From an uncultured Chloroflexia bacterium (GTDB lineage Bacteria; Chloroflexota; Anaerolineae; CG2-30-64-16): a DNA stretch of 64,000 nt. A program made the position numbers and the translations under genes. Under the pieces are notes generated by a model. That model saw only the letters and a list, made by a program, of their open reading frames with translations, was not told the DNA's origin and did not search any database. Location of the stretch: positions 480,001 through 544,000 of the forward strand of contig CAVZDU010000002.1 of assembly GCA_963774265.1 (NCBI GenBank). The letters run 5' to 3'. Positions 1 through 64,000 of this stretch are shown one piece after another. Every line of letters begins with the position of its first letter. The stretch's first letter is position 1.

Positions 1-2
1 CG

Positions 3-608
3 GGTTTTGAGGTTTTCTACCGCGCGAACCCGCTGAACGCGCCGGCGCTGCTCGGCCGCATTGCTGGCCCCGTCCGCTTCGCCTTCGCCATGCGCCAATC
101 GGATCTACACTTTCTGGAGCGCTACGAGCCGGACCTGACGCCGGCGACCGGCCCGCAGCTCTACCTGGATAACCTCACAACGGCCGGCGCTATCCAGCCG
201 AATACTACCGACACGCTGTCTGTCGGTGCGGTGGTTCAGCCGGCGGATGCGGTTCGCATCTACGCGCCTGTGTTCCAGGTTGCGGCAGACACGAGTGGAC
301 CCCAGGCCCCGACCAAGTTTATCGTCCGGAAGAAGTTCAACCCCGGCCTGACCCCCGTGGCCGAAGTACCGATCGATACCGCCGGCGGTGCGGTACGGAG
401 CTTCGCGAAGATTGACCTGTCGCGGCAGCTCCCCGGCCCGTACACTTTGGAGACGAATGCGGCAGGCGCCACCGCGGCCACGATCTACGTGGATGCGGAG
501 CTGGCGGGGTCCAGCGCACTCGGGCTGGTGGACATCCACTGGCAGTCGGCCCAGGACACCGCTCCCGCCGGCGGGGTGTCCTACGTCATCCGGTTTCGGA
601 AACGCTAA
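3..608 (+). CDS. Conserved eCIS-associated hypothetical protein upstream of the sheath (possibly cap-adaptor type), 5'-truncated by the window edge
   Basis: Frame is open from position 3 (GFEVFYRANPLNAP...) through the track ORF at 90; ends LGLVDIHW...YVIRFRKR just before the sheath gene. Confidence 0.6.
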   Translation, partial: GFEVFYRANPLNAPALLGRIAGPVRFAFAMRQSDLHFLERYEPDLTPATGPQLYLDNLTTAGAIQPNTTDTLSVGAVVQPADAVRIYAPVFQVAADTSGPQAPTKFIVRKKFNPGLTPVAEVPIDTAGGAVRSFAKIDLSRQLPGPYTLETNAAGATAATIYVDAELAGSSALGLVDIHWQSAQDTAPAGGVSYVIRFRKR

Positions 609-647
609 GCTGCTTTCGGCAATCATGTACCGGCAAGGAGATGGGAC

Positions 648-2066
648 ATGGCAACATATAAGAGTCCAGGTGTGTACATCGAGGAGCTGCGGGTTTTCCC
701 GCCCTCCATAGCCGCCGTTGAGACGGCCATCCCCGCGTTCATCGGTCCGACCGAGAAGGCGACCGGCACCAACGGCGAGGATCTGACCAATAAGCCCACG
801 CGCATTACTTCCCTGCTCGAATTTGAGCAAATCTTCGGCAAGGCCAAGCTGAAAGATCTGGAGGTGGACGTCATCCAGACCGGGACCAACGTGGCAGTGC
901 TCTTCCATACCGCGCCCGGCCTGCCGGACGACTTCCTTTACTACAGCATGCAGCTCTTCTATGCAAACGGCGGCGGCCCGTGTTACGTGATAGCCACCGC
1001 CACCGCGCACGCCGCGGCCACGCAGGGCATGTTCACCGACGCGACCACCGGCGCGTTCACGGTCCTCGAGGGGTTCGATGAGCCCACGCTGCTCGTGTTT
1101 CCCGACGCCTGTACGCTGAATGACACGCAACACGGCGCGGTCGTGCAGGGAGCCCTGGCGCTGTGCAAGAAGATGCAGGAGCGTTTCGCGATCGTCGACG
1201 TCCGCGATGCCATGCCGGGCGGCACGGACACCAATGCCGAAGTGACATCCAACTTCCGTGCCAACATCGGCAACGACCTGGACGCGCTCAAGTACGGCGC
1301 GGCGTACTTCCCTTACATCCGGACCGCGCTGCCCTGGAGCACCAGTGACGACAAGGTCACGATCAAGTCGCACACCAAGGATGGCGGCGGCGGCGATATC
1401 GTCGCCGATACCAAGCTGTCGGCGATCAAGAACAGCCACACGGCCGTCTACAATGCGATTCAGACCTTCATCGGAGCCGCTACGGTGACTATCCCGCCCA
1501 GCGGCGGCGTGGCGGGTGTGTATGCGCGCATCGACGCCGATCGCGGCGTGTGGAAGGCGCCGGCGAACGCGTCGCTGCTCAGCGTGATCGAACCGGCGGT
1601 GAAGCTCACCGATGCAGCGGGCGGCGACCTGAACATCGACGCGACGACCGGGAAATCGGTCAACGCGATCCGGGCCTTTACGGGCAAGGGCACGTTGGTC
1701 TGGGGGGGCCGCACGCTGGCAGGCAACGACAACGAGAACCGCTATGTCTCGGTCCGCCGCTTCCTCAACTTTGTAGAGGAATCGGTCAAGAAGGCCATCG
1801 CCGCGTTCGTCTTCGAGCCGAACGACGCCAACACCTGGGCCAAGGTTCGCTCGATGATCGAGAGCTTCCTGGTTCGGCAGTGGCGCGACGGCGCGCTGGC
1901 CGGCGCCAAGCCCGACGATGCGTTCTACGTCTCCGTGGGTCTGAACAAGACCATGAGCGCTCAGGACATCCTCGACGGTTACCTGATCGTTGAGATCGGC
2001 CTGGCGATCGTCCGGCCCGCCGAGTTTATCGTGCTGCGCTTCGCGCAGATGATGCAGAAGTCTTAA
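648..2066 (+). CDS. Contractile tail sheath protein (Afp2/3/4-like)
   Basis: N-term MATYKSPGVYIEE, TAIPAFIG, FYANGGGPCY; C-term RGVWKAPAN, LVWGGRTL, YVSVRRF, FVFEPND, RPAEFIVLRF; RBS aaggag upstream. Confidence 0.97.
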   Translation: MATYKSPGVYIEELRVFPPSIAAVETAIPAFIGPTEKATGTNGEDLTNKPTRITSLLEFEQIFGKAKLKDLEVDVIQTGTNVAVLFHTAPGLPDDFLYYSMQLFYANGGGPCYVIATATAHAAATQGMFTDATTGAFTVLEGFDEPTLLVFPDACTLNDTQHGAVVQGALALCKKMQERFAIVDVRDAMPGGTDTNAEVTSNFRANIGNDLDALKYGAAYFPYIRTALPWSTSDDKVTIKSHTKDGGGGDIVADTKLSAIKNSHTAVYNAIQTFIGAATVTIPPSGGVAGVYARIDADRGVWKAPANASLLSVIEPAVKLTDAAGGDLNIDATTGKSVNAIRAFTGKGTLVWGGRTLAGNDNENRYVSVRRFLNFVEESVKKAIAAFVFEPNDANTWAKVRSMIESFLVRQWRDGALAGAKPDDAFYVSVGLNKTMSAQDILDGYLIVEIGLAIVRPAEFIVLRFAQMMQKS

Positions 2067-2078
2067 GGGGGTGAACTG

Positions 2079-2510
2079 ATGGCCGAGTATCCGCTGCCGA
2101 AGTTCCATTTTCAGATCGAGTGGGGCGGCACAAAGATCGGTTTCTCTGAGGTCACCGGGCTGGATGTGGAGACCGAGGTAATCGAGTATCGCGATGGCGC
2201 GATGCGGGAGTACAACAAGGTCAAGCAGCCGGGCATGCAGAAGTACGGCAACATCACCCTGAAGCGCGGGGTGTTCGCGGGCGATAACGAGTTCTTCAAC
2301 TGGTGGAACACGGTGAAGCTGAACAAGATCGAGCGCCGCGACGTGACCATCAGCCTGCTGAACGAGAACCACGAGCCCGTGATGGTCTGGAAGGTGAAGA
2401 ACGCCTGGCCGGCCAAGATTACCTCGACGGACCTGAAAGCGGAGGGTAACGAGACCGCGATCGAGTCGATCGAGCTGGTGCATGAGGGCCTGGTAATCCA
2501 GAACGACTAA
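2079..2510 (+). CDS. Tail tube protein (T4 gp19 family, Afp1-like)
   Basis: YPLPKFHFQIEWGG, FSEVTGL, IEYRDG, ITLKRG, NAWPAK, IESIELVHEG. Confidence 0.96.
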   Translation: MAEYPLPKFHFQIEWGGTKIGFSEVTGLDVETEVIEYRDGAMREYNKVKQPGMQKYGNITLKRGVFAGDNEFFNWWNTVKLNKIERRDVTISLLNENHEPVMVWKVKNAWPAKITSTDLKAEGNETAIESIELVHEGLVIQND

Positions 2511-2534
2511 GGCGACACAGGCGGGAGGGCCGCG

Positions 2535-2975
2535 ATGGGAGTGTACTATCCGCCGGTCGGCTTTCACTTCCGTGTGGAGTTCGACCTGGACGGCGCGGGG
2601 GACACCGAGACCCGGTTTCGGGACGTCTCCGGCCTCTCGATGGAGCTTGAAGAGGAAACGTACAACGAGGGCGGTGAAAACCGCTTCATACGTCACTTCC
2701 CGGTACGCGGTCGCTATCCCGACCTGGTCCTGAAGCGAGGACTCCTGGCTAACTCGAAGGTGCGCGAGTGGTGCCAGGCAGCCATCCAGGATCTCGACAT
2801 TCACCCGGTCACCGTCTGGGTAACAATCCTGAACGACAGCCACGAGCCGCTGCAGACCTATACGTTCGTGAATGCCTGGCCGAAGAAGTGGTCGATCTCG
2901 GATCTGAACGCCGAGGCCTCCGAGATCGTTGTGGAATCCATAGAGCTGGCGTACCAGTACTTCAAGGTAGACTGA
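2535..2975 (+). CDS. Second tail tube protein (Afp5-like)
   Basis: YYPPVGFHFRVEF, EGGENRF, LVLKRG, AWPKKWSISDLNA, VESIELAY. Confidence 0.95.
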   Translation: MGVYYPPVGFHFRVEFDLDGAGDTETRFRDVSGLSMELEEETYNEGGENRFIRHFPVRGRYPDLVLKRGLLANSKVREWCQAAIQDLDIHPVTVWVTILNDSHEPLQTYTFVNAWPKKWSISDLNAEASEIVVESIELAYQYFKVD

Positions 2976-2977
2976 CG

Positions 2978-3163
2978 ATGCCGGTAATCATCAACGAGCT
3001 GGTGGTCAGGGGAACGATCGAGGCGCCGCCGCCCAGAGGCGGGCCCGGCCCTATCGCGGCCCAGGACGGGGTGGGCGCGATGACCGCCGAAGAACGTGCC
3101 GCGCTGATTGCGGCGATCGTCGAGGAAGTGCTGCGGGCGCTGGATCGGATGAAGGAGCGCTAA
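2978..3163 (+). CDS. Small eCIS protein (Afp6/DUF5908-like)
   Basis: MPVIINELVVR...IVEEVLRALDRMKER; ATG at 2978 just after the tube stop (the track ORF from 2768 is over-extended). Confidence 0.85.
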   Translation: MPVIINELVVRGTIEAPPPRGGPGPIAAQDGVGAMTAEERAALIAAIVEEVLRALDRMKER

Positions 3164-3835
3164 ATGGCCGATGGCTTGCTGGCGAAACTGACGATTGTGC
3201 CCTTCGAAGACTCGGACACCGTGCAGGTGGGGCCCCCTGCCGGGCCACCGTTCATCGCGCAGTTCAACCCCGAGTCGTTCACCATAAACACCGAGATCGA
3301 CTACGGCACAGACGACCGCGCCCAGGGTGATGACGGCGGCCCGGCCAAGTTCAAGGGGATCAAACCCCGCTCCTTCACGTTCGATTTCCTGCTTGATGGC
3401 ACGGGCGCGGCAGGCGACGTCAACGACGTGTTCGCCATGATCGCGCTGTTCAGGTCGACCACCGGCTTCTGGGGCAATATCCATCGGCCCCGGTTTCTGC
3501 TGCTGCAGTGGGGCACGTTCCTGGCCACCAGCGTCCTGCAGAGCTACTCGATCACATACAAGCTGTTCCGGCCCGACGGCACTCCGCTGCGCGCGGTCCT
3601 GTCGGCCACTTTTCGAGAGCACAAGTCGAAGGCGTTTGAGCAGCTGACGAAGAACCTCTCGTCGCCGGATCTGACCCATGCACACCTCGTGCAAGAAGGA
3701 GAGCATCTGTCGCTGATCACGTACCGGGTCTACAAGAACCCGCACTACTACTTCCAGGTCGGCGAGAAGAACGGGCTGGACAACTTGCGCGAGGTCGCGA
3801 CCGGCACGACGCTGTACCTGCCGCCGCTGAAGTGA
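3164..3835 (+). CDS. Tube initiator / LysM protein (Afp7-like)
   Basis: QFNPESF, FLLDGTG, HRPRFLLLQWG, YKLFRPDGTPLRA, SSPDLTH, C-terminal LysM-like segment. Confidence 0.92.
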   Translation: MADGLLAKLTIVPFEDSDTVQVGPPAGPPFIAQFNPESFTINTEIDYGTDDRAQGDDGGPAKFKGIKPRSFTFDFLLDGTGAAGDVNDVFAMIALFRSTTGFWGNIHRPRFLLLQWGTFLATSVLQSYSITYKLFRPDGTPLRAVLSATFREHKSKAFEQLTKNLSSPDLTHAHLVQEGEHLSLITYRVYKNPHYYFQVGEKNGLDNLREVATGTTLYLPPLK

Positions 3836-3851
3836 TGGGAAGTGACCCAAT

Positions 3852-5606
3852 ATGACGCTGCCATCCCTGCCTGAAGTCGAGACCCGTCCTACCGCGACCA
3901 TGACCTTCACGGTGAAGGCGAACGGTCAGGAGCTGCCGGGCACCCTGCGGATCGTCTCGATCGACATCACCCGCGAGCTCAACCGCATCCCGACGGCCGC
4001 GTTGGTGCTCTTCGACGGCGATGTCGCGCAGGCGGACTTCGAGGCCAGCAGCGGCGAGCTGCTTGTGCCGGGAAAGGCCCTGGAAATCATGGGGGGCTAC
4101 GCATCGGATGAGAACCTGCTGTTCCGAGGCATTATCACCGGTCAACGAATCCAGGTGCGCGGGCGCGGCGACAGCCGTCTGCATGTTGAGGCTCGCGACG
4201 CCGCCTTCCGCATGACGCTAAACCGGAAGTCCCGCTATTTCACGGAAATGACCGATTCGGATCTGTTCGAACAGATCATCGGGGAGTATGACGCCCTGCA
4301 GCCCGACGTGAGCCCGACGACTACCACGCACCCCGAGGTCGTGCAATACCAGGTCTCGGATTGGGACCTGATCGTGACGCGCGCCGAGACCACGGGCATG
4401 ACCTGCCTGGCCGACAACGGCACCCTGCGCATCCGCAAGCCGGACCTGGGCCAGACGCCGGCCGCGGTCCTGGCGTACGGCCAGAACGTCTTCGACCTGG
4501 ACCTGGCGCTGGACGCCCGGACCCAGCTACAGGATATCAAGGCAGAGGCCTGGGATCCGGCGAATCAGGAGGTCATCACATCTGAGCTGGACGACGTGGC
4601 CTCGCCGCCGGAGGGCAATTTGAGCGGGACGGATCTGGCCGGCAGTGGGGGCGCGCCGGGGGCCGAGCTGCGTCACGGCGGTAACTTGTCGCAAACAGTC
4701 GTCGACGCGTGGGCAGAGGCACGTATGCTGAAATCACGCTTCGCCCGCATTCGCGGGACCGTCCGCTTCCAGGGCACTGAGGCCGTAGTCCCCGGCAGCC
4801 TGGTTGAGCTGAGCGGGATGGGCGATCGATTCAACGGGACCGGCTTCGTTTCAGGGGTGCGTCACACGCTTGGCGCAGGTGATTGGCAGACCGTGATCCA
4901 GCTCGGTCTACGGCCCGAATGGCACGCCGAGCTCTTTCCGGTTAACTCGCCGCCCGCCGGAGGCCTGCATCCTGCCATCCACGGCCTGCAGCCGGGGATC
5001 GTGACGCAGCTGCAGGACGATCCCGCCGGCGAAGATCGCATCCTGGTGCGCCTTCCGCTCATCAGCACGAGCGACAACGGCGTGTGGAGTCGGATCGCCA
5101 CGCTGGATGCGGGCCAGGATCGCGGCACGGTCTTCCGGCCGGAGATCGATGACGAGGTGATCGTGGGTTTCATCGAGGACGACCCAAATCACCCGGTCGT
5201 CCTCGGCATGCTGCACAGCAGCAGCAAGCCGGCGCCCATTCCTGCAGACGACAAAAACCCTCAGAAGGGTTTGGTCACCCGTGGCGGGACGAAGGTGGTA
5301 TTCGATGATGACGCGCCAAGCTTGACCATCGAAACGAAGGCGGGCAACCGCCTTGTGATCGACGACAAGAACACTCAAATCCTGGTCGAGGACCAAAACG
5401 GCAACAAGATCACCCTGAGTCAGGATGGCATCAAGCTCGAAAGCTCGAAGGACATCGTGTTGAAGGCTACCGGCGACGTCTCGATCGAAGGGACGAATGT
5501 CGAGGTGAAGGCGAATGCTTCCGCCAAGATCGAGGGCTCGGGGAGCGCGGCGCTCAAGAGCAGCGGCACCACCGAGGTCAAAGGGTCACTGGTGAATATC
5601 AACTAG
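3852..5606 (+). CDS. VgrG-like spike protein (Afp8-like)
   Basis: ELNRIPTA, VQYQVSDWD, OB-fold DAGQDRG.VFRPEIDDEVIVGF, C-terminal beta-helix ending KGSLVNIN. Confidence 0.95.
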   Translation: MTLPSLPEVETRPTATMTFTVKANGQELPGTLRIVSIDITRELNRIPTAALVLFDGDVAQADFEASSGELLVPGKALEIMGGYASDENLLFRGIITGQRIQVRGRGDSRLHVEARDAAFRMTLNRKSRYFTEMTDSDLFEQIIGEYDALQPDVSPTTTTHPEVVQYQVSDWDLIVTRAETTGMTCLADNGTLRIRKPDLGQTPAAVLAYGQNVFDLDLALDARTQLQDIKAEAWDPANQEVITSELDDVASPPEGNLSGTDLAGSGGAPGAELRHGGNLSQTVVDAWAEARMLKSRFARIRGTVRFQGTEAVVPGSLVELSGMGDRFNGTGFVSGVRHTLGAGDWQTVIQLGLRPEWHAELFPVNSPPAGGLHPAIHGLQPGIVTQLQDDPAGEDRILVRLPLISTSDNGVWSRIATLDAGQDRGTVFRPEIDDEVIVGFIEDDPNHPVVLGMLHSSSKPAPIPADDKNPQKGLVTRGGTKVVFDDDAPSLTIETKAGNRLVIDDKNTQILVEDQNGNKITLSQDGIKLESSKDIVLKATGDVSIEGTNVEVKANASAKIEGSGSAALKSSGTTEVKGSLVNIN

Positions 5607-5632
5607 CACGTCATGTTCGCAAGGAGAAAACC

Positions 5633-5926
5633 ATGCCGCCTGCGGCGCGCATCACCGATATGCACACCTGCCCGATGGTGAACCCGGGCCCCAGCCCGCA
5701 CGTCGGCGGCCCGATCCTGCCGCCCGGCGAGCCGACGGTGCTCATCGGTGGGGTGCCCGCGGCCAGGTTGGGCGACTCGGCAATCTGCGTGGGCCCGCCC
5801 GACACGATCGCCGCCGGGTCCGCCACCGTATTGATCGGCGGCAAGCCCGCAGCTCGCCTGGGTGATGTTACGGCGCACGGCGGCTCGATTGTCGGCGGGC
5901 TCCCGACAGTGTTGATCGGAGGATAG
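5633..5926 (+). CDS. PAAR spike-tip protein (Afp10-like)
   Basis: Three PAAR motifs (PAARITD, PAARLGD x2), HTCP, TVLIGG. Confidence 0.97.
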   Translation: MPPAARITDMHTCPMVNPGPSPHVGGPILPPGEPTVLIGGVPAARLGDSAICVGPPDTIAAGSATVLIGGKPAARLGDVTAHGGSIVGGLPTVLIGG

Positions 5927-5929
5927 GCC

Positions 5930-6349
5930 ATGTTCAACGAGGGGTTCCTCGGCCGCGGCTGGAGCTTTCCGCCCAGCTTCGACCGGGCGGGCGCGGAGGT
6001 TGAAACCACATCCGGAGTGACTGACATCGAGCGCAGCCTGGAGATCATCTTCACCACGGCCCTGGGCGAGCGCGTCATGAACCCGACTTTCGGTTGTAGC
6101 CTGGAGGACATGGTCTTTGAGTCGATGAACACGTCGATGCTGGCGTACGTCCGAAACCTGTTGGAGACGGCGATCCTCTACCATGAGCCGCGCATCGACG
6201 CCGAGCCGGTCGAACTGATCTCCGACGGCCTGGAGGGGATGCTGCGGATCGTGGTGCACTACACCGTGCGCGGCACCAACTCGCGGTTCAATTTCGTCTA
6301 TCCGTTTTATTTGAACACTGCTACCGGCGCGAGCGCGAACGGATTGTGA
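5930..6349 (+). CDS. gp25/GPW-like baseplate wedge, sheath initiator (Afp9-like)
   Basis: FLGRGWSFPP, GERVMNPTFGC, HEPRI, TNSRFNFVYPFY. Confidence 0.95.
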   Translation: MFNEGFLGRGWSFPPSFDRAGAEVETTSGVTDIERSLEIIFTTALGERVMNPTFGCSLEDMVFESMNTSMLAYVRNLLETAILYHEPRIDAEPVELISDGLEGMLRIVVHYTVRGTNSRFNFVYPFYLNTATGASANGL

Positions 6350-9300
6350 ACATGGCGGCGAACTGCAACCGGAAAAATCCCCTGACGCGAGGCGGCACCA
6401 GCCAGGCCGAGCGGCTGATCCCTGCGCTCTCTCCCGGCTATTTCCGGCTGGACGAGCGCGACCCGGGCGACCTGATCCTGTTCGCCGAGCGTTTCAGCCG
6501 GCTGATGCGCTACCACGACGCGGCTGGAACGCCCGGCATGGACTGGCTGCCCTTCTTCTCGACCGATATTGCCGCGACCCTCGCCGGGCTGAGCGAGCTG
6601 CCTGTCGCGTCCATCCAGGAATTTGCCCGCGCGCTGCAGGTTTACCTGGCGGAAGACCCCGCGCGAGCTATCGGCGACCTCCGGGCGCACTTCCGGCTCG
6701 TTTTCTACCTGCCGCTCCTGCTTCTGCGCGATGCCGGGCGCTATTTCAACCGCCTGCCGCGTGAACACCCGCTGAGGGCGTTCATGGTGAGCCTCCTGGG
6801 GCGAGATGCCAGGTCCCCGTTTGGAGATCTGGCCGCCTATTATCGCGGCGCCCTGGCGCTCGCCGCGCCTTTGTTTACGGACACGGCACCGGATTCCAAC
6901 GATTACAACACCACCTTCAACGATGCGGACCCGCGCATCCAGCTCCCCACCACCGTCACCGAACGCATTGCCGGTGCGCCCGTCCTCTCGGACCTAGACA
7001 TCAGCGGGGACCTCATCGCGGATTTTGCGGGCTCAGGCTGGACCGTCTTCTACAACACGCAGGCGGCGGTCACCGCGCCGTACGAGGACGCGCTGGCCAG
7101 CTCAACCCAGGTGGTCTACCACCAGATTTACGATGCGCTGAACTACAACCTCCTGGACAAGGCGTTAGAGCGCCTGTTCCAGATCGCCGAGCGCATTGCG
7201 GCCGAAGCCGCGGGCTATCTCCAGGCGTCGCTGACCTCGTTCGACGGCCACACGCCGCACTACGCGCTCTGGCTCGCGTTTCTGAGGCTGTTCAAGTTCA
7301 ACCAGGACTCCCTCAACACCCTGACGGCGCGGCACCTGGACTACTATTACCGGGAAGTCTTGCAGCTCTGCCCGCGCGGCCTGCAGGGCGATCAGGCCCA
7401 TCTGCTGTTCGAGCTCAATAAGGGCGTGCAGGAGCATCTGCTGCCTGCGGCGAGCACCCTTTTCAGGGGGGGCAAGGATGCATCCGGCAAAGAGGTGCTC
7501 TACCGGCTTGACTCCGATATCGTCGTGAACCGGGCCAAGGTTGAGGCGCTGAAGGCGGTCGCCCGGCTCACGTGGACGTCCGGAACCGCAGAGTTTTACC
7601 TGCCTTACGCGTCGCCCGTCGTCAACTCGGGCGATGGCCAGGGTGCACCGCTGGCGAAGGATGACGCCAAGTGGAAGCCGTTTGGTCCCGTTGTGGCGAA
7701 ACCCAACACGCGGCTCGGATTCGCAGTCGCCGACAGGCAGCTGTTCCTGCGTGAAGGAACGCGCACCATCACGGTCCAGCTGGTGCTTGAGGCCGGACTG
7801 CTCACCAATCTATTCCCGCTCGGCTTCAAGGCATATCTCACGGGCGAGAAGGGCTGGGTCGAAGTCCAGGGCGCGGGGAACTTGCTGGTCAGGCACGAGA
7901 CCCGGGGACCTGTCTTCGAGATCAAGCTCACGGGCGACGATCCGCCCATCGTGCCGTACGATCCTTCCATTCACGGCGAGGGCTATGACGTCGCGACGCC
8001 GGTTCTCAAGGTGGAGTTCGACTTCACGGGACAGCCGTTCTGGAGCACCTTCCTATATCAAACGCTGCGCGACGCGCGCATCACAGGCATTGAGCTGTCC
8101 GTGTCGGTGAGCGGCGCGCGCGACTTCACGCTGCAGAACGAAACGGGCGCGATCGATCCATCCAAACCGTTCCTGCCTTTCGGTCCCTCTCCCGCGACCA
8201 ACTCGCCCCTGATACTCGGTAGCAGCGAAGTGTTCAGCAAGAAGCTCGCCTCGCTGGAGCTGCACATCGACTGGGAGAAAGCCCTTACCAGCACCGGCTT
8301 TTTCCTGAAGAAGGGGTCGTCCGACTACAAACTCCGGCTGCGAAGCCTCGAAAAAGGGATATGGGGGAACCCGTCCAACGAGTACAACATCGGTCTGTTC
8401 GGCAATCCGATCACCCTGTCCGGACTCCCCGCTCCCGATCCAGGTCTGATCCAAACCCTCAAGGACGAGCCGTACTCGAGCAAGTCCAGCACTGGCTTCG
8501 CAAAACTTGAGCTCAACCAGGGCTTCGGGCACGGGGCGTACCTGAATGAGAAGACGAAGGCCCTGATCGACCTGGTCAAGGACACCACCTGGACGCCATC
8601 CACCGGCGCCTATAACTACGATGCGCAGAACGTGCCGTTGGAGCCGTACACGCTCAAGAGCACGGCTATGACGCTGAGCTACCAGACAAGCGCGGCCGCG
8701 CCGGCCCATTTCCTCCACCTGTACCCCTTTGGATGGAGGGAGGTGAGCGCGTCCGGGGGTCGCCTGCTCCCGGAGCTGGCCAACGAGGGCGAGCTGTACA
8801 TCGGCGTCAGGGATCTCCTGCCGCCTCAGCGGCTGACCCTGTTGTTCCGGGCCGTGGATGGGACCGCGAATCCGCTCAAAGGCACGGCCGCGCTGCAGTG
8901 GGATTACCTGAGAGGCGACGAGTGGGTCCGGCTGGAAGAGCAGTTCGTTGATGACAAGACCAACAACCTGACCGGCTCGGGCATCGTGGGGATCGCGGTG
9001 CCCGCCGATGCAGACACCACTCACACCCTGCTGCCTGCCGGCCTGCACTGGATCCGCATGTCCGCCGCCAGGGACGCGGACGCCCTCGACGACCTGCTCG
9101 GCATCGATGCGCAGACAGGGACGGTCAGTTTCGTCGACCAGGGCAACGACCCGGCATTCCTGGCCACGCCGCTGCCCGCCGGCACAATCGCCAAGCTCAA
9201 GACCGGCGATCCCAACGTCAAGAAAATCGTGCAGCCGGCAGCCTCGTTCGGTGGCGCGGCACCCGAGGCGGCGGGCCACTTCTACGTGCGCGCGAGCGAG

Positions 9301-9987
9301 CGCCTGCGCCACAAGGATCGGGGCGTGACGATGTGGGATTACGAGCATCTTGTGTTGGAGCACTTCCCAAACGTGTGGAAGGTCAAGTGCATCAACCACA
9401 CGGCGCTCGAGCGCGACAACGGCCAGGCGATCGTGGCCGACAACGAGGTGCGGCCCGGGCATGTGCTAGTTGTGACCATCCCGAACCTGCACGACCATCC
9501 CAACGCCGATCCCCGCCGGCCGTACACCGACAAGCGCACGATCGTGGCCATCGACGCGTTCCTGCGCCAACGCCTCTCACCCTTCGTCCGGCTGGAGGTC
9601 GCCAACCCCAAGATCGAGGAGGTGCAGGTGAACTTCAAGGTCGCTTTCACAGAGAAGATTGCCGATATCGCCTTCTACAAGAGCGAGCTCAACGACGCCA
9701 TCATCCGGTTCCTGTGCCCGTGGGCGTATGGAGAGACTTCGGGGGCAACCAGCGGTTCGTCCCGGGGGATCGAGTTTGGCGGCAAATGGCATAAGTCGTC
9801 GATCATCAATTTCATCGAAGAGCAGCCGTACGTCGATTTTGTGCAGGACTTCGAGATGTATCACAAGGTTGATATCGAGCAGAGCGACACCACGTGGAAC
9901 CGGATCGACGAAGAGGTCGTGGAGGCTTCTACGGCCAGGTCGATCCTGGTGTCGCACAAAGCACACCTTATCGCCGAGATCGTGTAG
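6346..9987 (+). CDS. Baseplate J-like protein (Afp11-like)
   Basis: GTSQAER, PHYALWLAFL, HLDYYYREVL, RASERLRHKDR, WDYEHLVLEHFP, KCINHT; 1213 aa (alternative ATG at 6352). Confidence 0.93.
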   Translation: MNMAANCNRKNPLTRGGTSQAERLIPALSPGYFRLDERDPGDLILFAERFSRLMRYHDAAGTPGMDWLPFFSTDIAATLAGLSELPVASIQEFARALQVYLAEDPARAIGDLRAHFRLVFYLPLLLLRDAGRYFNRLPREHPLRAFMVSLLGRDARSPFGDLAAYYRGALALAAPLFTDTAPDSNDYNTTFNDADPRIQLPTTVTERIAGAPVLSDLDISGDLIADFAGSGWTVFYNTQAAVTAPYEDALASSTQVVYHQIYDALNYNLLDKALERLFQIAERIAAEAAGYLQASLTSFDGHTPHYALWLAFLRLFKFNQDSLNTLTARHLDYYYREVLQLCPRGLQGDQAHLLFELNKGVQEHLLPAASTLFRGGKDASGKEVLYRLDSDIVVNRAKVEALKAVARLTWTSGTAEFYLPYASPVVNSGDGQGAPLAKDDAKWKPFGPVVAKPNTRLGFAVADRQLFLREGTRTITVQLVLEAGLLTNLFPLGFKAYLTGEKGWVEVQGAGNLLVRHETRGPVFEIKLTGDDPPIVPYDPSIHGEGYDVATPVLKVEFDFTGQPFWSTFLYQTLRDARITGIELSVSVSGARDFTLQNETGAIDPSKPFLPFGPSPATNSPLILGSSEVFSKKLASLELHIDWEKALTSTGFFLKKGSSDYKLRLRSLEKGIWGNPSNEYNIGLFGNPITLSGLPAPDPGLIQTLKDEPYSSKSSTGFAKLELNQGFGHGAYLNEKTKALIDLVKDTTWTPSTGAYNYDAQNVPLEPYTLKSTAMTLSYQTSAAAPAHFLHLYPFGWREVSASGGRLLPELANEGELYIGVRDLLPPQRLTLLFRAVDGTANPLKGTAALQWDYLRGDEWVRLEEQFVDDKTNNLTGSGIVGIAVPADADTTHTLLPAGLHWIRMSAARDADALDDLLGIDAQTGTVSFVDQGNDPAFLATPLPAGTIAKLKTGDPNVKKIVQPAASFGGAAPEAAGHFYVRASERLRHKDRGVTMWDYEHLVLEHFPNVWKVKCINHTALERDNGQAIVADNEVRPGHVLVVTIPNLHDHPNADPRRPYTDKRTIVAIDAFLRQRLSPFVRLEVANPKIEEVQVNFKVAFTEKIADIAFYKSELNDAIIRFLCPWAYGETSGATSGSSRGIEFGGKWHKSSIINFIEEQPYVDFVQDFEMYHKVDIEQSDTTWNRIDEEVVEASTARSILVSHKAHLIAEIV

Positions 9988-9993
9988 GCGCGT

Positions 9994-12900
9994 ATGACCG
10001 AACTGGTAGTGATCGACAAGAATCAGGCGTTGCTGCCCTCGCAGGACTTTGCGTTTCTGCGAGCGCAAGGGCTAGCGTACATCCAGGGCCTGTCGGGGCA
10101 GATCTGGACGGACCACAACGACCACGACCCAGGCATCACGATCCTGGAGGCCCTCTGCTACGCGCTGACCGACCTGGGGTATCGGACGGGGTTTGACCTC
10201 AAGGACCTGCTCGCTCCCGCCACCGGTTCCACCGACCCGCCGGATGTAAGCGGCCTGTTCCCCGCGCACGAGGTGCTTACCACCGCGCCGCTCACCATCC
10301 TCGACTACCGCAAGCTGCTCCTGAAAATCGAGGGCGTACGCAACGCGTGGCTGGATCCGATGACCGATCCTTCGCAGACCAGCAATTACGGCGAGTCGGA
10401 GGTGCCCATCTATGCCGACTGTCTTGCAGGTGGGCTTTCCAACAAACCGATCAACGCGTTCAATAACGCGAACCCGAGGGTCTGGCTGAACGGCCTCTAT
10501 CGGGTAAGGCTGGAACTGGACGTTGACGACAGGTTGGGATCGCTCAACGAGGCCCGGTTGGTCTACCAGGTGCGCCGCGGCAAGCTGAAGGGGCTGGTCA
10601 TCGCCCTCGACAGCCAGGACCCGGCCTTCCAGAGCGGCGCGATCGACTTCGGGCCGGACTTTACCAAGGTCACGGTGCTCGGGCCGGTCACTCCCGCCGG
10701 GAAGCAATTCAAGGCGCAGGTCGACATCCAGCTGGCGGACTCCTCCACGAGGTCGCTCGCCAATCTTAGGCTGCGCGTGGTAAACGACCACCCCCGGCCG
10801 AACGCAGTCCCGGTGCCGGTCACCTCGACCGATATCGCGGATGTCCTGAAGGACGATGGCCCCGAGGGGCTGATCCCGCTATTCTGGGAGAAGCAGCAGG
10901 CACGTAAGCGCAGCATCGAAAAGACCTGGTGTGTGCTTCACGCGCATCGGAATCTGTGCGAAGAAGTCCTCAGCGTCGAGACAGTGTCGGCCGAGCATGT
11001 GGCCGTCTGCGCCGACTTCGAGGTAAGGGGGGATGCCGACATCGAGGACGTCCAGGCCCGGGTCATGTACGCGATCGAGGAATATCTCAACCCGCCGGTG
11101 CGCTACTACACCCTGAAGGAGATGCTGGATGCGGGGCTAGGCACCGACCAGATCTTCGACGGCCCGTACGTGCAGGAGAGCTTCCGATGCGGGAATGAGC
11201 CGGTCTTCACCAAGCCCGGCTTCGTGAAGACGGAGGAGTTGGCGCAGACCGAGCTGCGCCGTTTTGTCTATGTTTCCGACATCATCAATATCCTGATCGA
11301 TCCCGTCGCCTTCCCTGAAATCCTGACCGTCAAGAACGTACTGCTGCGCAAATACGACGCGGATGGCGTGCCGATAGGCGCCAGCGAGCAGTGGTGCCTG
11401 GAAATCACGCCGGGCCGCCAGCCGGTGCTCGATATCGAGCGATCCAAGGTTCTTTTCTACAAGCACGAGATTCCGTACCTCGCCAAGACCACCGAGTTCC
11501 AAAAGACCCTGGATCACCTGCGGGCGATGGCGCGTAAGAGAGCATACGTGGCGCCGAACCAGGTCCTGCCGATGCCTACCGGTCGCTACCGCGACCCGGC
11601 GCATTTCTTTACCATCCAGCACGACTTTCCGAGGACGTACGGCATCGGCAAGGCCGGGCTCCCGGGCGAGGCAAGCGCGGCGCGTGTCGCGCAGGCCCGC
11701 CAGCTCAAGGCCTACCTGACCTTCTTCGACCAGGTGCTTGCCGATTACCTGGCCCAGCTTGCCAACGTCCGGCGGCTTTTCTCATTGGACAAGACCCTGA
11801 GACAGACTTACTTCTCGCAGTACCTGAACACGATTGCCGGGGTGCGCGAAGCGTTCGAGGATGAGTTCTACCTGGACAAGGCCGCACTCCAGGACGATGT
11901 GAAACGCAACCGCTTGATCGAAGATGAGGGCCTGTTCCTGGCGCGCCGCAACCGGATGCTCGATCACCTGATGGCGCGCTTTGCCGAGCAGTTCACCGAC
12001 TACGCCCTGATGATGTTCACGCTCGAAGGCGATCCCCTCAAGACCGGCAGGGAGCTGATCACGGACAAGATCGACTTCCTGCGTGAGTATCCTGTGGTCG
12101 GCCGCGAGCGCGGCAAGGCGTGCAACATCAAGCCCGAGAGTCCGGCCGACATCTGGGACACCGATAACGTCGCCGGCCTCGAAAAGCGGGTGAGCCGCCT
12201 GCTGGGGATCGCCGATTACAATCGCCGGGACCTGGCATGCGACCGGCTATTGTCCGTCCTGTTCGCGGCCCAGGCCGACGGCAACAAGTTCCGACTGGTC
12301 ATCCCCGACGCCGCCGGGAGCGCGCTCTTCCGTTCCGCGGAGAAGTTCGGGAATGCGAACCAGGCGCTGGCTGCGGGCGCCAAGCTCTATCCGTTCATCC
12401 GCAGTGAGGGCGCGTATGTCGTGGATGACAGCAGCGGAGCCGGGAGCGTCTTCTTTACCGTGAGCGGAGGCGGGGTAACCTTGCGCCACAGCACCGACTT
12501 CGACACCGAAGCCGATGCGGTGCAGAGCATCCGGCGCATCATCGATCGCTACGATGAGATCCTGCTCACCGATGCTGCCTGTGAGGAGGAGGGGTTCCAC
12601 CTGATCGAGCACATCCTCCTGCGGCCCTTCGTGCCGACGGATGAGCTGATAGACGTCTGTCTCGATCCGTCGTGCGAGTCGTGCGGCGACGAGGACCCGT
12701 ACTCGTTTCGGATCACCGTGGTCCTGCCCTACTGGCCCAAGCGCTTCCGCAATCTGCAATTCCACGAGTTCTTCGAGCGAACGTTGCGCGAGGAGGCTCC
12801 GGCTCACGTGCAGGCGCGCATCTGCTGGGTGGACAACGCGCAGATGGCCCAGCTCGACCTGGCCTACCGCGCGTGGTTGGAACAGCGCGCGAAGGCGGAC

Positions 12901-13056
12901 ATCGTGCAGAACGACCTCTCCGCGGCGGTCAAAAACCTGATACGCATTCTGCGAGAACTGAAAACGGTATATCCGGCGGCGACCCTCCACGACTGCCTGG
13001 AGGGCGAAGGCGAGAACCCGGTCCGTCTGGGCAGCACGTCGCTCGGCATTTTCTGA
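9994..13056 (+). CDS. Baseplate protein (Afp12-like)
   Basis: WTDHNDHDPGITILEALCYALTDL, AHRNLCE, QARQLKAYL.FFDQ, LDHLMARFAE, LIEHILLRP, DPYSF, REEAPAH. Confidence 0.92.
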   Translation: MTELVVIDKNQALLPSQDFAFLRAQGLAYIQGLSGQIWTDHNDHDPGITILEALCYALTDLGYRTGFDLKDLLAPATGSTDPPDVSGLFPAHEVLTTAPLTILDYRKLLLKIEGVRNAWLDPMTDPSQTSNYGESEVPIYADCLAGGLSNKPINAFNNANPRVWLNGLYRVRLELDVDDRLGSLNEARLVYQVRRGKLKGLVIALDSQDPAFQSGAIDFGPDFTKVTVLGPVTPAGKQFKAQVDIQLADSSTRSLANLRLRVVNDHPRPNAVPVPVTSTDIADVLKDDGPEGLIPLFWEKQQARKRSIEKTWCVLHAHRNLCEEVLSVETVSAEHVAVCADFEVRGDADIEDVQARVMYAIEEYLNPPVRYYTLKEMLDAGLGTDQIFDGPYVQESFRCGNEPVFTKPGFVKTEELAQTELRRFVYVSDIINILIDPVAFPEILTVKNVLLRKYDADGVPIGASEQWCLEITPGRQPVLDIERSKVLFYKHEIPYLAKTTEFQKTLDHLRAMARKRAYVAPNQVLPMPTGRYRDPAHFFTIQHDFPRTYGIGKAGLPGEASAARVAQARQLKAYLTFFDQVLADYLAQLANVRRLFSLDKTLRQTYFSQYLNTIAGVREAFEDEFYLDKAALQDDVKRNRLIEDEGLFLARRNRMLDHLMARFAEQFTDYALMMFTLEGDPLKTGRELITDKIDFLREYPVVGRERGKACNIKPESPADIWDTDNVAGLEKRVSRLLGIADYNRRDLACDRLLSVLFAAQADGNKFRLVIPDAAGSALFRSAEKFGNANQALAAGAKLYPFIRSEGAYVVDDSSGAGSVFFTVSGGGVTLRHSTDFDTEADAVQSIRRIIDRYDEILLTDAACEEEGFHLIEHILLRPFVPTDELIDVCLDPSCESCGDEDPYSFRITVVLPYWPKRFRNLQFHEFFERTLREEAPAHVQARICWVDNAQMAQLDLAYRAWLEQRAKADIVQNDLSAAVKNLIRILRELKTVYPAATLHDCLEGEGENPVRLGSTSLGIF

Positions 13057-13074
13057 TATGTGAGGGGCACGACT

Positions 13075-16000
13075 ATGCAGACCTCTTATCCTGTATTCGA
13101 AAGCGGCCAGGTCCTGACCTCCAAGCTTCTCAATGACCTGGTAGATTACCTGGAGCAGCAGGACCGCCTGACACGCAACAAGCTGATCGGCATCGGCATC
13201 GTGTGCGGCCTGGAAGTGGGCTTCGAGCCGGCCGCGAGCCAGATCCGGCTGACGCGTGGGTGCGCGACGACATCGCAAGGGTACCTGCTCGTACAGGAGG
13301 AAAGCCTGCTGAACCGGTTCCGGACGTACACGGTGCCCGTGCCCAAGGTGGGAGAAGCCCCGCAGGACCTGGTTGCGGATGCGCGCTATGCCTTCTTCTT
13401 CGACGCGAATGGCAACCAGCTGCCGCTCTGGGAGCTTCTGCAAACCGATTTCACACCGGCACCCGGGGAACCCGCGCCCACGCCGATCAGCGCGGCCTTC
13501 CTGCAGGACAAGGTGGCGCTGCTGTTCCTGGAGCGCACGCTGGAGTCGTTGCGCAACTGCGATGTGAGCGACTGCAGCGATAAGGGTTCCGAGATCCAGT
13601 TCACTTCACGGCGGTTGCTGATCCGCCAGGATGACGCAAAGGCGATCCTGGACAAGGAGCAGCAGCTGGCCACCGCGCCCGTCCAGCGAAGCGCCCATCC
13701 GCGCTACGACCTCGATGAACTGCGCATCCAGAAGATCAACCCGTCGGCCTACGACATCGACACTTTCTTCGAACTGCTGCAGCGGATCCAGGCCATTGCA
13801 GAGCAAGCCGCTCCCAAGGTCCTTCAGTCGCTCAAAGACGGCTACAACGCGTACTCGTATCTGCTGGGCGATATGTACCCTACGACGACCTTTCCATCCG
13901 GGCCGTTCGGGGATGCGGAATACCTGAGCAACGTGTCCGACCAGTTTCTGAAGAACATCTTCCTGGGCGAATACGTATATGACTACCTTCTGGACGTCGT
14001 GCAATCTCATAACGAGTTCCTGGCGGCAGCCGCCCGGTTCGACGCCGAGTGCAGCCCCAACCCGGATCGTTTCCCTCGGCACATCCTGCTGGGCAAGGTG
14101 GCGCAGCGTCCGGTCGCATTCGGCGTTGACTTCAAGCCGGCGGGTCCTGCGGCCACGTTCAACCCGCTGCAGGCCAACAGCGGGCTCGGCCCCACGACGC
14201 GCCCGGCGCCGTTCCGGCACTTCTTCATCCCTTCACCAGCGTTTGACCGGGCGAACGAGCGCATGCAGGAAGTGCGCAGCCTGCACTATCGCACCTACCT
14301 GCTGGCACTGCGCTACAAGACCGATGGGCTGCTGGCGAAGGAGATCCGCATCACGCCGAGCAAGACCGGGGACTACGGGCTGTCGGACAAGGCCATCCCG
14401 TTCTACTACACATTCAATGCCGGCGACGACCTGCACCGTACCTGGTCGTTCCACAAGACCATCACCAACGAGATGCAGCGGATCTACTCCCATCAGCTTA
14501 CGGATCCTGCTGACCACCCGCTCGAGTACCGGATGGAGGACCACAACTTCTACCGGGTGGAGGGGACCGTCGGCAAGGGCTTGGGACAGGCCATGACCGA
14601 GCTCCTGCGCCAGAAGCGCGAGCTCGGGCTATCGTTTGGCATCGAGCCGGTCTTCATCGGCCTGCGTGTCGGGACCGACGAGCTGACCACGAGTCTGAAC
14701 CAGCAGGCGCAGACACGCGCCCAGCAGGCGCTGCTCAAGCTGCTCCTGTGCCGGATGCGCGACCTGGACGTCGCCTTTTTGTTGCTGATGGGGTTCATCT
14801 TCTACTACCTGTATTCGCTGCTCTTGATCCTCCGGCGCGCCAATACCAGGGCGATCGCAGGTGTGGCGAGCGCAGCCCCTGCCGCCACCGCCACTGCGGT
14901 CGGGGCATCCATCGGAGCGGTGGCCGGGCCGGTCATTGGGGCGGCGGGGACACCCATCGGGGCGGTGGCCGGGCCCCTCATCGGGGCGGTGGTCAGGCCG
15001 CGCGTCCAGGTGGTGGCTGCGGACAGTACGCTCCAGCAGATTCGCGTCGCGACCTACGAGAAGGGCCTCTTGTCCAGCGGTTTGACCCAGGATCTCGCGC
15101 CCGATCAATCCATCGCCAGGCTATACACCGACATCAAGCGCCAGGAAGGCACGACGCGTCTCTTCGAGCAGGCGCGCGCCTTTGCGACCCAGCTCGATCC
15201 AACCGCCAACCCGGACGTGGTTGCCCAGCGCATCTATCCTTACCTGTCGCTGCTGGACGCCACGGAGGAACTCGTCCAAACCGTGCGCGCGCCCTCGTTG
15301 GCCGACTTCGACTTCGCCACCTTCAGCACCCGCTACGATGGGTTCGTACAGACCTTTGACGCGTACCGCGGTGTGATGGAGAGGCCGGGGACCGATCTGA
15401 CGCCCGAACAAACGACTGTCAACGCTGCGTTGTTCAAGAACTACAGCGCCGTGCTCACCGCGGGTCCGCAGGCAGTCGTAACGAACCTGATAAGCGAGCT
15501 GCAGAAGCGCGTCCAGAAAATCGCGGGCGAGCTTTTGCTTGGCGCGTATGGCAAACGCCATCCCGGCATGGAGCACCGGGGAGGCGTCCCGGTTGGCGGC
15601 ACGCTGGTCTTGCTCTACACGCACAAGGATGCCATCCTCCGCGCGCTTGGCGCCAACAAGGATACCGTGGGCAAGGCGGTGATATCCCTGCGCCAGAAGC
15701 TCGTAGCGGGTGGGGCGACCGGTCAGGCGGTGACGTTCGATGCCGGATTTGCCGGGGCTCCCGCGGCTTCCGACCCCCTGGACGAGTTCGTCATCCTGGC
15801 CGATTTCTGCCTGCCCTACCTGTGTTGCGACACCGACTGCAGCGATGTGGACACGACACCGGCAGTGGTAGTGAAGCCGCCCGTAGTCCAACCGCCTGTA
15901 GTGCAGCCACCCGTGGTACAGCCGCCGGTGGTACAGCCGCCGGTGGTACAGCCGCCCGTAGTGCAACCGCCGGTAGTGCAGCCGCCCGTAGTGCAGCCGC

Positions 16001-16248
16001 CCGTGGTCCAACCGCCCGTCCAGCCGCCCGTAGTGCAGCCGCCGCTGCATCCGCCGGTGGTGCAGCCGCCCGTAGTCCAACCGCCCGTCCAGCCGCCCGT
16101 GGTACAGCCGCCGGTTCATCCGCCGGTGGTGTCGCCTTTCTTGCCGCCCGTACTGCCACCGCACGCGCCGGCGCCGTCAGCGCTGCCCGCCGCTCAGCCG
16201 CAGCGCCCGCGCCGCCAGCGGACCAGCACCCCAAAGCCGAAACCGTAG
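13075..16248 (+). CDS. Afp13-like tail-fibre/baseplate-peripheral protein with internal hydrophobic helix and Pro-rich C-terminus
   Basis: N-term YPVFESGQVLT...YLEQQDRLTR.KLIGIGIVCGL, KAIPFYY, GMEHRGGVPVGGTLVLLY, ADFCLPYLCC; follows Afp12; ATG 13075 with RBS gagggg (track uses GTG 13060). Confidence 0.8.
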   Translation: MQTSYPVFESGQVLTSKLLNDLVDYLEQQDRLTRNKLIGIGIVCGLEVGFEPAASQIRLTRGCATTSQGYLLVQEESLLNRFRTYTVPVPKVGEAPQDLVADARYAFFFDANGNQLPLWELLQTDFTPAPGEPAPTPISAAFLQDKVALLFLERTLESLRNCDVSDCSDKGSEIQFTSRRLLIRQDDAKAILDKEQQLATAPVQRSAHPRYDLDELRIQKINPSAYDIDTFFELLQRIQAIAEQAAPKVLQSLKDGYNAYSYLLGDMYPTTTFPSGPFGDAEYLSNVSDQFLKNIFLGEYVYDYLLDVVQSHNEFLAAAARFDAECSPNPDRFPRHILLGKVAQRPVAFGVDFKPAGPAATFNPLQANSGLGPTTRPAPFRHFFIPSPAFDRANERMQEVRSLHYRTYLLALRYKTDGLLAKEIRITPSKTGDYGLSDKAIPFYYTFNAGDDLHRTWSFHKTITNEMQRIYSHQLTDPADHPLEYRMEDHNFYRVEGTVGKGLGQAMTELLRQKRELGLSFGIEPVFIGLRVGTDELTTSLNQQAQTRAQQALLKLLLCRMRDLDVAFLLLMGFIFYYLYSLLLILRRANTRAIAGVASAAPAATATAVGASIGAVAGPVIGAAGTPIGAVAGPLIGAVVRPRVQVVAADSTLQQIRVATYEKGLLSSGLTQDLAPDQSIARLYTDIKRQEGTTRLFEQARAFATQLDPTANPDVVAQRIYPYLSLLDATEELVQTVRAPSLADFDFATFSTRYDGFVQTFDAYRGVMERPGTDLTPEQTTVNAALFKNYSAVLTAGPQAVVTNLISELQKRVQKIAGELLLGAYGKRHPGMEHRGGVPVGGTLVLLYTHKDAILRALGANKDTVGKAVISLRQKLVAGGATGQAVTFDAGFAGAPAASDPLDEFVILADFCLPYLCCDTDCSDVDTTPAVVVKPPVVQPPVVQPPVVQPPVVQPPVVQPPVVQPPVVQPPVVQPPVVQPPVQPPVVQPPLHPPVVQPPVVQPPVQPPVVQPPVHPPVVSPFLPPVLPPHAPAPSALPAAQPQRPRRQRTSTPKPKP
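15877..16134 (+). repeat. Coding tandem repeat (PPVVQ)n, about 18 units of 12-15 bp
   Basis: 13 PPVVQ units plus PPVQ/PPLH/PPVH/PPVVS variants; third codon positions vary between units. Confidence 0.95.
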
Positions 16249-16257
16249 GAGGCATGA

Positions 16258-17574
16258 TTGACCTCTTACGATGGCTCCCGGGACCACAGGATCAGAAAGC
16301 TGGTCTTCGACTTCCGCTACCCGGACGAAGCGACGGCTTTCCTGGCCCGCAGGCGGCTCGAGGACCTGGCCGGTACGGCGACGATCCCGGCCCTGGAAAA
16401 GGTCCTCGACGCATTTGAGTCCGGTCCGCGCGAGGTGCGCATCGACCGGCTGGAGCTCGACCTGGGCCGGATGTCTGCCGGCGCGCTGGATGGCGGGGCG
16501 ATCGGGAAGGCCATCGCGGAGCAGCTGGGCCGTAAGCTGCAGGCTGCGGCGGCGGGCGAGACGGTCCCCTCCACGGAGTTGGCCCCGTCCCTGGAGGCGC
16601 TGATTGCTTTCCTGCGGAGCGGTTTCTGGCCCTGGGATGCGCCCTTCCGGGCCGTCGAAGATGTCGAGTCGGCGCTGATGTCGCTGGCGCCGCCTGCCGC
16701 GCAGCATGCCGCGGCCCGTCTCCTCGCAGTCCTGCAGGAAAGCACCGCCGCCAAGCGCCTGATCTACCAGCTCAGCGCCGGCTTCCCGGAGTGGATCGTC
16801 CGCAGCGCATACGGCGAGGACGCGGAAACGCTTATCGGCTCCGGCCGCGAAGCCGCGGACACGACTGCGCCGGAGCAGTTCGCCCTGGCGCTCCTGGCGG
16901 TGAGCTCCGCCCTGCGGCCCGGTCAGCCGGTGGTTCTCGAGCAGGTGCAGGATCTCTGGGCGGCCGCGCTCCGGCCGGCCCCCGTCGAGCGCGCTGAACC
17001 GGCCGTTGCTATTCCACCGGCGGGCGAAAAGCGAGGCGCACGGGAACGGCCGAAGAGAATCGCCCCGCCCGATGAGCTGTACGTGGCCTACGCCGGGATC
17101 GTCCTGCTCCATCCCTTCCTGCCGCGCTTTTTCGAGCGGCTCGGCCTGCTCGACGAGCGGCAGCGGTTCGCGTCGCCGGATGCATGCGTGCGCGGCGTCC
17201 ACCTGCTCCATTACCTTGCCGCGGGCCGGGAGCACCCCGACGAGCCAACGACCGTTCTCTTCAAGATCCTATGTGGACTCCCGATCGCATTTCCGCTGCC
17301 GCGCCAGCTGCCCCTGGCCGATTCGGAGCGCGATGAGGCGGAAAGCCTGCTCTCCGCGGTCATCGGGCACTGGACGAAGCTGGGCAACACTTCACCCGCC
17401 GGCCTGCGAGAGGCCTTCCTGCAACGCGAGGGCAAGCTGACTTCGGACGAGCGAGGGTGGCGCCTCGTGGTTGAGCAGCGCTCGGCCGACGTCCTGCTGG
17501 GCTATCTGCCCTGGGGCCTGTCTGTCGTGCGGCTGCCGTGGGTCATCACCCCGCTCCGGGTGGACTGGGCATAG
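16258..17574 (+). CDS. eCIS tape-measure protein (Afp14-like)
   Basis: N-term HRIRKL, IDRLELDLG, FLRSGFWPW; C-term AGIVLLHPFL, LREAFLQREGKL, DVLLGYLPWG...LPW...VDW; TTG start 5 nt after AGGAGG. Confidence 0.9.
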   Translation: MTSYDGSRDHRIRKLVFDFRYPDEATAFLARRRLEDLAGTATIPALEKVLDAFESGPREVRIDRLELDLGRMSAGALDGGAIGKAIAEQLGRKLQAAAAGETVPSTELAPSLEALIAFLRSGFWPWDAPFRAVEDVESALMSLAPPAAQHAAARLLAVLQESTAAKRLIYQLSAGFPEWIVRSAYGEDAETLIGSGREAADTTAPEQFALALLAVSSALRPGQPVVLEQVQDLWAAALRPAPVERAEPAVAIPPAGEKRGARERPKRIAPPDELYVAYAGIVLLHPFLPRFFERLGLLDERQRFASPDACVRGVHLLHYLAAGREHPDEPTTVLFKILCGLPIAFPLPRQLPLADSERDEAESLLSAVIGHWTKLGNTSPAGLREAFLQREGKLTSDERGWRLVVEQRSADVLLGYLPWGLSVVRLPWVITPLRVDWA

Positions 17575-17581
17575 GGGGCGT

Positions 17582-20500
17582 ATGACAGCCAAGACGAAGT
17601 CAACCCTATCGGCCCGTTCCCCGACTCCCGCCGCGACCCGTTCAGGCCGGACCTTCTTCCAGCGAAAGACCGAAGGCGCGGCCGCCTCGCCTTTCTTCCA
17701 CCACGCGCCTGCCGGGGAGAGCCTACAGAATAAGTTAGTCACCGGCCGGCCCGGCGATGCCTTCGAGCGCGAGGCGGACGTGTTCGCCGAGGCCGTAGTC
17801 GGTAATACATCGCCTGCCCCGGCCGGACCGGCGCTGGCCGAACGCGCTACGCCGCTGCGCCGTGCCGGGACCCAGGCGAAGGCCGAGGGCGCAGGCGGGC
17901 TGCGGCCCCGGATCGCTGAGGAGGAGAAGGTCCAGGCCAAGAAAGACGAAGAGCGGCCCCTTCAGGCGAAGGCGAAAGACGAGCCCCTGCAGGCCGGCGC
18001 GGAAGAAGAGAAGCGCATCCAGGCAAAGGCCGAAGGATCACAGGTTCGGGCCGCGGACGATGAGAAAGATCCTGTCCAGGCCAGGCTGGAGGATGAGTGG
18101 ATCCGGCCCGGAGCCGCAACAGAAAAGTCCGCTCAGGACGAGGACGAACCGAAGGCGCCGGTTCAGGCCAGGGCGGACGGGACCGGCGCCGAGCCGGCCG
18201 TTGTCTCGGTCCACGAAACCTTACAGGCCGAGCAAGGCAGGGGTGTTCCACTGCCCGCAGACCTCCACCGGCAGCTTGCGCGCATGTTCGGCGCCGACTT
18301 CGGTGCGGTGCGCATCCACACGGACGGCAATGCGGTCCACCTCGCCCAGGAGGTGCACGCCCAGGCTTTCACCCGCGGCAATGACATCTACTTTAACGCA
18401 GGCCGGTACGACCCGGGTAGCACCCAGGGGCGGCGGCTGCTGGCCCACGAGCTCACGCACACGATCCAACAAGGCACGTCACAGCCCGCCGCGGGCGAGC
18501 CACCCGCCCCCGAACAGCCCCAGGCCCCGCCTCTGGAGAGCACGACGGCAGGCGGGCCTGCCGTTACGGCCGCAGGTCCCGCTGCCAACCCGCCCGACAA
18601 CCGACCGGCCGCTCCCCCGCTGCCCGGCGTTAGTGCAGCCGCGCCTGAGTTCGCTGCCGGCCCAGGACCGACCGGTCCCGGCGTGCCACCACGCGCTGCG
18701 GCGACGGGGGCGACCGAGGCGATCCCGACGGCCGGCGTGCCCGGCGGACCCGCGGCCGCGATGGCCGCCACACCTTCGGAAGCGGGCGTCGAGCCCCCCG
18801 CATCGGCGGCTGTGCCGCCCGAAGGGGTAACCGCGCCACCTGAAGAGGTAGCTGCGCCACCCGAAGGGGTAGCTGCGCCACCCGAAGGGGTAGCTGCGCC
18901 ACCCGAAGGGGTGGCTGCGCCACCCGAAGGGGTAGCTGCGCCACCCGAAGGGGTGGCGGGGGCAGAAGGGGCGGTCGCGCCGGCGGTAATCGAGCGCGCC
19001 CCGGCCTCGCCCGGGGACGACCCGGCTTTCCAGGAGACGATCCGGCAAGTCGGCGCCACGCGGCGCACACAGCGGGCGCACAAGAAGCCTGAGATAAAGA
19101 AAGGCGAGGTTGTTAGCGCGGAGCGGCTGCCCGAGGATGCCCAGTCAACGCAGAACGACCAGCAAGAGCACCTGGTCGTGATTGACGAGACCGCACAGGC
19201 TACCGTTAGGGAGGCCAAACCCTTCACCCCCGAGACCTTCCGCGCGCTGCTCAAAGAGAACCTGCAGGAAATCGAGAACAAGCTTCCGCACGATGAAGAT
19301 GCCGCGGATCGGTTCAAGAGCGAAAAGCCGCTCGAACAGGTCAAGGAGAACATCGGCCGCCAGGTTACCAATGAAGGCAAGAAGGTCGGCGATCCCATCG
19401 TGGGTGAGGCCCAAAACCCTCCGCCGGACAGCAACCTGCCAGTCGAGGCGCCGAAGGATCTCAAAGAAGAGCCGTCCGGCAAGGCGCCGCGTCCCATCGA
19501 TCCCGCCGCCGCGGCCCCCAAGCCGAAAACCGATGCCGAGATTTCGATGGAGGCGGAAAGCCGGTCTCTGGACGAGCAGATGGCCGGGCAACGACTCACC
19601 GAGGAGCAGCTGGCCGAGTCCAACGAGCCACAGTTTCTGCAGGCACTCGACACGAAGCGGCAGGCGCAGGTTGAGGCGGAGGCAGTCCCGGCGCGGTACC
19701 GGGATCAGGAACAAGGGATGCTGGCAAAAGCCAGCGCTCAGGCCGGACGAGCCGGCCGTCAGGGCTTTGGGGGGATGTTCGACACGCGCCAGGGGGTCTT
19801 CGGCGCCGTCTTCACCGACCAGGCAGCCAAAACGGATGTCGGCAAGGAAAACCTGGCCCTGGTTCACCAGACGCTTGCGGACGAATACAAGAGCACCAAA
19901 GATCGTGTGGTCGAAATCCTCGAGCAACTCACCACTACGGTCAACGATACCTTCACCGAGCAGGCCGACGCGGCCAAGAAAACCTTCGAGAAGAAGGTTG
20001 AGGATCAGCTCGACGACATCTACGGGATCACGAGGATCGACGATTGGATCTTCGGTGAAGACACCGAGGCGATCGAGAAAGTCTTCCGAGATGAGAAGCA
20101 GCGCTTCCTCGAGGCTATGGACCGTACGCTGGACGAGATCGCACGCGTCATTGCGGAAAAGCTGAACGCGGCCGTCGACCGGGTCAAAGAGGGGAGGCGC
20201 AGGTCGGAGGACCTTGTCAGCCACCTGAGCGAGGCTCAACAGAAGCAGGCCAAGGACGCGCTGAGCTTCTACATGACGCAGTACGACACGCTCGAAGAAA
20301 GCGTGCATGACAAGGAGCGGGAGCTGGCGAGCTCCCTGGCGGAGTCCTACAAAAGCAATGTAGATGCCCTCCGAGAGTCGTTCGACAAGATCAAGAGCGA
20401 GGTGAGCAAAGGCTGGATCGGCAAGGCTGCCGAGTTCATCTCGGACGTCGCGAGCGCGATCGCAAAGCTGGCGGACCTGCTGTGGTCGGTGCTCTCACGG

Positions 20501-22513
20501 CTCGCCAACCTGATCGGGGATATCATCCGGCATCCCATCCGCTTCCTGGAGAACCTGGGCGCGGGGATCGCGGCTGGGGTCGACACGTTTATCGGAAACA
20601 TCGGTACGGAGCTGGCAACCGGGTTCTTCGACTGGCTCACCGGAGCCGTCGGCGGCGCGGGCATCACGCTCCCGGACAAGTTCGACGCCCGGGGCCTGTT
20701 CAGTCTCGCCGCTCAGGTGGTGGGTCTGAGCTGGGAAACGTTCCGCGAGCTGGCGGTCAATAAGTTCGGGCGGAAGGTGGTCGAGGTCCTGGAAAAGGGA
20801 TCCGAGGTCGCCGGGAAGGGCCTTGAGCTGTTCCGGATCGCTCGCAAGGAAGGGCTGGGCGCGCTCTGGGAGCATGTGAAGGAGATGATCGCCAGCAACG
20901 TCGACGAGATCTATGAGAAGGCCAAAGAGGCGGTGCTCTTTGAGGCCGTCAAGAAGGCTCTGGAATTCGTAGCTTCCCTGTTTACCCCGGCCGGTGCGTT
21001 TATCAAAGCCGTACAGCTGCTATACAGGGCCTTGAAATTCCTCGTCGACAATATCGACCGGATCCGCGAGCTGGTCAACGCGTTTATGGATTCGCTCGAG
21101 CTGGCCGTGGCGGGGCAGGTTGACCTCATCAAGCAGAAGGTTATTCTGGCGCTGCGCCGGCTGCTGGTGCTGGCCATTGATGCCCTCGCCAAGCTCCTGG
21201 GGCTCGGCAACCTGGGCGAGAAGGTGCGCACCGTGCTCAAGGCGATACGCAGCCCAATCATCCGTGCCATGTCCTGGTTCCTGGACCGGCTGAAGCCGTT
21301 GGTGATGCGTGTCGCCAAAACCGTGGAGAAGGCGGTGGGCAAGGTCAAGGCCAAAGTAATGCAGGTCATCCAGTGGTGGAAACAGTCGGAGAGATTCGTG
21401 TCATCCGACGGAGGAACGCACAGGGTCTTTTTCCGAGGGGCAGGCGCCGGCGCTCAACTCGTGGTTGCGAGCCAGGAAGAGGCGGTGAAGACCTTCCTGT
21501 CCCGCAAGGCGACCAAGAGCAAAGATGCCGCAGAGAAGAAGGCCATCAACGTTTCCATCAAGGCGTTCGGCAAGGTGGAGGACTCAGAAGACAAGCTCAC
21601 AAACCTCGAGGCCAAGAAGCAGGCCGCCAAGAGTGAGCCGGTCAAGGATAGGGCTAACAAGGACATCAAATCCGAAAGCGGCAGGCTGCGGGGGCACGTC
21701 TTGGCCTTCTCGCAGACTCTCTCCAAGCTGAGCTTTGCGGAGGAGTCCGACCTGCTGACCAAGACCGAGATCGGCTATGGCAGCGAAAGCGGCTCGAAAT
21801 ACGTTGAGGCGAATCCCCTTACCTATCTGCCCGGCCAATACGTCGGCTCGCCGCCCAAGGAGGATCCGGCCGGTTGGGACCACGCCGTGAAGCTCGACAC
21901 CGATCCCAACACCGGCAAACGCCGCAACAACTGGGTGCGGGGTCATCTTCTCAACGAAAACCTGCACGGGCCCGGCCTGGCATGGAACCTCGTGCCGATC
22001 ACGCAGAAGATCAACAGCGAGATGAAAGGTTCCGCCGAGGCCGAAGCCAAGGAGGCGGTTGCCACAAAGGGCAACATGGTTTACTATCGCACGGATGTCA
22101 CCTTCCACGGCGGTGCGCCTCCCATCAGCGATTTCCCGGCCCAGATTCTCGTAAAGTGGCACTACCTGGAACGGCAGCAAGGGGCCAAACCGCCGAAGTT
22201 CAAGGCGAAGGAAGGAACGAAGAGGAACAGGCACAAGTTCACGATGGTGGCGCCGCCTGCAACCGCCGCGGAGGTCCAGTACAACCTGAACGATATCGGC
22301 CGCGACACCCTCGTCAAAGTAACGGGAATTTCTCATCGTTTCGGCCTGCTCATACAGGCCGAGCTGCGCCGGCGAGGGCGTTTCGAAAGCTATCGCAGCT
22401 TCGCCGAGAGGATGGCCAGGTACCAGAGCAGAAACATGGAGAACCAGGCGCTCTTCGACGAGCATCTCGCGAACATCCGGACTGCCAACAAGAAGGGAGC
22501 GATCGTGTTTTAG
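17582..22513 (+). CDS. DUF4157 (eCIS core domain) cargo/effector with C-terminal DNA/RNA non-specific endonuclease and HhH-like domain
   Basis: ATG 17582 after ggggg; FEREAD motif, QAK repeats, DFGAVRIHTD...AQAFTRGNDIYF...LLAHELTHTIQQ, long helical region, WVRGHLLNENLHGPG..WNLVPITQKIN; 1643 aa. Confidence 0.85.
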   Translation: MTAKTKSTLSARSPTPAATRSGRTFFQRKTEGAAASPFFHHAPAGESLQNKLVTGRPGDAFEREADVFAEAVVGNTSPAPAGPALAERATPLRRAGTQAKAEGAGGLRPRIAEEEKVQAKKDEERPLQAKAKDEPLQAGAEEEKRIQAKAEGSQVRAADDEKDPVQARLEDEWIRPGAATEKSAQDEDEPKAPVQARADGTGAEPAVVSVHETLQAEQGRGVPLPADLHRQLARMFGADFGAVRIHTDGNAVHLAQEVHAQAFTRGNDIYFNAGRYDPGSTQGRRLLAHELTHTIQQGTSQPAAGEPPAPEQPQAPPLESTTAGGPAVTAAGPAANPPDNRPAAPPLPGVSAAAPEFAAGPGPTGPGVPPRAAATGATEAIPTAGVPGGPAAAMAATPSEAGVEPPASAAVPPEGVTAPPEEVAAPPEGVAAPPEGVAAPPEGVAAPPEGVAAPPEGVAGAEGAVAPAVIERAPASPGDDPAFQETIRQVGATRRTQRAHKKPEIKKGEVVSAERLPEDAQSTQNDQQEHLVVIDETAQATVREAKPFTPETFRALLKENLQEIENKLPHDEDAADRFKSEKPLEQVKENIGRQVTNEGKKVGDPIVGEAQNPPPDSNLPVEAPKDLKEEPSGKAPRPIDPAAAAPKPKTDAEISMEAESRSLDEQMAGQRLTEEQLAESNEPQFLQALDTKRQAQVEAEAVPARYRDQEQGMLAKASAQAGRAGRQGFGGMFDTRQGVFGAVFTDQAAKTDVGKENLALVHQTLADEYKSTKDRVVEILEQLTTTVNDTFTEQADAAKKTFEKKVEDQLDDIYGITRIDDWIFGEDTEAIEKVFRDEKQRFLEAMDRTLDEIARVIAEKLNAAVDRVKEGRRRSEDLVSHLSEAQQKQAKDALSFYMTQYDTLEESVHDKERELASSLAESYKSNVDALRESFDKIKSEVSKGWIGKAAEFISDVASAIAKLADLLWSVLSRLANLIGDIIRHPIRFLENLGAGIAAGVDTFIGNIGTELATGFFDWLTGAVGGAGITLPDKFDARGLFSLAAQVVGLSWETFRELAVNKFGRKVVEVLEKGSEVAGKGLELFRIARKEGLGALWEHVKEMIASNVDEIYEKAKEAVLFEAVKKALEFVASLFTPAGAFIKAVQLLYRALKFLVDNIDRIRELVNAFMDSLELAVAGQVDLIKQKVILALRRLLVLAIDALAKLLGLGNLGEKVRTVLKAIRSPIIRAMSWFLDRLKPLVMRVAKTVEKAVGKVKAKVMQVIQWWKQSERFVSSDGGTHRVFFRGAGAGAQLVVASQEEAVKTFLSRKATKSKDAAEKKAINVSIKAFGKVEDSEDKLTNLEAKKQAAKSEPVKDRANKDIKSESGRLRGHVLAFSQTLSKLSFAEESDLLTKTEIGYGSESGSKYVEANPLTYLPGQYVGSPPKEDPAGWDHAVKLDTDPNTGKRRNNWVRGHLLNENLHGPGLAWNLVPITQKINSEMKGSAEAEAKEAVATKGNMVYYRTDVTFHGGAPPISDFPAQILVKWHYLERQQGAKPPKFKAKEGTKRNRHKFTMVAPPATAAEVQYNLNDIGRDTLVKVTGISHRFGLLIQAELRRRGRFESYRSFAERMARYQSRNMENQALFDEHLANIRTANKKGAIVF
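18814..18960 (+). repeat. 21-bp tandem repeat x7 encoding (PPEGVAA)n
   Basis: Near-identical units of gccacccgaaggggtagctgc. Confidence 0.95.
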
Positions 22514-22514
22514 C

Positions 22515-23162
22515 ATGGACTACCGGAAACTCCTGAGACACCTGATCGACGAGCTGCAGGCCAACCCGGGCGTGTTGGTCGGGGATGCCTATCTCGGTGA
22601 AGGGCTCACCAACCGTGAAATGCGCGAGCAGGCCGGCGAGCATGGGCTCAAGCTGGCGGAGCCGGTCCGTGAGTTCTACAGCCAGATCGACGGCGCGATC
22701 ATCCAATGGCGGCTCAAGCCGGAGGCGGCTGCATCTATCCGGCTTCGGGGCGGCGACGGCGCCAACGTCATCCGGGGAGAGGCCTCATTCTACATGCTGA
22801 ATGAGATGCTCCCCGAATGGGCAAACCTGCGAGGCACGCCGTTCGACGAAGGACTGAAGGACAAGGGCCGCATCCGTCGCTTCAGGCCGTTCGACAAGAA
22901 CGTCGAGGAGGCATTCGCGGGGTTTGTGGTTGAAGGGAAGCAGGTGGGCCCTGGGATTTACTACCTCCGCCAGGGCGAGGATCTGGCGCCGCTCGCCGCA
23001 GGTCCCGAGGAATATGTCAGGGCGCTCGTGCAAGCAAGGGCTTTTCAGTGGTGGCAAGACGCGTTTGCCGCCCGGCCCGGCGGCCTGTCCGATGCCGATG
23101 TTGCCTTCTATGTGCCCCAGCTGTTCCAGGGTGAGACCCTCGATGCCTTCAAACGCCGTTAA
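22515..23162 (+). CDS. Putative immunity protein, SMI1/KNR4 (SUKH)-like
   Basis: GLTNREMREQAGEHGLKLAEPVREFYSQIDG resembles the SUKH N-terminal pattern; ATG lies 1 nt past the toxin stop codon. Confidence 0.7.
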   Translation: MDYRKLLRHLIDELQANPGVLVGDAYLGEGLTNREMREQAGEHGLKLAEPVREFYSQIDGAIIQWRLKPEAAASIRLRGGDGANVIRGEASFYMLNEMLPEWANLRGTPFDEGLKDKGRIRRFRPFDKNVEEAFAGFVVEGKQVGPGIYYLRQGEDLAPLAAGPEEYVRALVQARAFQWWQDAFAARPGGLSDADVAFYVPQLFQGETLDAFKRR

Positions 23163-24600
23163 CCTGACCCATTCGCTCGAGTACCTGGAGCAGGTAATCC
23201 ACGCGCGGCTGGCGATTCATTTCGCCGCAGTTGCCGATGGCGGAGGGGATGGGACAGCCATCGAGCTGCCGCCGCTGGGCTTCTACGACGACACGTCGGC
23301 GTTTGGCGAGTTCATGAAACGGCGCCAGCCCGAGTTCGAGGAATATGTCGTGATCCTGCTGGCGCTCGCAGGCCACGTGCAGCCGGACTTCCTCGAGAAG
23401 ACCATCCGTGAAGCCCTGCCGGATGCCGGCGACTACCCGGAGATCGGGGGCGCCCGGGACAGGGAGAGCCGCGGCTTCCTGCCCACGGGTGAGACAGCCC
23501 TTTTTCTGATGGCAGGGGACGACCTGGACCGCCGCTTCGAGGTGCAGCGCATCTTCACGGCAGACCATTGGTTTGCGAAGGAGAACATCCTGCACCTGGA
23601 GCCGGCCCACGAGGGCGAGCCCTACTGGAGTGGCCGGCTGTTGCTCAACCCCGAGTTCATCGAGCTCTTCACGCTCGGCCATGTGTCCAGCCCGCCCTTC
23701 AGCGCGGCGTTTCCCGCGCAGGAAATCCACACCGAGCTCGAATGGGACGACCTGGTCCTCGGTCCCGGCGTGCTAGAGCAGATCGACGAGATCAAGCGGT
23801 GGATCGAGCACAACGATACCCTGCTGGACGATTGGGGCATGCGCGGCAAGATCCGGCCCGGCTACCGCGCGCTGTTCTACGGCCCGCCGGGCACGGGCAA
23901 GACGCTGACCGCCACCCTGCTCGGCAAGTACACGGGTAGCAAAGTCTTCCGCATCGACCTGTCCACCGTGGTCTCGAAGTACATCGGGGAGACGGAGAAA
24001 AACCTGGCGAACCTGTTCGACAGGGCGCGCCACAAGCGATGGATTCTCTTCTTTGACGAGGCGGATGCGCTGTTCGGCAAGCGGACGGACGTGAAGGACG
24101 CCCACGACCGCTACGCGAACCAGGAGGTCTCCTACCTGCTGCAGCGGGTGGAGGAATTTGACGGCCTGGTGATCCTGGCGTCGAACTTCAAGGCGAACCT
24201 GGATGAGGCTTTCGTCCGCCGTTTCAACGCCATCGTGCCCTTCCCGTTCCCCACCGAGTCCGAACGCGTGGCCATCTGGCGCAAATCGCTGCCGGCCGGC
24301 ATTCCCTTCGAAGCCGGCGTCGACCTTCCGGCGCTGCTGGGACGATTCGAGCTGGCGGGTGGCAGTATCGTCAACGGCGTACAGCACGCCTGCCTTGCGG
24401 CGATCGCGCACGGCTCCGAGGTCATCCGGCTGGACGATGCGCTAAAAGGCATCCGCCGGGAGGTCGAGAAGGAGGGCAAAGTGTTCAAGAACTTGCTCAA
24501 GGACGAGGGCATCACAGAACCCCCACGAGTCTCCTCAGCTGCAAAACTACCGGTGCCAACGGTGATTACTGAGATCCCCACAATCCCAAGCGGCCAGTAG
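23143..24600 (+). CDS. eCIS AAA+ ATPase (Afp15-like)
   Basis: Walker A GPPGTGKT, VVSKYIGETEKNL, Walker B LFFDEAD, DRYANQEVSYLLQRVE, DEAFVRRF; probable ATG 23143 overlaps the immunity gene end. Confidence 0.95.
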   Translation: MPSNAVNLTHSLEYLEQVIHARLAIHFAAVADGGGDGTAIELPPLGFYDDTSAFGEFMKRRQPEFEEYVVILLALAGHVQPDFLEKTIREALPDAGDYPEIGGARDRESRGFLPTGETALFLMAGDDLDRRFEVQRIFTADHWFAKENILHLEPAHEGEPYWSGRLLLNPEFIELFTLGHVSSPPFSAAFPAQEIHTELEWDDLVLGPGVLEQIDEIKRWIEHNDTLLDDWGMRGKIRPGYRALFYGPPGTGKTLTATLLGKYTGSKVFRIDLSTVVSKYIGETEKNLANLFDRARHKRWILFFDEADALFGKRTDVKDAHDRYANQEVSYLLQRVEEFDGLVILASNFKANLDEAFVRRFNAIVPFPFPTESERVAIWRKSLPAGIPFEAGVDLPALLGRFELAGGSIVNGVQHACLAAIAHGSEVIRLDDALKGIRREVEKEGKVFKNLLKDEGITEPPRVSSAAKLPVPTVITEIPTIPSGQ

Positions 24601-24880
24601 AGCACATTGCTGACCTGAGCGACGGCGCTATCCAGGCCCATCAAAACCACGATTGACATCTGCAGTGGTTGGGTGTAGTCTTCAGGTGGTGTCAAGGTCC
24701 GAGACGAATCGCCGACGACGGGACCTGTCACTGGACCCACCAATGCTCCCCCGTTCGCAGAGGCGTTCGCCCCGGCCAATCTTCGCGTGCTCTTCACACA
24801 GGCATTTTCTGACAGAAGGCTGAATCGTTCCCAACCGAACAACTTTGTGATGCGCGGTGCAGCCGCCAGGGAGATAGGCC

Positions 24881-27800
24881 ATGAAGCTTCCAGACCCTGC
24901 CAGCCATGTGGTCGCACGTGTTGGGCTTGCCGTCGGACTGGCCTTGGTGGCCGGCGCCCTGCTCACCCTCACCCTTGCCGTTTCAGCCGAGACGGCGCGC
25001 GCTCCAACAGAACGGGCGCCAGCCGGTTCGCTGGTCAGCGTCCCGGCGCGCGCGGCTCAGCCTGAGCCGCGCGCGCCGGACACCCGCGCACCGACGGGTC
25101 AGGCCGCGCCGGCCGTCCGCGCCGGACCATCGATGTTCAGGGAGACCTCGCCAGCCTCCGAGAACGTCCCTGCAGACCCGGCCGAAGCCGTCCGCTGCGC
25201 CTGGCAGCGGGCCAAAGATCTGGGCGTCTATCACTTCGCCACCAGCCTGGTGGAGATGCGCTACCCCGCGCCGTCCCTCGCCAACGTCGGCGGCGGGCCG
25301 CAAGAGCAGGAGGTGCGCCTGGAAGGTGATGCCGACCTGCCGGCGCAAAAGCTCACCATGCGGCTGTGGCAGGGCGCGGGCAGTGCGGCCAATCCAGCCG
25401 ACGCCGCAGAGATCCCTCATCGAGGATGGCAGCGCCTACACGCGCGGCGCGGGCAGCGAAAAGTGGCAGCCGGTGGAGGATTTCAGCGGCAACTTCGCGC
25501 CGGGCTCAGACCTGATGAGCTACCTGGCCGGGATCAAGAACGTGACGCGCCTCGGAACAGAAGCCCGGGCGCTGCCGGGGTCCGGCGAGGTCAGATTCAC
25601 CCGGTACGGCTTCGAGATGGACGGCCCCGCGCTGGCGACCTACATGCGTGACCGGCTGGAGCAGGTGCTGCTGGACCAGGGCAAGCTGCCGCCGGGGGTG
25701 ACGTTGGAGGCGGCGCGAGAGTACCGGGAACTGGCGGGGAAGGGGGAGGTGTGGCTCGACGAGCGCGGGCTGCCCCTGCGCCTGGCGCTACACCTGGTAT
25801 ACCCCCCGGCCCAGAACAGCTCGCACTCCGAGGCGGACGTGCAGAGCGATTTCTCCGGCTTCCCCGCGCCTCGTGCCGCGGCCCCGAGCATCACCGGCGA
25901 CCCCATCGCCTGGGCCGGCACCGGGTTCCGGTCCGCAATCGACAACCCCCAATCCGTAGTTGGGGATCTGGCAGCCACCGGCCGCTGGGCCATGGCATGG
26001 GCCAGCAGTCTCGCGCTCGTGGCCCTCATCCTGGTCTGCCGGCGCTCTCGCAGGATGTATCTGGCCGTGGCAGTGGCCGTGATCCTGGCCATGACCGTCA
26101 TGCCGCTCCTGAAGACCGGCCGCGTCGCGGCCTTCATGGAGGAGCAGGCCGCGACGCAGGCGGAGGCGGCGGAGAGGCTCCGCGGCGAACAGGCAGCAGC
26201 CGAGCTGGCCAGCCAGGCCGCGAGCTGGGATCCGCACCGCGATCCGCTGAGCGCGCCGACCGCTCCCCAGGAGCGGCCTGAGCCGAAGGGTCCGGCCGTG
26301 CCGGGGACCAACCTCCCCACCGTCGTCACCACGATTCAGTCGGGCGACCCCTGTGCCGACAAGAGCAAGACGGTCGACACCGACAACGACGGCCTGAGCA
26401 ACCACGATGAGTGCGTCTACGACACGGACCAGGACGTGTTCGACATGGATGGGGATGGGCTGAGCGACGGCCAGGAGGTCATCTACCTGGGCACGGGTCC
26501 GGGGCGGGCCGACAGCGACGGCGACATGATCACCGACACACTGGAGGTGGGGGGCTTCCTCTATCCCGCGAGCGGCCAGCGCTGGTATCTGGACCCGCGC
26601 AGCCCGGACACGAACGGCGACGGGTTCAGCGACGGGCTGGAGTGCCCGGCCTTGAGGCGAGGCGACGCGTCGGTGGCTGCCATCGCGGCCGAATGCGACA
26701 CCGACGGCGACGGCATCCCCAACCTCTTCGAGAGCGACAACGACAACGACGGGGTGCCCGACAAGGTCGACCTCTCGCCAAACCAGGTGGCCGACCTGAA
26801 CGGCATCCGCGGCACCGGTGCGGGTGTGACGCCTTTCACGCGAGATCAGCCCTTCAGTCTCAGGGTGCAGGGGCTGCAGTCGGGCTGGCCGGCGTTCCTG
26901 GACCTGCAGCTGCAACCGGAAAACCCGAAGCACCTGACCTATGCGCTCAACGTGCTGGACTGGCCGGCCGGTGACTCGGAGGGCCAGATCCAGCGGGTCA
27001 AGAACACCACCTTCGCCACGAGCGACAACCCCGACATCCGCCGGCCGGACGACGAAGCGGGCGCGTACGGCGATATGCGCCTGGTGCCGCTGCTGCAGAT
27101 CGAGATGAGCGGGTCGAGCCTGCCGCTGAAGCTCACCACACCCGCCATCACCGCCACCGTCGCGGGTGGTTCTTCGGCCTTGACCACCACCGTGCGCTTC
27201 GAACGAGATGCCACGGACACCAGGACGACGCACATCAAGTTTGCCTTCGAGCGGGCCGGGACCTATGGTGCGCAGATCTTAGCGGGCGACTGCCCCGGCA
27301 GCGGCGCCTCGCTCTGGGGCGCGCAGAATATCACCAACGGCCAGGAGGTGCTGCGCGTGGGCGTGCCGGACGACGGCTGGCTGAACAGCGTGGCCGATGG
27401 CCATCACAGCCTGGTGATCTCCGGCGGCGCAACGTCCGCCTGCGCTAATATGCCGAACATCATCAACGGTCCCTATGCCAACAACATGGTGGATTCGTCG
27501 GTGCTCGCGCCCTACGGCATCGGGCTGCAGGAGGCGGGCAGCGGCACGGACACGGTCGTGTTGGCCTTCGTGCCGCTGAGCACGGTGAGCGACGACACCA
27601 CCGGCGGCCGCACGGCGTTTTCAGCGCGCATGCCCTACTGGCCCGGCGAGGCCAACGCCTGGGGCGAGGCGCAGAAACTGCGCATGGTGTGGGCGGTGCA
27701 GATGCTGACGGATGCGTGCACGGACTTCCCACCCACGCTGGAGAAGTACCAGGTGAGCCACCCCGGCGCGACGCAGGAAGAGTACGACGAGGCGCAGCCA

Positions 27801-30800
27801 GAGTGGTGCCGAGAGGAGGCGCACCGCGCGCCTGACGAGCTGCAGATCGTCCACACCTACGACGAAAGCTTCCACATCACCGGCCTGGCGGTGCGCGAAG
27901 ACCACGGCTTGGACGTGGCCGTGGCCTACCCGAACCCGGCCGCGACCTATGACGAGAATCCGCTGTGGGAGCTGTCGTGGGGCCTGGGGCACTCGTTCAT
28001 CAATGGCCGCGACTGCGAGAACGACGCGACCATCCGCAACGACCCGGATCCTGGCATCTGCCACAATGACGGGTACCGCGACCTGGCGATCTTCGAACAG
28101 GACATGGCCGGCCACAGGATCGGCAACTCCACGATTCTTGCCCGCTTCGGCAGCAACGACCCCTCCTGGACGGGATCGCCGGCCCTCTGGAACATCAGCC
28201 AGGGCGCGCTGCGGGTGGAGAACAGGCGCTACGACACGCAGGACTCCCTCGCGAAAGTGGCAATGGAGATGACGCCCGCGATCCTCGCACAGTATCCCAC
28301 CAGCGTCAATCCCAGCTTGTTGTTCGCCCGCGAGGAGCGCTACCGCAGCGCGGGGCTGGAGGCCGGAACCCAGTCGCTGGGCCTGCTGGTGATGAGCGTT
28401 GGAGCCAGCTACGAAGAAGAAACGCTTGCCGCCATGAGCTGGGCGCCCTTCCACTACAACACGAGCCAGGGGCCGGGCGGCAAGGTGATCGGCTGGGAAG
28501 CGTATCCAATGAGTGCATACTACGATACGCTCAGCACCCGCCTCAAGAGCCACTTTCAGGCCCTTTTCCCCGAGAACGATGCGGAGACGATCGCCGGCCA
28601 GGCCGCGGTGGCCCAGGGCTACTACGTCAGCCTGTTCAACGGCATTGCAGGCCCGGTGCAGCCGTGCCCCGTGGGCGAGGTCGGGGAATCTTGCTCCGGC
28701 AACGAAGAGGGCAAGTCTCCTGAGGAGCTGGCCGAGGCCGCGGAAAAGGTCGGGGACGTGCTGGTGGACATCTCCGGCGAGATTGTCGCCGAGATGATCG
28801 AGTGGGCCAACGAATTCCTGCGCAACCACGATATGCCCCGGGGAGGCCCGGTAACTGTGTTCTTCAAGTCCCTCGGCCACGGGGCGGTTAGCTTTGTCAC
28901 TTCTCCGTGGAAGCCGTTTTTCTCGGGGGGCAAGGCGCTGGCTGCGCTGGGTGTGGGAAGTATGGTCCTGCTGGCTGCCGGCGCGATCGCGACCATCGCG
29001 CTGACCTTTGCGCTGGGCTCTGAAGTGAGCGGCGCGCAGCTCGTCCAGCGCATCCTCCTCGATGTCGGCTTTGTCCTGAACGGCATGGTCGCCGTGAGTG
29101 CCGTGCACAAATACATCCAGTCCAGGGCCAAGGTGTTCGAGGAAGTGTTCGAGGCAGGTGCGGAAGGGGCCGGCAAACATTCCTCCGCGGGCGCCATCCT
29201 GGGCGGGGTGGTCAAGCTGGTCATCCAGGGCGCCCTGCTCTGGGCCGCCTTTATCGCATCGTACAAGGTGGGAGGCATTGCCGTCGGCACCATGGTCTGG
29301 GACGATATGCTTGCTGGCACCATCGCCTGGACGGTCACGATGGTCCTGATGTTCATCATCTTCACCGCGCTGGGCCCAATCGGCGAGCTGTTCAACGCCA
29401 TCATCGCGGCGATCGACGCCCTGGCGCGGCTGATCTGCAATGCCTTGTCGGAGGACGCGCAGGAAAGCCAGTGGGGGCAGTGGCTGTGCGGTGGCATCAG
29501 CGGGGTCATCATGAACCTCATGAAGCGCTGGATCCACAGCGGGACCATCCTGGTGGAGATGGACCCTGAGGATTACGAGCGCCTGACACTGGGCAGCTTC
29601 GACGCCGGCGACCTGACCGATGCGAAACGCGGCATGACGTACGGCAACTCGGTCAAAACCAGCATCGAGGTGACCAACACCATTGACCTGGCAGAGTTTC
29701 ACTGGTCCGCTGTGGCCAGCAGCTCCCGTGAGTTCTACACCACCGACAACCTGCGCAAATCCAACTTCCGCTATGTGTGGCAGGACAAAGAGGACGCGAT
29801 CGATGAGGTACCTGTCGCTGGGCGGGATGGTCGCGCCCGGGTGGCAGGATGTCACCTCCGGGCCAGGCCGACTGGTCTACCATGACACGATCGCCTCCGA
29901 GGAGGCTTTCCCGCTGCCGCCGCCCGGGGTCAACCGGCCGATGGGAGCTCTGTACCTGTCTGAGGGCTATGCCGTGCCCGAGGCGGAGTGCTGGGGGTTC
30001 ACGTTCCTGGCGGGTTGCGGCATCTCGACGGTGAAAGGCACGGCGCACTACCCCTTCGGCGACCGGGTGAAGTTCGACGTGCTGCCTGACAGCCTCGACA
30101 GCTTTTACGCACTGCAGCCGAGCCAGGGCAAGCAGAAGCTGGCCTGGGATCCGCTCTTCCCTGCGCTGCACGACGCGGACGGCGATGGCGTCCCCTACAG
30201 CGCCGATTCCGACGACGCGCAGTGGGATGCCGACGGCGACGGCCTGTCGGACCAGTACGAGGTGGAGACCGGCAGCGACCCGTCATTGAGGGACACGGAC
30301 CGCGACGGCCTCAATGACTACCAGGAGGGCCAACTGGGCACGAACCCCCGGCTGTCCGACAGCGACGGCGATGGCCTGTACGATTGCCAGGAACGCTTCC
30401 ACCAGGTCGTCGACCCGGATCGCCTCAGCAGCACGGCCGGCGAGGTGTGCGGGCTGGCCGGCGCCTGGTCGGGCGGCTGGGAGATCGTGTATGGGACGGA
30501 CGCGGCGGGCCACCAGCTCCGCACGCGCGTCAGCTCGAACCCGACGGATGCGGACGAGGATGCGGACGGATACATCGACTCCCAAGAGAAGGTATATGGA
30601 TTCAATCCACGCGCGACGTCGCAGACCAGCATCCTCACCCTCGACTCGCAGGTCACCGGGGGATCCCCGGCGCCGGGCTCCACAAATATTTATGTCAAGC
30701 CTGGCGCCACCCTGGGATACGCGGCCAGCGTCAGGAATGAGCTAAACGCGCGCGAGGCCCAGGGCCTGCTGTGGACCGAGGGCGCGACGGTCCTGAATCA

Positions 30801-33800
30801 GGGGGGCATCCCGCCACAATCCTTCGTCCTCATGCCGCAGGAAGAGAAGACGATGGGGGGCAGCCTATCGGTGGCAGGCACCGCAGCCTCCGGAGTCTAC
30901 AGCCTGACCCAGGCCGCGGGCGCGCTCATCACCGACTGGCGCGAGCTCTCGGGCAGTGCCGACCTGTGGCTGCCCTTCGACGACGCGGCGGGAGCAGCGA
31001 CCTATACCGACAAGTCGGGCAACGTCCCGGCCAATCCTGGCCGCTGTGTAGGACCGGCGGGCTCGTGCACCATCGTAGAGGGCGGCGGCAGGTATGGCAG
31101 CGCGCTCCAGCTCAACGGCCAGGGTTATGTGTCCTCGGACGCCCGGACATCCGCGTCCGCCTTCGCGGTATCCATGTGGTTCAAGATGCCTGTACCTGCA
31201 GAGGGGGTATTTGGCAATTATGCCCTCTTCAGCACGGACGCGGCCGCGGGGCCGATCGCCTATGCCGAGGTCAGTTCCAACCAGCACTCTCCTTGCATCA
31301 TGCTGCCCCACGACACCAACCCCTCCTCCACCTATTGGGTCTCAATGTGTTACAACGACAGCAGCTTTCGCCTGGCCGATGGACAATGGCACCAATTCGT
31401 CAGCTCTTGCTCGGGCAGCCAGCTCCAGCTCTTCTTCGATGGCAAGCCGCTGGCATCGGCTGCTGTCGGCGATTGCGGAGACGCGGGAGCCGTCAGGTTC
31501 GGCGCCCCAGCCAGCGCGAGCGGCGCCCAATTCAGCGGCTTCGCGGGCCAGATCGATGATGTGCGCGTGTACCCCCGCGGCCTGACCGCCCAGGACGTGC
31601 AGGATCTCAACCTCCAACCCGTCTTCCGCATGAGCTTCGAGCAGCACACTGTCCCGGAGTGGAAAGATACGAGCAACTTCAACGCGCCCGTGGCTCCGGC
31701 CGCGTCCCCATACGCGCCGAGCGCGACTTCGGAGGGCGCGGTGGGCTGGGGCGGCGAGTTCGACGGCCAGGACAGGGTCAAGGCCGGCGACGGCACTCTC
31801 GCCAGGAGCGGCCAGCTTGACCTGGCTGGCGGCAAATTCACGCTCTCCGCCTGGCTGCGCCCGAGGGCCGGGTGCAGCACGACGGGTCGCATCCAGTCGA
31901 TACTGGGGACATACCCGGATGATGGAAACTGGAGTTGGTGGGTCCTGTACAGGACGCTTGCGGGCAACCTCGAATTCTACTTCAAGGATTCCACGAACTA
32001 TAACCGCTGGGCGAAACCGTCACTGATCGTGCCCGATAATGCCTGGACGCACCTGGTGGTCACCTATGACAAGGACGCCACCACGAGCGGCCTGGCCAGG
32101 TTCTACCTCAACGGGGAGAACAAAGAACAACTGCCCCTCGCTGGGTTTGGGGGGGAGCAGTACCCGAAACCTGCGCCGTGGCTCAGGCATTTCTTCATCG
32201 GCGCCAACAACGAGAACCACTATGCAGTGGATGCCTTCTGCGGGACCATCGACGAGGTGGAGATCTTCAACTATGTCCTGAGCGACGATGAGGTGAAGGA
32301 GCTGACGAACCGCGCCGTGTCGCTGCGCCTGCGATTCGACGAGCCGCCCGGCGTGACGGCCTTCAACGATACCAGCGCCATGCAGCGCGCGGCTGCCTGC
32401 AGCCCCCCGAACTGCCCCACGGCCGGTCTCCCCGGCCGCGACCACCGGTCAGCGGGTTTCAACGTGTCGCCCGGACACAACAGCGACACTCTGGTGCTCC
32501 CCAACTCATCGATCAATGGCTTCACCGACCGGCTGACCGTGGCAGCCTGGGTCAGGCTGAGCGCCCTGTCGCCCTTCTACCAGTATATCGCCAGCACCGC
32601 GACCAACATGACGCTGGACGGCTGGGGATTCCTTGCGTTCAAAAGCGAGCTCTGTTTCAACATGCTCGGCCGGAACAACTACTGCTCCAGCGGAGCCAAC
32701 CTGCAAGCGGGCCGTTGGCACCACGTCGCGGCGGTCCTGGATGGCGGGGCCACCAAGACCCTGCAGTTCTACCTGGACGGCCAGCCGCTCGGCGCGGCGA
32801 TCACGGGGATTTCTCCGTCGTATGGGGATACCGCGGACCGGTTCCTTATCGGCAGCGCAACCTCCAGGAGCACCGGGGAGATCACGGATTTGTGGCACGG
32901 CCTGATCGACAACCTGACGATCTTCCATCTCGCGCTAACGCCGGCCCAAATCAACGAGACGTACCATCGGGCGCCTGCGCTGCACATGCGGTTCGACGAT
33001 GCCCGCGGCGCCACGGCATTCACCGACGACGCCAACCCGGCCGGATCGGGGACCTGCTCGGGTGCGGGCTGCCCGCTGGCCGGCGAGGGGATCAAGGGGC
33101 AAATGGGCCTGGCAGCCCAGTTCGATGGGCAGATGAACCTGATCACCGTGCCGGATCACGCGGATCTGCACCTTGACCGATTCACCGTCGGCGCCTGGGT
33201 CAAGCCCTCCGCCGCGCAGAGTTCGGTCCCTGGCGAGCTCCACTACGTGTTCCGCAAGACGGACACGGGCGCCGGAAAGCTCCTGGATCTGTACCTCACC
33301 AGTGATCTCAATGCGCACGTCTCCTGGGGCTGCCAGCCCGTCTATCGAGCGGATACGGCGACGTCATTGATCAAGGATCACTGGAACCACGTGATGGCGA
33401 CCTACGACGGAGAACGGCTGTCCATCTACCTCAACGGCGCCCTGAGTGGTTCAGCGCCGGCCAGCGGGACATGCCCCAATGACAGGCCGGTGACCATCGG
33501 CAACGATGGAGCCGCGCCCGGACCGGGCACCGCGCTTGGCGGCCACCTGGATGAGCTCACCGTCTACGGACACGCGCTTTCGGCCCCTGAGATACACGAC
33601 CTGTACACGTACCAGAACGGCTGGATCGAGGACCGCAAGAGCCGTAACCTGACCGTGGACGCGGACGCTCCCACAGCCAGGGTGGTCGTGGCGGATCCGC
33701 CCTACCAGGCCAACTGGCCGGCCCAGGTCCTGATCGAGGCCAGCGATGCAACGTCGGGCGTGGATAAAGTGTGGTTGTGCGTCGGGGGAGAAAACTGCAC

Positions 33801-36800
33801 CCTTGCGCCGCACTGCGTCGACCCGGGCAGCGACTCGGCCTGGTGCCCCACCTTCAGCCCGGCCGGGCAGGGCATCTACTCGCTCGACGCCCGCGCCAAC
33901 GACCGGGTGCTTTACAGCGTCATCTCACCTGCCAGGCAGGTTTACGTGGACGATAGTGCGCCGACGGTGAGCCTGGCCGGCCCGGACAACGGCTCCTGGT
34001 ACACGGCTAGGGAGTATTCGGGCAAATCCAACACCTGGACGGTGCACTTCTCGGGCGCTGTCTCCGATCCGGCGTTGAGCGGGAGTGTGGCCGGCAGCGG
34101 CGTGCCGGCCGACGGGGTCCAGGTGACGCTGTTCCGCCGCGGACGGCGGGCTGGTGGGGACCGGCCCGCAGGCGGCCGCGGTGAGCGGTGGAGCCTGGAC
34201 GCTCGACTACCTGTTCGGCGACGCAGATCCGAGCGGCTGCTACAAGGTGGTGATCGAGGCGGTCGACCGGGTGGCGCGGATTGCCGGGCTGCCCGATGCG
34301 CAGGTCGCGCGTCACACGACCGTCGTGGAGCAACAGATCAGCGTGGACGCCGACCCGGCGCACGCCAGCATGGACTGGACCAACCTGCCCGGCGGGCAAC
34401 TCGGCCCGGCGGCAACCCTGCTGGGCGGCGCCGCATCGGCCAGGCCGGTTCCGGTGGCGCTGGCTTTCACGGGCGGAAGCAGCAGCGCACAGACCGGTCT
34501 CGTGCTGTCGTGCCAGCACGGCAACGCGGGCGGTTGGTGGCAGCCATACAACACGAAGGGCGTGACGCTCGCGGCGGGCCAGGCCTACACCTGGGGCCAG
34601 GAAGGCAAGCCCACCATCCATCGGGGCAGCTCGTGCCAGGTCCAGTTGACCACCTCCGCGCCGGGCGACGATCTCAGCGGCAGCGTGACCGTGTGCGGCC
34701 AGGAGGTGCTGGCCTGGAGCGGCGGCTTCGCTGCGCCCGGCAAGACCCTCTCCTTCACGGCTGACTCGACGAACTGCGGCGGCGGCAACGGCTGCCCCGC
34801 GGGCGTGCCGAAGGGCACGGCGGGTGTGAAGGCGGTAGACGTCAGCTTCCTGCCGGTCACGCCCGGCTCGCCGTTCTATAACGAGACGCCGCCTGCCGGG
34901 GAGGCGCTGCACCTGACGATGGATGCCGGCCTGGATGGCGGGGGAAACCCGGTCTTCCCGGACGTGTCGGCCAACAGGCTGACAGGCGCGTGCAGCGGGA
35001 CAACCTGCCCCGTCGCCGGGCAGTACGGCCACAGCGGCCGCGCGGCGCTCTTCGACGGGGTGGATGACGCGGTGACGCTGCCGAACTTCGGCGCCTTCAC
35101 CCGCGTCACGGCTTCGGCGTGGATCAACCCCTCCCGCATCACGGCGAGCCCGGTGGCGGCCATCTCCTACAAGCATGCCCAGGGGTGCGGCTTCTGGTTG
35201 GGCCTGAGTTGCGACGGCGTGCAGTGCCTCCCGCGGTTCGAGATCCAGATACTGTCGCCTAAGGGCGGCGTTTTCAACACCCCAGTCACCGGCACCGCAT
35301 CGCCGGTGCCGGTGGACGCATGGACGCACCTGGCCGCGACCTACGACGGGGCTGTCATCCGCCTTTACCGGAACGGGCAAGTGGTGGCGGATTCGCAATG
35401 GGCGGGCAGCATGGTGCAGTGTGCGCCGGGAGGCGTGGCCGCGGCCGTGGGCAGCGACCAGTCGGGCAACAGGCGATTCCCCGGGCTGATCGACGATGTC
35501 CGGGTCCTCGACCGCGGCCTGGCCGGCTCGGAGGTGAAGACACTGCTCTACACCGGCTCCGGGCCGGCCTTGGTGCTGCCCTTCGAAAACCAGTGGGCCG
35601 CGGATGGCAGCGCGCTGGGAGACACTTCGGGCTGGCAGCGGGACGCCGTCCTTGCCACCGGCAGCGGAGACGCCGGTGGCAAGGCGGTGACCGGGCAGGT
35701 GGGCCGCTACGCGCTGCAGTTCGACGGTGCGGATGACTACGCGGTCGTGCCCGACGACGACACCATAGACTTCGACACCAACCATGACTTCGCGGTCGCG
35801 GCCTGGATCAGGCCGGCTCCCGTGCAGGTCTGGACCGCCACCGTGGACAACAACGTCATCGAGAAGTGGTCTGGCGCGGGCGGCTATCCCTATTCGATCC
35901 GTTACCTCAACCAGACCGCGGGCGCCAATGCCGGCAAGATCTCCGCAGGTCGTTGGGACGGCCAGAATGATCCCTGGCTTCAGTCGACCGCACGTATCGA
36001 CGATGGCCGCTTCCATCATGTGGCCTTCGTGAAGAGTGGCAGCACCCTGGCTTTCTACGTCGACGGGGCCAGGCAGGGAGAGGGGACCGATACGACAATC
36101 GGCGCCACGGCCAACACCTCGCCGCTGTATCTCGGGCGGCGCGGCGGCACGGCGCTCCAGGGCTACTTCACCGGCAGCGTGGACGACATCCGCATCTACC
36201 CGCGCAGCCTGTCGGCGCCCGAGATCCAGGCCCTCTTCCTGACCGGCTGGCAGCCGGCAACCGTAGCGCAGAGCGGGCCGAATGTCGACAGCACCAGTTG
36301 GCAGATCGGGACGCCCAAGTGGCTGGAAGGCTCCTACCGCATCGAAGCCCGCGGCTGGGACAGCGACGGTCACACGTCACCCCCGCGCAGTCCTGTGCAG
36401 ACCTGGAGCGGCGAGGCGGACACGCTGGCCCCACGGGTGGCGCTGGTGCGCAGCCCGAGCGGCAGCGGCTACCGCTACACCACGACGGCCGAAGACTACA
36501 ACCTGGCGGGGACCGGCTTCGTGACGCCGTGCCCGAGCGACACGGCGACGGTGGCAACAAACTTCCAGTCGCCCTGGTACGTTGCAGCCTACCCGGCCAG
36601 CCCGCGGCTCTACCGGCTGGTCCAGGATTGCACGCTGGCAGCCCAGGCCGCGAGCGAGACCGCGACGGCCTGCGACACCTTCGGCAATTGCGCGACGGCC
36701 AATGTCACGGTCGCCGCGGGCGCGGCGGAGGGCGGACACGCAGGTCCGCCCCAACAGGCAGGTCCGCCCCAACAGGAGCAGGAGGTGGCCGAGGCTGCGG

Positions 36801-39800
36801 ACAGGATGAGGCTGGATTCGGAACTCGAGGGCGCGGCGGGCAGGCCTGTACGGCCCGCGCTGGCCTTCGTGCCCACGGTGCTGACGACGACGCACCTGTA
36901 TCCCCCGGCCGTGGTGGACGTCACCGGGCTGGTCACCGGGACGCGCGTCATCGAGAGCTTGGAGGTGAGCGTGGACGGCGCCAGCGGGCCGGCCATTCTC
37001 GCGCCGCCGGTCAGCAGGGATGCCGTGACTACCACCTGGCGCTTCCCCTGGCCGCTCGGCCAGCGCGCCTTGCCCGACGGCATCCAGGTCACGGCAGTGG
37101 TCACCGCGACGCAGCCGGCAGGCGGGGGGCCGGTCACAGAGGCCTCGGCGCCAGGCTCCGGCCAGGCGGCGCCAGACTCCCGCCAGGCGGAGCCGATGGT
37201 GGACGCGGCCCTGGCAGGGCCGATCGTAGCGACCGCGCAGTTGACGGTGGACGTGGCGCCGCCGGGGCCGGTTGCGCTGGCCTTGCAGAGCGGCGGGACG
37301 CCGGTGGAAGCCGGCGATACGGTGAGCGCCACCGCACCGGAGCTGGTCTTGACCTGGCCTGCCGCCACCGACGGCAGCGGGGTGGCGGGATACGAGGTGC
37401 GCTGGAGCGCGGAGAGCGGCGGCGTCACGACGCAGTCCGCGCGCTCCATCGGGCCGGGCGGCCCGTTGGAGGATCGCTACACCGCGGGCGAGGCCCAGAG
37501 GCTGACGGTAGACCTGGCGAGCCGGGATCGCTACGGCAACACGGCCTGGCAGGAGCTGGGGCCGGTCTATGCGGACGGCCCGCTCACACCGGACTACATT
37601 GCCCTGGACGATCGCCCCTACGAAGGCTGGCAGGAGAGCGGTTGCAGCCTCTTGGGCGCAGACCGGCGCGTGGAGCGCCGATTGGACGGGCAGACGCAGC
37701 GGCTGTACGCCACCTGGGACCAGGGGGCGCTGCGGCTGGCCTGGACCGGGGCGAGCTGGAGCGGCGACGGCGACCTGTTCGTGTACCTGGACACCGGGGA
37801 GGGCGGCACGAACGACCTCCACAACCCGGGCGGGCCGGCAGAGGACAGCGGGGCGGTCCACATGTCGAACCAGGCCATGCAGGCCGACTACGTGGTGTGG
37901 GTGCAGGATGCCCGTACTGCGACGCTGCTGCGTTGGGACGGCAGCGGCTGGGTTCCGGCCGGTCCCGGCCTGAAGATGCACTTCGATGCGGGGCGGGAGG
38001 GCGGCCAGACCGATCTCTACCTGCCCTTCGACCTGATCGGCGCGAGCCCGGCCTCCCCGCTGGGGCTGCTGGCCGTGGCCGCCGAAGAGCCCGTACCAGG
38101 CCAGGAGCTGCGGTTGTGGGCGACCCTGCCGATGTTCAACCCGGTCAACAGCCCGCGGGTCAACCGGATGCTGGCCTTCCTGCCGGCCCTGTCAGAGCTG
38201 TCTCTCAGGCTGGCCTACCGCTGGCCCTCGCTGGGCGACGGCGACTGCCCAAACAGGGGGACCTTTGGCTATTTCGGCGACGTGGATCCGCAGCTCAGCA
38301 TCGAGTCCGACCCGTCGGGCATCGGGCTGAGCGGGCTGGGCCGCGGCCTGTTCTGGTTGACGGAGTCGCTCCTGGCCAACGCGGGGGTGGCGGATGCGCC
38401 GGCGCTGGAGTTCGTGCGGCCCGCGCATCAACCGGTGGATCTCGGGCAGACGATCCACTATACGGTGCGTTACCGCAACGCGGGCACGGAGACGCAGTAC
38501 GGCGTGCGGCTGGCGCTGAACAGCTACGGCGTGGCCCTGGCAAGCAACACGGTCGACCTGGGCGACGTGCCGCCCGGCGCCGAAGCGCAGGCAACGTTCG
38601 ACGGCCAGGTGACCGGGACCGGCCCCAGGGGCAGGTACGCGGCAGTCCATGGCCTGTTGTACGATGCGGCGCATTACGATGCGGCGCACGGGGAGGGGGA
38701 CGCGCTGGAGTGGCTGTGGGCCGCGCATCGCGTCGACCAGGGCGCGCCCGCAACGCTGGACATCAGCCGGCTCGGGCAGACAGTCGGCCCGCGCCTGGCG
38801 GCCCTGACCGGCTTCGCTTTCGATGAATCGGGCGTGCGCAGCATCGAGGTGGAGATCACGGGGCCGAACGGGACGAGGACGATCACGTGCCCGGTCGAGC
38901 GCCCGGCCGAAGGGCGCTGGGGGTGCACCTGGGATATAAGCGGAGGCGCACTGCCGGACGGGACACCGTTCACGCTGCGAGCCCGGGCGATCGACCTCCT
39001 GGGCCACGCGGGCGAGTGGAGCAGTCCGCACACCATGCTGCTGGACGCGCGGCCGCCCGAGCTGCAGGTGAGCTCGCGGCTGACCGAGACGATGGCGTTG
39101 GGCGGAGGGAGCCTGTTCGGGTTCGCGCTGGATGGCAGCGGCATCGCGGGCGTTCAGGCCTGCGTGGACGGCAAGTGCGAGCGAGTGAGCTTGCTGGCCG
39201 CGGATGCGGGCTCGGCGCGCTGGAAATACCGGCTGCCGGCCGGCTCATTCGACTACGACAGCAAGACCCTGACGCTTTATAGCACGGACAAGGTGGGCAA
39301 CCGGACCGAGGCGCTGCAGACCTCCCTGACACTGGACAATGTCCCGCCGCAGCTCCAGGCCACGCAGGTGCTGCTGCAGGAGGCGCTGGGCGAACGGCAT
39401 GTGGTGCTGGAGGGCACGGTGCTGGACGGCGGGCCGGACCCACGGGCATTCGTGCGGGTGCAGGCGCCCGACGGTGCGCAGTCGTGGCAGAACACGGCGC
39501 GCGATGGCGATCGGTGGACGTACGAGCTGGCGGGGGAGATGCCGGGTCGCTACCTGCTGTGGCTGCGTGCCACAGACCAGGCTGGCAACGAGCGAACGAT
39601 GGGACCGTACGCAGTCGATGTAACCTGCACGGATGCGGCATTGGTGACGACGCTGCAGGCGCAGGGAAGCGGGATCGGCAGCGACTACTCGCTGACCGCG
39701 GTGATCACAAACACCGGTCCGGCCGCATTGCCGGCCGGCGTACCGGTGGCGTTCTTTGCCGGCGAGACGCTCCTCGACGCGGGACAGCTCCTGCCGGTGC

Positions 39801-40375
39801 TGGAGGCCGGGCAGTCGGGCACGGTCAGCGCTCAATGGACCCGGCCCGGGGCGGACGGCTACGAGCTCAGCGCGGTCGTCAACGAGCCGCAAACCGAGGT
39901 ACTGTGCGCCACGCCGCCCATGGCCAAGGCGTGGGTCGGCACGGATGTGGATCTGCGCATCAGCAAGACGGTGCAGCCCGCGATAGCTGTGCCCGGCTCG
40001 GTGATCACCTACACGCTGGTTTACAGCAACGCAGGCGCGGACCTGGCCACCGGCGTCGTGATCTCCGACCCGCTGCCGCTCGAGATCCTGGCTCCGGCCT
40101 ACCAGTCTACGGGCGCGGAGATCACGCCGGTGGACGGCGCGCCGGACTTCGCCTGGTCGGTGGCGGATCTCGCGGGCGGGGAGGGTGGTCAGATCGTGAT
40201 CACGGGGACCGTCGATCCGGCGGTGACGCCGCCGATGACGCTCACGAACACCGTGACGATCACGGCGCCGTGGGATGCGCCGGACGGCAGCGTGGCCCGC
40301 GTCGAGCTGCGGGTTGTGGACGAAGTCGGACCGCTGGAGCCCAGGGTCTGGCTTCCCTGGGTCGTCCGCCAGTAA
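24881..40375 (+). CDS. Giant (~5160 aa) secreted/surface multidomain protein: signal/TM, TM pair, Ca-binding DxDxDG repeats, hydrophobic helix cluster, 6 LamG, Ig-like, DUF11; three +1 frameshifts
   Basis: Track ORFs 24881-25651, 24906-29885, 29683-34764 and 34154-40375 join by removing one base each at ~25414 (EILIEDG), ~29807 (DEYLSLGG) and ~34135 (LFAADGGLVG); LamG motifs such as WTHLAATYDG and IDDVRV; DUF11 DLRISKT..YTLVYSNAG; ends VWLPWVVRQ. Confidence 0.8.
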
Positions 40376-40387
40376 GGAACCCGGAGC

Positions 40388-40437
40388 CCAGTGGCTGCCG
40401 CCGGTCTGGCTATGCAAGTGCCGGCGGCAGCCACTGG
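40388..40437 (+). terminator. Perfect 17-bp inverted repeat after the giant gene (terminator-like hairpin without U-tract)
   Basis: ccagtggctgccgccgg-16 nt-ccggcggcagccactgg, beginning 13 nt after the stop. Confidence 0.55.
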
Positions 40438-40581
40438 CGACATCGGCGGCATGGCCTGGATCGTTCGCAACTGCGGCAGGCCGGGGCATGCCCGCGCCCT
40501 GTACTGATCGCTGCTGACCGGGGGAAGCCGCCTCACGCTACACGACTTGAGCGAAGCACACGGCTCAGGATTGAGACACAG

Positions 40582-40610
40582 TTGCAGTTGAGGCACCTGT
40601 CGGCTAAAAT
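40582..40610 (+). promoter_or_regulatory. Candidate sigma70-type promoter for the desaturase
   Basis: TTGCAG-17 nt-TAAAAT about 120 nt upstream of ATG 40731. Confidence 0.35.
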
Positions 40611-40730
40611 GGAGGTGCGATCGGGGTGATGCACGATCGCAACCCTCGCGTTTGATGTCATTTTTGGTTCTGCCAGCCGACCTATGCCCAGGCGCCGAAC
40701 CCTGGGTTGATCGCCAAGAGGAGAACGACA

Positions 40731-41703
40731 ATGATTGCCGAAGCTCAAATCAGAGATGCCAGGGGAGAATGGCAGCCCCCTTCATTGCCAGTTCCTGGCC
40801 CCCTCTTCTATGGCCCCTGGAAACCTTTGGTCATCCTTAAGCATTTGTGGAATGTGGTCTGGCCCTACAACCTGATCTACGCTGCCGTGGCTTTCGTAAG
40901 TTGGCTGTACCTTACGCCGAGTCTCGAAACCACAGCCCGGTTCGAATTTGGCTGGATCGTCCTGCTGTACTTGCGGAACGTTGCGCTCCTAACGCTCATC
41001 GCAGGCGGACTCCATGTCTGGCTGTATGTCAAGCGGGCGCAGGGCATTCGTTTCAAGTACTCCGACAAGTGGCTGGCGGCCAACGATCGCAAGTTCACGT
41101 TTGGCAACCAGACCCGCGATAATATCTTCTGGAGCCTGGTGAGCGGGTGCATTATCTGGACGGCCTACGAAGCCTTGACACTTTGGGCCTTCTCCAACCA
41201 CATCATTCCCTACCTGGACATGCGCCAACATCCGATCTATGCGGTCTTTCTGACACTCGCTGTCATCTACTTCCGCTACTTTCATTTCTACTTCATCCAC
41301 CGCTTGATTCACTGGAAGCCGCTGTACAAGACTCTGCCACTACCTGCATCACAGGAACATCAACGTGGGGCCGTGGTCCGGGCTCTCGATGCACCCCATC
41401 GAGCACATCTTTTATTTCTCGTGTGTCTTCTTCAACTGGATCGTTCCATCCAGCCCCTTCCATGCAATTTTCAACCTGATGCATGCGGGCGTCAGTCCCG
41501 CGATCGGGCACGTGGGCTTCCACGAGTTGGTGGTCAACGGCGACAAAGCGGTTCCTTCAGACAACTACTTCCACAATCTGCACCACCGGTTCTTTACCGT
41601 CAACTTCGGTGTGGAGGTCTTCCCGCTGGACTGGTGGTTCAAGACCCAGCACGATGGGTCACCGGAGAGCCTGGCGAGGATCAGAGGCAAGAAAATCGCA
41701 TAG
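40731..41703 (+). CDS. Sterol desaturase / fatty-acid hydroxylase family membrane protein, frameshifted near 41335
   Basis: His boxes HFYFIHRLIH, (H)YLHHRN, MHPIEH, GHVGFH, FHNLHH spread across two frames. Confidence 0.85.
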
Positions 41704-41748
41704 GTAATGGACTGATCTTCACCGGAAGCTAACCCAGTCGATTCTGAG

Positions 41749-42085
41749 TTAGAAAACCAGCCCGCCCCGGATGAAGTCGGTGAACCTCGGTATCGGGAAG
41801 CGGCCCACCAGGTGCGCCTGGGGCAAGGCATGGCTCGTTGCGAGCCGGCGTAGCTTCTGCAGGTCGATCGCCAAGGGGTGAATTTTGACCTCCAAGGCCG
41901 CAGTTGTGGGCACAGTCAGGCCCCCGAGGACAAAGTCAATCTCGTACTCGCTGCCCCGCGCCAGGTAGGAGAGCTCACCGTACGCGCGGAGCTGGTTGAA
42001 GACTGCGTACTCGAAGAGTGCGCCTTCGCCCAACCTGGCCAGCACGCCGGCGATGCCGTTATCATAGAAGTAGAGCTTGCGCCCC
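41749..42085 (-). pseudogene. C-terminal remnant of an AAA_14/DUF4143 ATP-binding protein
   Basis: RKLYFYDNG, GALFEYAVF, EIDFV, LEVK; no N-terminal ATPase domain upstream. Confidence 0.7.
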
Positions 42086-42233
42086 GGCGCCGCTACGCGA
42101 TCAGCTCTGTCGCTGCAGGCCGGCACCCGCCGGATAAGGCGTGGTCCTGCCAACCAGAGTCATTCGCACCTCTGCGCTATCAGCCAGTAGGAGCTGCTGG
42201 CACTCGGTTAGGACCTGACCAACAGTCACACAA

Positions 42234-42261
42234 TTGACAGCACGGTGAATTAGCGTATAAT
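42234..42261 (+). promoter_or_regulatory. Consensus sigma70 promoter of the TA operon
   Basis: TTGACA-16 nt-TATAAT about 50 nt upstream of the antitoxin start. Confidence 0.7.
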
Positions 42262-42309
42262 CGTATTATCAATCGTATGCTGAATTGCTTTTTTCGATGG
42301 CCGAGGTGA

Positions 42310-42582
42310 ATGATGACCGTTGTAACAGCCAATGATCTCAAGACAAAGGGGATCTCCGACATCGAGCGCGCCCTCCAGGATGCCCAGGAGGTCGTGATCA
42401 GTGTCCGGGGCAAGCCGCGCTATGTGGTGATGGACATCACCCACTACGACTATCTGCGCGAGTGCGAGATCGCGGCCGCCTGGGCGCAGACCCGTGAGGA
42501 TATGGCGGCTGGCCGCTATCGGCGAGAGGGCGCCGACGCACACATGGCGCGCGTCAAGGACGAGCTCGCCAATGAGCTATAG
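42310..42582 (+). CDS. Type II antitoxin, Phd/YefM family
   Basis: VVTANDLKTKG...EVVISVRGKPRYVVM; overlaps the toxin start. Confidence 0.85.
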   Translation: MMTVVTANDLKTKGISDIERALQDAQEVVISVRGKPRYVVMDITHYDYLRECEIAAAWAQTREDMAAGRYRREGADAHMARVKDELANEL

Positions 42583-42848
42583 CCTGATCTTCACCGAGAG
42601 CTACCAGAAGCTCGAGAAGCGCTTTCTCAAACGCCACCCGGATTTGCTCGATCGATACCACAAGACGTTGGCCATCCTGGAGCAGGACCCGTTCCACCCT
42701 TCCCTACGGTTGCACGCGCTCGGAAGGGCGTCTTGCCGGACTTCACGCCGTCTCCATCAACCTGCAATATCGCATCACTCTAGAGCTGGAACTGCGCGAG
42801 CAGGAGATCATCCTGGTCAGCGTGGGCAGTCATGGCGAGGTGTATTAG
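42572..42848 (+). CDS. Type II toxin, RelE/YafQ-like, frameshifted near 42722
   Basis: MSYSLIFTESY...DPFHPSLRLHAL then, in a shifted frame, EGRLAGLHAVSINLQYRITL...VGSHGEVY*. Confidence 0.8.
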
Positions 42849-42878
42849 TTCAAAACCATCTTCCTGAAAGGCAGAATC

Positions 42879-42959
42879 GGTAAGGGCATAGGCGAGAAAG
42901 TAACCGCTGTCCTCACGGCCACAACCAGCCGCCGTCCGAATGGCCAGGCCAAAAGCGCT
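42879..42959 (+). repeat. ~81-bp direct repeat, copy 1
   Basis: ggtaagggcataggcgagaaagtaaccgctgtcctcacggccacaacc...ggccaggccaaaagcgct; near-identical to 44900-44981. Confidence 0.9.
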
Positions 42960-43065
42960 AACCATGAGGACAGCGGTTGCCGGCAGCGCCTCGCTGCAGA
43001 TTGACCATCCGAGTACGCATATGCTGCGACATGCAGGATAATGAGTAGTTAGCAACCAAACCCAG

Positions 43066-43096
43066 CGGCGCGCAGCTTATGCGCCGGACGTTAGCC
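43066..43096 (+). mobile_element. Right arm of an attC-like integron recombination site
   Basis: gcagcttatgcgccggacGTTAGCC ends in a GTTRRRY-like core about 40 nt before the GNAT start. Confidence 0.5.
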
Positions 43097-43137
43097 GGCC
43101 ATTCGCAATATAGGCAAAGAGCGGTAGAAGTCAAAAC

Positions 43138-43581
43138 GTGTATTCGATTCGACAGGCCCAAGAAAGTGATCTTGAATCGATTTGCGATCTTGATGCAGTA
43201 GCACAACAGGATCGTCATCGCCGCGACTTTATCGCACGTGCTATGACTAACGGTAACTGCTACTTGGCGATTGACACTCAGGTGCTTGGCTATGGTGTTC
43301 TCGAATACACCTTCTTCGAGAATGGCTTCGTGTCAATGTTGTATGTGCACCCGAACTACCGAAAGCGCAGCGTCGGCATCCGATTGATGCAGCATCTCGA
43401 AGCAATGTGTCGAACGTCGAAACTATTCACGTCCACCAATCTCTCGAACCTTCCCATGCAATCGCTGCTGGCGAAGTTGGGCTACAGGCTAAGTGGCGTC
43501 ATTCATAATCTGGATGAAGGTGATCCTGAATTGGTGTACGTCAAATACCTGACGCACGACTGGAAGAATGATGAATCGTGA
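43138..43581 (+). CDS. GNAT family N-acetyltransferase
   Basis: IRQAQESDL, LYVHPNYRKRSVGIRLM, SNLPMQSLLAKLGY; lower GC than its flanks. Confidence 0.85.
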   Translation: MYSIRQAQESDLESICDLDAVAQQDRHRRDFIARAMTNGNCYLAIDTQVLGYGVLEYTFFENGFVSMLYVHPNYRKRSVGIRLMQHLEAMCRTSKLFTSTNLSNLPMQSLLAKLGYRLSGVIHNLDEGDPELVYVKYLTHDWKNDES

Positions 43582-44125
43582 GTCCAAGTACTTCACACTG
43601 AGCATGGAGTCACTCAGGGTCATCGGAGGCTGGGCTGCGGATTGCGCCGAGAGGGCCCTGTCGGTGTATGAGAGGCAGGCTGCTTCAGATTCGCGCCCCC
43701 GTGCGGCGATTGAAGGCATCCGGGGGTTTGCCGATGGGGGAAAGCGCACGGCTCGGTTGCGCTCCCTTGCCTGCGAGGCGAACGCCGCTGCACGTGAGGT
43801 CGGCGATTCCGCTGCAGCTGCCGCGGCTCGCGCCGCTGGCCTTGCGGTAGCCAGCGCCTACACGCACCCCTTGGCGGATGTCCATCAGACCAAGCACGTT
43901 GTCGGTCCGGCGGCCTATGCCGCACTGGCACTTGAGCTCGACCATGGTGGCGATCCAAGTATCGGTGACGGTGAGGTCCGCTGGGCGATTCAGCACGCCC
44001 CCTCCGAAGTACGCGAGGTCTTGCTGCAGATGCCCGCTCGTCAACCGGGCAAGAGTCGGCTGGACACGATCCTCTATGAGCTGGATGCAGGCATCCGCGC
44101 TCGGGCCCTGCCGCGAGACGCCTAA
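43568..44125 (+). CDS. Putative immunity protein, Imm5-like
   Basis: WAADCAERAL.VYE....DSRPRAAIE, Ala-rich AAARAAG, HVVGPAAYAA. Confidence 0.65.
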   Translation: MMNRESKYFTLSMESLRVIGGWAADCAERALSVYERQAASDSRPRAAIEGIRGFADGGKRTARLRSLACEANAAAREVGDSAAAAAARAAGLAVASAYTHPLADVHQTKHVVGPAAYAALALELDHGGDPSIGDGEVRWAIQHAPSEVREVLLQMPARQPGKSRLDTILYELDAGIRARALPRDA

Positions 44126-44143
44126 CAAGCGCTTCAACCTGAC
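44120..44143 (+). mobile_element. Left arm of an attC-like site
   Basis: GCCTAACaagcgcttcaacctgac: RYYYAAC inverse core containing the gene's TAA stop, as in integron cassettes. Confidence 0.55.
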
Positions 44144-44354
44144 AAACCGGCCGTGTGAGGTATTCTCGGCTTGGGCAGACGGCAACAAATGGACAATCGC
44201 TAAGATCTTTTGGCTGGCATTCAATCTCGCGCTTTCGGAACGTATGCATCGCGAGCGCAGACGCGCGCAACGACGGGCTGATAGATAAGTGGACAACTCT
44301 GCGCTGCGCTACGAGTTGCCACTTACCACAGCTACTACGACGACGGGTGGTTCT

Positions 44355-44895
44355 AGGGCAATCGCATCTTAATGGCCTGGGAAGAGCACTTTGAGCAGGT
44401 ACGGCTCATCCAGCGGCTTTGAGGCGCTTGGCTTGATGCCGGCTTGACACTCTTTTCCTGTTTGAGCAGGTTGAGGCAATGTGCCGGAGAACAGCGAAGT
44501 TGGCCGGGGTTGTCCTTGCGCACCGCTGGTGATCTTCATCGAAGCGATGTCGAGCACCAGTGCAACCGTTTTCGATGCCGATGGCTGCGCACCGCTTTGA
44601 GCATGCGCCGGGCATCGCGTCAGACTGGAGATGAAGTAACGGGTCTCGATCGTCGTCTCGCCGGCATTCGGCGCTCGGCGACGACCTTGACGATCGTGTG
44701 GAGGTTGCGCCACCAGCCGGTTGCGCAAGTAGCTCACCAGACTGCCATCCGAGATGGTCCAACACTGACGGATTTCGAGGCGGCCATGCGCTTGTCCGTC
44801 GTCTTGTGGTAATCGTGCGGGACGTCTGGAAGTTCACTTCTTGAGCTCCGCAAACAGTGTGTGGATGTCTTCGTAGAGATGGCCTGGTTCTTTAG
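44355..44895 (-). mobile_element. ISAs1-family transposase 3' remnant, multiply frameshifted, with terminal sequence
   Basis: ETRYFISSL, IENG, FDED, NFAVLRHIA, KRLKAAG, YLLKVL across frames; ends gatgcgattgcccta on the minus strand, resembling the ISAs1 IR. Confidence 0.75.
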
Positions 44896-44899
44896 CATG

Positions 44900-44981
44900 G
44901 GTAAGGGCGTAGGCGAGAAAGTAACCGCCGTCCTCACGGCCACAACCAACCGACGGTCCGCATGGCCAGGCCAAAAACGCT
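44900..44981 (+). repeat. ~81-bp direct repeat, copy 2
   Basis: ggtaagggcgtaggcgagaaagtaaccgccgtcctcacggccacaacc...ggccaggccaaaaacgct. Confidence 0.9.
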
Positions 44982-45018
44982 TGACGACACGGACGGTGGT
45001 TGATTAGTCCGGTGCATA

Positions 45019-45066
45019 GTTCACATCCGTGAGAGGGTCGTGGGTTCGAGTCCCTCCCCGCCCACC
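45019..45066 (+). other. Degenerate 3' half of a tRNA (probably Val-CAC); possible att site
   Basis: TTCACAT anticodon-loop-like, GGTC, GGTTCGAGTCC T-loop, CCGCCCACC 3' end; no 5' acceptor strand or D-arm visible. Confidence 0.6.
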
Positions 45067-45254
45067 TCGATCCGAAGGGCGGTTACGGCCAGCACGGACC
45101 GCCGTAAAGCCTATCGTCATGATCTTCGAACTTCGAAACACTGACTTGACTGCGGAACAGGTGTGCCCTAGACTTCCTATCAGCAGCGAGCACATGAAAT
45201 CAGGAAGTCCGATCACTAGTTGCCGGTGCTGGAAGCCTCTTCGGAGATAGACGA

Positions 45255-45961
45255 ATGCCGCCGAATCACATCTTGCTGGTGGACGATGACCCCTTGCTCC
45301 GCCGCAGCGTGGCTTTTAGCCTGGAACGTGCTGGCTACCGTGTGATTACTGCAGCCAATGCAGAGGAAGCGCTCGCTATCGCCGACCGCAATCCGCCAGA
45401 CCTGGTGCTTCTCGATATTGGGCTGCCCGGCATCGACGGCCTCGGACAGCGCTCCGACACTTCCGGGAGCTGGCCGTACGCCCCGCCTATTATCTTCCTC
45501 ACCACGTGCCGGCGCGAGCTGGAGCAGGTTCTGGGCCTCGAACTGGTCGCGACGATTACATCACCAAGCCATTCGATAAAGACGTGCTCTGGCGCACATC
45601 AAGGCAGTCCTTCGGCGTGTCCGGCAGCCATCGGCGCCGCCTCCCGAACCGCAAGCCTCTACATAGGCGACTGATCATTGAACCGCGCACGCACCAGGTT
45701 ACGGTTGGTGATCGAGTTGTGGAACTGACACGGCGCGAATTTGACCTCCTCTATGCGCTGGCCGAAGAGCCGGGGCGCATCCTGTCGGCCGACGACCTGC
45801 TGGCGCTGCGTGTGGGTGCGCCGAATTCCTGGGCGAGCGCCCAGGTGGTCTACGTGCACGTGCGCTGGCTGCGCGAGAAACTGGAGGAGGAACCTAGCCG
45901 GCCGCGGCGGATCATCACCGTGCGGGGGCTAGGCTACAAGCTGGAACGTCCGGAGGCCTGA
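45255..45961 (+). CDS. OmpR-family response regulator, frameshifted
   Basis: ILLVDDD, DLVLLDIGLPGIDG, DDYITKPF, LTRREFDLL, VYVHVRWLREKLE, TVRGLGYK in alternating frames. Confidence 0.85.
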
Positions 45962-47413
45962 TGTTCAGCACGCTGCGCCATCGCTTCATCTTCAGCCACC
46001 TGGTTCCTTTGCTCATTATCGTGCCGCTGATCGGAATTGCGCTGATCTATCTCCTGGAAGCTCAGGTGGTGCTACCCAGCCTTTCGAATGAGCTGGCGGG
46101 CCAGGCTGGTCTGGTGGCAGAGATGGCGCGTGATCAGCCGGACGTATGGAGCAACGCGATCACAGGCGCAGGCTTTCGTCAGCAGCGTGTCAGCCCCCGA
46201 CTTACTGCGCGACTGATGCTGCTGGACAGTGGCGGACGGCTGTTAGCTTCCAGCGATTCCAACGATGCCGGCCGGCTGGGGTTGCCCCTCGACCATCCCG
46301 GTCTCAGACAAGCGTTATCCGGTCAAGTCTTCGCTCAAGAGGCGCGCAGCCAAGGGTTGCGTGCCGAAGTAGCCGACGTCCTGACGCCCGCCCTGGGCGC
46401 CAATCGACAAGTCACCGGCGTTGTACGGCTGAGCTATCCGCTGACCAGTGTATACGAGCGTTTTCAGCTCCTGCGCTACCTGATTGCAGGCGTCCTGGTC
46501 GTCGGGCTGATCCTGGGGGCGATTGCCGGCACGGCGCTGGCATTGGACCTGGGCCGGCCAATCCAGGATACCCAGCGCGCTGCGGAGCAATTGGCCTTTG
46601 GGCAATCGCCCGCCCCGTTAGCAGAGCAGGGACCGGAGGAAATCCGCTCGCTGGCCCGCTCTTTCAATGTCCTGGCGGCGCGGCTGCATATGCTCGAAGA
46701 GTCCCGCCGCCAGCTGCTAGCCAACCTGGTGCACGAGTTGGGGCGGCCCTTAGGCGCATTACTGGCAGCAGTACAGGCGCTTGAAGGGGGCGCAGACCAG
46801 GAAGCAAGATTGCGTCAAGAGGCTCTCATGCGGGTATGGAGGCGCAAATCCGCCGCTTGCAGCGCCTGCTGGACGACCTGGCACAACTCCACGATCGGGT
46901 ACTGGGCAAGTCTTGAGCTGGACCGACAGCCCATCGCGCGCTGGCTGAGTGGCTCCCCGCGACCCTGTACTCCCTGGCATGAGGCGGCCATCCAAAAGGA
47001 GTTGGAATGGCGGAGCAGCATTTCCGCTACCCTGCCGGCCATCTCGGCAGACCCCGACCGGTTGGCGCAGGCCGTAGGCAACCTGGTCAGTAACGCCATC
47101 AAGTATACGCCGCCGCAGGGCAGCGTTATGGTGAGCGCCGGTTCCCAGGCAGGCGAGGTCTGGCTCCGCGGGTCAGCGACACCGGTCCGGGAATCGCAGC
47201 CGAGGAACAGGCACGCATCTTCGCACCGTTCTATCGCGGTCAGTCGTCCGGCCGCTTCCCACAAGGGATGGGGCTGGGTCTCAGCATCGCGCGCGCGACC
47301 TGGTCACGGCGCACGGTGGGCGGCTCACCGTCGAAAGCGCGCCCGGCGCAGGCAGCCATTTCACGATCTGGCTTCCCGTTCAAGCACCCTCTAACCACGC
47401 AGAATCCCGATAG
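45961..47413 (+). CDS. HAMP sensor histidine kinase, frameshifted
   Basis: Two TM segments, HAMP EIRSLARSFN, H-box HELGRPL, N-box NLVSNAIKY, GMGLGL and FTIWLP in a shifted frame. Confidence 0.85.
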
Positions 47414-47639
47414 CCTCTCCTCACTCCGCTTAAGCTCGACTTAACCTCCGATAAGCTCGGCGTAAGGACAAAAGCGTCCTTTGTATGCTACGCTTGGGCC
47501 AACTTGACGTTGTGCGGCGGCGCCCTTCCCTGAGCGACCAGCAACCGTAGCGACAGGACGTGCAGCACGAACAGAACACGTGCGCCGATCCGAAGCGGAT
47601 TCAGGGTGGGAATCTCTCGCCGCCAACAGAGGAGATGCT

Positions 47640-48116
47640 ATGTCACAGGAACAAATGAAGGAAGCCTTTCGAACGGTGATCGAAGCCGCATACGGCGCCG
47701 GCAAAGTGGATGCTCTCGATGATCTCTTCGCTGCCCGATTTCGTGGAACACCAGTCGGACATCACGCCCCCAACGTTGGAGGGTGTCAAACGATCTATCG
47801 CCAACCTGCGGAATGCCTTCCCTGATATGAGCGACACCATCGAGGAGATGCACACCGATGGGGACCGGCTATGGGCGCGCCTGCAGTGTCCGCGGCACGC
47901 AGCGGGGGCCCTTCGCCGGGTTCCCCCCCACCGGCAAGCCGATCGCTATCACAGGTTCTGGATGAGTGCCGCTTCAAGGATGGCAAGATCGTCGAGCACT
48001 GGGGCGTCGCTGATCGGCTCGCGGCGCTGGCGCAGATTGGCGCTTTGCCGGCGGCCGCCACAGGGCTAGACCCTGGCAAACAGAGCCAGCGATTGCGGCC
48101 CGGCGACCTGCCCTGA
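47640..48116 (+). CDS. SnoaL-like ester cyclase family protein, frameshifted
   Basis: DFVEHQ, RNAFPDM, RFKDGKIVEHWGVADRL. Confidence 0.7.
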
Positions 48117-48166
48117 GCCGGCCGACCGGGTCACATCGCTGACCGTGACGCGATGAGGGATGCGGA

Positions 48167-48376
48167 ATGCTGCCCGTACACGGGGTGCCCTTGCTGATCG
48201 CTCTCCTGGTTGGCCTGCTGCTTGGCCTCATCGTAGCAAGCCTGCTGGGGAAAAGTGCTGGCGCGAATTCTGAGACCCCGGCGAGGGCGCAGGTCGACAT
48301 GTTGTCGGGGATGCTCGTGCTGGGTGCATTCGCCATGGGTGTCTTCGTGACTTACGTCCTGGCGGGGCCCCGGTGA
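48167..48376 (+). CDS. Small membrane protein (2 TM)
   Basis: Two hydrophobic helices in 69 aa; RBS-like gaggga upstream. Confidence 0.45.
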   Translation: MLPVHGVPLLIALLVGLLLGLIVASLLGKSAGANSETPARAQVDMLSGMLVLGAFAMGVFVTYVLAGPR

Positions 48377-48589
48377 ATGCAGGGAAACCGGGGGACTCTC
48401 ATGCCGCAGGACGCGGGAGCCCGACCTGCAAACCCTGAGATGAAGAAGATATGCGCTAGGGATGCCCAGGCGTCCAGTCCCTGAAGCGACGACAACCCAT
48501 ATTAAGGTTCAACGTGTGATGAAGCAGCATTTAGGCAGTTTGCGAGAGCAAAAAGCACTCCGTAGCAGGATTTGGAAAGGACACAATCT

Positions 48590-49159
48590 GTGAATGTCAA
48601 GAATCAAAGCCGTGTTGCCGGCGTCGTGGGTATGGTATCTGCAGGACTTTGGCTGGTCGCGCTCATTGTTGAGTATCGCTTCGGTTTGCAGCCACCTGGC
48701 GATGGCAGTATGTTGTACTTTGCCAATCAGATCATGTTTCTTTATCGCCCTGCGGGTTATTTGATGATGCTCTTGGGACTGTGGAGGTCGAAAGCGGCAG
48801 GCGATGGCATGTTTGGGAAAGTCTCCCTGGGCATGTTTATTGCGGGGCTGGCTTCGCTACTCATCGCTCAGATTGCGCAATGGTTGACGAAAAACCCCGA
48901 TTTCTTCCTCTACCCTGTTGGAGGGCTACTGCAGCTTCTCGGTGGACTTCTGACAGGGATTGCTGTGATCACTGCCAAACGCTGGAATGGCTGGCAGAGA
49001 TTCGCTCCACTGTTGCAGGGATTGTACTACCTGATCGCGCTCTTTGTTCCCATCGCAATTTCGAATCAATCTCCAACTCAGCTCGGAGAGTCGATCTGGC
49101 AAGTAACATGGTTCATCACAAGCCTGGCGCTTTTTACGAAATCAAGCAACCAGTATTAG
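48590..49159 (+). CDS. Hypothetical integral membrane protein
   Basis: About 6 hydrophobic segments, lower GC; GTG 48590 after gaaagga (track start 48572). Confidence 0.6.
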   Translation: MNVKNQSRVAGVVGMVSAGLWLVALIVEYRFGLQPPGDGSMLYFANQIMFLYRPAGYLMMLLGLWRSKAAGDGMFGKVSLGMFIAGLASLLIAQIAQWLTKNPDFFLYPVGGLLQLLGGLLTGIAVITAKRWNGWQRFAPLLQGLYYLIALFVPIAISNQSPTQLGESIWQVTWFITSLALFTKSSNQY

Positions 49160-49237
49160 CCCGCCTAAAGCTATCAGATGCTCAAGGAAGTAGCTAGATG
49201 TTACAGGTTGCACATAGTGTTGTGATAGACAAGCCAA

Positions 49238-51968
49238 ATGAATGCTTTGATGCTGAAACGCACGCTGCCTGTTCCTCATACGGCGCCGGTCAGCCGGGGA
49301 ACTGCTAAGCCCTGGCATAGCCTCACGGTCGAGGCGGTCTTGAGCGAGTTGGACGTCCAGACCGGTGGGCTCACACGGCTGAGGCGGACACGAGACTTGA
49401 GCGGTTCGGCCGCAACGAGATCGCGCGGCGCAAGCCGATCTCGCCGCTGCGCCTATTCCTCAAGCAGTTCGCCAACTTCTTCGTGTTGGTGTTGCTGTTT
49501 GCGGCGGCTTGGCCTACGCAGTCAGCTTCCTGCCGGGTGAGACTGACCGGCGACTGACCGCTTTCTTCATCCTGGGTATCATCGCCATCAGCGTGCTGCT
49601 CGGTTTCTTCGAGGAGTTCCGGGCGCAGAAGTAGCTGGATGCGCTGGATAAGCTGCTGGTCTTCAAAGCCATGGTCCTGCGCGATGGCGTCGCGGCACCA
49701 GGTGGATGCCGCCGAGATCGTGCCCGGCGACATCCTGGTGCTGGCGCAAGGGCAGAAGGTACCGGCCGACGCGCGGGTGATCGAAGCCCACAGCTTGCGC
49801 GCCGATGAGTCGGCGCTGACCGGCGAGAGCGTCGCGGTCCGACAAGTCGCCGGCATCGGTCGCCCCCGACGCCGTTCTGGCCGAGCGCACGAGCATGATC
49901 TACGGCTCGACCTACATCACACACGGCACGGGCTGGCGGTCGCCGTGCAGACGGGCATGGCGACCGAGGTGGGCCAAAATCGCCGGCACGCTGCAGCAGA
50001 TGGCCGAGCGCCCCACGCCGTTCCAGGTGGAAGTGCGGAAAGATGGCGCGGCAGATGACCGATGATCGTCGGCGTCCTGGCCGTCGCTGGTCGCCGTTAT
50101 CCTGCTGCTTTCTGCTGCATGAGCCGCCGATGGATGTGGCGCTCAACACGCTCGAGCCTGGCGGTCGCGACCATGCCCGAAAGCCTGCCATCGTGCTGAC
50201 GTTCGCGCTGGCCCTCGGGCGCGCGTCAGATGGCTGCGCGGCAAGGCGGTGGTGCGGCGCCTGTCGGTGGTCGAATCGCTGGGCTCGGTGGACACCATCT
50301 GCACCGACAAGACCGGCACGCTGACGCAGAACGTCATGACGGTGCAAGGCTTATGCTCGCGGATGGCCAGGTCGTACCAGCGCCGCAGGGCCAGCTGTCG
50401 GATGAGCCGCTCGCCGACGTCGCTGCGGGCGGGCGTCTGTGCAACGAGGCGACGGTCGAGGACCGGCGGCACGCGCAAGATCATCGGCGACCCGGTGGAT
50501 ACGGCGCATGCTGCGCTGCGGCGCAGGCTGGCCGGGCTGGATGTCGCAGGCGATACGAGCAAGCTTGCCCGAAGGTGGACGAAATCCCATTCAGCTCCGA
50601 ACGGAAGATGATGACGACGATTCATCAGCACGATGGACGGCTGGCTCGCCTACACCAAGGGCGCACCCGAGGCGATACTGGCACGCTGCACATCGCTGTC
50701 AGCGGGATGGCCGCGAATGCGGATCCTGCATGACGCGCATTGCCGGCGCGCAGTCCGCCAGGTCGATAGGTCAACATGGAAAGCGCTGGTATGTACGTGC
50801 TGGCACTGGCCACAAAGAGATTGCCCGGGTCGGTGCGCCGGAGACATGTCGAACAGGGGCTGACCTTCCTGGGTCTGCAGGCGCTGATGGATCCGCCGCG
50901 ACCCGAGCCGCAGACGGCCATCGCCGCAGGCGCAGGACGCAGGCATCCGCGTGGTGATGATCACAGGCGACAACGCGCTCACGGCCAGCGCCGATCGGCC
51001 GGCCAGCCTGGGAATCGGCGAGCGACGCGGTCGAAGCGCACGAGACTGGACGGAACTGGCTCACGCGCGGCGCTCCAGGAACGAATGAAGACGATGGATA
51101 TCGTGGCGCGCGCCACACCGCAGATCAAGCAGCGGGTGCTGCAGGCCCTGCAGGACGACGGTCACTTTGTCGCATGACAGGCGACGGGGTGAACGACGCG
51201 ACCGCGCTGAAGCAATCCGACGTGGGCGTGGCGATGGGTCTACGCGGGCACGGACATCGCCAAGGAATCGGCAGCGATGGTGCTGCTGGACGACAACTTC
51301 TCCACGATCGTGGCGGCGGTCGAGGAAGGCCGGCGCATCTTCGACAACATCCGCAAGTTCACCAACTACCTGCTCAGCACCAGCCTCGGTGAAGTTGTCG
51401 TTGTGCTGGCGCTCTCGGTGGCGGGCTACTTCCCGCTCTCGGCGACGATGCTGCTGTGGGTCAACGTGGTGACGGACCTGATCCCGGCCAGCGCGCTGGC
51501 CGGCCGACCCGGCCGTGCCGCATGTGATGAAACGCCGGCCGCGGCATCACGACGAGCCGATGCTGAACAAGGCCATCTATGCCACGATCGCCGGAAGCAT
51601 GTTCCGCACGCTGATCGCCTACTGGCTGATCTTCTGGGCAGGCCTCCAGGCTGGGCGGCGTCGACCTATGCGCGCACCATGCTCTTCACCAGCATCGTGC
51701 TGCACGCGTTCACGCGCGTGATGGTGGTGCGGCAGATGGACACCCTGTCGATCTGGTCAAACTCGCGCGCTGCTCTGGAGCTATGCGGTCGCGGTCGGGC
51801 TGCAACTGCTCGCGCATCTACACACCTCTGGCGCGACCTGTTCGGCATCGTGCCGCTGGACTGGCGCGCGTGGGCGGTGATGGTGCCGGTGGTCGCAGGC
51901 TCGTCTCTGGCAGGGGCATCTACATGACGCGCTGGATCCTGAAGCTAGTGCCATTATGGGAGAGCTGA
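49238..51968 (+). CDS. Cation-transporting P-type ATPase (Ca2+/type II-like), heavily frameshifted
   Basis: [69 protein letters not shown]. Confidence 0.85.
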
Positions 51969-52374
51969 TATGAACCTTCTGCTGAACCATGCTCCCGGTC
52001 CGGCTTCATATGAAAACATCTTAGCAGGTAACACATGGTTCGTGGCGCATTCAGTCGGCATTAGCCCAAGAGAGCGCCAAGGCGGGTGTCATGTCGTCAA
52101 AGGCGCGATCGACGGCATCCAGCAGGCATTGCAGCGAGCCGTACAAGCGATTGGCGGCGATCTGGCCCTTGAAGTCGTAACCAAATGTTCTCGACCGGAT
52201 TGAGATGTGAGCAGTACTTCGGCAAGTAGAACACCTGGAGCCGGGGGTGCTCGGCCAACCAGTCTTTGACCACGTCTATGGAAATCGATCACGCGCCAAA
52301 TCCACGTGCGCGCCGCGAGGACCGCCGTCGTCCACCCGGAACGCCGGCGGTCCCCGCGTCTGTTGACCCGGGTG

Positions 52375-54595
52375 CTACCCGACAGACACGGTCGCGGTAA
52401 GCGGCGTGTTGTCGCTGGAGTTGCCGACGTACACCCGGTAATCGCCGGGCTTCACGACGAAGCCGCGGGAGCAGTAGTCCCACACGGACAGCGGGTGGTT
52501 GGTCGCCGCCGGGTCGATGACGATGCTGACCCGCTGCGACTCACCCGGTTCAAGGCTGACCTTCTTGAAGCCGACGAGTCGCTTCGGCGGCTGGCCCTCG
52601 ACGGGGATTCCCAGGTAGACCTGCCCGACCTCGGCGCCCACGACCGACCCGGTGTTGGTCAACGTGAACTCCACCCGGATAGGCGCGATCGGCGCGACGG
52701 CGCCCTGCGCCGCTCCGTAAGTGGCGGTCGGGCTGACGGCGGCCATCTTTTGGACGGCGGCCGTCCGTTGGACGGCTAGGTCCGAAATCTCGAACGTGGT
52801 GTACGACAGTCCGAAGCCGAACGGGAACAGCGGCTTGATGCCCTGGGACTGGAACCAGCGGTAGCCGACCTGGCGGCCCTCCGTGTAGCGGATGACCGGG
52901 AAGCCGCCACCCTCGTCGGTGCCGGGGTAGCGAACCGGGTCGTTGTAGTAAAGTGTGTCCTTCTCGGATGCCGGGTAGGTGGTCGGGACCTTGCCCCCGG
53001 GGTTCACGATACCGAACAGCAGGTCAGCGACGACGTGGCCGTCCTCCGTGCCCTGGTTCCACGCCTCGAGGATGGCCGGCGCCTTGTCGATCCACGGCAT
53101 GAGCACCGGGGAGCTGTCCTTCAGCACGACCACGGTCCTGTCGTTGAGTCCGAGCAGCGCGTCGAGCATCCGGTTCTGGCCGTTGAACAGGTCCCCGCTC
53201 GGGCGGTCGACACCCTCGGTGGCGACGACGCCGGCCATGAGGATGACGGTATCAGCCGCCTTGACGGCGGCCTTGGCCGCGTCCAGGTTCGACAGGTCGT
53301 TGGCGACGGTGACCTTGCTGACGGTGGCGTCCGAGCAGAGGTCACGCAGCACGTCTTGCATGCCCTCGACCGGCGGGACCGTGTACAGCGGGGTGACCTT
53401 CGAGGAGCCGCCACCGCCCTGGCAGGCGTCGTCGACGTAGTCGGCCTGGCCGACGATGAGGACCTTGCCGGCCGTCCTGGGGTCCAGAGGCAGGAGCCCG
53501 CCCTCGTTCTTCAGCAGCACGGCGAGCTGCTCGCCGATCTTGCGGGAGATGGCGCCGTGGCCCCTGGCATCGATCACGCCCGGGTTGTACGGGTGCTCGA
53601 AATGGCCGAAGCGGAACATCTGCGTGAAGCGACGCACCAGCGCCCGGTTGACCGTCTGGATCTCCAGGCTCGTGTCCCGAAGGGCGGCCTTCACGGTGTC
53701 GTCGCTGCACCACTTGGCATCGGGCATCTCGTGGTCCATGCCAGCATTCAGCGACGCAGCGCACGAACGGCAGGACCAAAAGTCGGACTGCACGTACCCC
53801 TCGAAGCCCCACTCCTCGCGCAGGATGTTCGTCAGGGTGTAGCGGTTCTCGGTCGCATAGGTGCCGCGCACCCGGTTGTAGGCGCTCATCACCGCGGCAA
53901 GCCTGGCATCCTTGACCACCATCTCGAACGGCAGCAGGTAGATCTCGCGCAGCACGTCCTCGTCCACCTCGACACTGGTGCGGAAGCGCTCGTACTCCTG
54001 GTCATTGACCACGTAGTGCTTGGCCATGGCGATCACGTCATGGGACCTGGATCGCTTTGGTGACCTCGACGCCCATGACGCCCGACAGGTAGGGATCCTC
54101 GGAGAAGTACTCGAAATTGCGGCCGGCGATTGCGGTGCGCTCGATGCACACACCCGGGCCTTCGAGCACGTGCTGGCCCAGGGTCGCGGTCTCCGAGCCG
54201 ATCAGGTCGCCGTACGTGTAGGCCAGCTCCGGGTCGAAACCAGCGGCCAGTGCGATCGCCATCGGCAGGCTCGTCGCGGGCGGGCTGGGCGTCCCGTCGC
54301 CCATCCCGACGCCCACAGGGCCGTTAGTGATGCGGAAGCGCGGGATGCCGAGCTCCTCGATGGCCTTGACGTGACGCTCGATCCGGATCTGGGCCGCGAG
54401 CCGGTCCATCTCCTCCTTCGTCGTCGCCTGCGCGGACAAGCCGTAGATGTCGATCGTCTCCATGTTGCCATGCAGCTGCTGGATCTTTTGCTCCAGCGTC
54501 ATGGCGGCAACGAGCTTTTCGGCGCGCTCACGTGGGGACAGGGACTTGTCCATCCACGGGAACGAACCAGTGTCCTGGGTGGTTTCCGGGCTCAT
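52375..54595 (-). CDS. GH3 beta-glucosidase, frameshift near 54040
   Basis: MTLEQKI, GRNFEYFSEDP, KHYVVNDQE, LREIYLLPFE, MSAYNRV, VQSDFW, PLFPFGFGLSYT, Fn3-like tail; RBS aggag. Confidence 0.9.
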
Positions 54596-54808
54596 AGTCG
54601 GATCTCCTCTGCGCGGCCAAGCGGATTGATGACAAGGCAATGGTACGTTCTGAACCTGACTGGGATCACACGTATCGGGGCTGCTGCGATGATCCTGTCC
54701 TGGATTGCATGTTACGCATATTGGCGGTGCGTGCCTATGATCTATGTCATGTGAAGAGCACCATTCAGCTCGCATAGGGAATGCAGTAGGACACGGTGGA
54801 TCTGTATT

Positions 54809-56377
54809 TCATCCTGCAGCAGGCATCCCTGGATCAGCATATGGCACAGCCTCCTCCCCTTCCTGCATCTCCTCCGATATCACAGGCGTCAGCCAGGTGC
54901 CGCCATCGGGGACAACCAAGGCGCCAGCCGCTTCCGGCCCCCATGTCCCGGCCGGGTAGTTGGGGAAGTCGATCTGCGGCACCGTATCCCACACATTGAG
55001 GATCGGTGTCACCAAGGACCACGCCGCGTCGATCTGGTCTGCGCGCATGAACAAGGTGGCGTCTCCGCGCATCACATCCAGCAGGAGCGTCTCATAGGCT
55101 TCGGGTGGATCTGCCCTAAACGTCTCGCGGTACGAGAAGTGCATCTGCACCGGGCTCAAGCGCAACGTGGGGCCGGGCTGCTTGGCCTGGAAGCGCTGCA
55201 TAATCCCCTCCTCGGGTTGAATGCGGATCAACAGGCGGTTCGGCTGCCAATCTGACACCGCTGATGGTGGAAATGATTGGTGCGGCACGGGCCGGAACTG
55301 GATGCTGATCTCCGACACCCGGGCCGGCAGACGCTTGCCCGTCCGCAGATAAAACGGCACGTCCTGCCAGCGCCAGTTATCCACATATAGCTTCAGCGCG
55401 GCGTAGGTCTCGGTGAACGAGTCGGGGGACACACCCGGCTCATCCCGGTAAGCCGGCACCTTCTGGCCATACAGCCAACCCGCGCCGTACTGGCCGCGCA
55501 CCGCGAACTCGCGCACCTGTTCCTCACGAATGGAACGGATGGCACGCAGGACATCTGCCTTCTTGTTGCGGACCTCGTCAGCGTCAAAAGAGACCACGGG
55601 TTCCATGGCCACGTAACACAGTAGTTGCAGCAGGTGATTCTGCACCATATCACGCAAGGCGCCGGCATGGTCGTAGTAGCCGCCGCGGTGCTCGACCCCA
55701 ACCTCTTCAGCTACGGTGATTTGCACATTATTGATGTAGCGCCGGTCCCAGATGGGCTCGTAAAGGGCATTGGCGAACCGGAAAGCCAGAATGTTCTGCA
55801 CCGTCTCCTTGCCCAGGTAATGGTCGATGCGATAGAGCTGTGACTCCTCGAAGACCTTTCTTAGCATTGTTGTGAGCGCATTGGCTGACGCCAGATCGTG
55901 CCCGTACGGCTTCTCGACCACGATGCGGGTACTCTCATGGTCCCTCGTTAGCCTGGCTCCACTTAGCCCATTGACAATGATCTCGATCACCATGGGAGGG
56001 ACCGCCAGGTAGAAGACGACATCTGCGTGCGTGTTCCATTCCTTCTCCTGGTCGGCCAGGCGTTTCGCCAGCTCTTTGTGCACGGCTGGACCGCCGAGAT
56101 CGCCGCAGATGTATGAGATGCAAGGCGCCATTGCATTCCATACCTGGTCTTCGGCCTTACCCCGCCGCGAGAACCGGTCCACGCCGTCGCGCAAGCGCTG
56201 GTGGAACTCGTCCTCGCGCAGTTCTTTTTGGTCTACGCCGATGACGGCAAACTGTTCCGGCAGCCACTTGTCCAGATATAGGTTGTAGAGCGCCGGCAGC
56301 AGCTTGCGCCAGGTCAGGTCGCCGGCCGCACCGAAAATGACCAACACGGTTGGCCCGGGGTGACTGTGCTCATCCAT
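54809..56377 (-). CDS. zwf: Glucose-6-phosphate 1-dehydrogenase
   Basis: [47 protein letters not shown]; alternative in-frame start at 56440. Confidence 0.96.
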
Positions 56378-56483
56378 ACGTGCGCCTCCCGGCCGTCCCT
56401 TCACAGCAACTGCAGTGAGGGAGTGTTCATTGCTTAGCATAGACTACCTCTTTCTATCCGGCATTCCAGCACTAGAGTCTGAA

Positions 56484-57797
56484 TCATCCCTCGAGCAGCA
56501 GTGTCTCAGGATCCTCGATCAGTTCTTTCACACGCACCAGGAACTGGACCGCCTCCCGGCCGTCCACGATGCGGTGATCATAGCTGAGTGCGATGTACAT
56601 CATAGGGCGGATGACGACCTGCCCATCTGCAGCCACCGGCCGGTCCTCGATCTTGTGCAGGCCCAGGATGCCTACCTGGGGCGGGTTGAGGATCGGCGTG
56701 CTCAGCAAGGACCCGAAGACGCCGCCATTGGTGAGGGTAAAGGTGCCGCCGCGCAGGTCCTCGACTGAAAGCGTGCCTTCGCTGACCTTGCGAACGTAGT
56801 CCTTGATAGCCTGCTCGATCTCTGCAAAAGACATGCGGTCCGCGTCACGGAGAACAGGCACTACTAACCCCTCTTCGGCCCCGACCGCGATGCCGATATC
56901 GTAGTAGTGCTTGAGGACGATCTCGTCACCCTGGATCTCGGCGTTAAGGCGCGGGTAGCTCTTGAGCGCGCCGATGCTCGCCTTGACGAAGAAAGACATG
57001 AAGCCGAGGTTCACGCCGTGGCGTTCTTTGAAGGACTCCTTCCGCCGGCCGCGGATCGCGATCACGGCACCCATATCTATCTCGTTGAAGGTCGTTAGTA
57101 TGGCGGCGGTGTGCTGCGCCTCCAGAAGACGGCGAGCGACGGTCTGGCGGCGGCGCGACATGCGTACGCGCTCTTCGCGGCCACCTTGGGACGGCGAGGC
57201 GATGACGACCTGGGTTGAGGCCGGGGCTGCGGGCTGCGAGGCCGTCCGAGCCTGACCCAGCGGACCAGACACAGGGGGTGGCTGCGGGGCAGCAACTGTG
57301 GCTTGTCCAGGGGGGGTGTCGGTTGAGACTGCTTCCGGGGCCAGGGGACCAGGTTGTTCGAGGTAGTCTTCCACGTCCTGTTTCCTGACCCTGCCTTGCG
57401 GTCCACTGCCGTGCACCTGGGACAATTCCACGCCACGGTCCGCAGCGAGGCGCCGCGCGACGGGGGTGGCTTTCTCGTCACTTCCCCCATCAACCGGGAC
57501 CGCCACGGTTTCCGCCGCGGCCGGGGCCTTCGTTTCATCGCCGTGCCCGGCGGGCTCTCCGGATTCCTCGATCGTGCCCAGGACATCCCCGATGTGTACG
57601 TCGCTGCCGGCAGGTCGCTCGATGTGCGCTAAGACTCCGGCACGTTCGGCAGACACTTCCAGGTTCACCTTATCGGTCTCCAGGTTGACGAGCGGCTCGC
57701 CCGCCCGAACAGACTCGCCCTCCGTCTTCAGCCACTCGCCTACCGTTGCCTCCAACACTGATTCCCCCAATTCGGGCACGACGATCTTGATCAGCAT
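56484..57797 (-). CDS. sucB: 2-oxoglutarate dehydrogenase E2, dihydrolipoyl succinyltransferase
   Basis: Lipoyl motif LETDKV, E3-binding [42 protein letters not shown]. Confidence 0.95.
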
Positions 57798-57810
57798 GGT
57801 CCCCTCCTCA

Positions 57811-60632
57811 TTACTCTCTCTTGAGCCAGGCCGAATCTTGTGGCGCGACATCTACCTTCGGGTCATAGACCTGTTGGACCAGTGCCGCCTGGTTGACGGC
57901 GTGCAGCGCGGATGAGCCCTCTGCCGGGCTCGAGCCCGGCGGGCGCCCAATGTAGCGGAGCGGGCAACGCCCGGCAACGAGCTCCTGCAGGTAAGGTCGC
58001 ACGTATGTCCATGCGCCCATGTTCTCAGGTTCTTCCTGAACCCAGATCACCTCTTCCAGGTGAGGATAGCCCTCGAGGACCTCACGCAAGGCGTCAATCG
58101 GGAAAAGGTAAAGCTGCTCGATCCGGGCAATCGCTACCTCAGGGCTCTCTTCCCGGCGCTGGCTGCTGATCAGGTCCACGTAGACCTTCCCGCTGCACAG
58201 GATCAGGCGACGCACGGTGTCGGGGCGCCGGCAAGCCACGTCGTCGTCGATCACCGGCTGCCACTGGCCCTCCGCGAGCTCGCGGAGCGACGACGCTGCG
58301 GCTCGGTGGCGCAGGAGGCTCTTGGGTGTCATCACCACCATAGGGAGAGGGTCGATCTCCAGGAGCGCTGCCTGTCGCCGAAGCAGATGGAAGTACTGGG
58401 CGGACGGTCGTCGGGAAGGCGATGCGCAGGTTGGTGTCGCCCGTCAATGCCAGGAAACGTTCGAGCCGCCCACCGGAATGATCGGGGCCCTGCCCTTCGT
58501 TGGCATGCGGGAGCAACAGAACGAGCGATGGGGTCTGTTCCCATTTGGCGCGACCGGACACGATGAATTCGTCCACCATCACCTGGGCGCCGTTGATGAA
58601 ATCGCCATACTGCGCTTCCCAGAGCACCAGGCGGCGGGGGGCGGCGACGTTGTAGCCATACTCGAAGCCCACCGCGGCGGCCTCCGACAGTGGGCTATTG
58701 TAGATGGCGAAGGCCGCGCGCGCCTGGGGGAGGGCCTGCAACGGTACGTAGGTGGTTCCCTTGTCAGCGTCGTGGTAGACCGCCAGACGTTGGCTGAAGC
58801 TCCCGCGCTCGACGTCCTGCCCCGTCAGCCGGATCGGAACGCCATCGGCCAGGATTGAGGCGAAGGCCAGTTCCTCGGCAGTGCCCCAATCAATCACGCG
58901 CTCGTTCTCGTCGTCCAGGGCCCGGCGCCGGCGCTGGAGGATGCGTTGAAGCCGGAGACCGAGGTTAAAGCCTTCGGGCAATCTCTCCAGGGAAGAGTTC
59001 ATCGCCCGCAACTGATCGGCGGGGACGGCAGTGCGAGCCCGACCTGCAACGCCGCGAGGCGGAGGCTGGAGCTGAGGCTCGATCAACACTTCCACGGGCA
59101 CCAACGCTTCCAGGACCTGCTGCAACTCATCGGTGCTCCGACTGACCAACTCCTCGGGCAGCGACGGAGGCACCAGGCTGCGGTCGACCAGGGTCTGGGC
59201 CCAGAGAGCACGGACCGACGGGTGCCCCGCGATCGTTGCGTACATCGCCGGCTGAGTGGAACTCGGATCGTCACCCTCGTTGTGCCCATGGCGTCGGTAC
59301 CCAATCAGGTCAATGAGGAAGTCCTTACGGAACTGCTGCCGATATGCGAAGGCCAGGCGCGTCGCCTCAAGGCACGCTTCAGGATCATCGGCGTTGACAT
59401 GAACGATAGGAATATCGAAGCCCTTGGCCAGGTCGCTGGCATACAGAGTACTGCGCTCCTGGGAAGGCGGGGTGGTGAAACCGAGCTGGTTGTTCGTGAT
59501 GAGATGGATCGTGCCGGAAGTGGTATACCCATGCGAGGCGAGATAAGTTGAGCGTCTCCGCAACCACACCCTGGCCCGAGAACGAAGCGTCGCCGTGAAG
59601 CAGGATCGGCAAGGATGCGCATTCGAGGAAGCGCGGCGCGCCGGGTTGGTCCATAGCAGTGGCAGCCGCCCTGGCCATCCCCTCCACGACGGGGTTCACC
59701 TGCTCCAGGTGGCTGGGGTTCGGGGGCATGGTCAGCACCAGGTTGACCGGCTCACCGCCCTTGACAGCACGCTGAGCTCCCTTGTGGTACTTGACATCGC
59801 CGGTCCAGCCGAGGTCGTCCCGAATGTCGAGATTTTGGCCACGCACCGGGTCCCTGAACTCAGCAAGAATCTCGGCATACGGCTTGTTGAGCAGATGCGC
59901 CAGGACATTCAGACGCCCGCGGTGGGCCATGCCGATGAAGATCTTGCAGATGTTGACGTCTGCCGACTCGCCGACCATGTCGTCGAGCATCGGCACCATC
60001 ATGTCCAGGCCCTCGACGGAAAAACGTGTCTTGCCAGGGAAAACACGATGCAGGAATTGTTCGAAGACCTCCACTCGGGTGAGACGTTCGAGCAGCGCCA
60101 CCGGATCGATGGGGCTCTGGGGAGGGCGGAACCGGCCCGACTCGGCCGCCTCGCGCAGCCATTCGCGCTCGTCGTAGAGATGGATATGGGCCCAATCGTA
60201 GCCGATGTGCGAAGAATAGACGGCGCGTAAGGCCCGGATCGCCTCCAGGGCGTTTGCAGCTCGCTGAGCGAGCGGCCCACCGACCAGCGCCGCCGGCAAT
60301 CCCCGCAGGTCATCTTCGGTCAAGTCATGGGCAGCGGGGTCCAGGGCAAGGTCGTCCGGAGGCGGACTCCCCAAGGGGTCGAGCCGGGCTGCAAAGTGGC
60401 CGTAGGAGCGGATGGCGCGAGCCAGGTTGATGGCCCCCGCAATCTTCTCTATCGGTAAACCTGGGGCGCTGACCGGCGCGCCAGCAGGGACTTCCGCCGC
60501 ACTAGGCGGCGTCCAGCGTTCGAAAAAAGCCCTTGTCGCGCTGTCTACAGAACCCGGGTCTCGCCGAAAACGGTCGTAGAGCTCGAGGACATAGCCAGCA
60601 TTCGGTCCGGGAAATTCGCTGTAAATATCCAT
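57811..60632 (-). CDS. sucA: 2-oxoglutarate dehydrogenase E1, frameshifts near 59540 and 58400
   Basis: [83 protein letters not shown]. Confidence 0.93.
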
Positions 60633-60683
60633 GACACCATCACAGGGAAATCAAGAAACACCTGCGGGCCCGCTCGCCACTCT

Positions 60684-62645
60684 TCAGAATAGCACCTGCC
60701 ACGCACGCAACAACTCTCCGACGCTCCACGCCTGGGCGAAGCAGCCACGCGGTTCAAAGGGTGGATCGCCGTCGAAGATCTCGCTGATGCTTCCCAGGCC
60801 ATTGTCCGCCAGATGCCGGACCAACGGCAGCAGGAAAGACCTGGCCAACTCGGGCTGCCGGTAGACGCGCAGATGGGCGCTGACAAACGGCCCGATCAGC
60901 CAGCTCCAGACTGTGCCCTGGTGATAGGCGGCATCGCGCTCGCGTTGATCGCCACCGTAATGGCCGATAAAGGCCGGATCCTCGCGCGCCAGGCTGCCAG
61001 CCCGTGGGACGTAAGCAACTGGCGGGCGCAGGCATCCACCACCTTCCGTTGTTGCTCTTCGTTCAATGGGCTGTGGGGCAACGCTACTGCCAACAACTGG
61101 TTGGGGCGCAGCGAAGCGTCAGCCCCGCCCGGCCCATCAATGACGTCATAGCAGGTGTCAGCCGCCTGATTCCAGAAGCGGGCGAAAGCGTGCCGCGCCC
61201 GGTTGGCCAGCTCCATGTATGGCTCCGGCGGTCGGCCAAGCCTGGCGGCAAAGACGGCCATCGTCCGCATGGCGTTGTACCAGAGAGCATTGATCTCCAC
61301 CGGTTTGCCGATCCGAGGCGTGACCACCCAGTCCCCCACTTTGGCATCCATCCAGGTCAACTGCACGCCGTTCTACGCCGGCGTATAGCAGCCCGTCCTC
61401 GGGATCCACGTGGATGTGATACCGTGTGCCGCGTTGGTGCCAGGCAACGATTTCCTCCAACACCGGGAACAACTCACGCAGCAAGCCGTCGTCGCCGGTG
61501 GCCGCATGGTAGGCGCGGATGGCCTCGAAGTACCAGAGCGTGGCATCGACCGTGTTGTATTCCGGCTGTTCGCCATGGTCGGGGAAGCGATTGGGCAGCA
61601 TGCCCTGGTCCACGAAGCGTGCGTAGGTGCGAACGATACGCGCTGCGATCTCCGGCCGGCCGGTAACCAGCGTCAGGCCCGGGCAAGCTGATCATCGTGT
61701 CACGGCCCCAATCAGCGAACCAGGGATAACCGGCGATGACACTCTGGCCCTCCGGCTCGCCGGCCAGCGGCCGGTGCACGATGAACTGATCGGCTGCCAG
61801 GACCAGCTGCCGATGCCAGGCCGGCGACGCGGTCGTGCGGCTGCGCACAATGAGCTGCTGCTCGTAGGCCTGTCGTTCTGCATAGGCGGCCGCGCCGTCC
61901 AGGTTCGAGCTCTGGTTCGGTGCTGATCACCAGTGTGACCGAGTCGCCTGGCTCCAACGTTGCGCTGAAACCGCCGGCACATAGGTTATCGTCCAACGGA
62001 TCCAGCCCTCGGTAGGCTTCGACGCTCAGGAAGATAGTTCCGGTACCATTCAGGCTGGGGCGTAATCTGGGCCCGGTCAGCCAACACATAGAATGGCGTT
62101 GCACCCGGAGAAGCAATGATCTGCAGACCCCGGGAAACCGGTCTGACGTCCATGCGCCAGTCGCCCGCGTGGGTGTTGCCATGATGGTCCCGGTAGTTGA
62201 CGATCGCTTTAGCCCGCAAGGCCAGCGCGGCGCTGGCCCGACGCAAAGTGTACTGCACGTAGGTGGTATTCGCGCCGGGCTGCATCCAGACCTGCTTTTC
62301 GAGCAAGGCATCGGCACAGGCAAAAGTCCAGACCGGCGTCGTGCCTTCCAGATGAAAGCGCTCGAGATAGTGGAAGCCCGTCGGTTCAACCACGCCGCCT
62401 TGCCAGCGATTGGCATACAAGGCGGTGTCGCTGCCACCATAACTAGCAGTCTCGTCGAGCCTGGTCACGAGCAGGGTGCGTCCCACCGGCGGCTGGAGCG
62501 CGGCGATCAGCAGACCGTGGTACCGACGAGTCAGCACCCCGGCAATCGTGCCTGAAGCATAGCCACCGATGCCGTTGGTGACCAGCCATTCTCGCCTGGC
62601 GGCCGCTGCCAGATCACCGCAAACGTCACGTCCGAAATCAAGCAC
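60684..62645 (-). CDS. Glycogen debranching enzyme / amylo-alpha-1,6-glucosidase (GDE_N + GDE_C), frameshifted
   Basis: [75 protein letters not shown]. Confidence 0.9.
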
Positions 62646-62657
62646 TGTCTGTTCCCT

Positions 62658-64000
62658 TCAGGGTTTGGATTCCCGGGTTGTCCGCTCCTCCCCTTGGTGC
62701 TGGATCAACTTGGCGACCAGCGCGGTCCACCCGGTCTGATGACTGGCACCGATGCCCGCTCCGTTATCACCGTGGAAGTATTCATAAAACAGGATGTAGT
62801 CGCGCCAATATGGATCGCGTTGGAAAGTGTCCTGCCCGCCAAAGACCGGCCGCTGCCCGTTCTTGTCCCGTAGGAAGATGCGGATGAGCCGGCTTGAAAG
62901 TTCATCGGCAATCTGCCCCAGCGTCAGGAGCTGCCCCGAGCCTGTTGGGCACTCGACCTTGAATTCGTCGCCATAGTAGTGATGGAACTGCTGCAGAGAC
63001 TCGATGATCAGGTAGTTGACCGGAAACCAGACCGGGCCGCGCCAGTTGGAGTTGCCACCAAACAACTCTCCTTGCGATTCGGCCGGCCAATACCGGACCA
63101 CATGGCGAACTCCACCCATTTCGAAAACATAAGGATGCTGGGCATAGACGCTAGAGAGCGCCCGCACACCATGGGGCGACAGAAACTCGCTGTCGTCCAG
63201 CATGCGGCGCAGCACGCCCTTCATACGGTGCCCACGCAGGATCGCCAGCAACCGTCGCTCGCCAACCCCCGGCTCATCCCAGCGCGAGACCAGTTTGGCC
63301 AGGTGTGGGCGGTGCTCGAGGAACCATTCCATGTGCCTCTTGAAGTCAGGTAGGGCATCCAGCACCGTCGGCTCGATGGTCATTACCGCGAAGAGTGGGA
63401 TCAATCCCACCATCGAGCGCAGCGTGATTTGCTGGCTGACCCCCTGTCCGCAATGTAACACATCATAGAAGAAGTCATCGTGATCGTCCCAAAGGGCGAT
63501 GCCCTCGCCGGCAACATGGTTCATGGCTGCCGCGATATACAGAAAGTGCTCGAAGAACTTGGTGGCCATATCCTCATAGGTGCGGTCGTGGACGGCCAGC
63601 TCCAGGGCGATGGTCAGCATGTTCAGGCAGAACATGCCCATCCAGGCCGTTCCATCGCTCTGTTCCAGGTGACCGCCGTCAGGAAGCGGCGCACCACGAT
63701 CGAACACCCCGATGTTGTCGAGTCCCAGGAAACCACCCTGGAAGATGTTCCGCCCTTCGAAGTCCTTGCGGTTGACCCACCACATGAAGTTCATCAGGAG
63801 CTTGTGGAACATCCGCTCCAGGAACTGGAGGTCGCGCACCCCGTGGCGCTTCTGCTGGATCTCGTAAACGCGCCAGGCAGCCCAGGCCTGAACCGGCGGG
63901 TTGACGTCTCCAAAGCTCCACTCGTACGCGGGCATCTGACCATTCGGATGCTGATACCACTCGCGGCCCATGAGCATGAGCTGGCTCTTGGCATATTCGG
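62658..64000 (-). CDS. GH63/MGH1-like glucosidase, 5'-truncated by the window edge
   Basis: [68 protein letters not shown]. Confidence 0.88.

What the first reader, a model, noticed from the sequence alone, without database searches (positions are those of the whole stretch)
1..24600. Intact eCIS operon with a built-in nuclease toxin/immunity pair in a probable Chloroflexota genome
Seen: 15 co-directional, mostly abutting or overlapping genes with no frameshift over 24.6 kb. Known: the order sheath, tube, tube, Afp6, LysM, VgrG, PAAR, gp25, Afp11, Afp12, Afp13, tape measure, ATPase defines eCIS. The motifs resemble the Bacteroidota-type (AlgoCIS/MAC-like) lineage as I recall it. Inference: a functional syringe of that lineage in a high-GC, apparently Chloroflexota host, combining a self-protected nuclease cargo with a possibly membrane-tethered fibre, is the best candidate here for an undescribed system. 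The cap gene (Afp16/DUF4255) is not in the window and is expected upstream.
Basis: partly seen in the sequence, partly recalled or inferred. Interest (0 to 1): 0.85.

Follow-up and report, generated by a model that had tools for sequence, protein, structure and literature searches.

The report
Phage-tail syringe with DNase cargo
This is an intact phage-tail-like injection machine in a probable Chloroflexota genome, carrying a DNA-cutting toxin with its own antidote, and its baseplate fibre has a predicted membrane-spanning helix that may tether the machine to a membrane.

Summary
Seventeen co-directional, tightly packed genes form a complete contractile injection system (CIS). They run from a cap gene 160 nt upstream of the window to an AAA ATPase ending at window 24600. 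No frame is broken.

By sequence, the closest solved systems are the Anabaena thylakoid-anchored CIS (tCIS) and AlgoCIS, which is classed in clade Ib. The locus shares their two-part cap and their crown-type (Cis19/Alg19) fibre. It lacks Afp13.

The cargo is a 1643-aa protein with an eCIS_core (DUF4157) domain, a long linker, a His-Me-finger nuclease and a helix-hairpin-helix tail. This architecture is already described and widespread. The 215-aa gene after it is a credible immunity protein. A complex model scored 0.74 against a best control of 0.00. The toxin-immunity order recurs on both of the 2 metagenome contigs found.

The host is probably Chloroflexota. Its 16S gene matches two recalled phylum probes exactly, and no LpxC or Omp85 was found.

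The less ordinary part is a strongly hydrophobic helix (residues 569-592) in the fibre. It is conserved in three other fibres and absent from a fourth. The fibre has no recognisable receptor-binding domain. This suggests membrane tethering, which is unproven.

Verdict: a new variant within a known kind, of moderate interest.

The parts
1..608 (+). orfX, a Cis16B-like cap adaptor. The 252-aa gene starts 150 nt upstream of the window at C2:479850. The cap gene itself (Pvc16_N, 199 aa) lies at C2:479241-479840, outside the window.
   Evidence: No Pfam or NCBIfam hit. It has 37 homologues at 46-85% identity. A profile of 26 of them hits only tCIS All3326, from cap-complex entry 7b5i, at E 7.6e-4. 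Cap.
648..2066 (+). Sheath (single sheath gene).
   Evidence: Pfam Phage_sheath_1C and Phage_sheath_1. PDB phmmer: All3325 7e-134, AlgoCIS sheath 2e-128, Pvc2 2e-58.
2079..2975 (+). Two tube genes (2079-2510 and 2535-2975).
   Evidence: Phage_T4_gp19 at 1e-48 and 8e-40.
2978..3163 (+). DUF5908 small protein (Afp6-like).
   Evidence: PF19265 at E 2.4e-12.
3164..3835 (+). Tube-to-spike adaptor with a CIS_tube domain (Cis7-like).
   Evidence: PF19266 at E 3.8e-39. LysM was not reported at E <= 0.01.
3852..5926 (+). VgrG spike (3852-5606) and PAAR tip (5633-5926).
   Evidence: Phage_base_V and Phage_GPD; PAAR_motif 7e-26.
5930..6349 (+). gp25-like baseplate wedge.
   Evidence: GPW_gp25 at 5.5e-23.
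6346..9987 (+). Cis11 (large Baseplate_J protein, 1213 aa).
   Evidence: PDB phmmer: All3317 7e-155, AlgoCIS Baseplate_J protein 8e-126, Pvc11 2e-41. TIGR02243 below its cut-off.
9994..13056 (+). Cis12 baseplate protein (1020 aa).
   Evidence: PDB phmmer: All3315 2e-148, Algo12 8e-130, Pvc12 6e-22.
13060..16248 (+). Crown-type (Cis19/Alg19) baseplate fibre of 1062 aa. The C-terminus is about 100 aa of PPVVQ repeats, and no receptor-binding domain was found.
   Evidence: PDB phmmer: All3314 5e-40 and the AlgoCIS 1443-aa PKD-domain protein (9wt0_a) 7e-40. Aligned at residues 5-534 and 809-931 only. Pfam gives only Extensin_1, below its cut-off.
14764..14835 (+). Predicted transmembrane helix of the fibre (residues 569-592).
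   Evidence: The Kyte-Doolittle 19-residue maximum is 2.35, against at most 1.83 for the other 16 CIS proteins. The helix is conserved in P0002, L016 and L031 and absent in L017.
16258..17574 (+). Tape measure protein.
   Evidence: CIS_TMP at 2.2e-102.
17582..22513 (+). Cargo toxin of 1643 aa, counted from the ATG at 17582. It has an eCIS_core (DUF4157) domain with an HExxH motif at about 18248-18478, then a linker of about 1100 aa, then a His-Me-finger nuclease at about 21740-22250, then a helix-hairpin-helix tail to 22510.
   Evidence: Pfam. 977 clusters share the C-terminal domain. H193, N207, N216 and E224 are invariant. The tail matches ComEA and EEPD1. AF2 pLDDT is 93.8, and the fold matches NucA, EndA, Sda1, EndoG and EsaD.
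22515..23162 (+). Immunity protein candidate (215 aa).
   Evidence: SMI1_KNR4 at only E 0.089. It has 5 homologues at about 50% identity. Complex model ipSAE 0.74 against a best control of 0.00. The neighbourhood is conserved on 2 of 2 contigs.
23143..24600 (+). AAA ATPase (Afp15-like). The start is taken at the ATG at 23143.
   Evidence: Pfam AAA at 3.4e-28. NCBIfam gives AAA relatives only, all below their cut-offs. L034 holds a 73%-identical copy directly after the immunity gene.

Best explanation
The locus is an intact contractile injection system of the tCIS/AlgoCIS type (AlgoCIS is classed as clade Ib), carried by a probable Chloroflexota bacterium and probably acquired horizontally.

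Shown by sequence:
- All structural parts are present: a short cap plus a cap adaptor, one sheath, two tube proteins, a tube-spike adaptor, VgrG and PAAR, gp25, Cis11, Cis12, a crown-type fibre, a tape measure and an AAA ATPase.
- A cargo gene and a small gene sit between the tape measure and the ATPase.

Inferred mechanism:
- The particle assembles in the cytoplasm.
- The DUF4157-linker-nuclease protein is loaded into the tube lumen, as found for the DUF4157 proteins Cgo1 and Cgo2 of AlgoCIS.
- The 215-aa protein binds over the nuclease active site and protects the producer, and perhaps kin, from the DNase.
- Sheath contraction drives the spike and cargo into a target cell, where the nuclease degrades DNA. 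Its helix-hairpin-helix tail helps it bind DNA.

How the machine is deployed is not settled. The crown fibre carries a conserved, strongly hydrophobic helix and has no recognisable receptor-binding domain. I therefore favour a particle tethered by its baseplate to the producer's membrane, as in tCIS or T6SS subtype iv (about 0.45). Free release as an eCIS is the next most likely mode (about 0.35).

The confidence given below refers to the identity of the system and the cargo/immunity reading, not to the tether.
For: - Core families.
- Closest solved systems for four proteins are tCIS, then AlgoCIS. E-values are sheath 7e-134 / 2e-128, Cis11 7e-155 / 8e-126, Cis12 2e-148 / 8e-130, fibre 5e-40 / 7e-40. 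PVC and Afp score far lower.
- Two-part cap: the 199-aa cap has the Pvc16_N domain only, and the orfX profile hits All3326 of the tCIS cap complex at E 7.6e-4, the only hit at E <= 10.
- Cargo precedent: AlgoCIS Cgo1 and Cgo2 (PMC8894135, passages). Architecture precedent: PMC8213781 (passages).
- Nuclease: Endonuclea_NS_2 scores 24.6 bits here and 28-32 bits in 3 of the 6 long homologues scanned. Four of those 6 also carry eCIS_core. H, N, N and E are invariant across 40 sequences. The model has pLDDT 93.8, and the listed PDB fold matches are mostly His-Me-finger nucleases.
- Immunity: ipSAE 0.74, best of 3 controls 0.00. In the tool's calibration the mark was reached by 58 of 80 solved complexes and 2 of 110 mismatched pairs. 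The runs agree in at least 91% of contacts and the partner's pLDDT is at least 92. The interface covers residues next to the invariant H193 and N216. Both of the 2 metagenome contigs that hold an immunity homologue have the nuclease domain directly upstream, and one has the ATPase directly downstream.
- Horizontal origin: the orfX family was found in 0 of 400 other genomes of the phylum. The 40 closest relatives have sheath hits of at most 48% identity, over the C-terminal half only. A fully syntenic locus sits in a Kiloniellaceae MAG.
- Tether. Precedent: tCIS Cis13 (PMC8894136, passages).
Against: - Nothing here shows expression or assembly.
- The window's own Endonuclea_NS_2 score is below Pfam's cut-off. 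No fold match reaches E <= 0.001 (best 3.2e-3, TM-score 0.24 by query length and 0.41 by target length).
- The immunity protein has no family above threshold (SMI1_KNR4, E 0.089). The complex score is the model's own confidence, obtained with my own alignments.
- Against the tether: no transmembrane predictor was available. The charges flanking the helix are about balanced, so topology is undefined. The segments after the helix (residues 809-931) are homologous to parts of All3314 and of the AlgoCIS 9wt0_a protein. The AF2 model of the fibre was useless (pLDDT 36).
- The host phylum rests on probe sequences recalled from memory.
Confidence: 0.8

Rival explanations
1. It is an ordinary released eCIS, like AlgoCIS. 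Particles float free in the cytoplasm, leave on lysis and bind targets through the fibre. The hydrophobic helix is a buried core of the trimeric fibre or inserts into the target membrane, rather than anchoring the particle in the producer.
For: - AlgoCIS, the second-closest solved system, is extracellular, and its Alg19 fibre binds bacterial cells (PMC8894135; bioRxiv 10.1101/2025.10.08.681156, passages).
- The fibre regions on both sides of the helix are homologous to the AlgoCIS 9wt0_a protein and to All3314.
- P0002 and L016 carry Ig-like or beta-sandwich-looking C-terminal domains. I judged this by eye from the sequences.
Against: - The helix scores 2.35 on Kyte-Doolittle and about -3 kcal/mol on the recalled Hessa scale. 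Every other CIS protein scores at least +5.5. Buried helices in soluble proteins are rarely this hydrophobic.
- The window's own fibre ends in proline repeats, with no binding domain found by Pfam.
Confidence: 0.35
2. It is a cytoplasmic CIS that kills the producing cell under stress, like the Streptomyces and Roseiflexus systems.
For: - Characterised Chloroflexota CISs are intracellular (PMC12998442, abstract and passages).
- A DNase would serve self-killing.
Against: - Those systems belong to clade IId. This locus scores far closer to tCIS and AlgoCIS.
- A dedicated immunity gene argues against programmed self-intoxication as the main use.
Confidence: 0.1
3. It is the tail module of a prophage, a tailocin, or a canonical T6SS.
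For: It shares sheath, tube, gp25 and Baseplate_J families with phage tails and T6SS.
Against: - No capsid, portal, terminase or integrase appeared among the flanking ORFs scanned, and there is no tRNA in the window.
- The eCIS-specific families Pvc16_N, CIS_TMP, CIS_tube, DUF5908 and eCIS_core are present.
- DotU and IcmF_C were not found in the 84%-complete genome.
Confidence: 0.03

Closest known systems
tCIS of Anabaena sp. PCC 7120 (all3313-all3327; PDB 7b5h and 7b5i)
   Same: - Best phmmer match for the sheath, Cis11, Cis12 and the crown fibre.
- Two-protein cap, since the orfX profile hits All3326.
- Large Cis11 (1213 aa against 1231 aa).
- A baseplate-attached protein with a predicted transmembrane helix.
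   Different: - There is no Cis13 gene. Cis11 and Cis12 are only 6 nt apart.
- The hydrophobic helix sits in the crown-type protein instead.
- The host is not a cyanobacterium, so it is presumed to lack thylakoids.
- The fibre middle (residues 535-808) does not align with All3314.
AlgoCIS of Algoriphagus machipongonensis (clade Ib; PDB 7adz, 7aeb, 9wt0)
   Same: - Second-best match for the same four proteins.
- Alg16A/Alg16B-type cap and Alg19-type fibre.
- DUF4157 cargo proteins encoded in the cluster (PMC8894135, passages).
   Different: - Alg19 is described with an Ig-rich C-terminal domain. Here the fibre has a hydrophobic helix and proline repeats.
- Here the cargo carries a nuclease domain and is followed by an immunity gene.
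Roseiflexus and other Chloroflexota/Deinococcota CISs (clade IId)
   Same: A CIS in the same phylum (PMC12998442, abstract and passages).
   Different: They belong to a different clade, related to Streptomyces cytoplasmic CISs. The sheath hits in 40 relatives of this genome are at most 48% identical, over the C-terminal half only.
DUF4157-linked eCIS toxins and eCIS toxin-immunity pairs (Geller et al. 2021)
   Same: - N-terminal DUF4157 with an HExxH motif, a linker that can exceed 1000 aa, and a C-terminal toxin domain.
- Immunity genes next to some eCIS toxins (PMC8213781, passages).
   Different: This particular nuclease/immunity pair was not seen named in the passages I read. The supplements were closed.
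Secreted His-Me-finger nucleases (NucA, EndA, Sda1, EndoG, Serratia nuclease) and the T7SS toxin EsaD
   Same: The fold matches are mostly this class. An invariant His and two invariant Asn sit in a WVRxHLLN...NLVP motif.
   Different: Sequence identity is 10-17%, and Foldseek E is 3e-3 at best. Here the domain is the C-terminal module of a CIS cargo and has an added helix-hairpin-helix tail.

Membership tests
eCIS/CIS superfamily (Afp/PVC-like) | Sheath, gp19-type tube, VgrG spike, PAAR, gp25, Baseplate_J (Afp11) and Afp12 in one cluster. | tested here: met
   Pfam; PDB phmmer.
eCIS/CIS superfamily (Afp/PVC-like) | The eCIS-specific genes: DUF4255/Pvc16_N cap, CIS tape measure, AAA ATPase and DUF4157. 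| tested here: met
   Pvc16_N at 6e-32; CIS_TMP at 2e-102, eCIS_core at 6e-30 and AAA at 3e-28.
eCIS/CIS superfamily (Afp/PVC-like) | No phage head or replication genes and no T6SS membrane complex. | tested here: met
   None among the flanking ORFs scanned. DotU and IcmF_C were not found in the 84%-complete genome. Not every small ORF was scanned.
eCIS in the strict sense (released particles) | Particles are released and act outside the producer. | not testable with these tools
   The mode of action in this clade cannot be read from sequence (PMC12998442).
Clade Ib (AlgoCIS, MAC, T6SS subtype iv; tCIS clusters with AlgoCIS and T6SS subtype iv) | Sheath and baseplate proteins are nearest to members of this clade. 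| tested here: met
   Bit scores for tCIS / AlgoCIS / PVC: sheath 450 / 432 / about 200; Cis11 520 / 424 / 145; Cis12 499 / 438 / 80. No tree with dbeCIS references was built.
Clade Ib (AlgoCIS, MAC, T6SS subtype iv; tCIS clusters with AlgoCIS and T6SS subtype iv) | A short cap plus a separate cap adaptor (Cis16A/B, Alg16A/B). | tested here: met
   The cap is 199 aa. The orfX profile matches All3326 at E 7.6e-4 over positions 26-110 only. This is remote homology.
Clade Ib (AlgoCIS, MAC, T6SS subtype iv; tCIS clusters with AlgoCIS and T6SS subtype iv) | A crown/Alg19-type fibre (tCIS-crown N-terminus, eBAP4 in PMC12923769). | tested here: met
   All3314 at 5e-40 and the AlgoCIS 9wt0_a protein at 7e-40. 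The authors' eBAP HMMs were not available.
tCIS (thylakoid-anchored CIS) | A small Cis13 fibre with a C-terminal transmembrane helix, encoded between Cis11 and Cis12. | tested here: not met
   The gap between Cis11 and Cis12 is 6 nt, and no such ORF exists in the operon.
tCIS (thylakoid-anchored CIS) | Anchoring in thylakoid membrane stacks. | not testable with these tools
   The host is probably Chloroflexota. Anchoring needs imaging.
DNA/RNA non-specific endonuclease (His-Me finger, Endonuclea_NS_2) | Family HMM match above the cut-off. | tested here: inconclusive
   The window protein scores 24.6 bits against a cut-off of 27. Homologues P0010, P0016 and P0019 score 28-32 bits.
DNA/RNA non-specific endonuclease (His-Me finger, Endonuclea_NS_2) | Catalytic His and metal-binding Asn are conserved, and the fold is beta-beta-alpha-metal. 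| tested here: met
   H193, N207, N216 and E224 are invariant in 40 sequences. The model has pLDDT 93.8, and the top fold matches are NucA, EndA, Sda1, EndoG and EsaD.
SUKH (SMI1/KNR4) immunity proteins | Family HMM match or SUKH fold. | tested here: inconclusive
   PF09346 at E 0.089 and 13.8 bits, covering profile positions 8-123 of 125. The fold was not searched.
Cognate toxin-immunity pair | Adjacent genes, a conserved neighbourhood, and predicted binding over the active site. | tested here: met
   The gap is 1 nt. 2 of 2 contigs keep the order. ipSAE 0.74 against a best control of 0.00. Protection itself is untested.

The most novel reading that the evidence does not exclude
This is a new deployment mode within clade Ib. 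The baseplate is tethered to the cytoplasmic membrane of a bacterium in which no outer-membrane markers were found. The tether is a transmembrane helix built into the crown (Cis19/Alg19-type) fibre. There is no Cis13 and no TssJLM-type complex, and a proline-rich tail may reach into the wall. Such a machine would fire a DNase outward on contact or on cell breakage, with the immunity gene protecting kin. The same fibre design in an alphaproteobacterial MAG would make it a transferable anchoring solution, not a host quirk.
Probability: 0.4. Interest if true: 0.75.

Novelty: new variant of a known kind. Interest (0 to 1): 0.5.

Why it matters
Clade Ib and its relative tCIS already hold systems with three modes of action: free (AlgoCIS, MAC), thylakoid-anchored (tCIS) and membrane-anchored (T6SS subtype iv). 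What decides the mode is an open question.

A crown fibre that has gained a transmembrane helix and lost its binding domain would be a simple, testable switch between released and anchored use. Here it occurs in a phylum whose known CISs belong to another clade.

The cargo/immunity pair is also a clean case for testing how DUF4157 cargos are held harmless before loading.

If the helix turns out to be a buried core, the locus is an ordinary, well-preserved clade Ib CIS.

Tried and rejected
- AF2 model of the whole fibre from a 4-row alignment: mean pLDDT 36. It was unusable and was not sent to fold search.
- Single-sequence PDB searches of orfX and of the toxin C-terminal domain gave nothing useful. 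Only the profiles did.
- NCBIfam gave no named family for the sheath, the adaptor, the fibre, the toxin or the immunity protein.
- The search of 5.8 billion proteins with fibre residues 535-810 returned only the window's own protein and P0002. That search needs shared 5-residue words and scored only the top 7999 candidates, so rarity is suggested, not shown.
- The look-up of sequencing runs: none was listed and no RNA holder was listed.
- The listing of cluster members added no organism names beyond one Chloroflexota MAG.
- I first filed the fibre as eBAP3. Passages of PMC12923769 place the tCIS crown N-terminus in eBAP4, so I corrected this.
- Prophage and T6SS readings were rejected (see rivals).
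- No sheath or Cis11 tree was built, because reference sequences of the dbeCIS clades were not available as usable records.
- Supplementary Table 2 of PMC8894136 and the Supplementary Data of PMC12923769 could list crown fibres with transmembrane helices. Supplements were closed, so my statement that this is not described rests on the main texts found by searches, and on the term look-ups.

Full report
**Observation.** The window is G000:C2:480001-544000. On the + strand, ORFs with high third-position GC run almost without gaps from the window start to 24600.

Pfam names most of them:
- sheath, 648-2066
- two gp19-type tube proteins, 2079-2510 and 2535-2975
- DUF5908, about 2978-3163
- a CIS_tube protein, 3164-3835
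- VgrG, 3852-5606
- PAAR, 5633-5926
- gp25, 5930-6349
- a Baseplate_J protein of 1213 aa, 6346-9987
- CIS tape measure, 16258-17574
- an eCIS_core plus Endonuclea_NS_2 protein, 17582-22513
- an AAA ATPase, 23143-24600

A Pvc16_N protein of 199 aa sits at C2:479241-479840. A sigma-70-like site (TTGACA-17-TATGCT) lies about 43 nt before it. Between the cap and the sheath lies a 252-aa gene, orfX, which the window cuts.

The system therefore has 17 genes over about 25.4 kb, with intergenic distances of -20 to +39 nt. No gene is broken. By contrast, sucA and a GH3 gene further along the window each appear as two overlapping ORFs.

**Which system it is.** phmmer against all PDB chains gives the same ranking for four proteins: Anabaena tCIS first, AlgoCIS second, then a Salmonella CIS, then PVC and Afp.

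| Protein | tCIS match | E-value | AlgoCIS E-value | PVC E-value |
|---|---|---|---|---|
| Sheath | All3325 | 7e-134 | 2e-128 | 2e-58 (Pvc2) |
| Cis11 | All3317 | 7e-155 | 8e-126 | 2e-41 |
| Cis12 | All3315 | 2e-148 | 8e-130 | 6e-22 |
| Fibre (1062 aa) | All3314 | 5e-40 | 7e-40 (9wt0_a) | no match |

- AlgoCIS is classed in clade Ib with MAC and T6SS subtype iv (PMC8894135, passages).
- tCIS clusters with AlgoCIS and T6SS subtype iv in one clade, and the modes of action in that clade differ (PMC12998442, passages).
- Both solved systems have a short cap plus a second cap protein. Here the cap is 199 aa. A profile of 26 orfX homologues hits only All3326, from the tCIS cap-complex entry, at E 7.6e-4. 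I read orfX as the cap adaptor.
- All3314 is Cis19, the 'crown' of tCIS. The authors found no homologue of it in AFP.
- A 2026 catalogue places the first 200 residues of the tCIS crown in its anchor class eBAP4 (PMC12923769, passages). I could not run its HMMs.

**Host and origin.** The genome has one 16S gene (C5, about 174.7-176.2 kb). It carries exact sites for the Chloroflexi probes GNSB-941 and CFX1223, at the expected positions. It has no site within two mismatches for CFX784, and none in the 16S gene for CFX109. The probe sequences are recalled from memory, and their specificity is imperfect.

LpxC and Omp85 were not found in the 84%-complete genome, while the same searches rang in the expected control genomes. 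'Probably Chloroflexota, without detectable outer-membrane markers' is a fair statement.

The CIS looks imported:
- Twenty of the 41 genomes in that search (own included) have a sheath match, but the hits in relatives are at most 48% identical, over the C-terminal half only.
- Among those 40 relatives the fibre query gave only three weak partial hits (E 3e-6 to 9e-4), and no orthologue.
- The orfX family was found in 0 of 400 other genomes sampled from the phylum.
- The best relative found among species representatives is a Kiloniellaceae (Alphaproteobacteria) MAG. Its locus is syntenic from orfX to the start of the toxin, at 35-73% identity.
- A Saprospiraceae MAG is next.
- Closer orfX homologues (76-85%) exist on short unnamed contigs. 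One 54% homologue is labelled Chloroflexota bacterium.
- GC content does not mark the region, and there is no tRNA in the window.

Characterised Chloroflexota CISs (Roseiflexus and relatives) belong to clade IId and are cytoplasmic (PMC12998442, abstract and passages). A CIS in this phylum is not new, but the literature I searched describes no CIS of this type (clade Ib or tCIS-like) in the phylum.

**Cargo and immunity.** The 1643-aa protein has three parts:
- an eCIS_core (DUF4157) domain with an intact HELTH motif
- a repeat-rich and helical linker of about 1100 aa
- a C-terminal module

This is the architecture described by Geller et al., who also reported immunity genes next to some eCIS toxins (PMC8213781, passages). 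In AlgoCIS, two DUF4157 proteins are cargo in the tube lumen.

Evidence on the C-terminal module (the last 381 aa):
- It has 977 representative clusters at E <= 0.001, mostly at the ends of proteins of 1000-1800 aa.
- Of the 6 long homologues scanned, 4 carry eCIS_core and 5 carry Endonuclea_NS_2, 3 of them above the cut-off.
- In an alignment of 40 sequences, H193, N207, N216 and E224 are invariant within WVRxHLLN...HGPG...NLVP.
- The profile matches ComEA and EEPD1 helix-hairpin-helix units in the tail, and Sda1 weakly in the core.
- The AF2 model is confident (pLDDT 93.8). Its listed PDB fold matches are mostly His-Me-finger nucleases: NucA, EndA, Sda1, EXOG, EndoG, Serratia nuclease and the T7SS toxin EsaD. 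No match reaches E <= 0.001; the best is 3.2e-3.

I conclude that it is a DNA-binding non-specific nuclease.

The next gene starts 1 nt later, encodes 215 aa and has only a sub-threshold SUKH-1 match (E 0.089). Three lines support it as the cognate immunity protein:
- Position, directly after the toxin.
- A complex model with ipSAE 0.74 against a best of 3 controls of 0.00. In the tool's calibration the mark was reached by 58 of 80 solved complexes and 2 of 110 mismatched pairs, and those counts hold only roughly with my own alignments. The runs agree in at least 91% of contacts, and the partner's pLDDT is at least 92. The contacts lie around the catalytic residues.
- A conserved neighbourhood. 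Both metagenome contigs found with an immunity homologue have the nuclease domain directly upstream. One has a 73%-identical ATPase directly downstream.

The model supports binding but does not show it.

**The fibre.** Residues 5-534 and 809-931 align with All3314 and with the 1443-aa AlgoCIS PKD-domain protein 9wt0_a, which I take to be Alg19. The middle does not align.

In that middle, residues 569-592 form the only strongly hydrophobic stretch in the whole system.

| Measure | Fibre helix | Other 16 CIS proteins |
|---|---|---|
| Kyte-Doolittle maximum (19 residues) | 2.35 | at most 1.83 |
| Sum on the recalled Hessa scale (kcal/mol) | -3.0 | at least +5.5 |

- The stretch, with its CRM-D-V preface, is conserved in the only other protein found with this middle region (P0002).
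- It is also conserved in the Kiloniellaceae fibre and in a near-copy of that fibre in a second genome of the same order.
- The Saprospiraceae fibre lacks it.
- After a conserved Cys-rich motif, the window's fibre ends in about 100 aa of PPVVQ repeats and a basic tail. Pfam found no binding domain.

In tCIS the membrane anchor is a different protein, Cis13. Its transmembrane helix penetrates the thylakoid membrane, and its removal frees the particles. That gene is absent here.

The hydrophobic helix in the crown protein is therefore a plausible alternative anchor. Several points weigh against that reading:
- No dedicated transmembrane predictor was available.
- The flanking charges do not fix a topology.
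- The regions after the helix are shared with All3314 and the AlgoCIS 9wt0_a protein.
- The AF2 model failed (pLDDT 36).
- The term 'transmembrane' does not occur in the main texts of the fibre catalogue or of the AlgoCIS firing preprint. The supplements were closed.

**Verdict.**
- The system type, the cargo architecture and the idea of eCIS-linked immunity are all known.
- The new elements are a CIS of this type in Chloroflexota and a crown fibre with a conserved predicted transmembrane helix and no binding domain.
- I rate it a new variant of a known kind, with interest 0.5.
- I give a 0.4 chance that it represents a new way of anchoring such machines.

Noticed in passing
Upstream of the window: G000:C2:460328-478387 (locus L023 328-18387): A Tc (ABC) toxin complex locus lies directly before the CIS, on the same strand. 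It holds a 1906-aa SpvB/TcdB-mid protein with FG-GAP repeats, a 728-aa ORF without a Pfam hit, and a TcA-like component read as two overlapping ORFs (1949 aa with ABC_toxin_N and a Neuraminidase-like domain; 898 aa with TcA_TcB_BD). From memory, Serratia pADAP also pairs Tc genes with a CIS.
   Followed up: partly
window 24906-40375: Three giant + strand ORFs (1659, 1693 and 2073 aa) carry Laminin_G_3, TSP3, Big, CARDB and DUF11 domains. They overlap one another in different frames, and the first has an implausible Arg/Pro-rich N-terminus. They could be one or more surface proteins with frameshifts or assembly errors.
   Followed up: partly
window 58139-60632 and 52375-54775 (- strand): sucA (2-oxoglutarate dehydrogenase E1) and a GH3 glycosidase each read as two overlapping ORFs that carry successive parts of the family profile. 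These are frameshifts, either pseudogenes or indel errors of the assembly. zwf (54809-56440) and sucB (56484-57851) are whole.
   Followed up: no
window 43568-44125 (+): An orphan Imm5-like immunity gene (E 1.3e-22) sits next to a GNAT acetyltransferase (43138-43581) and a DUF4143 fragment (41749-42153, - strand). The stretch has lower GC (58-60%).
   Followed up: no
window about 18800-19000 (toxin linker): The toxin linker contains about six tandem copies of a PPEGVAA-like unit within a long Pro/Ala-rich stretch. This coincides with the AT-skew peak of 0.32 at 18-20 kb.
   Followed up: no
L016 17784-22832 (Kiloniellaceae MAG): The syntenic DUF4157 protein matches the window's toxin only over its N-terminal 300 residues or so. 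The C-terminal toxin module therefore differs between the two loci, which is polymorphic-toxin behaviour.
   Followed up: no
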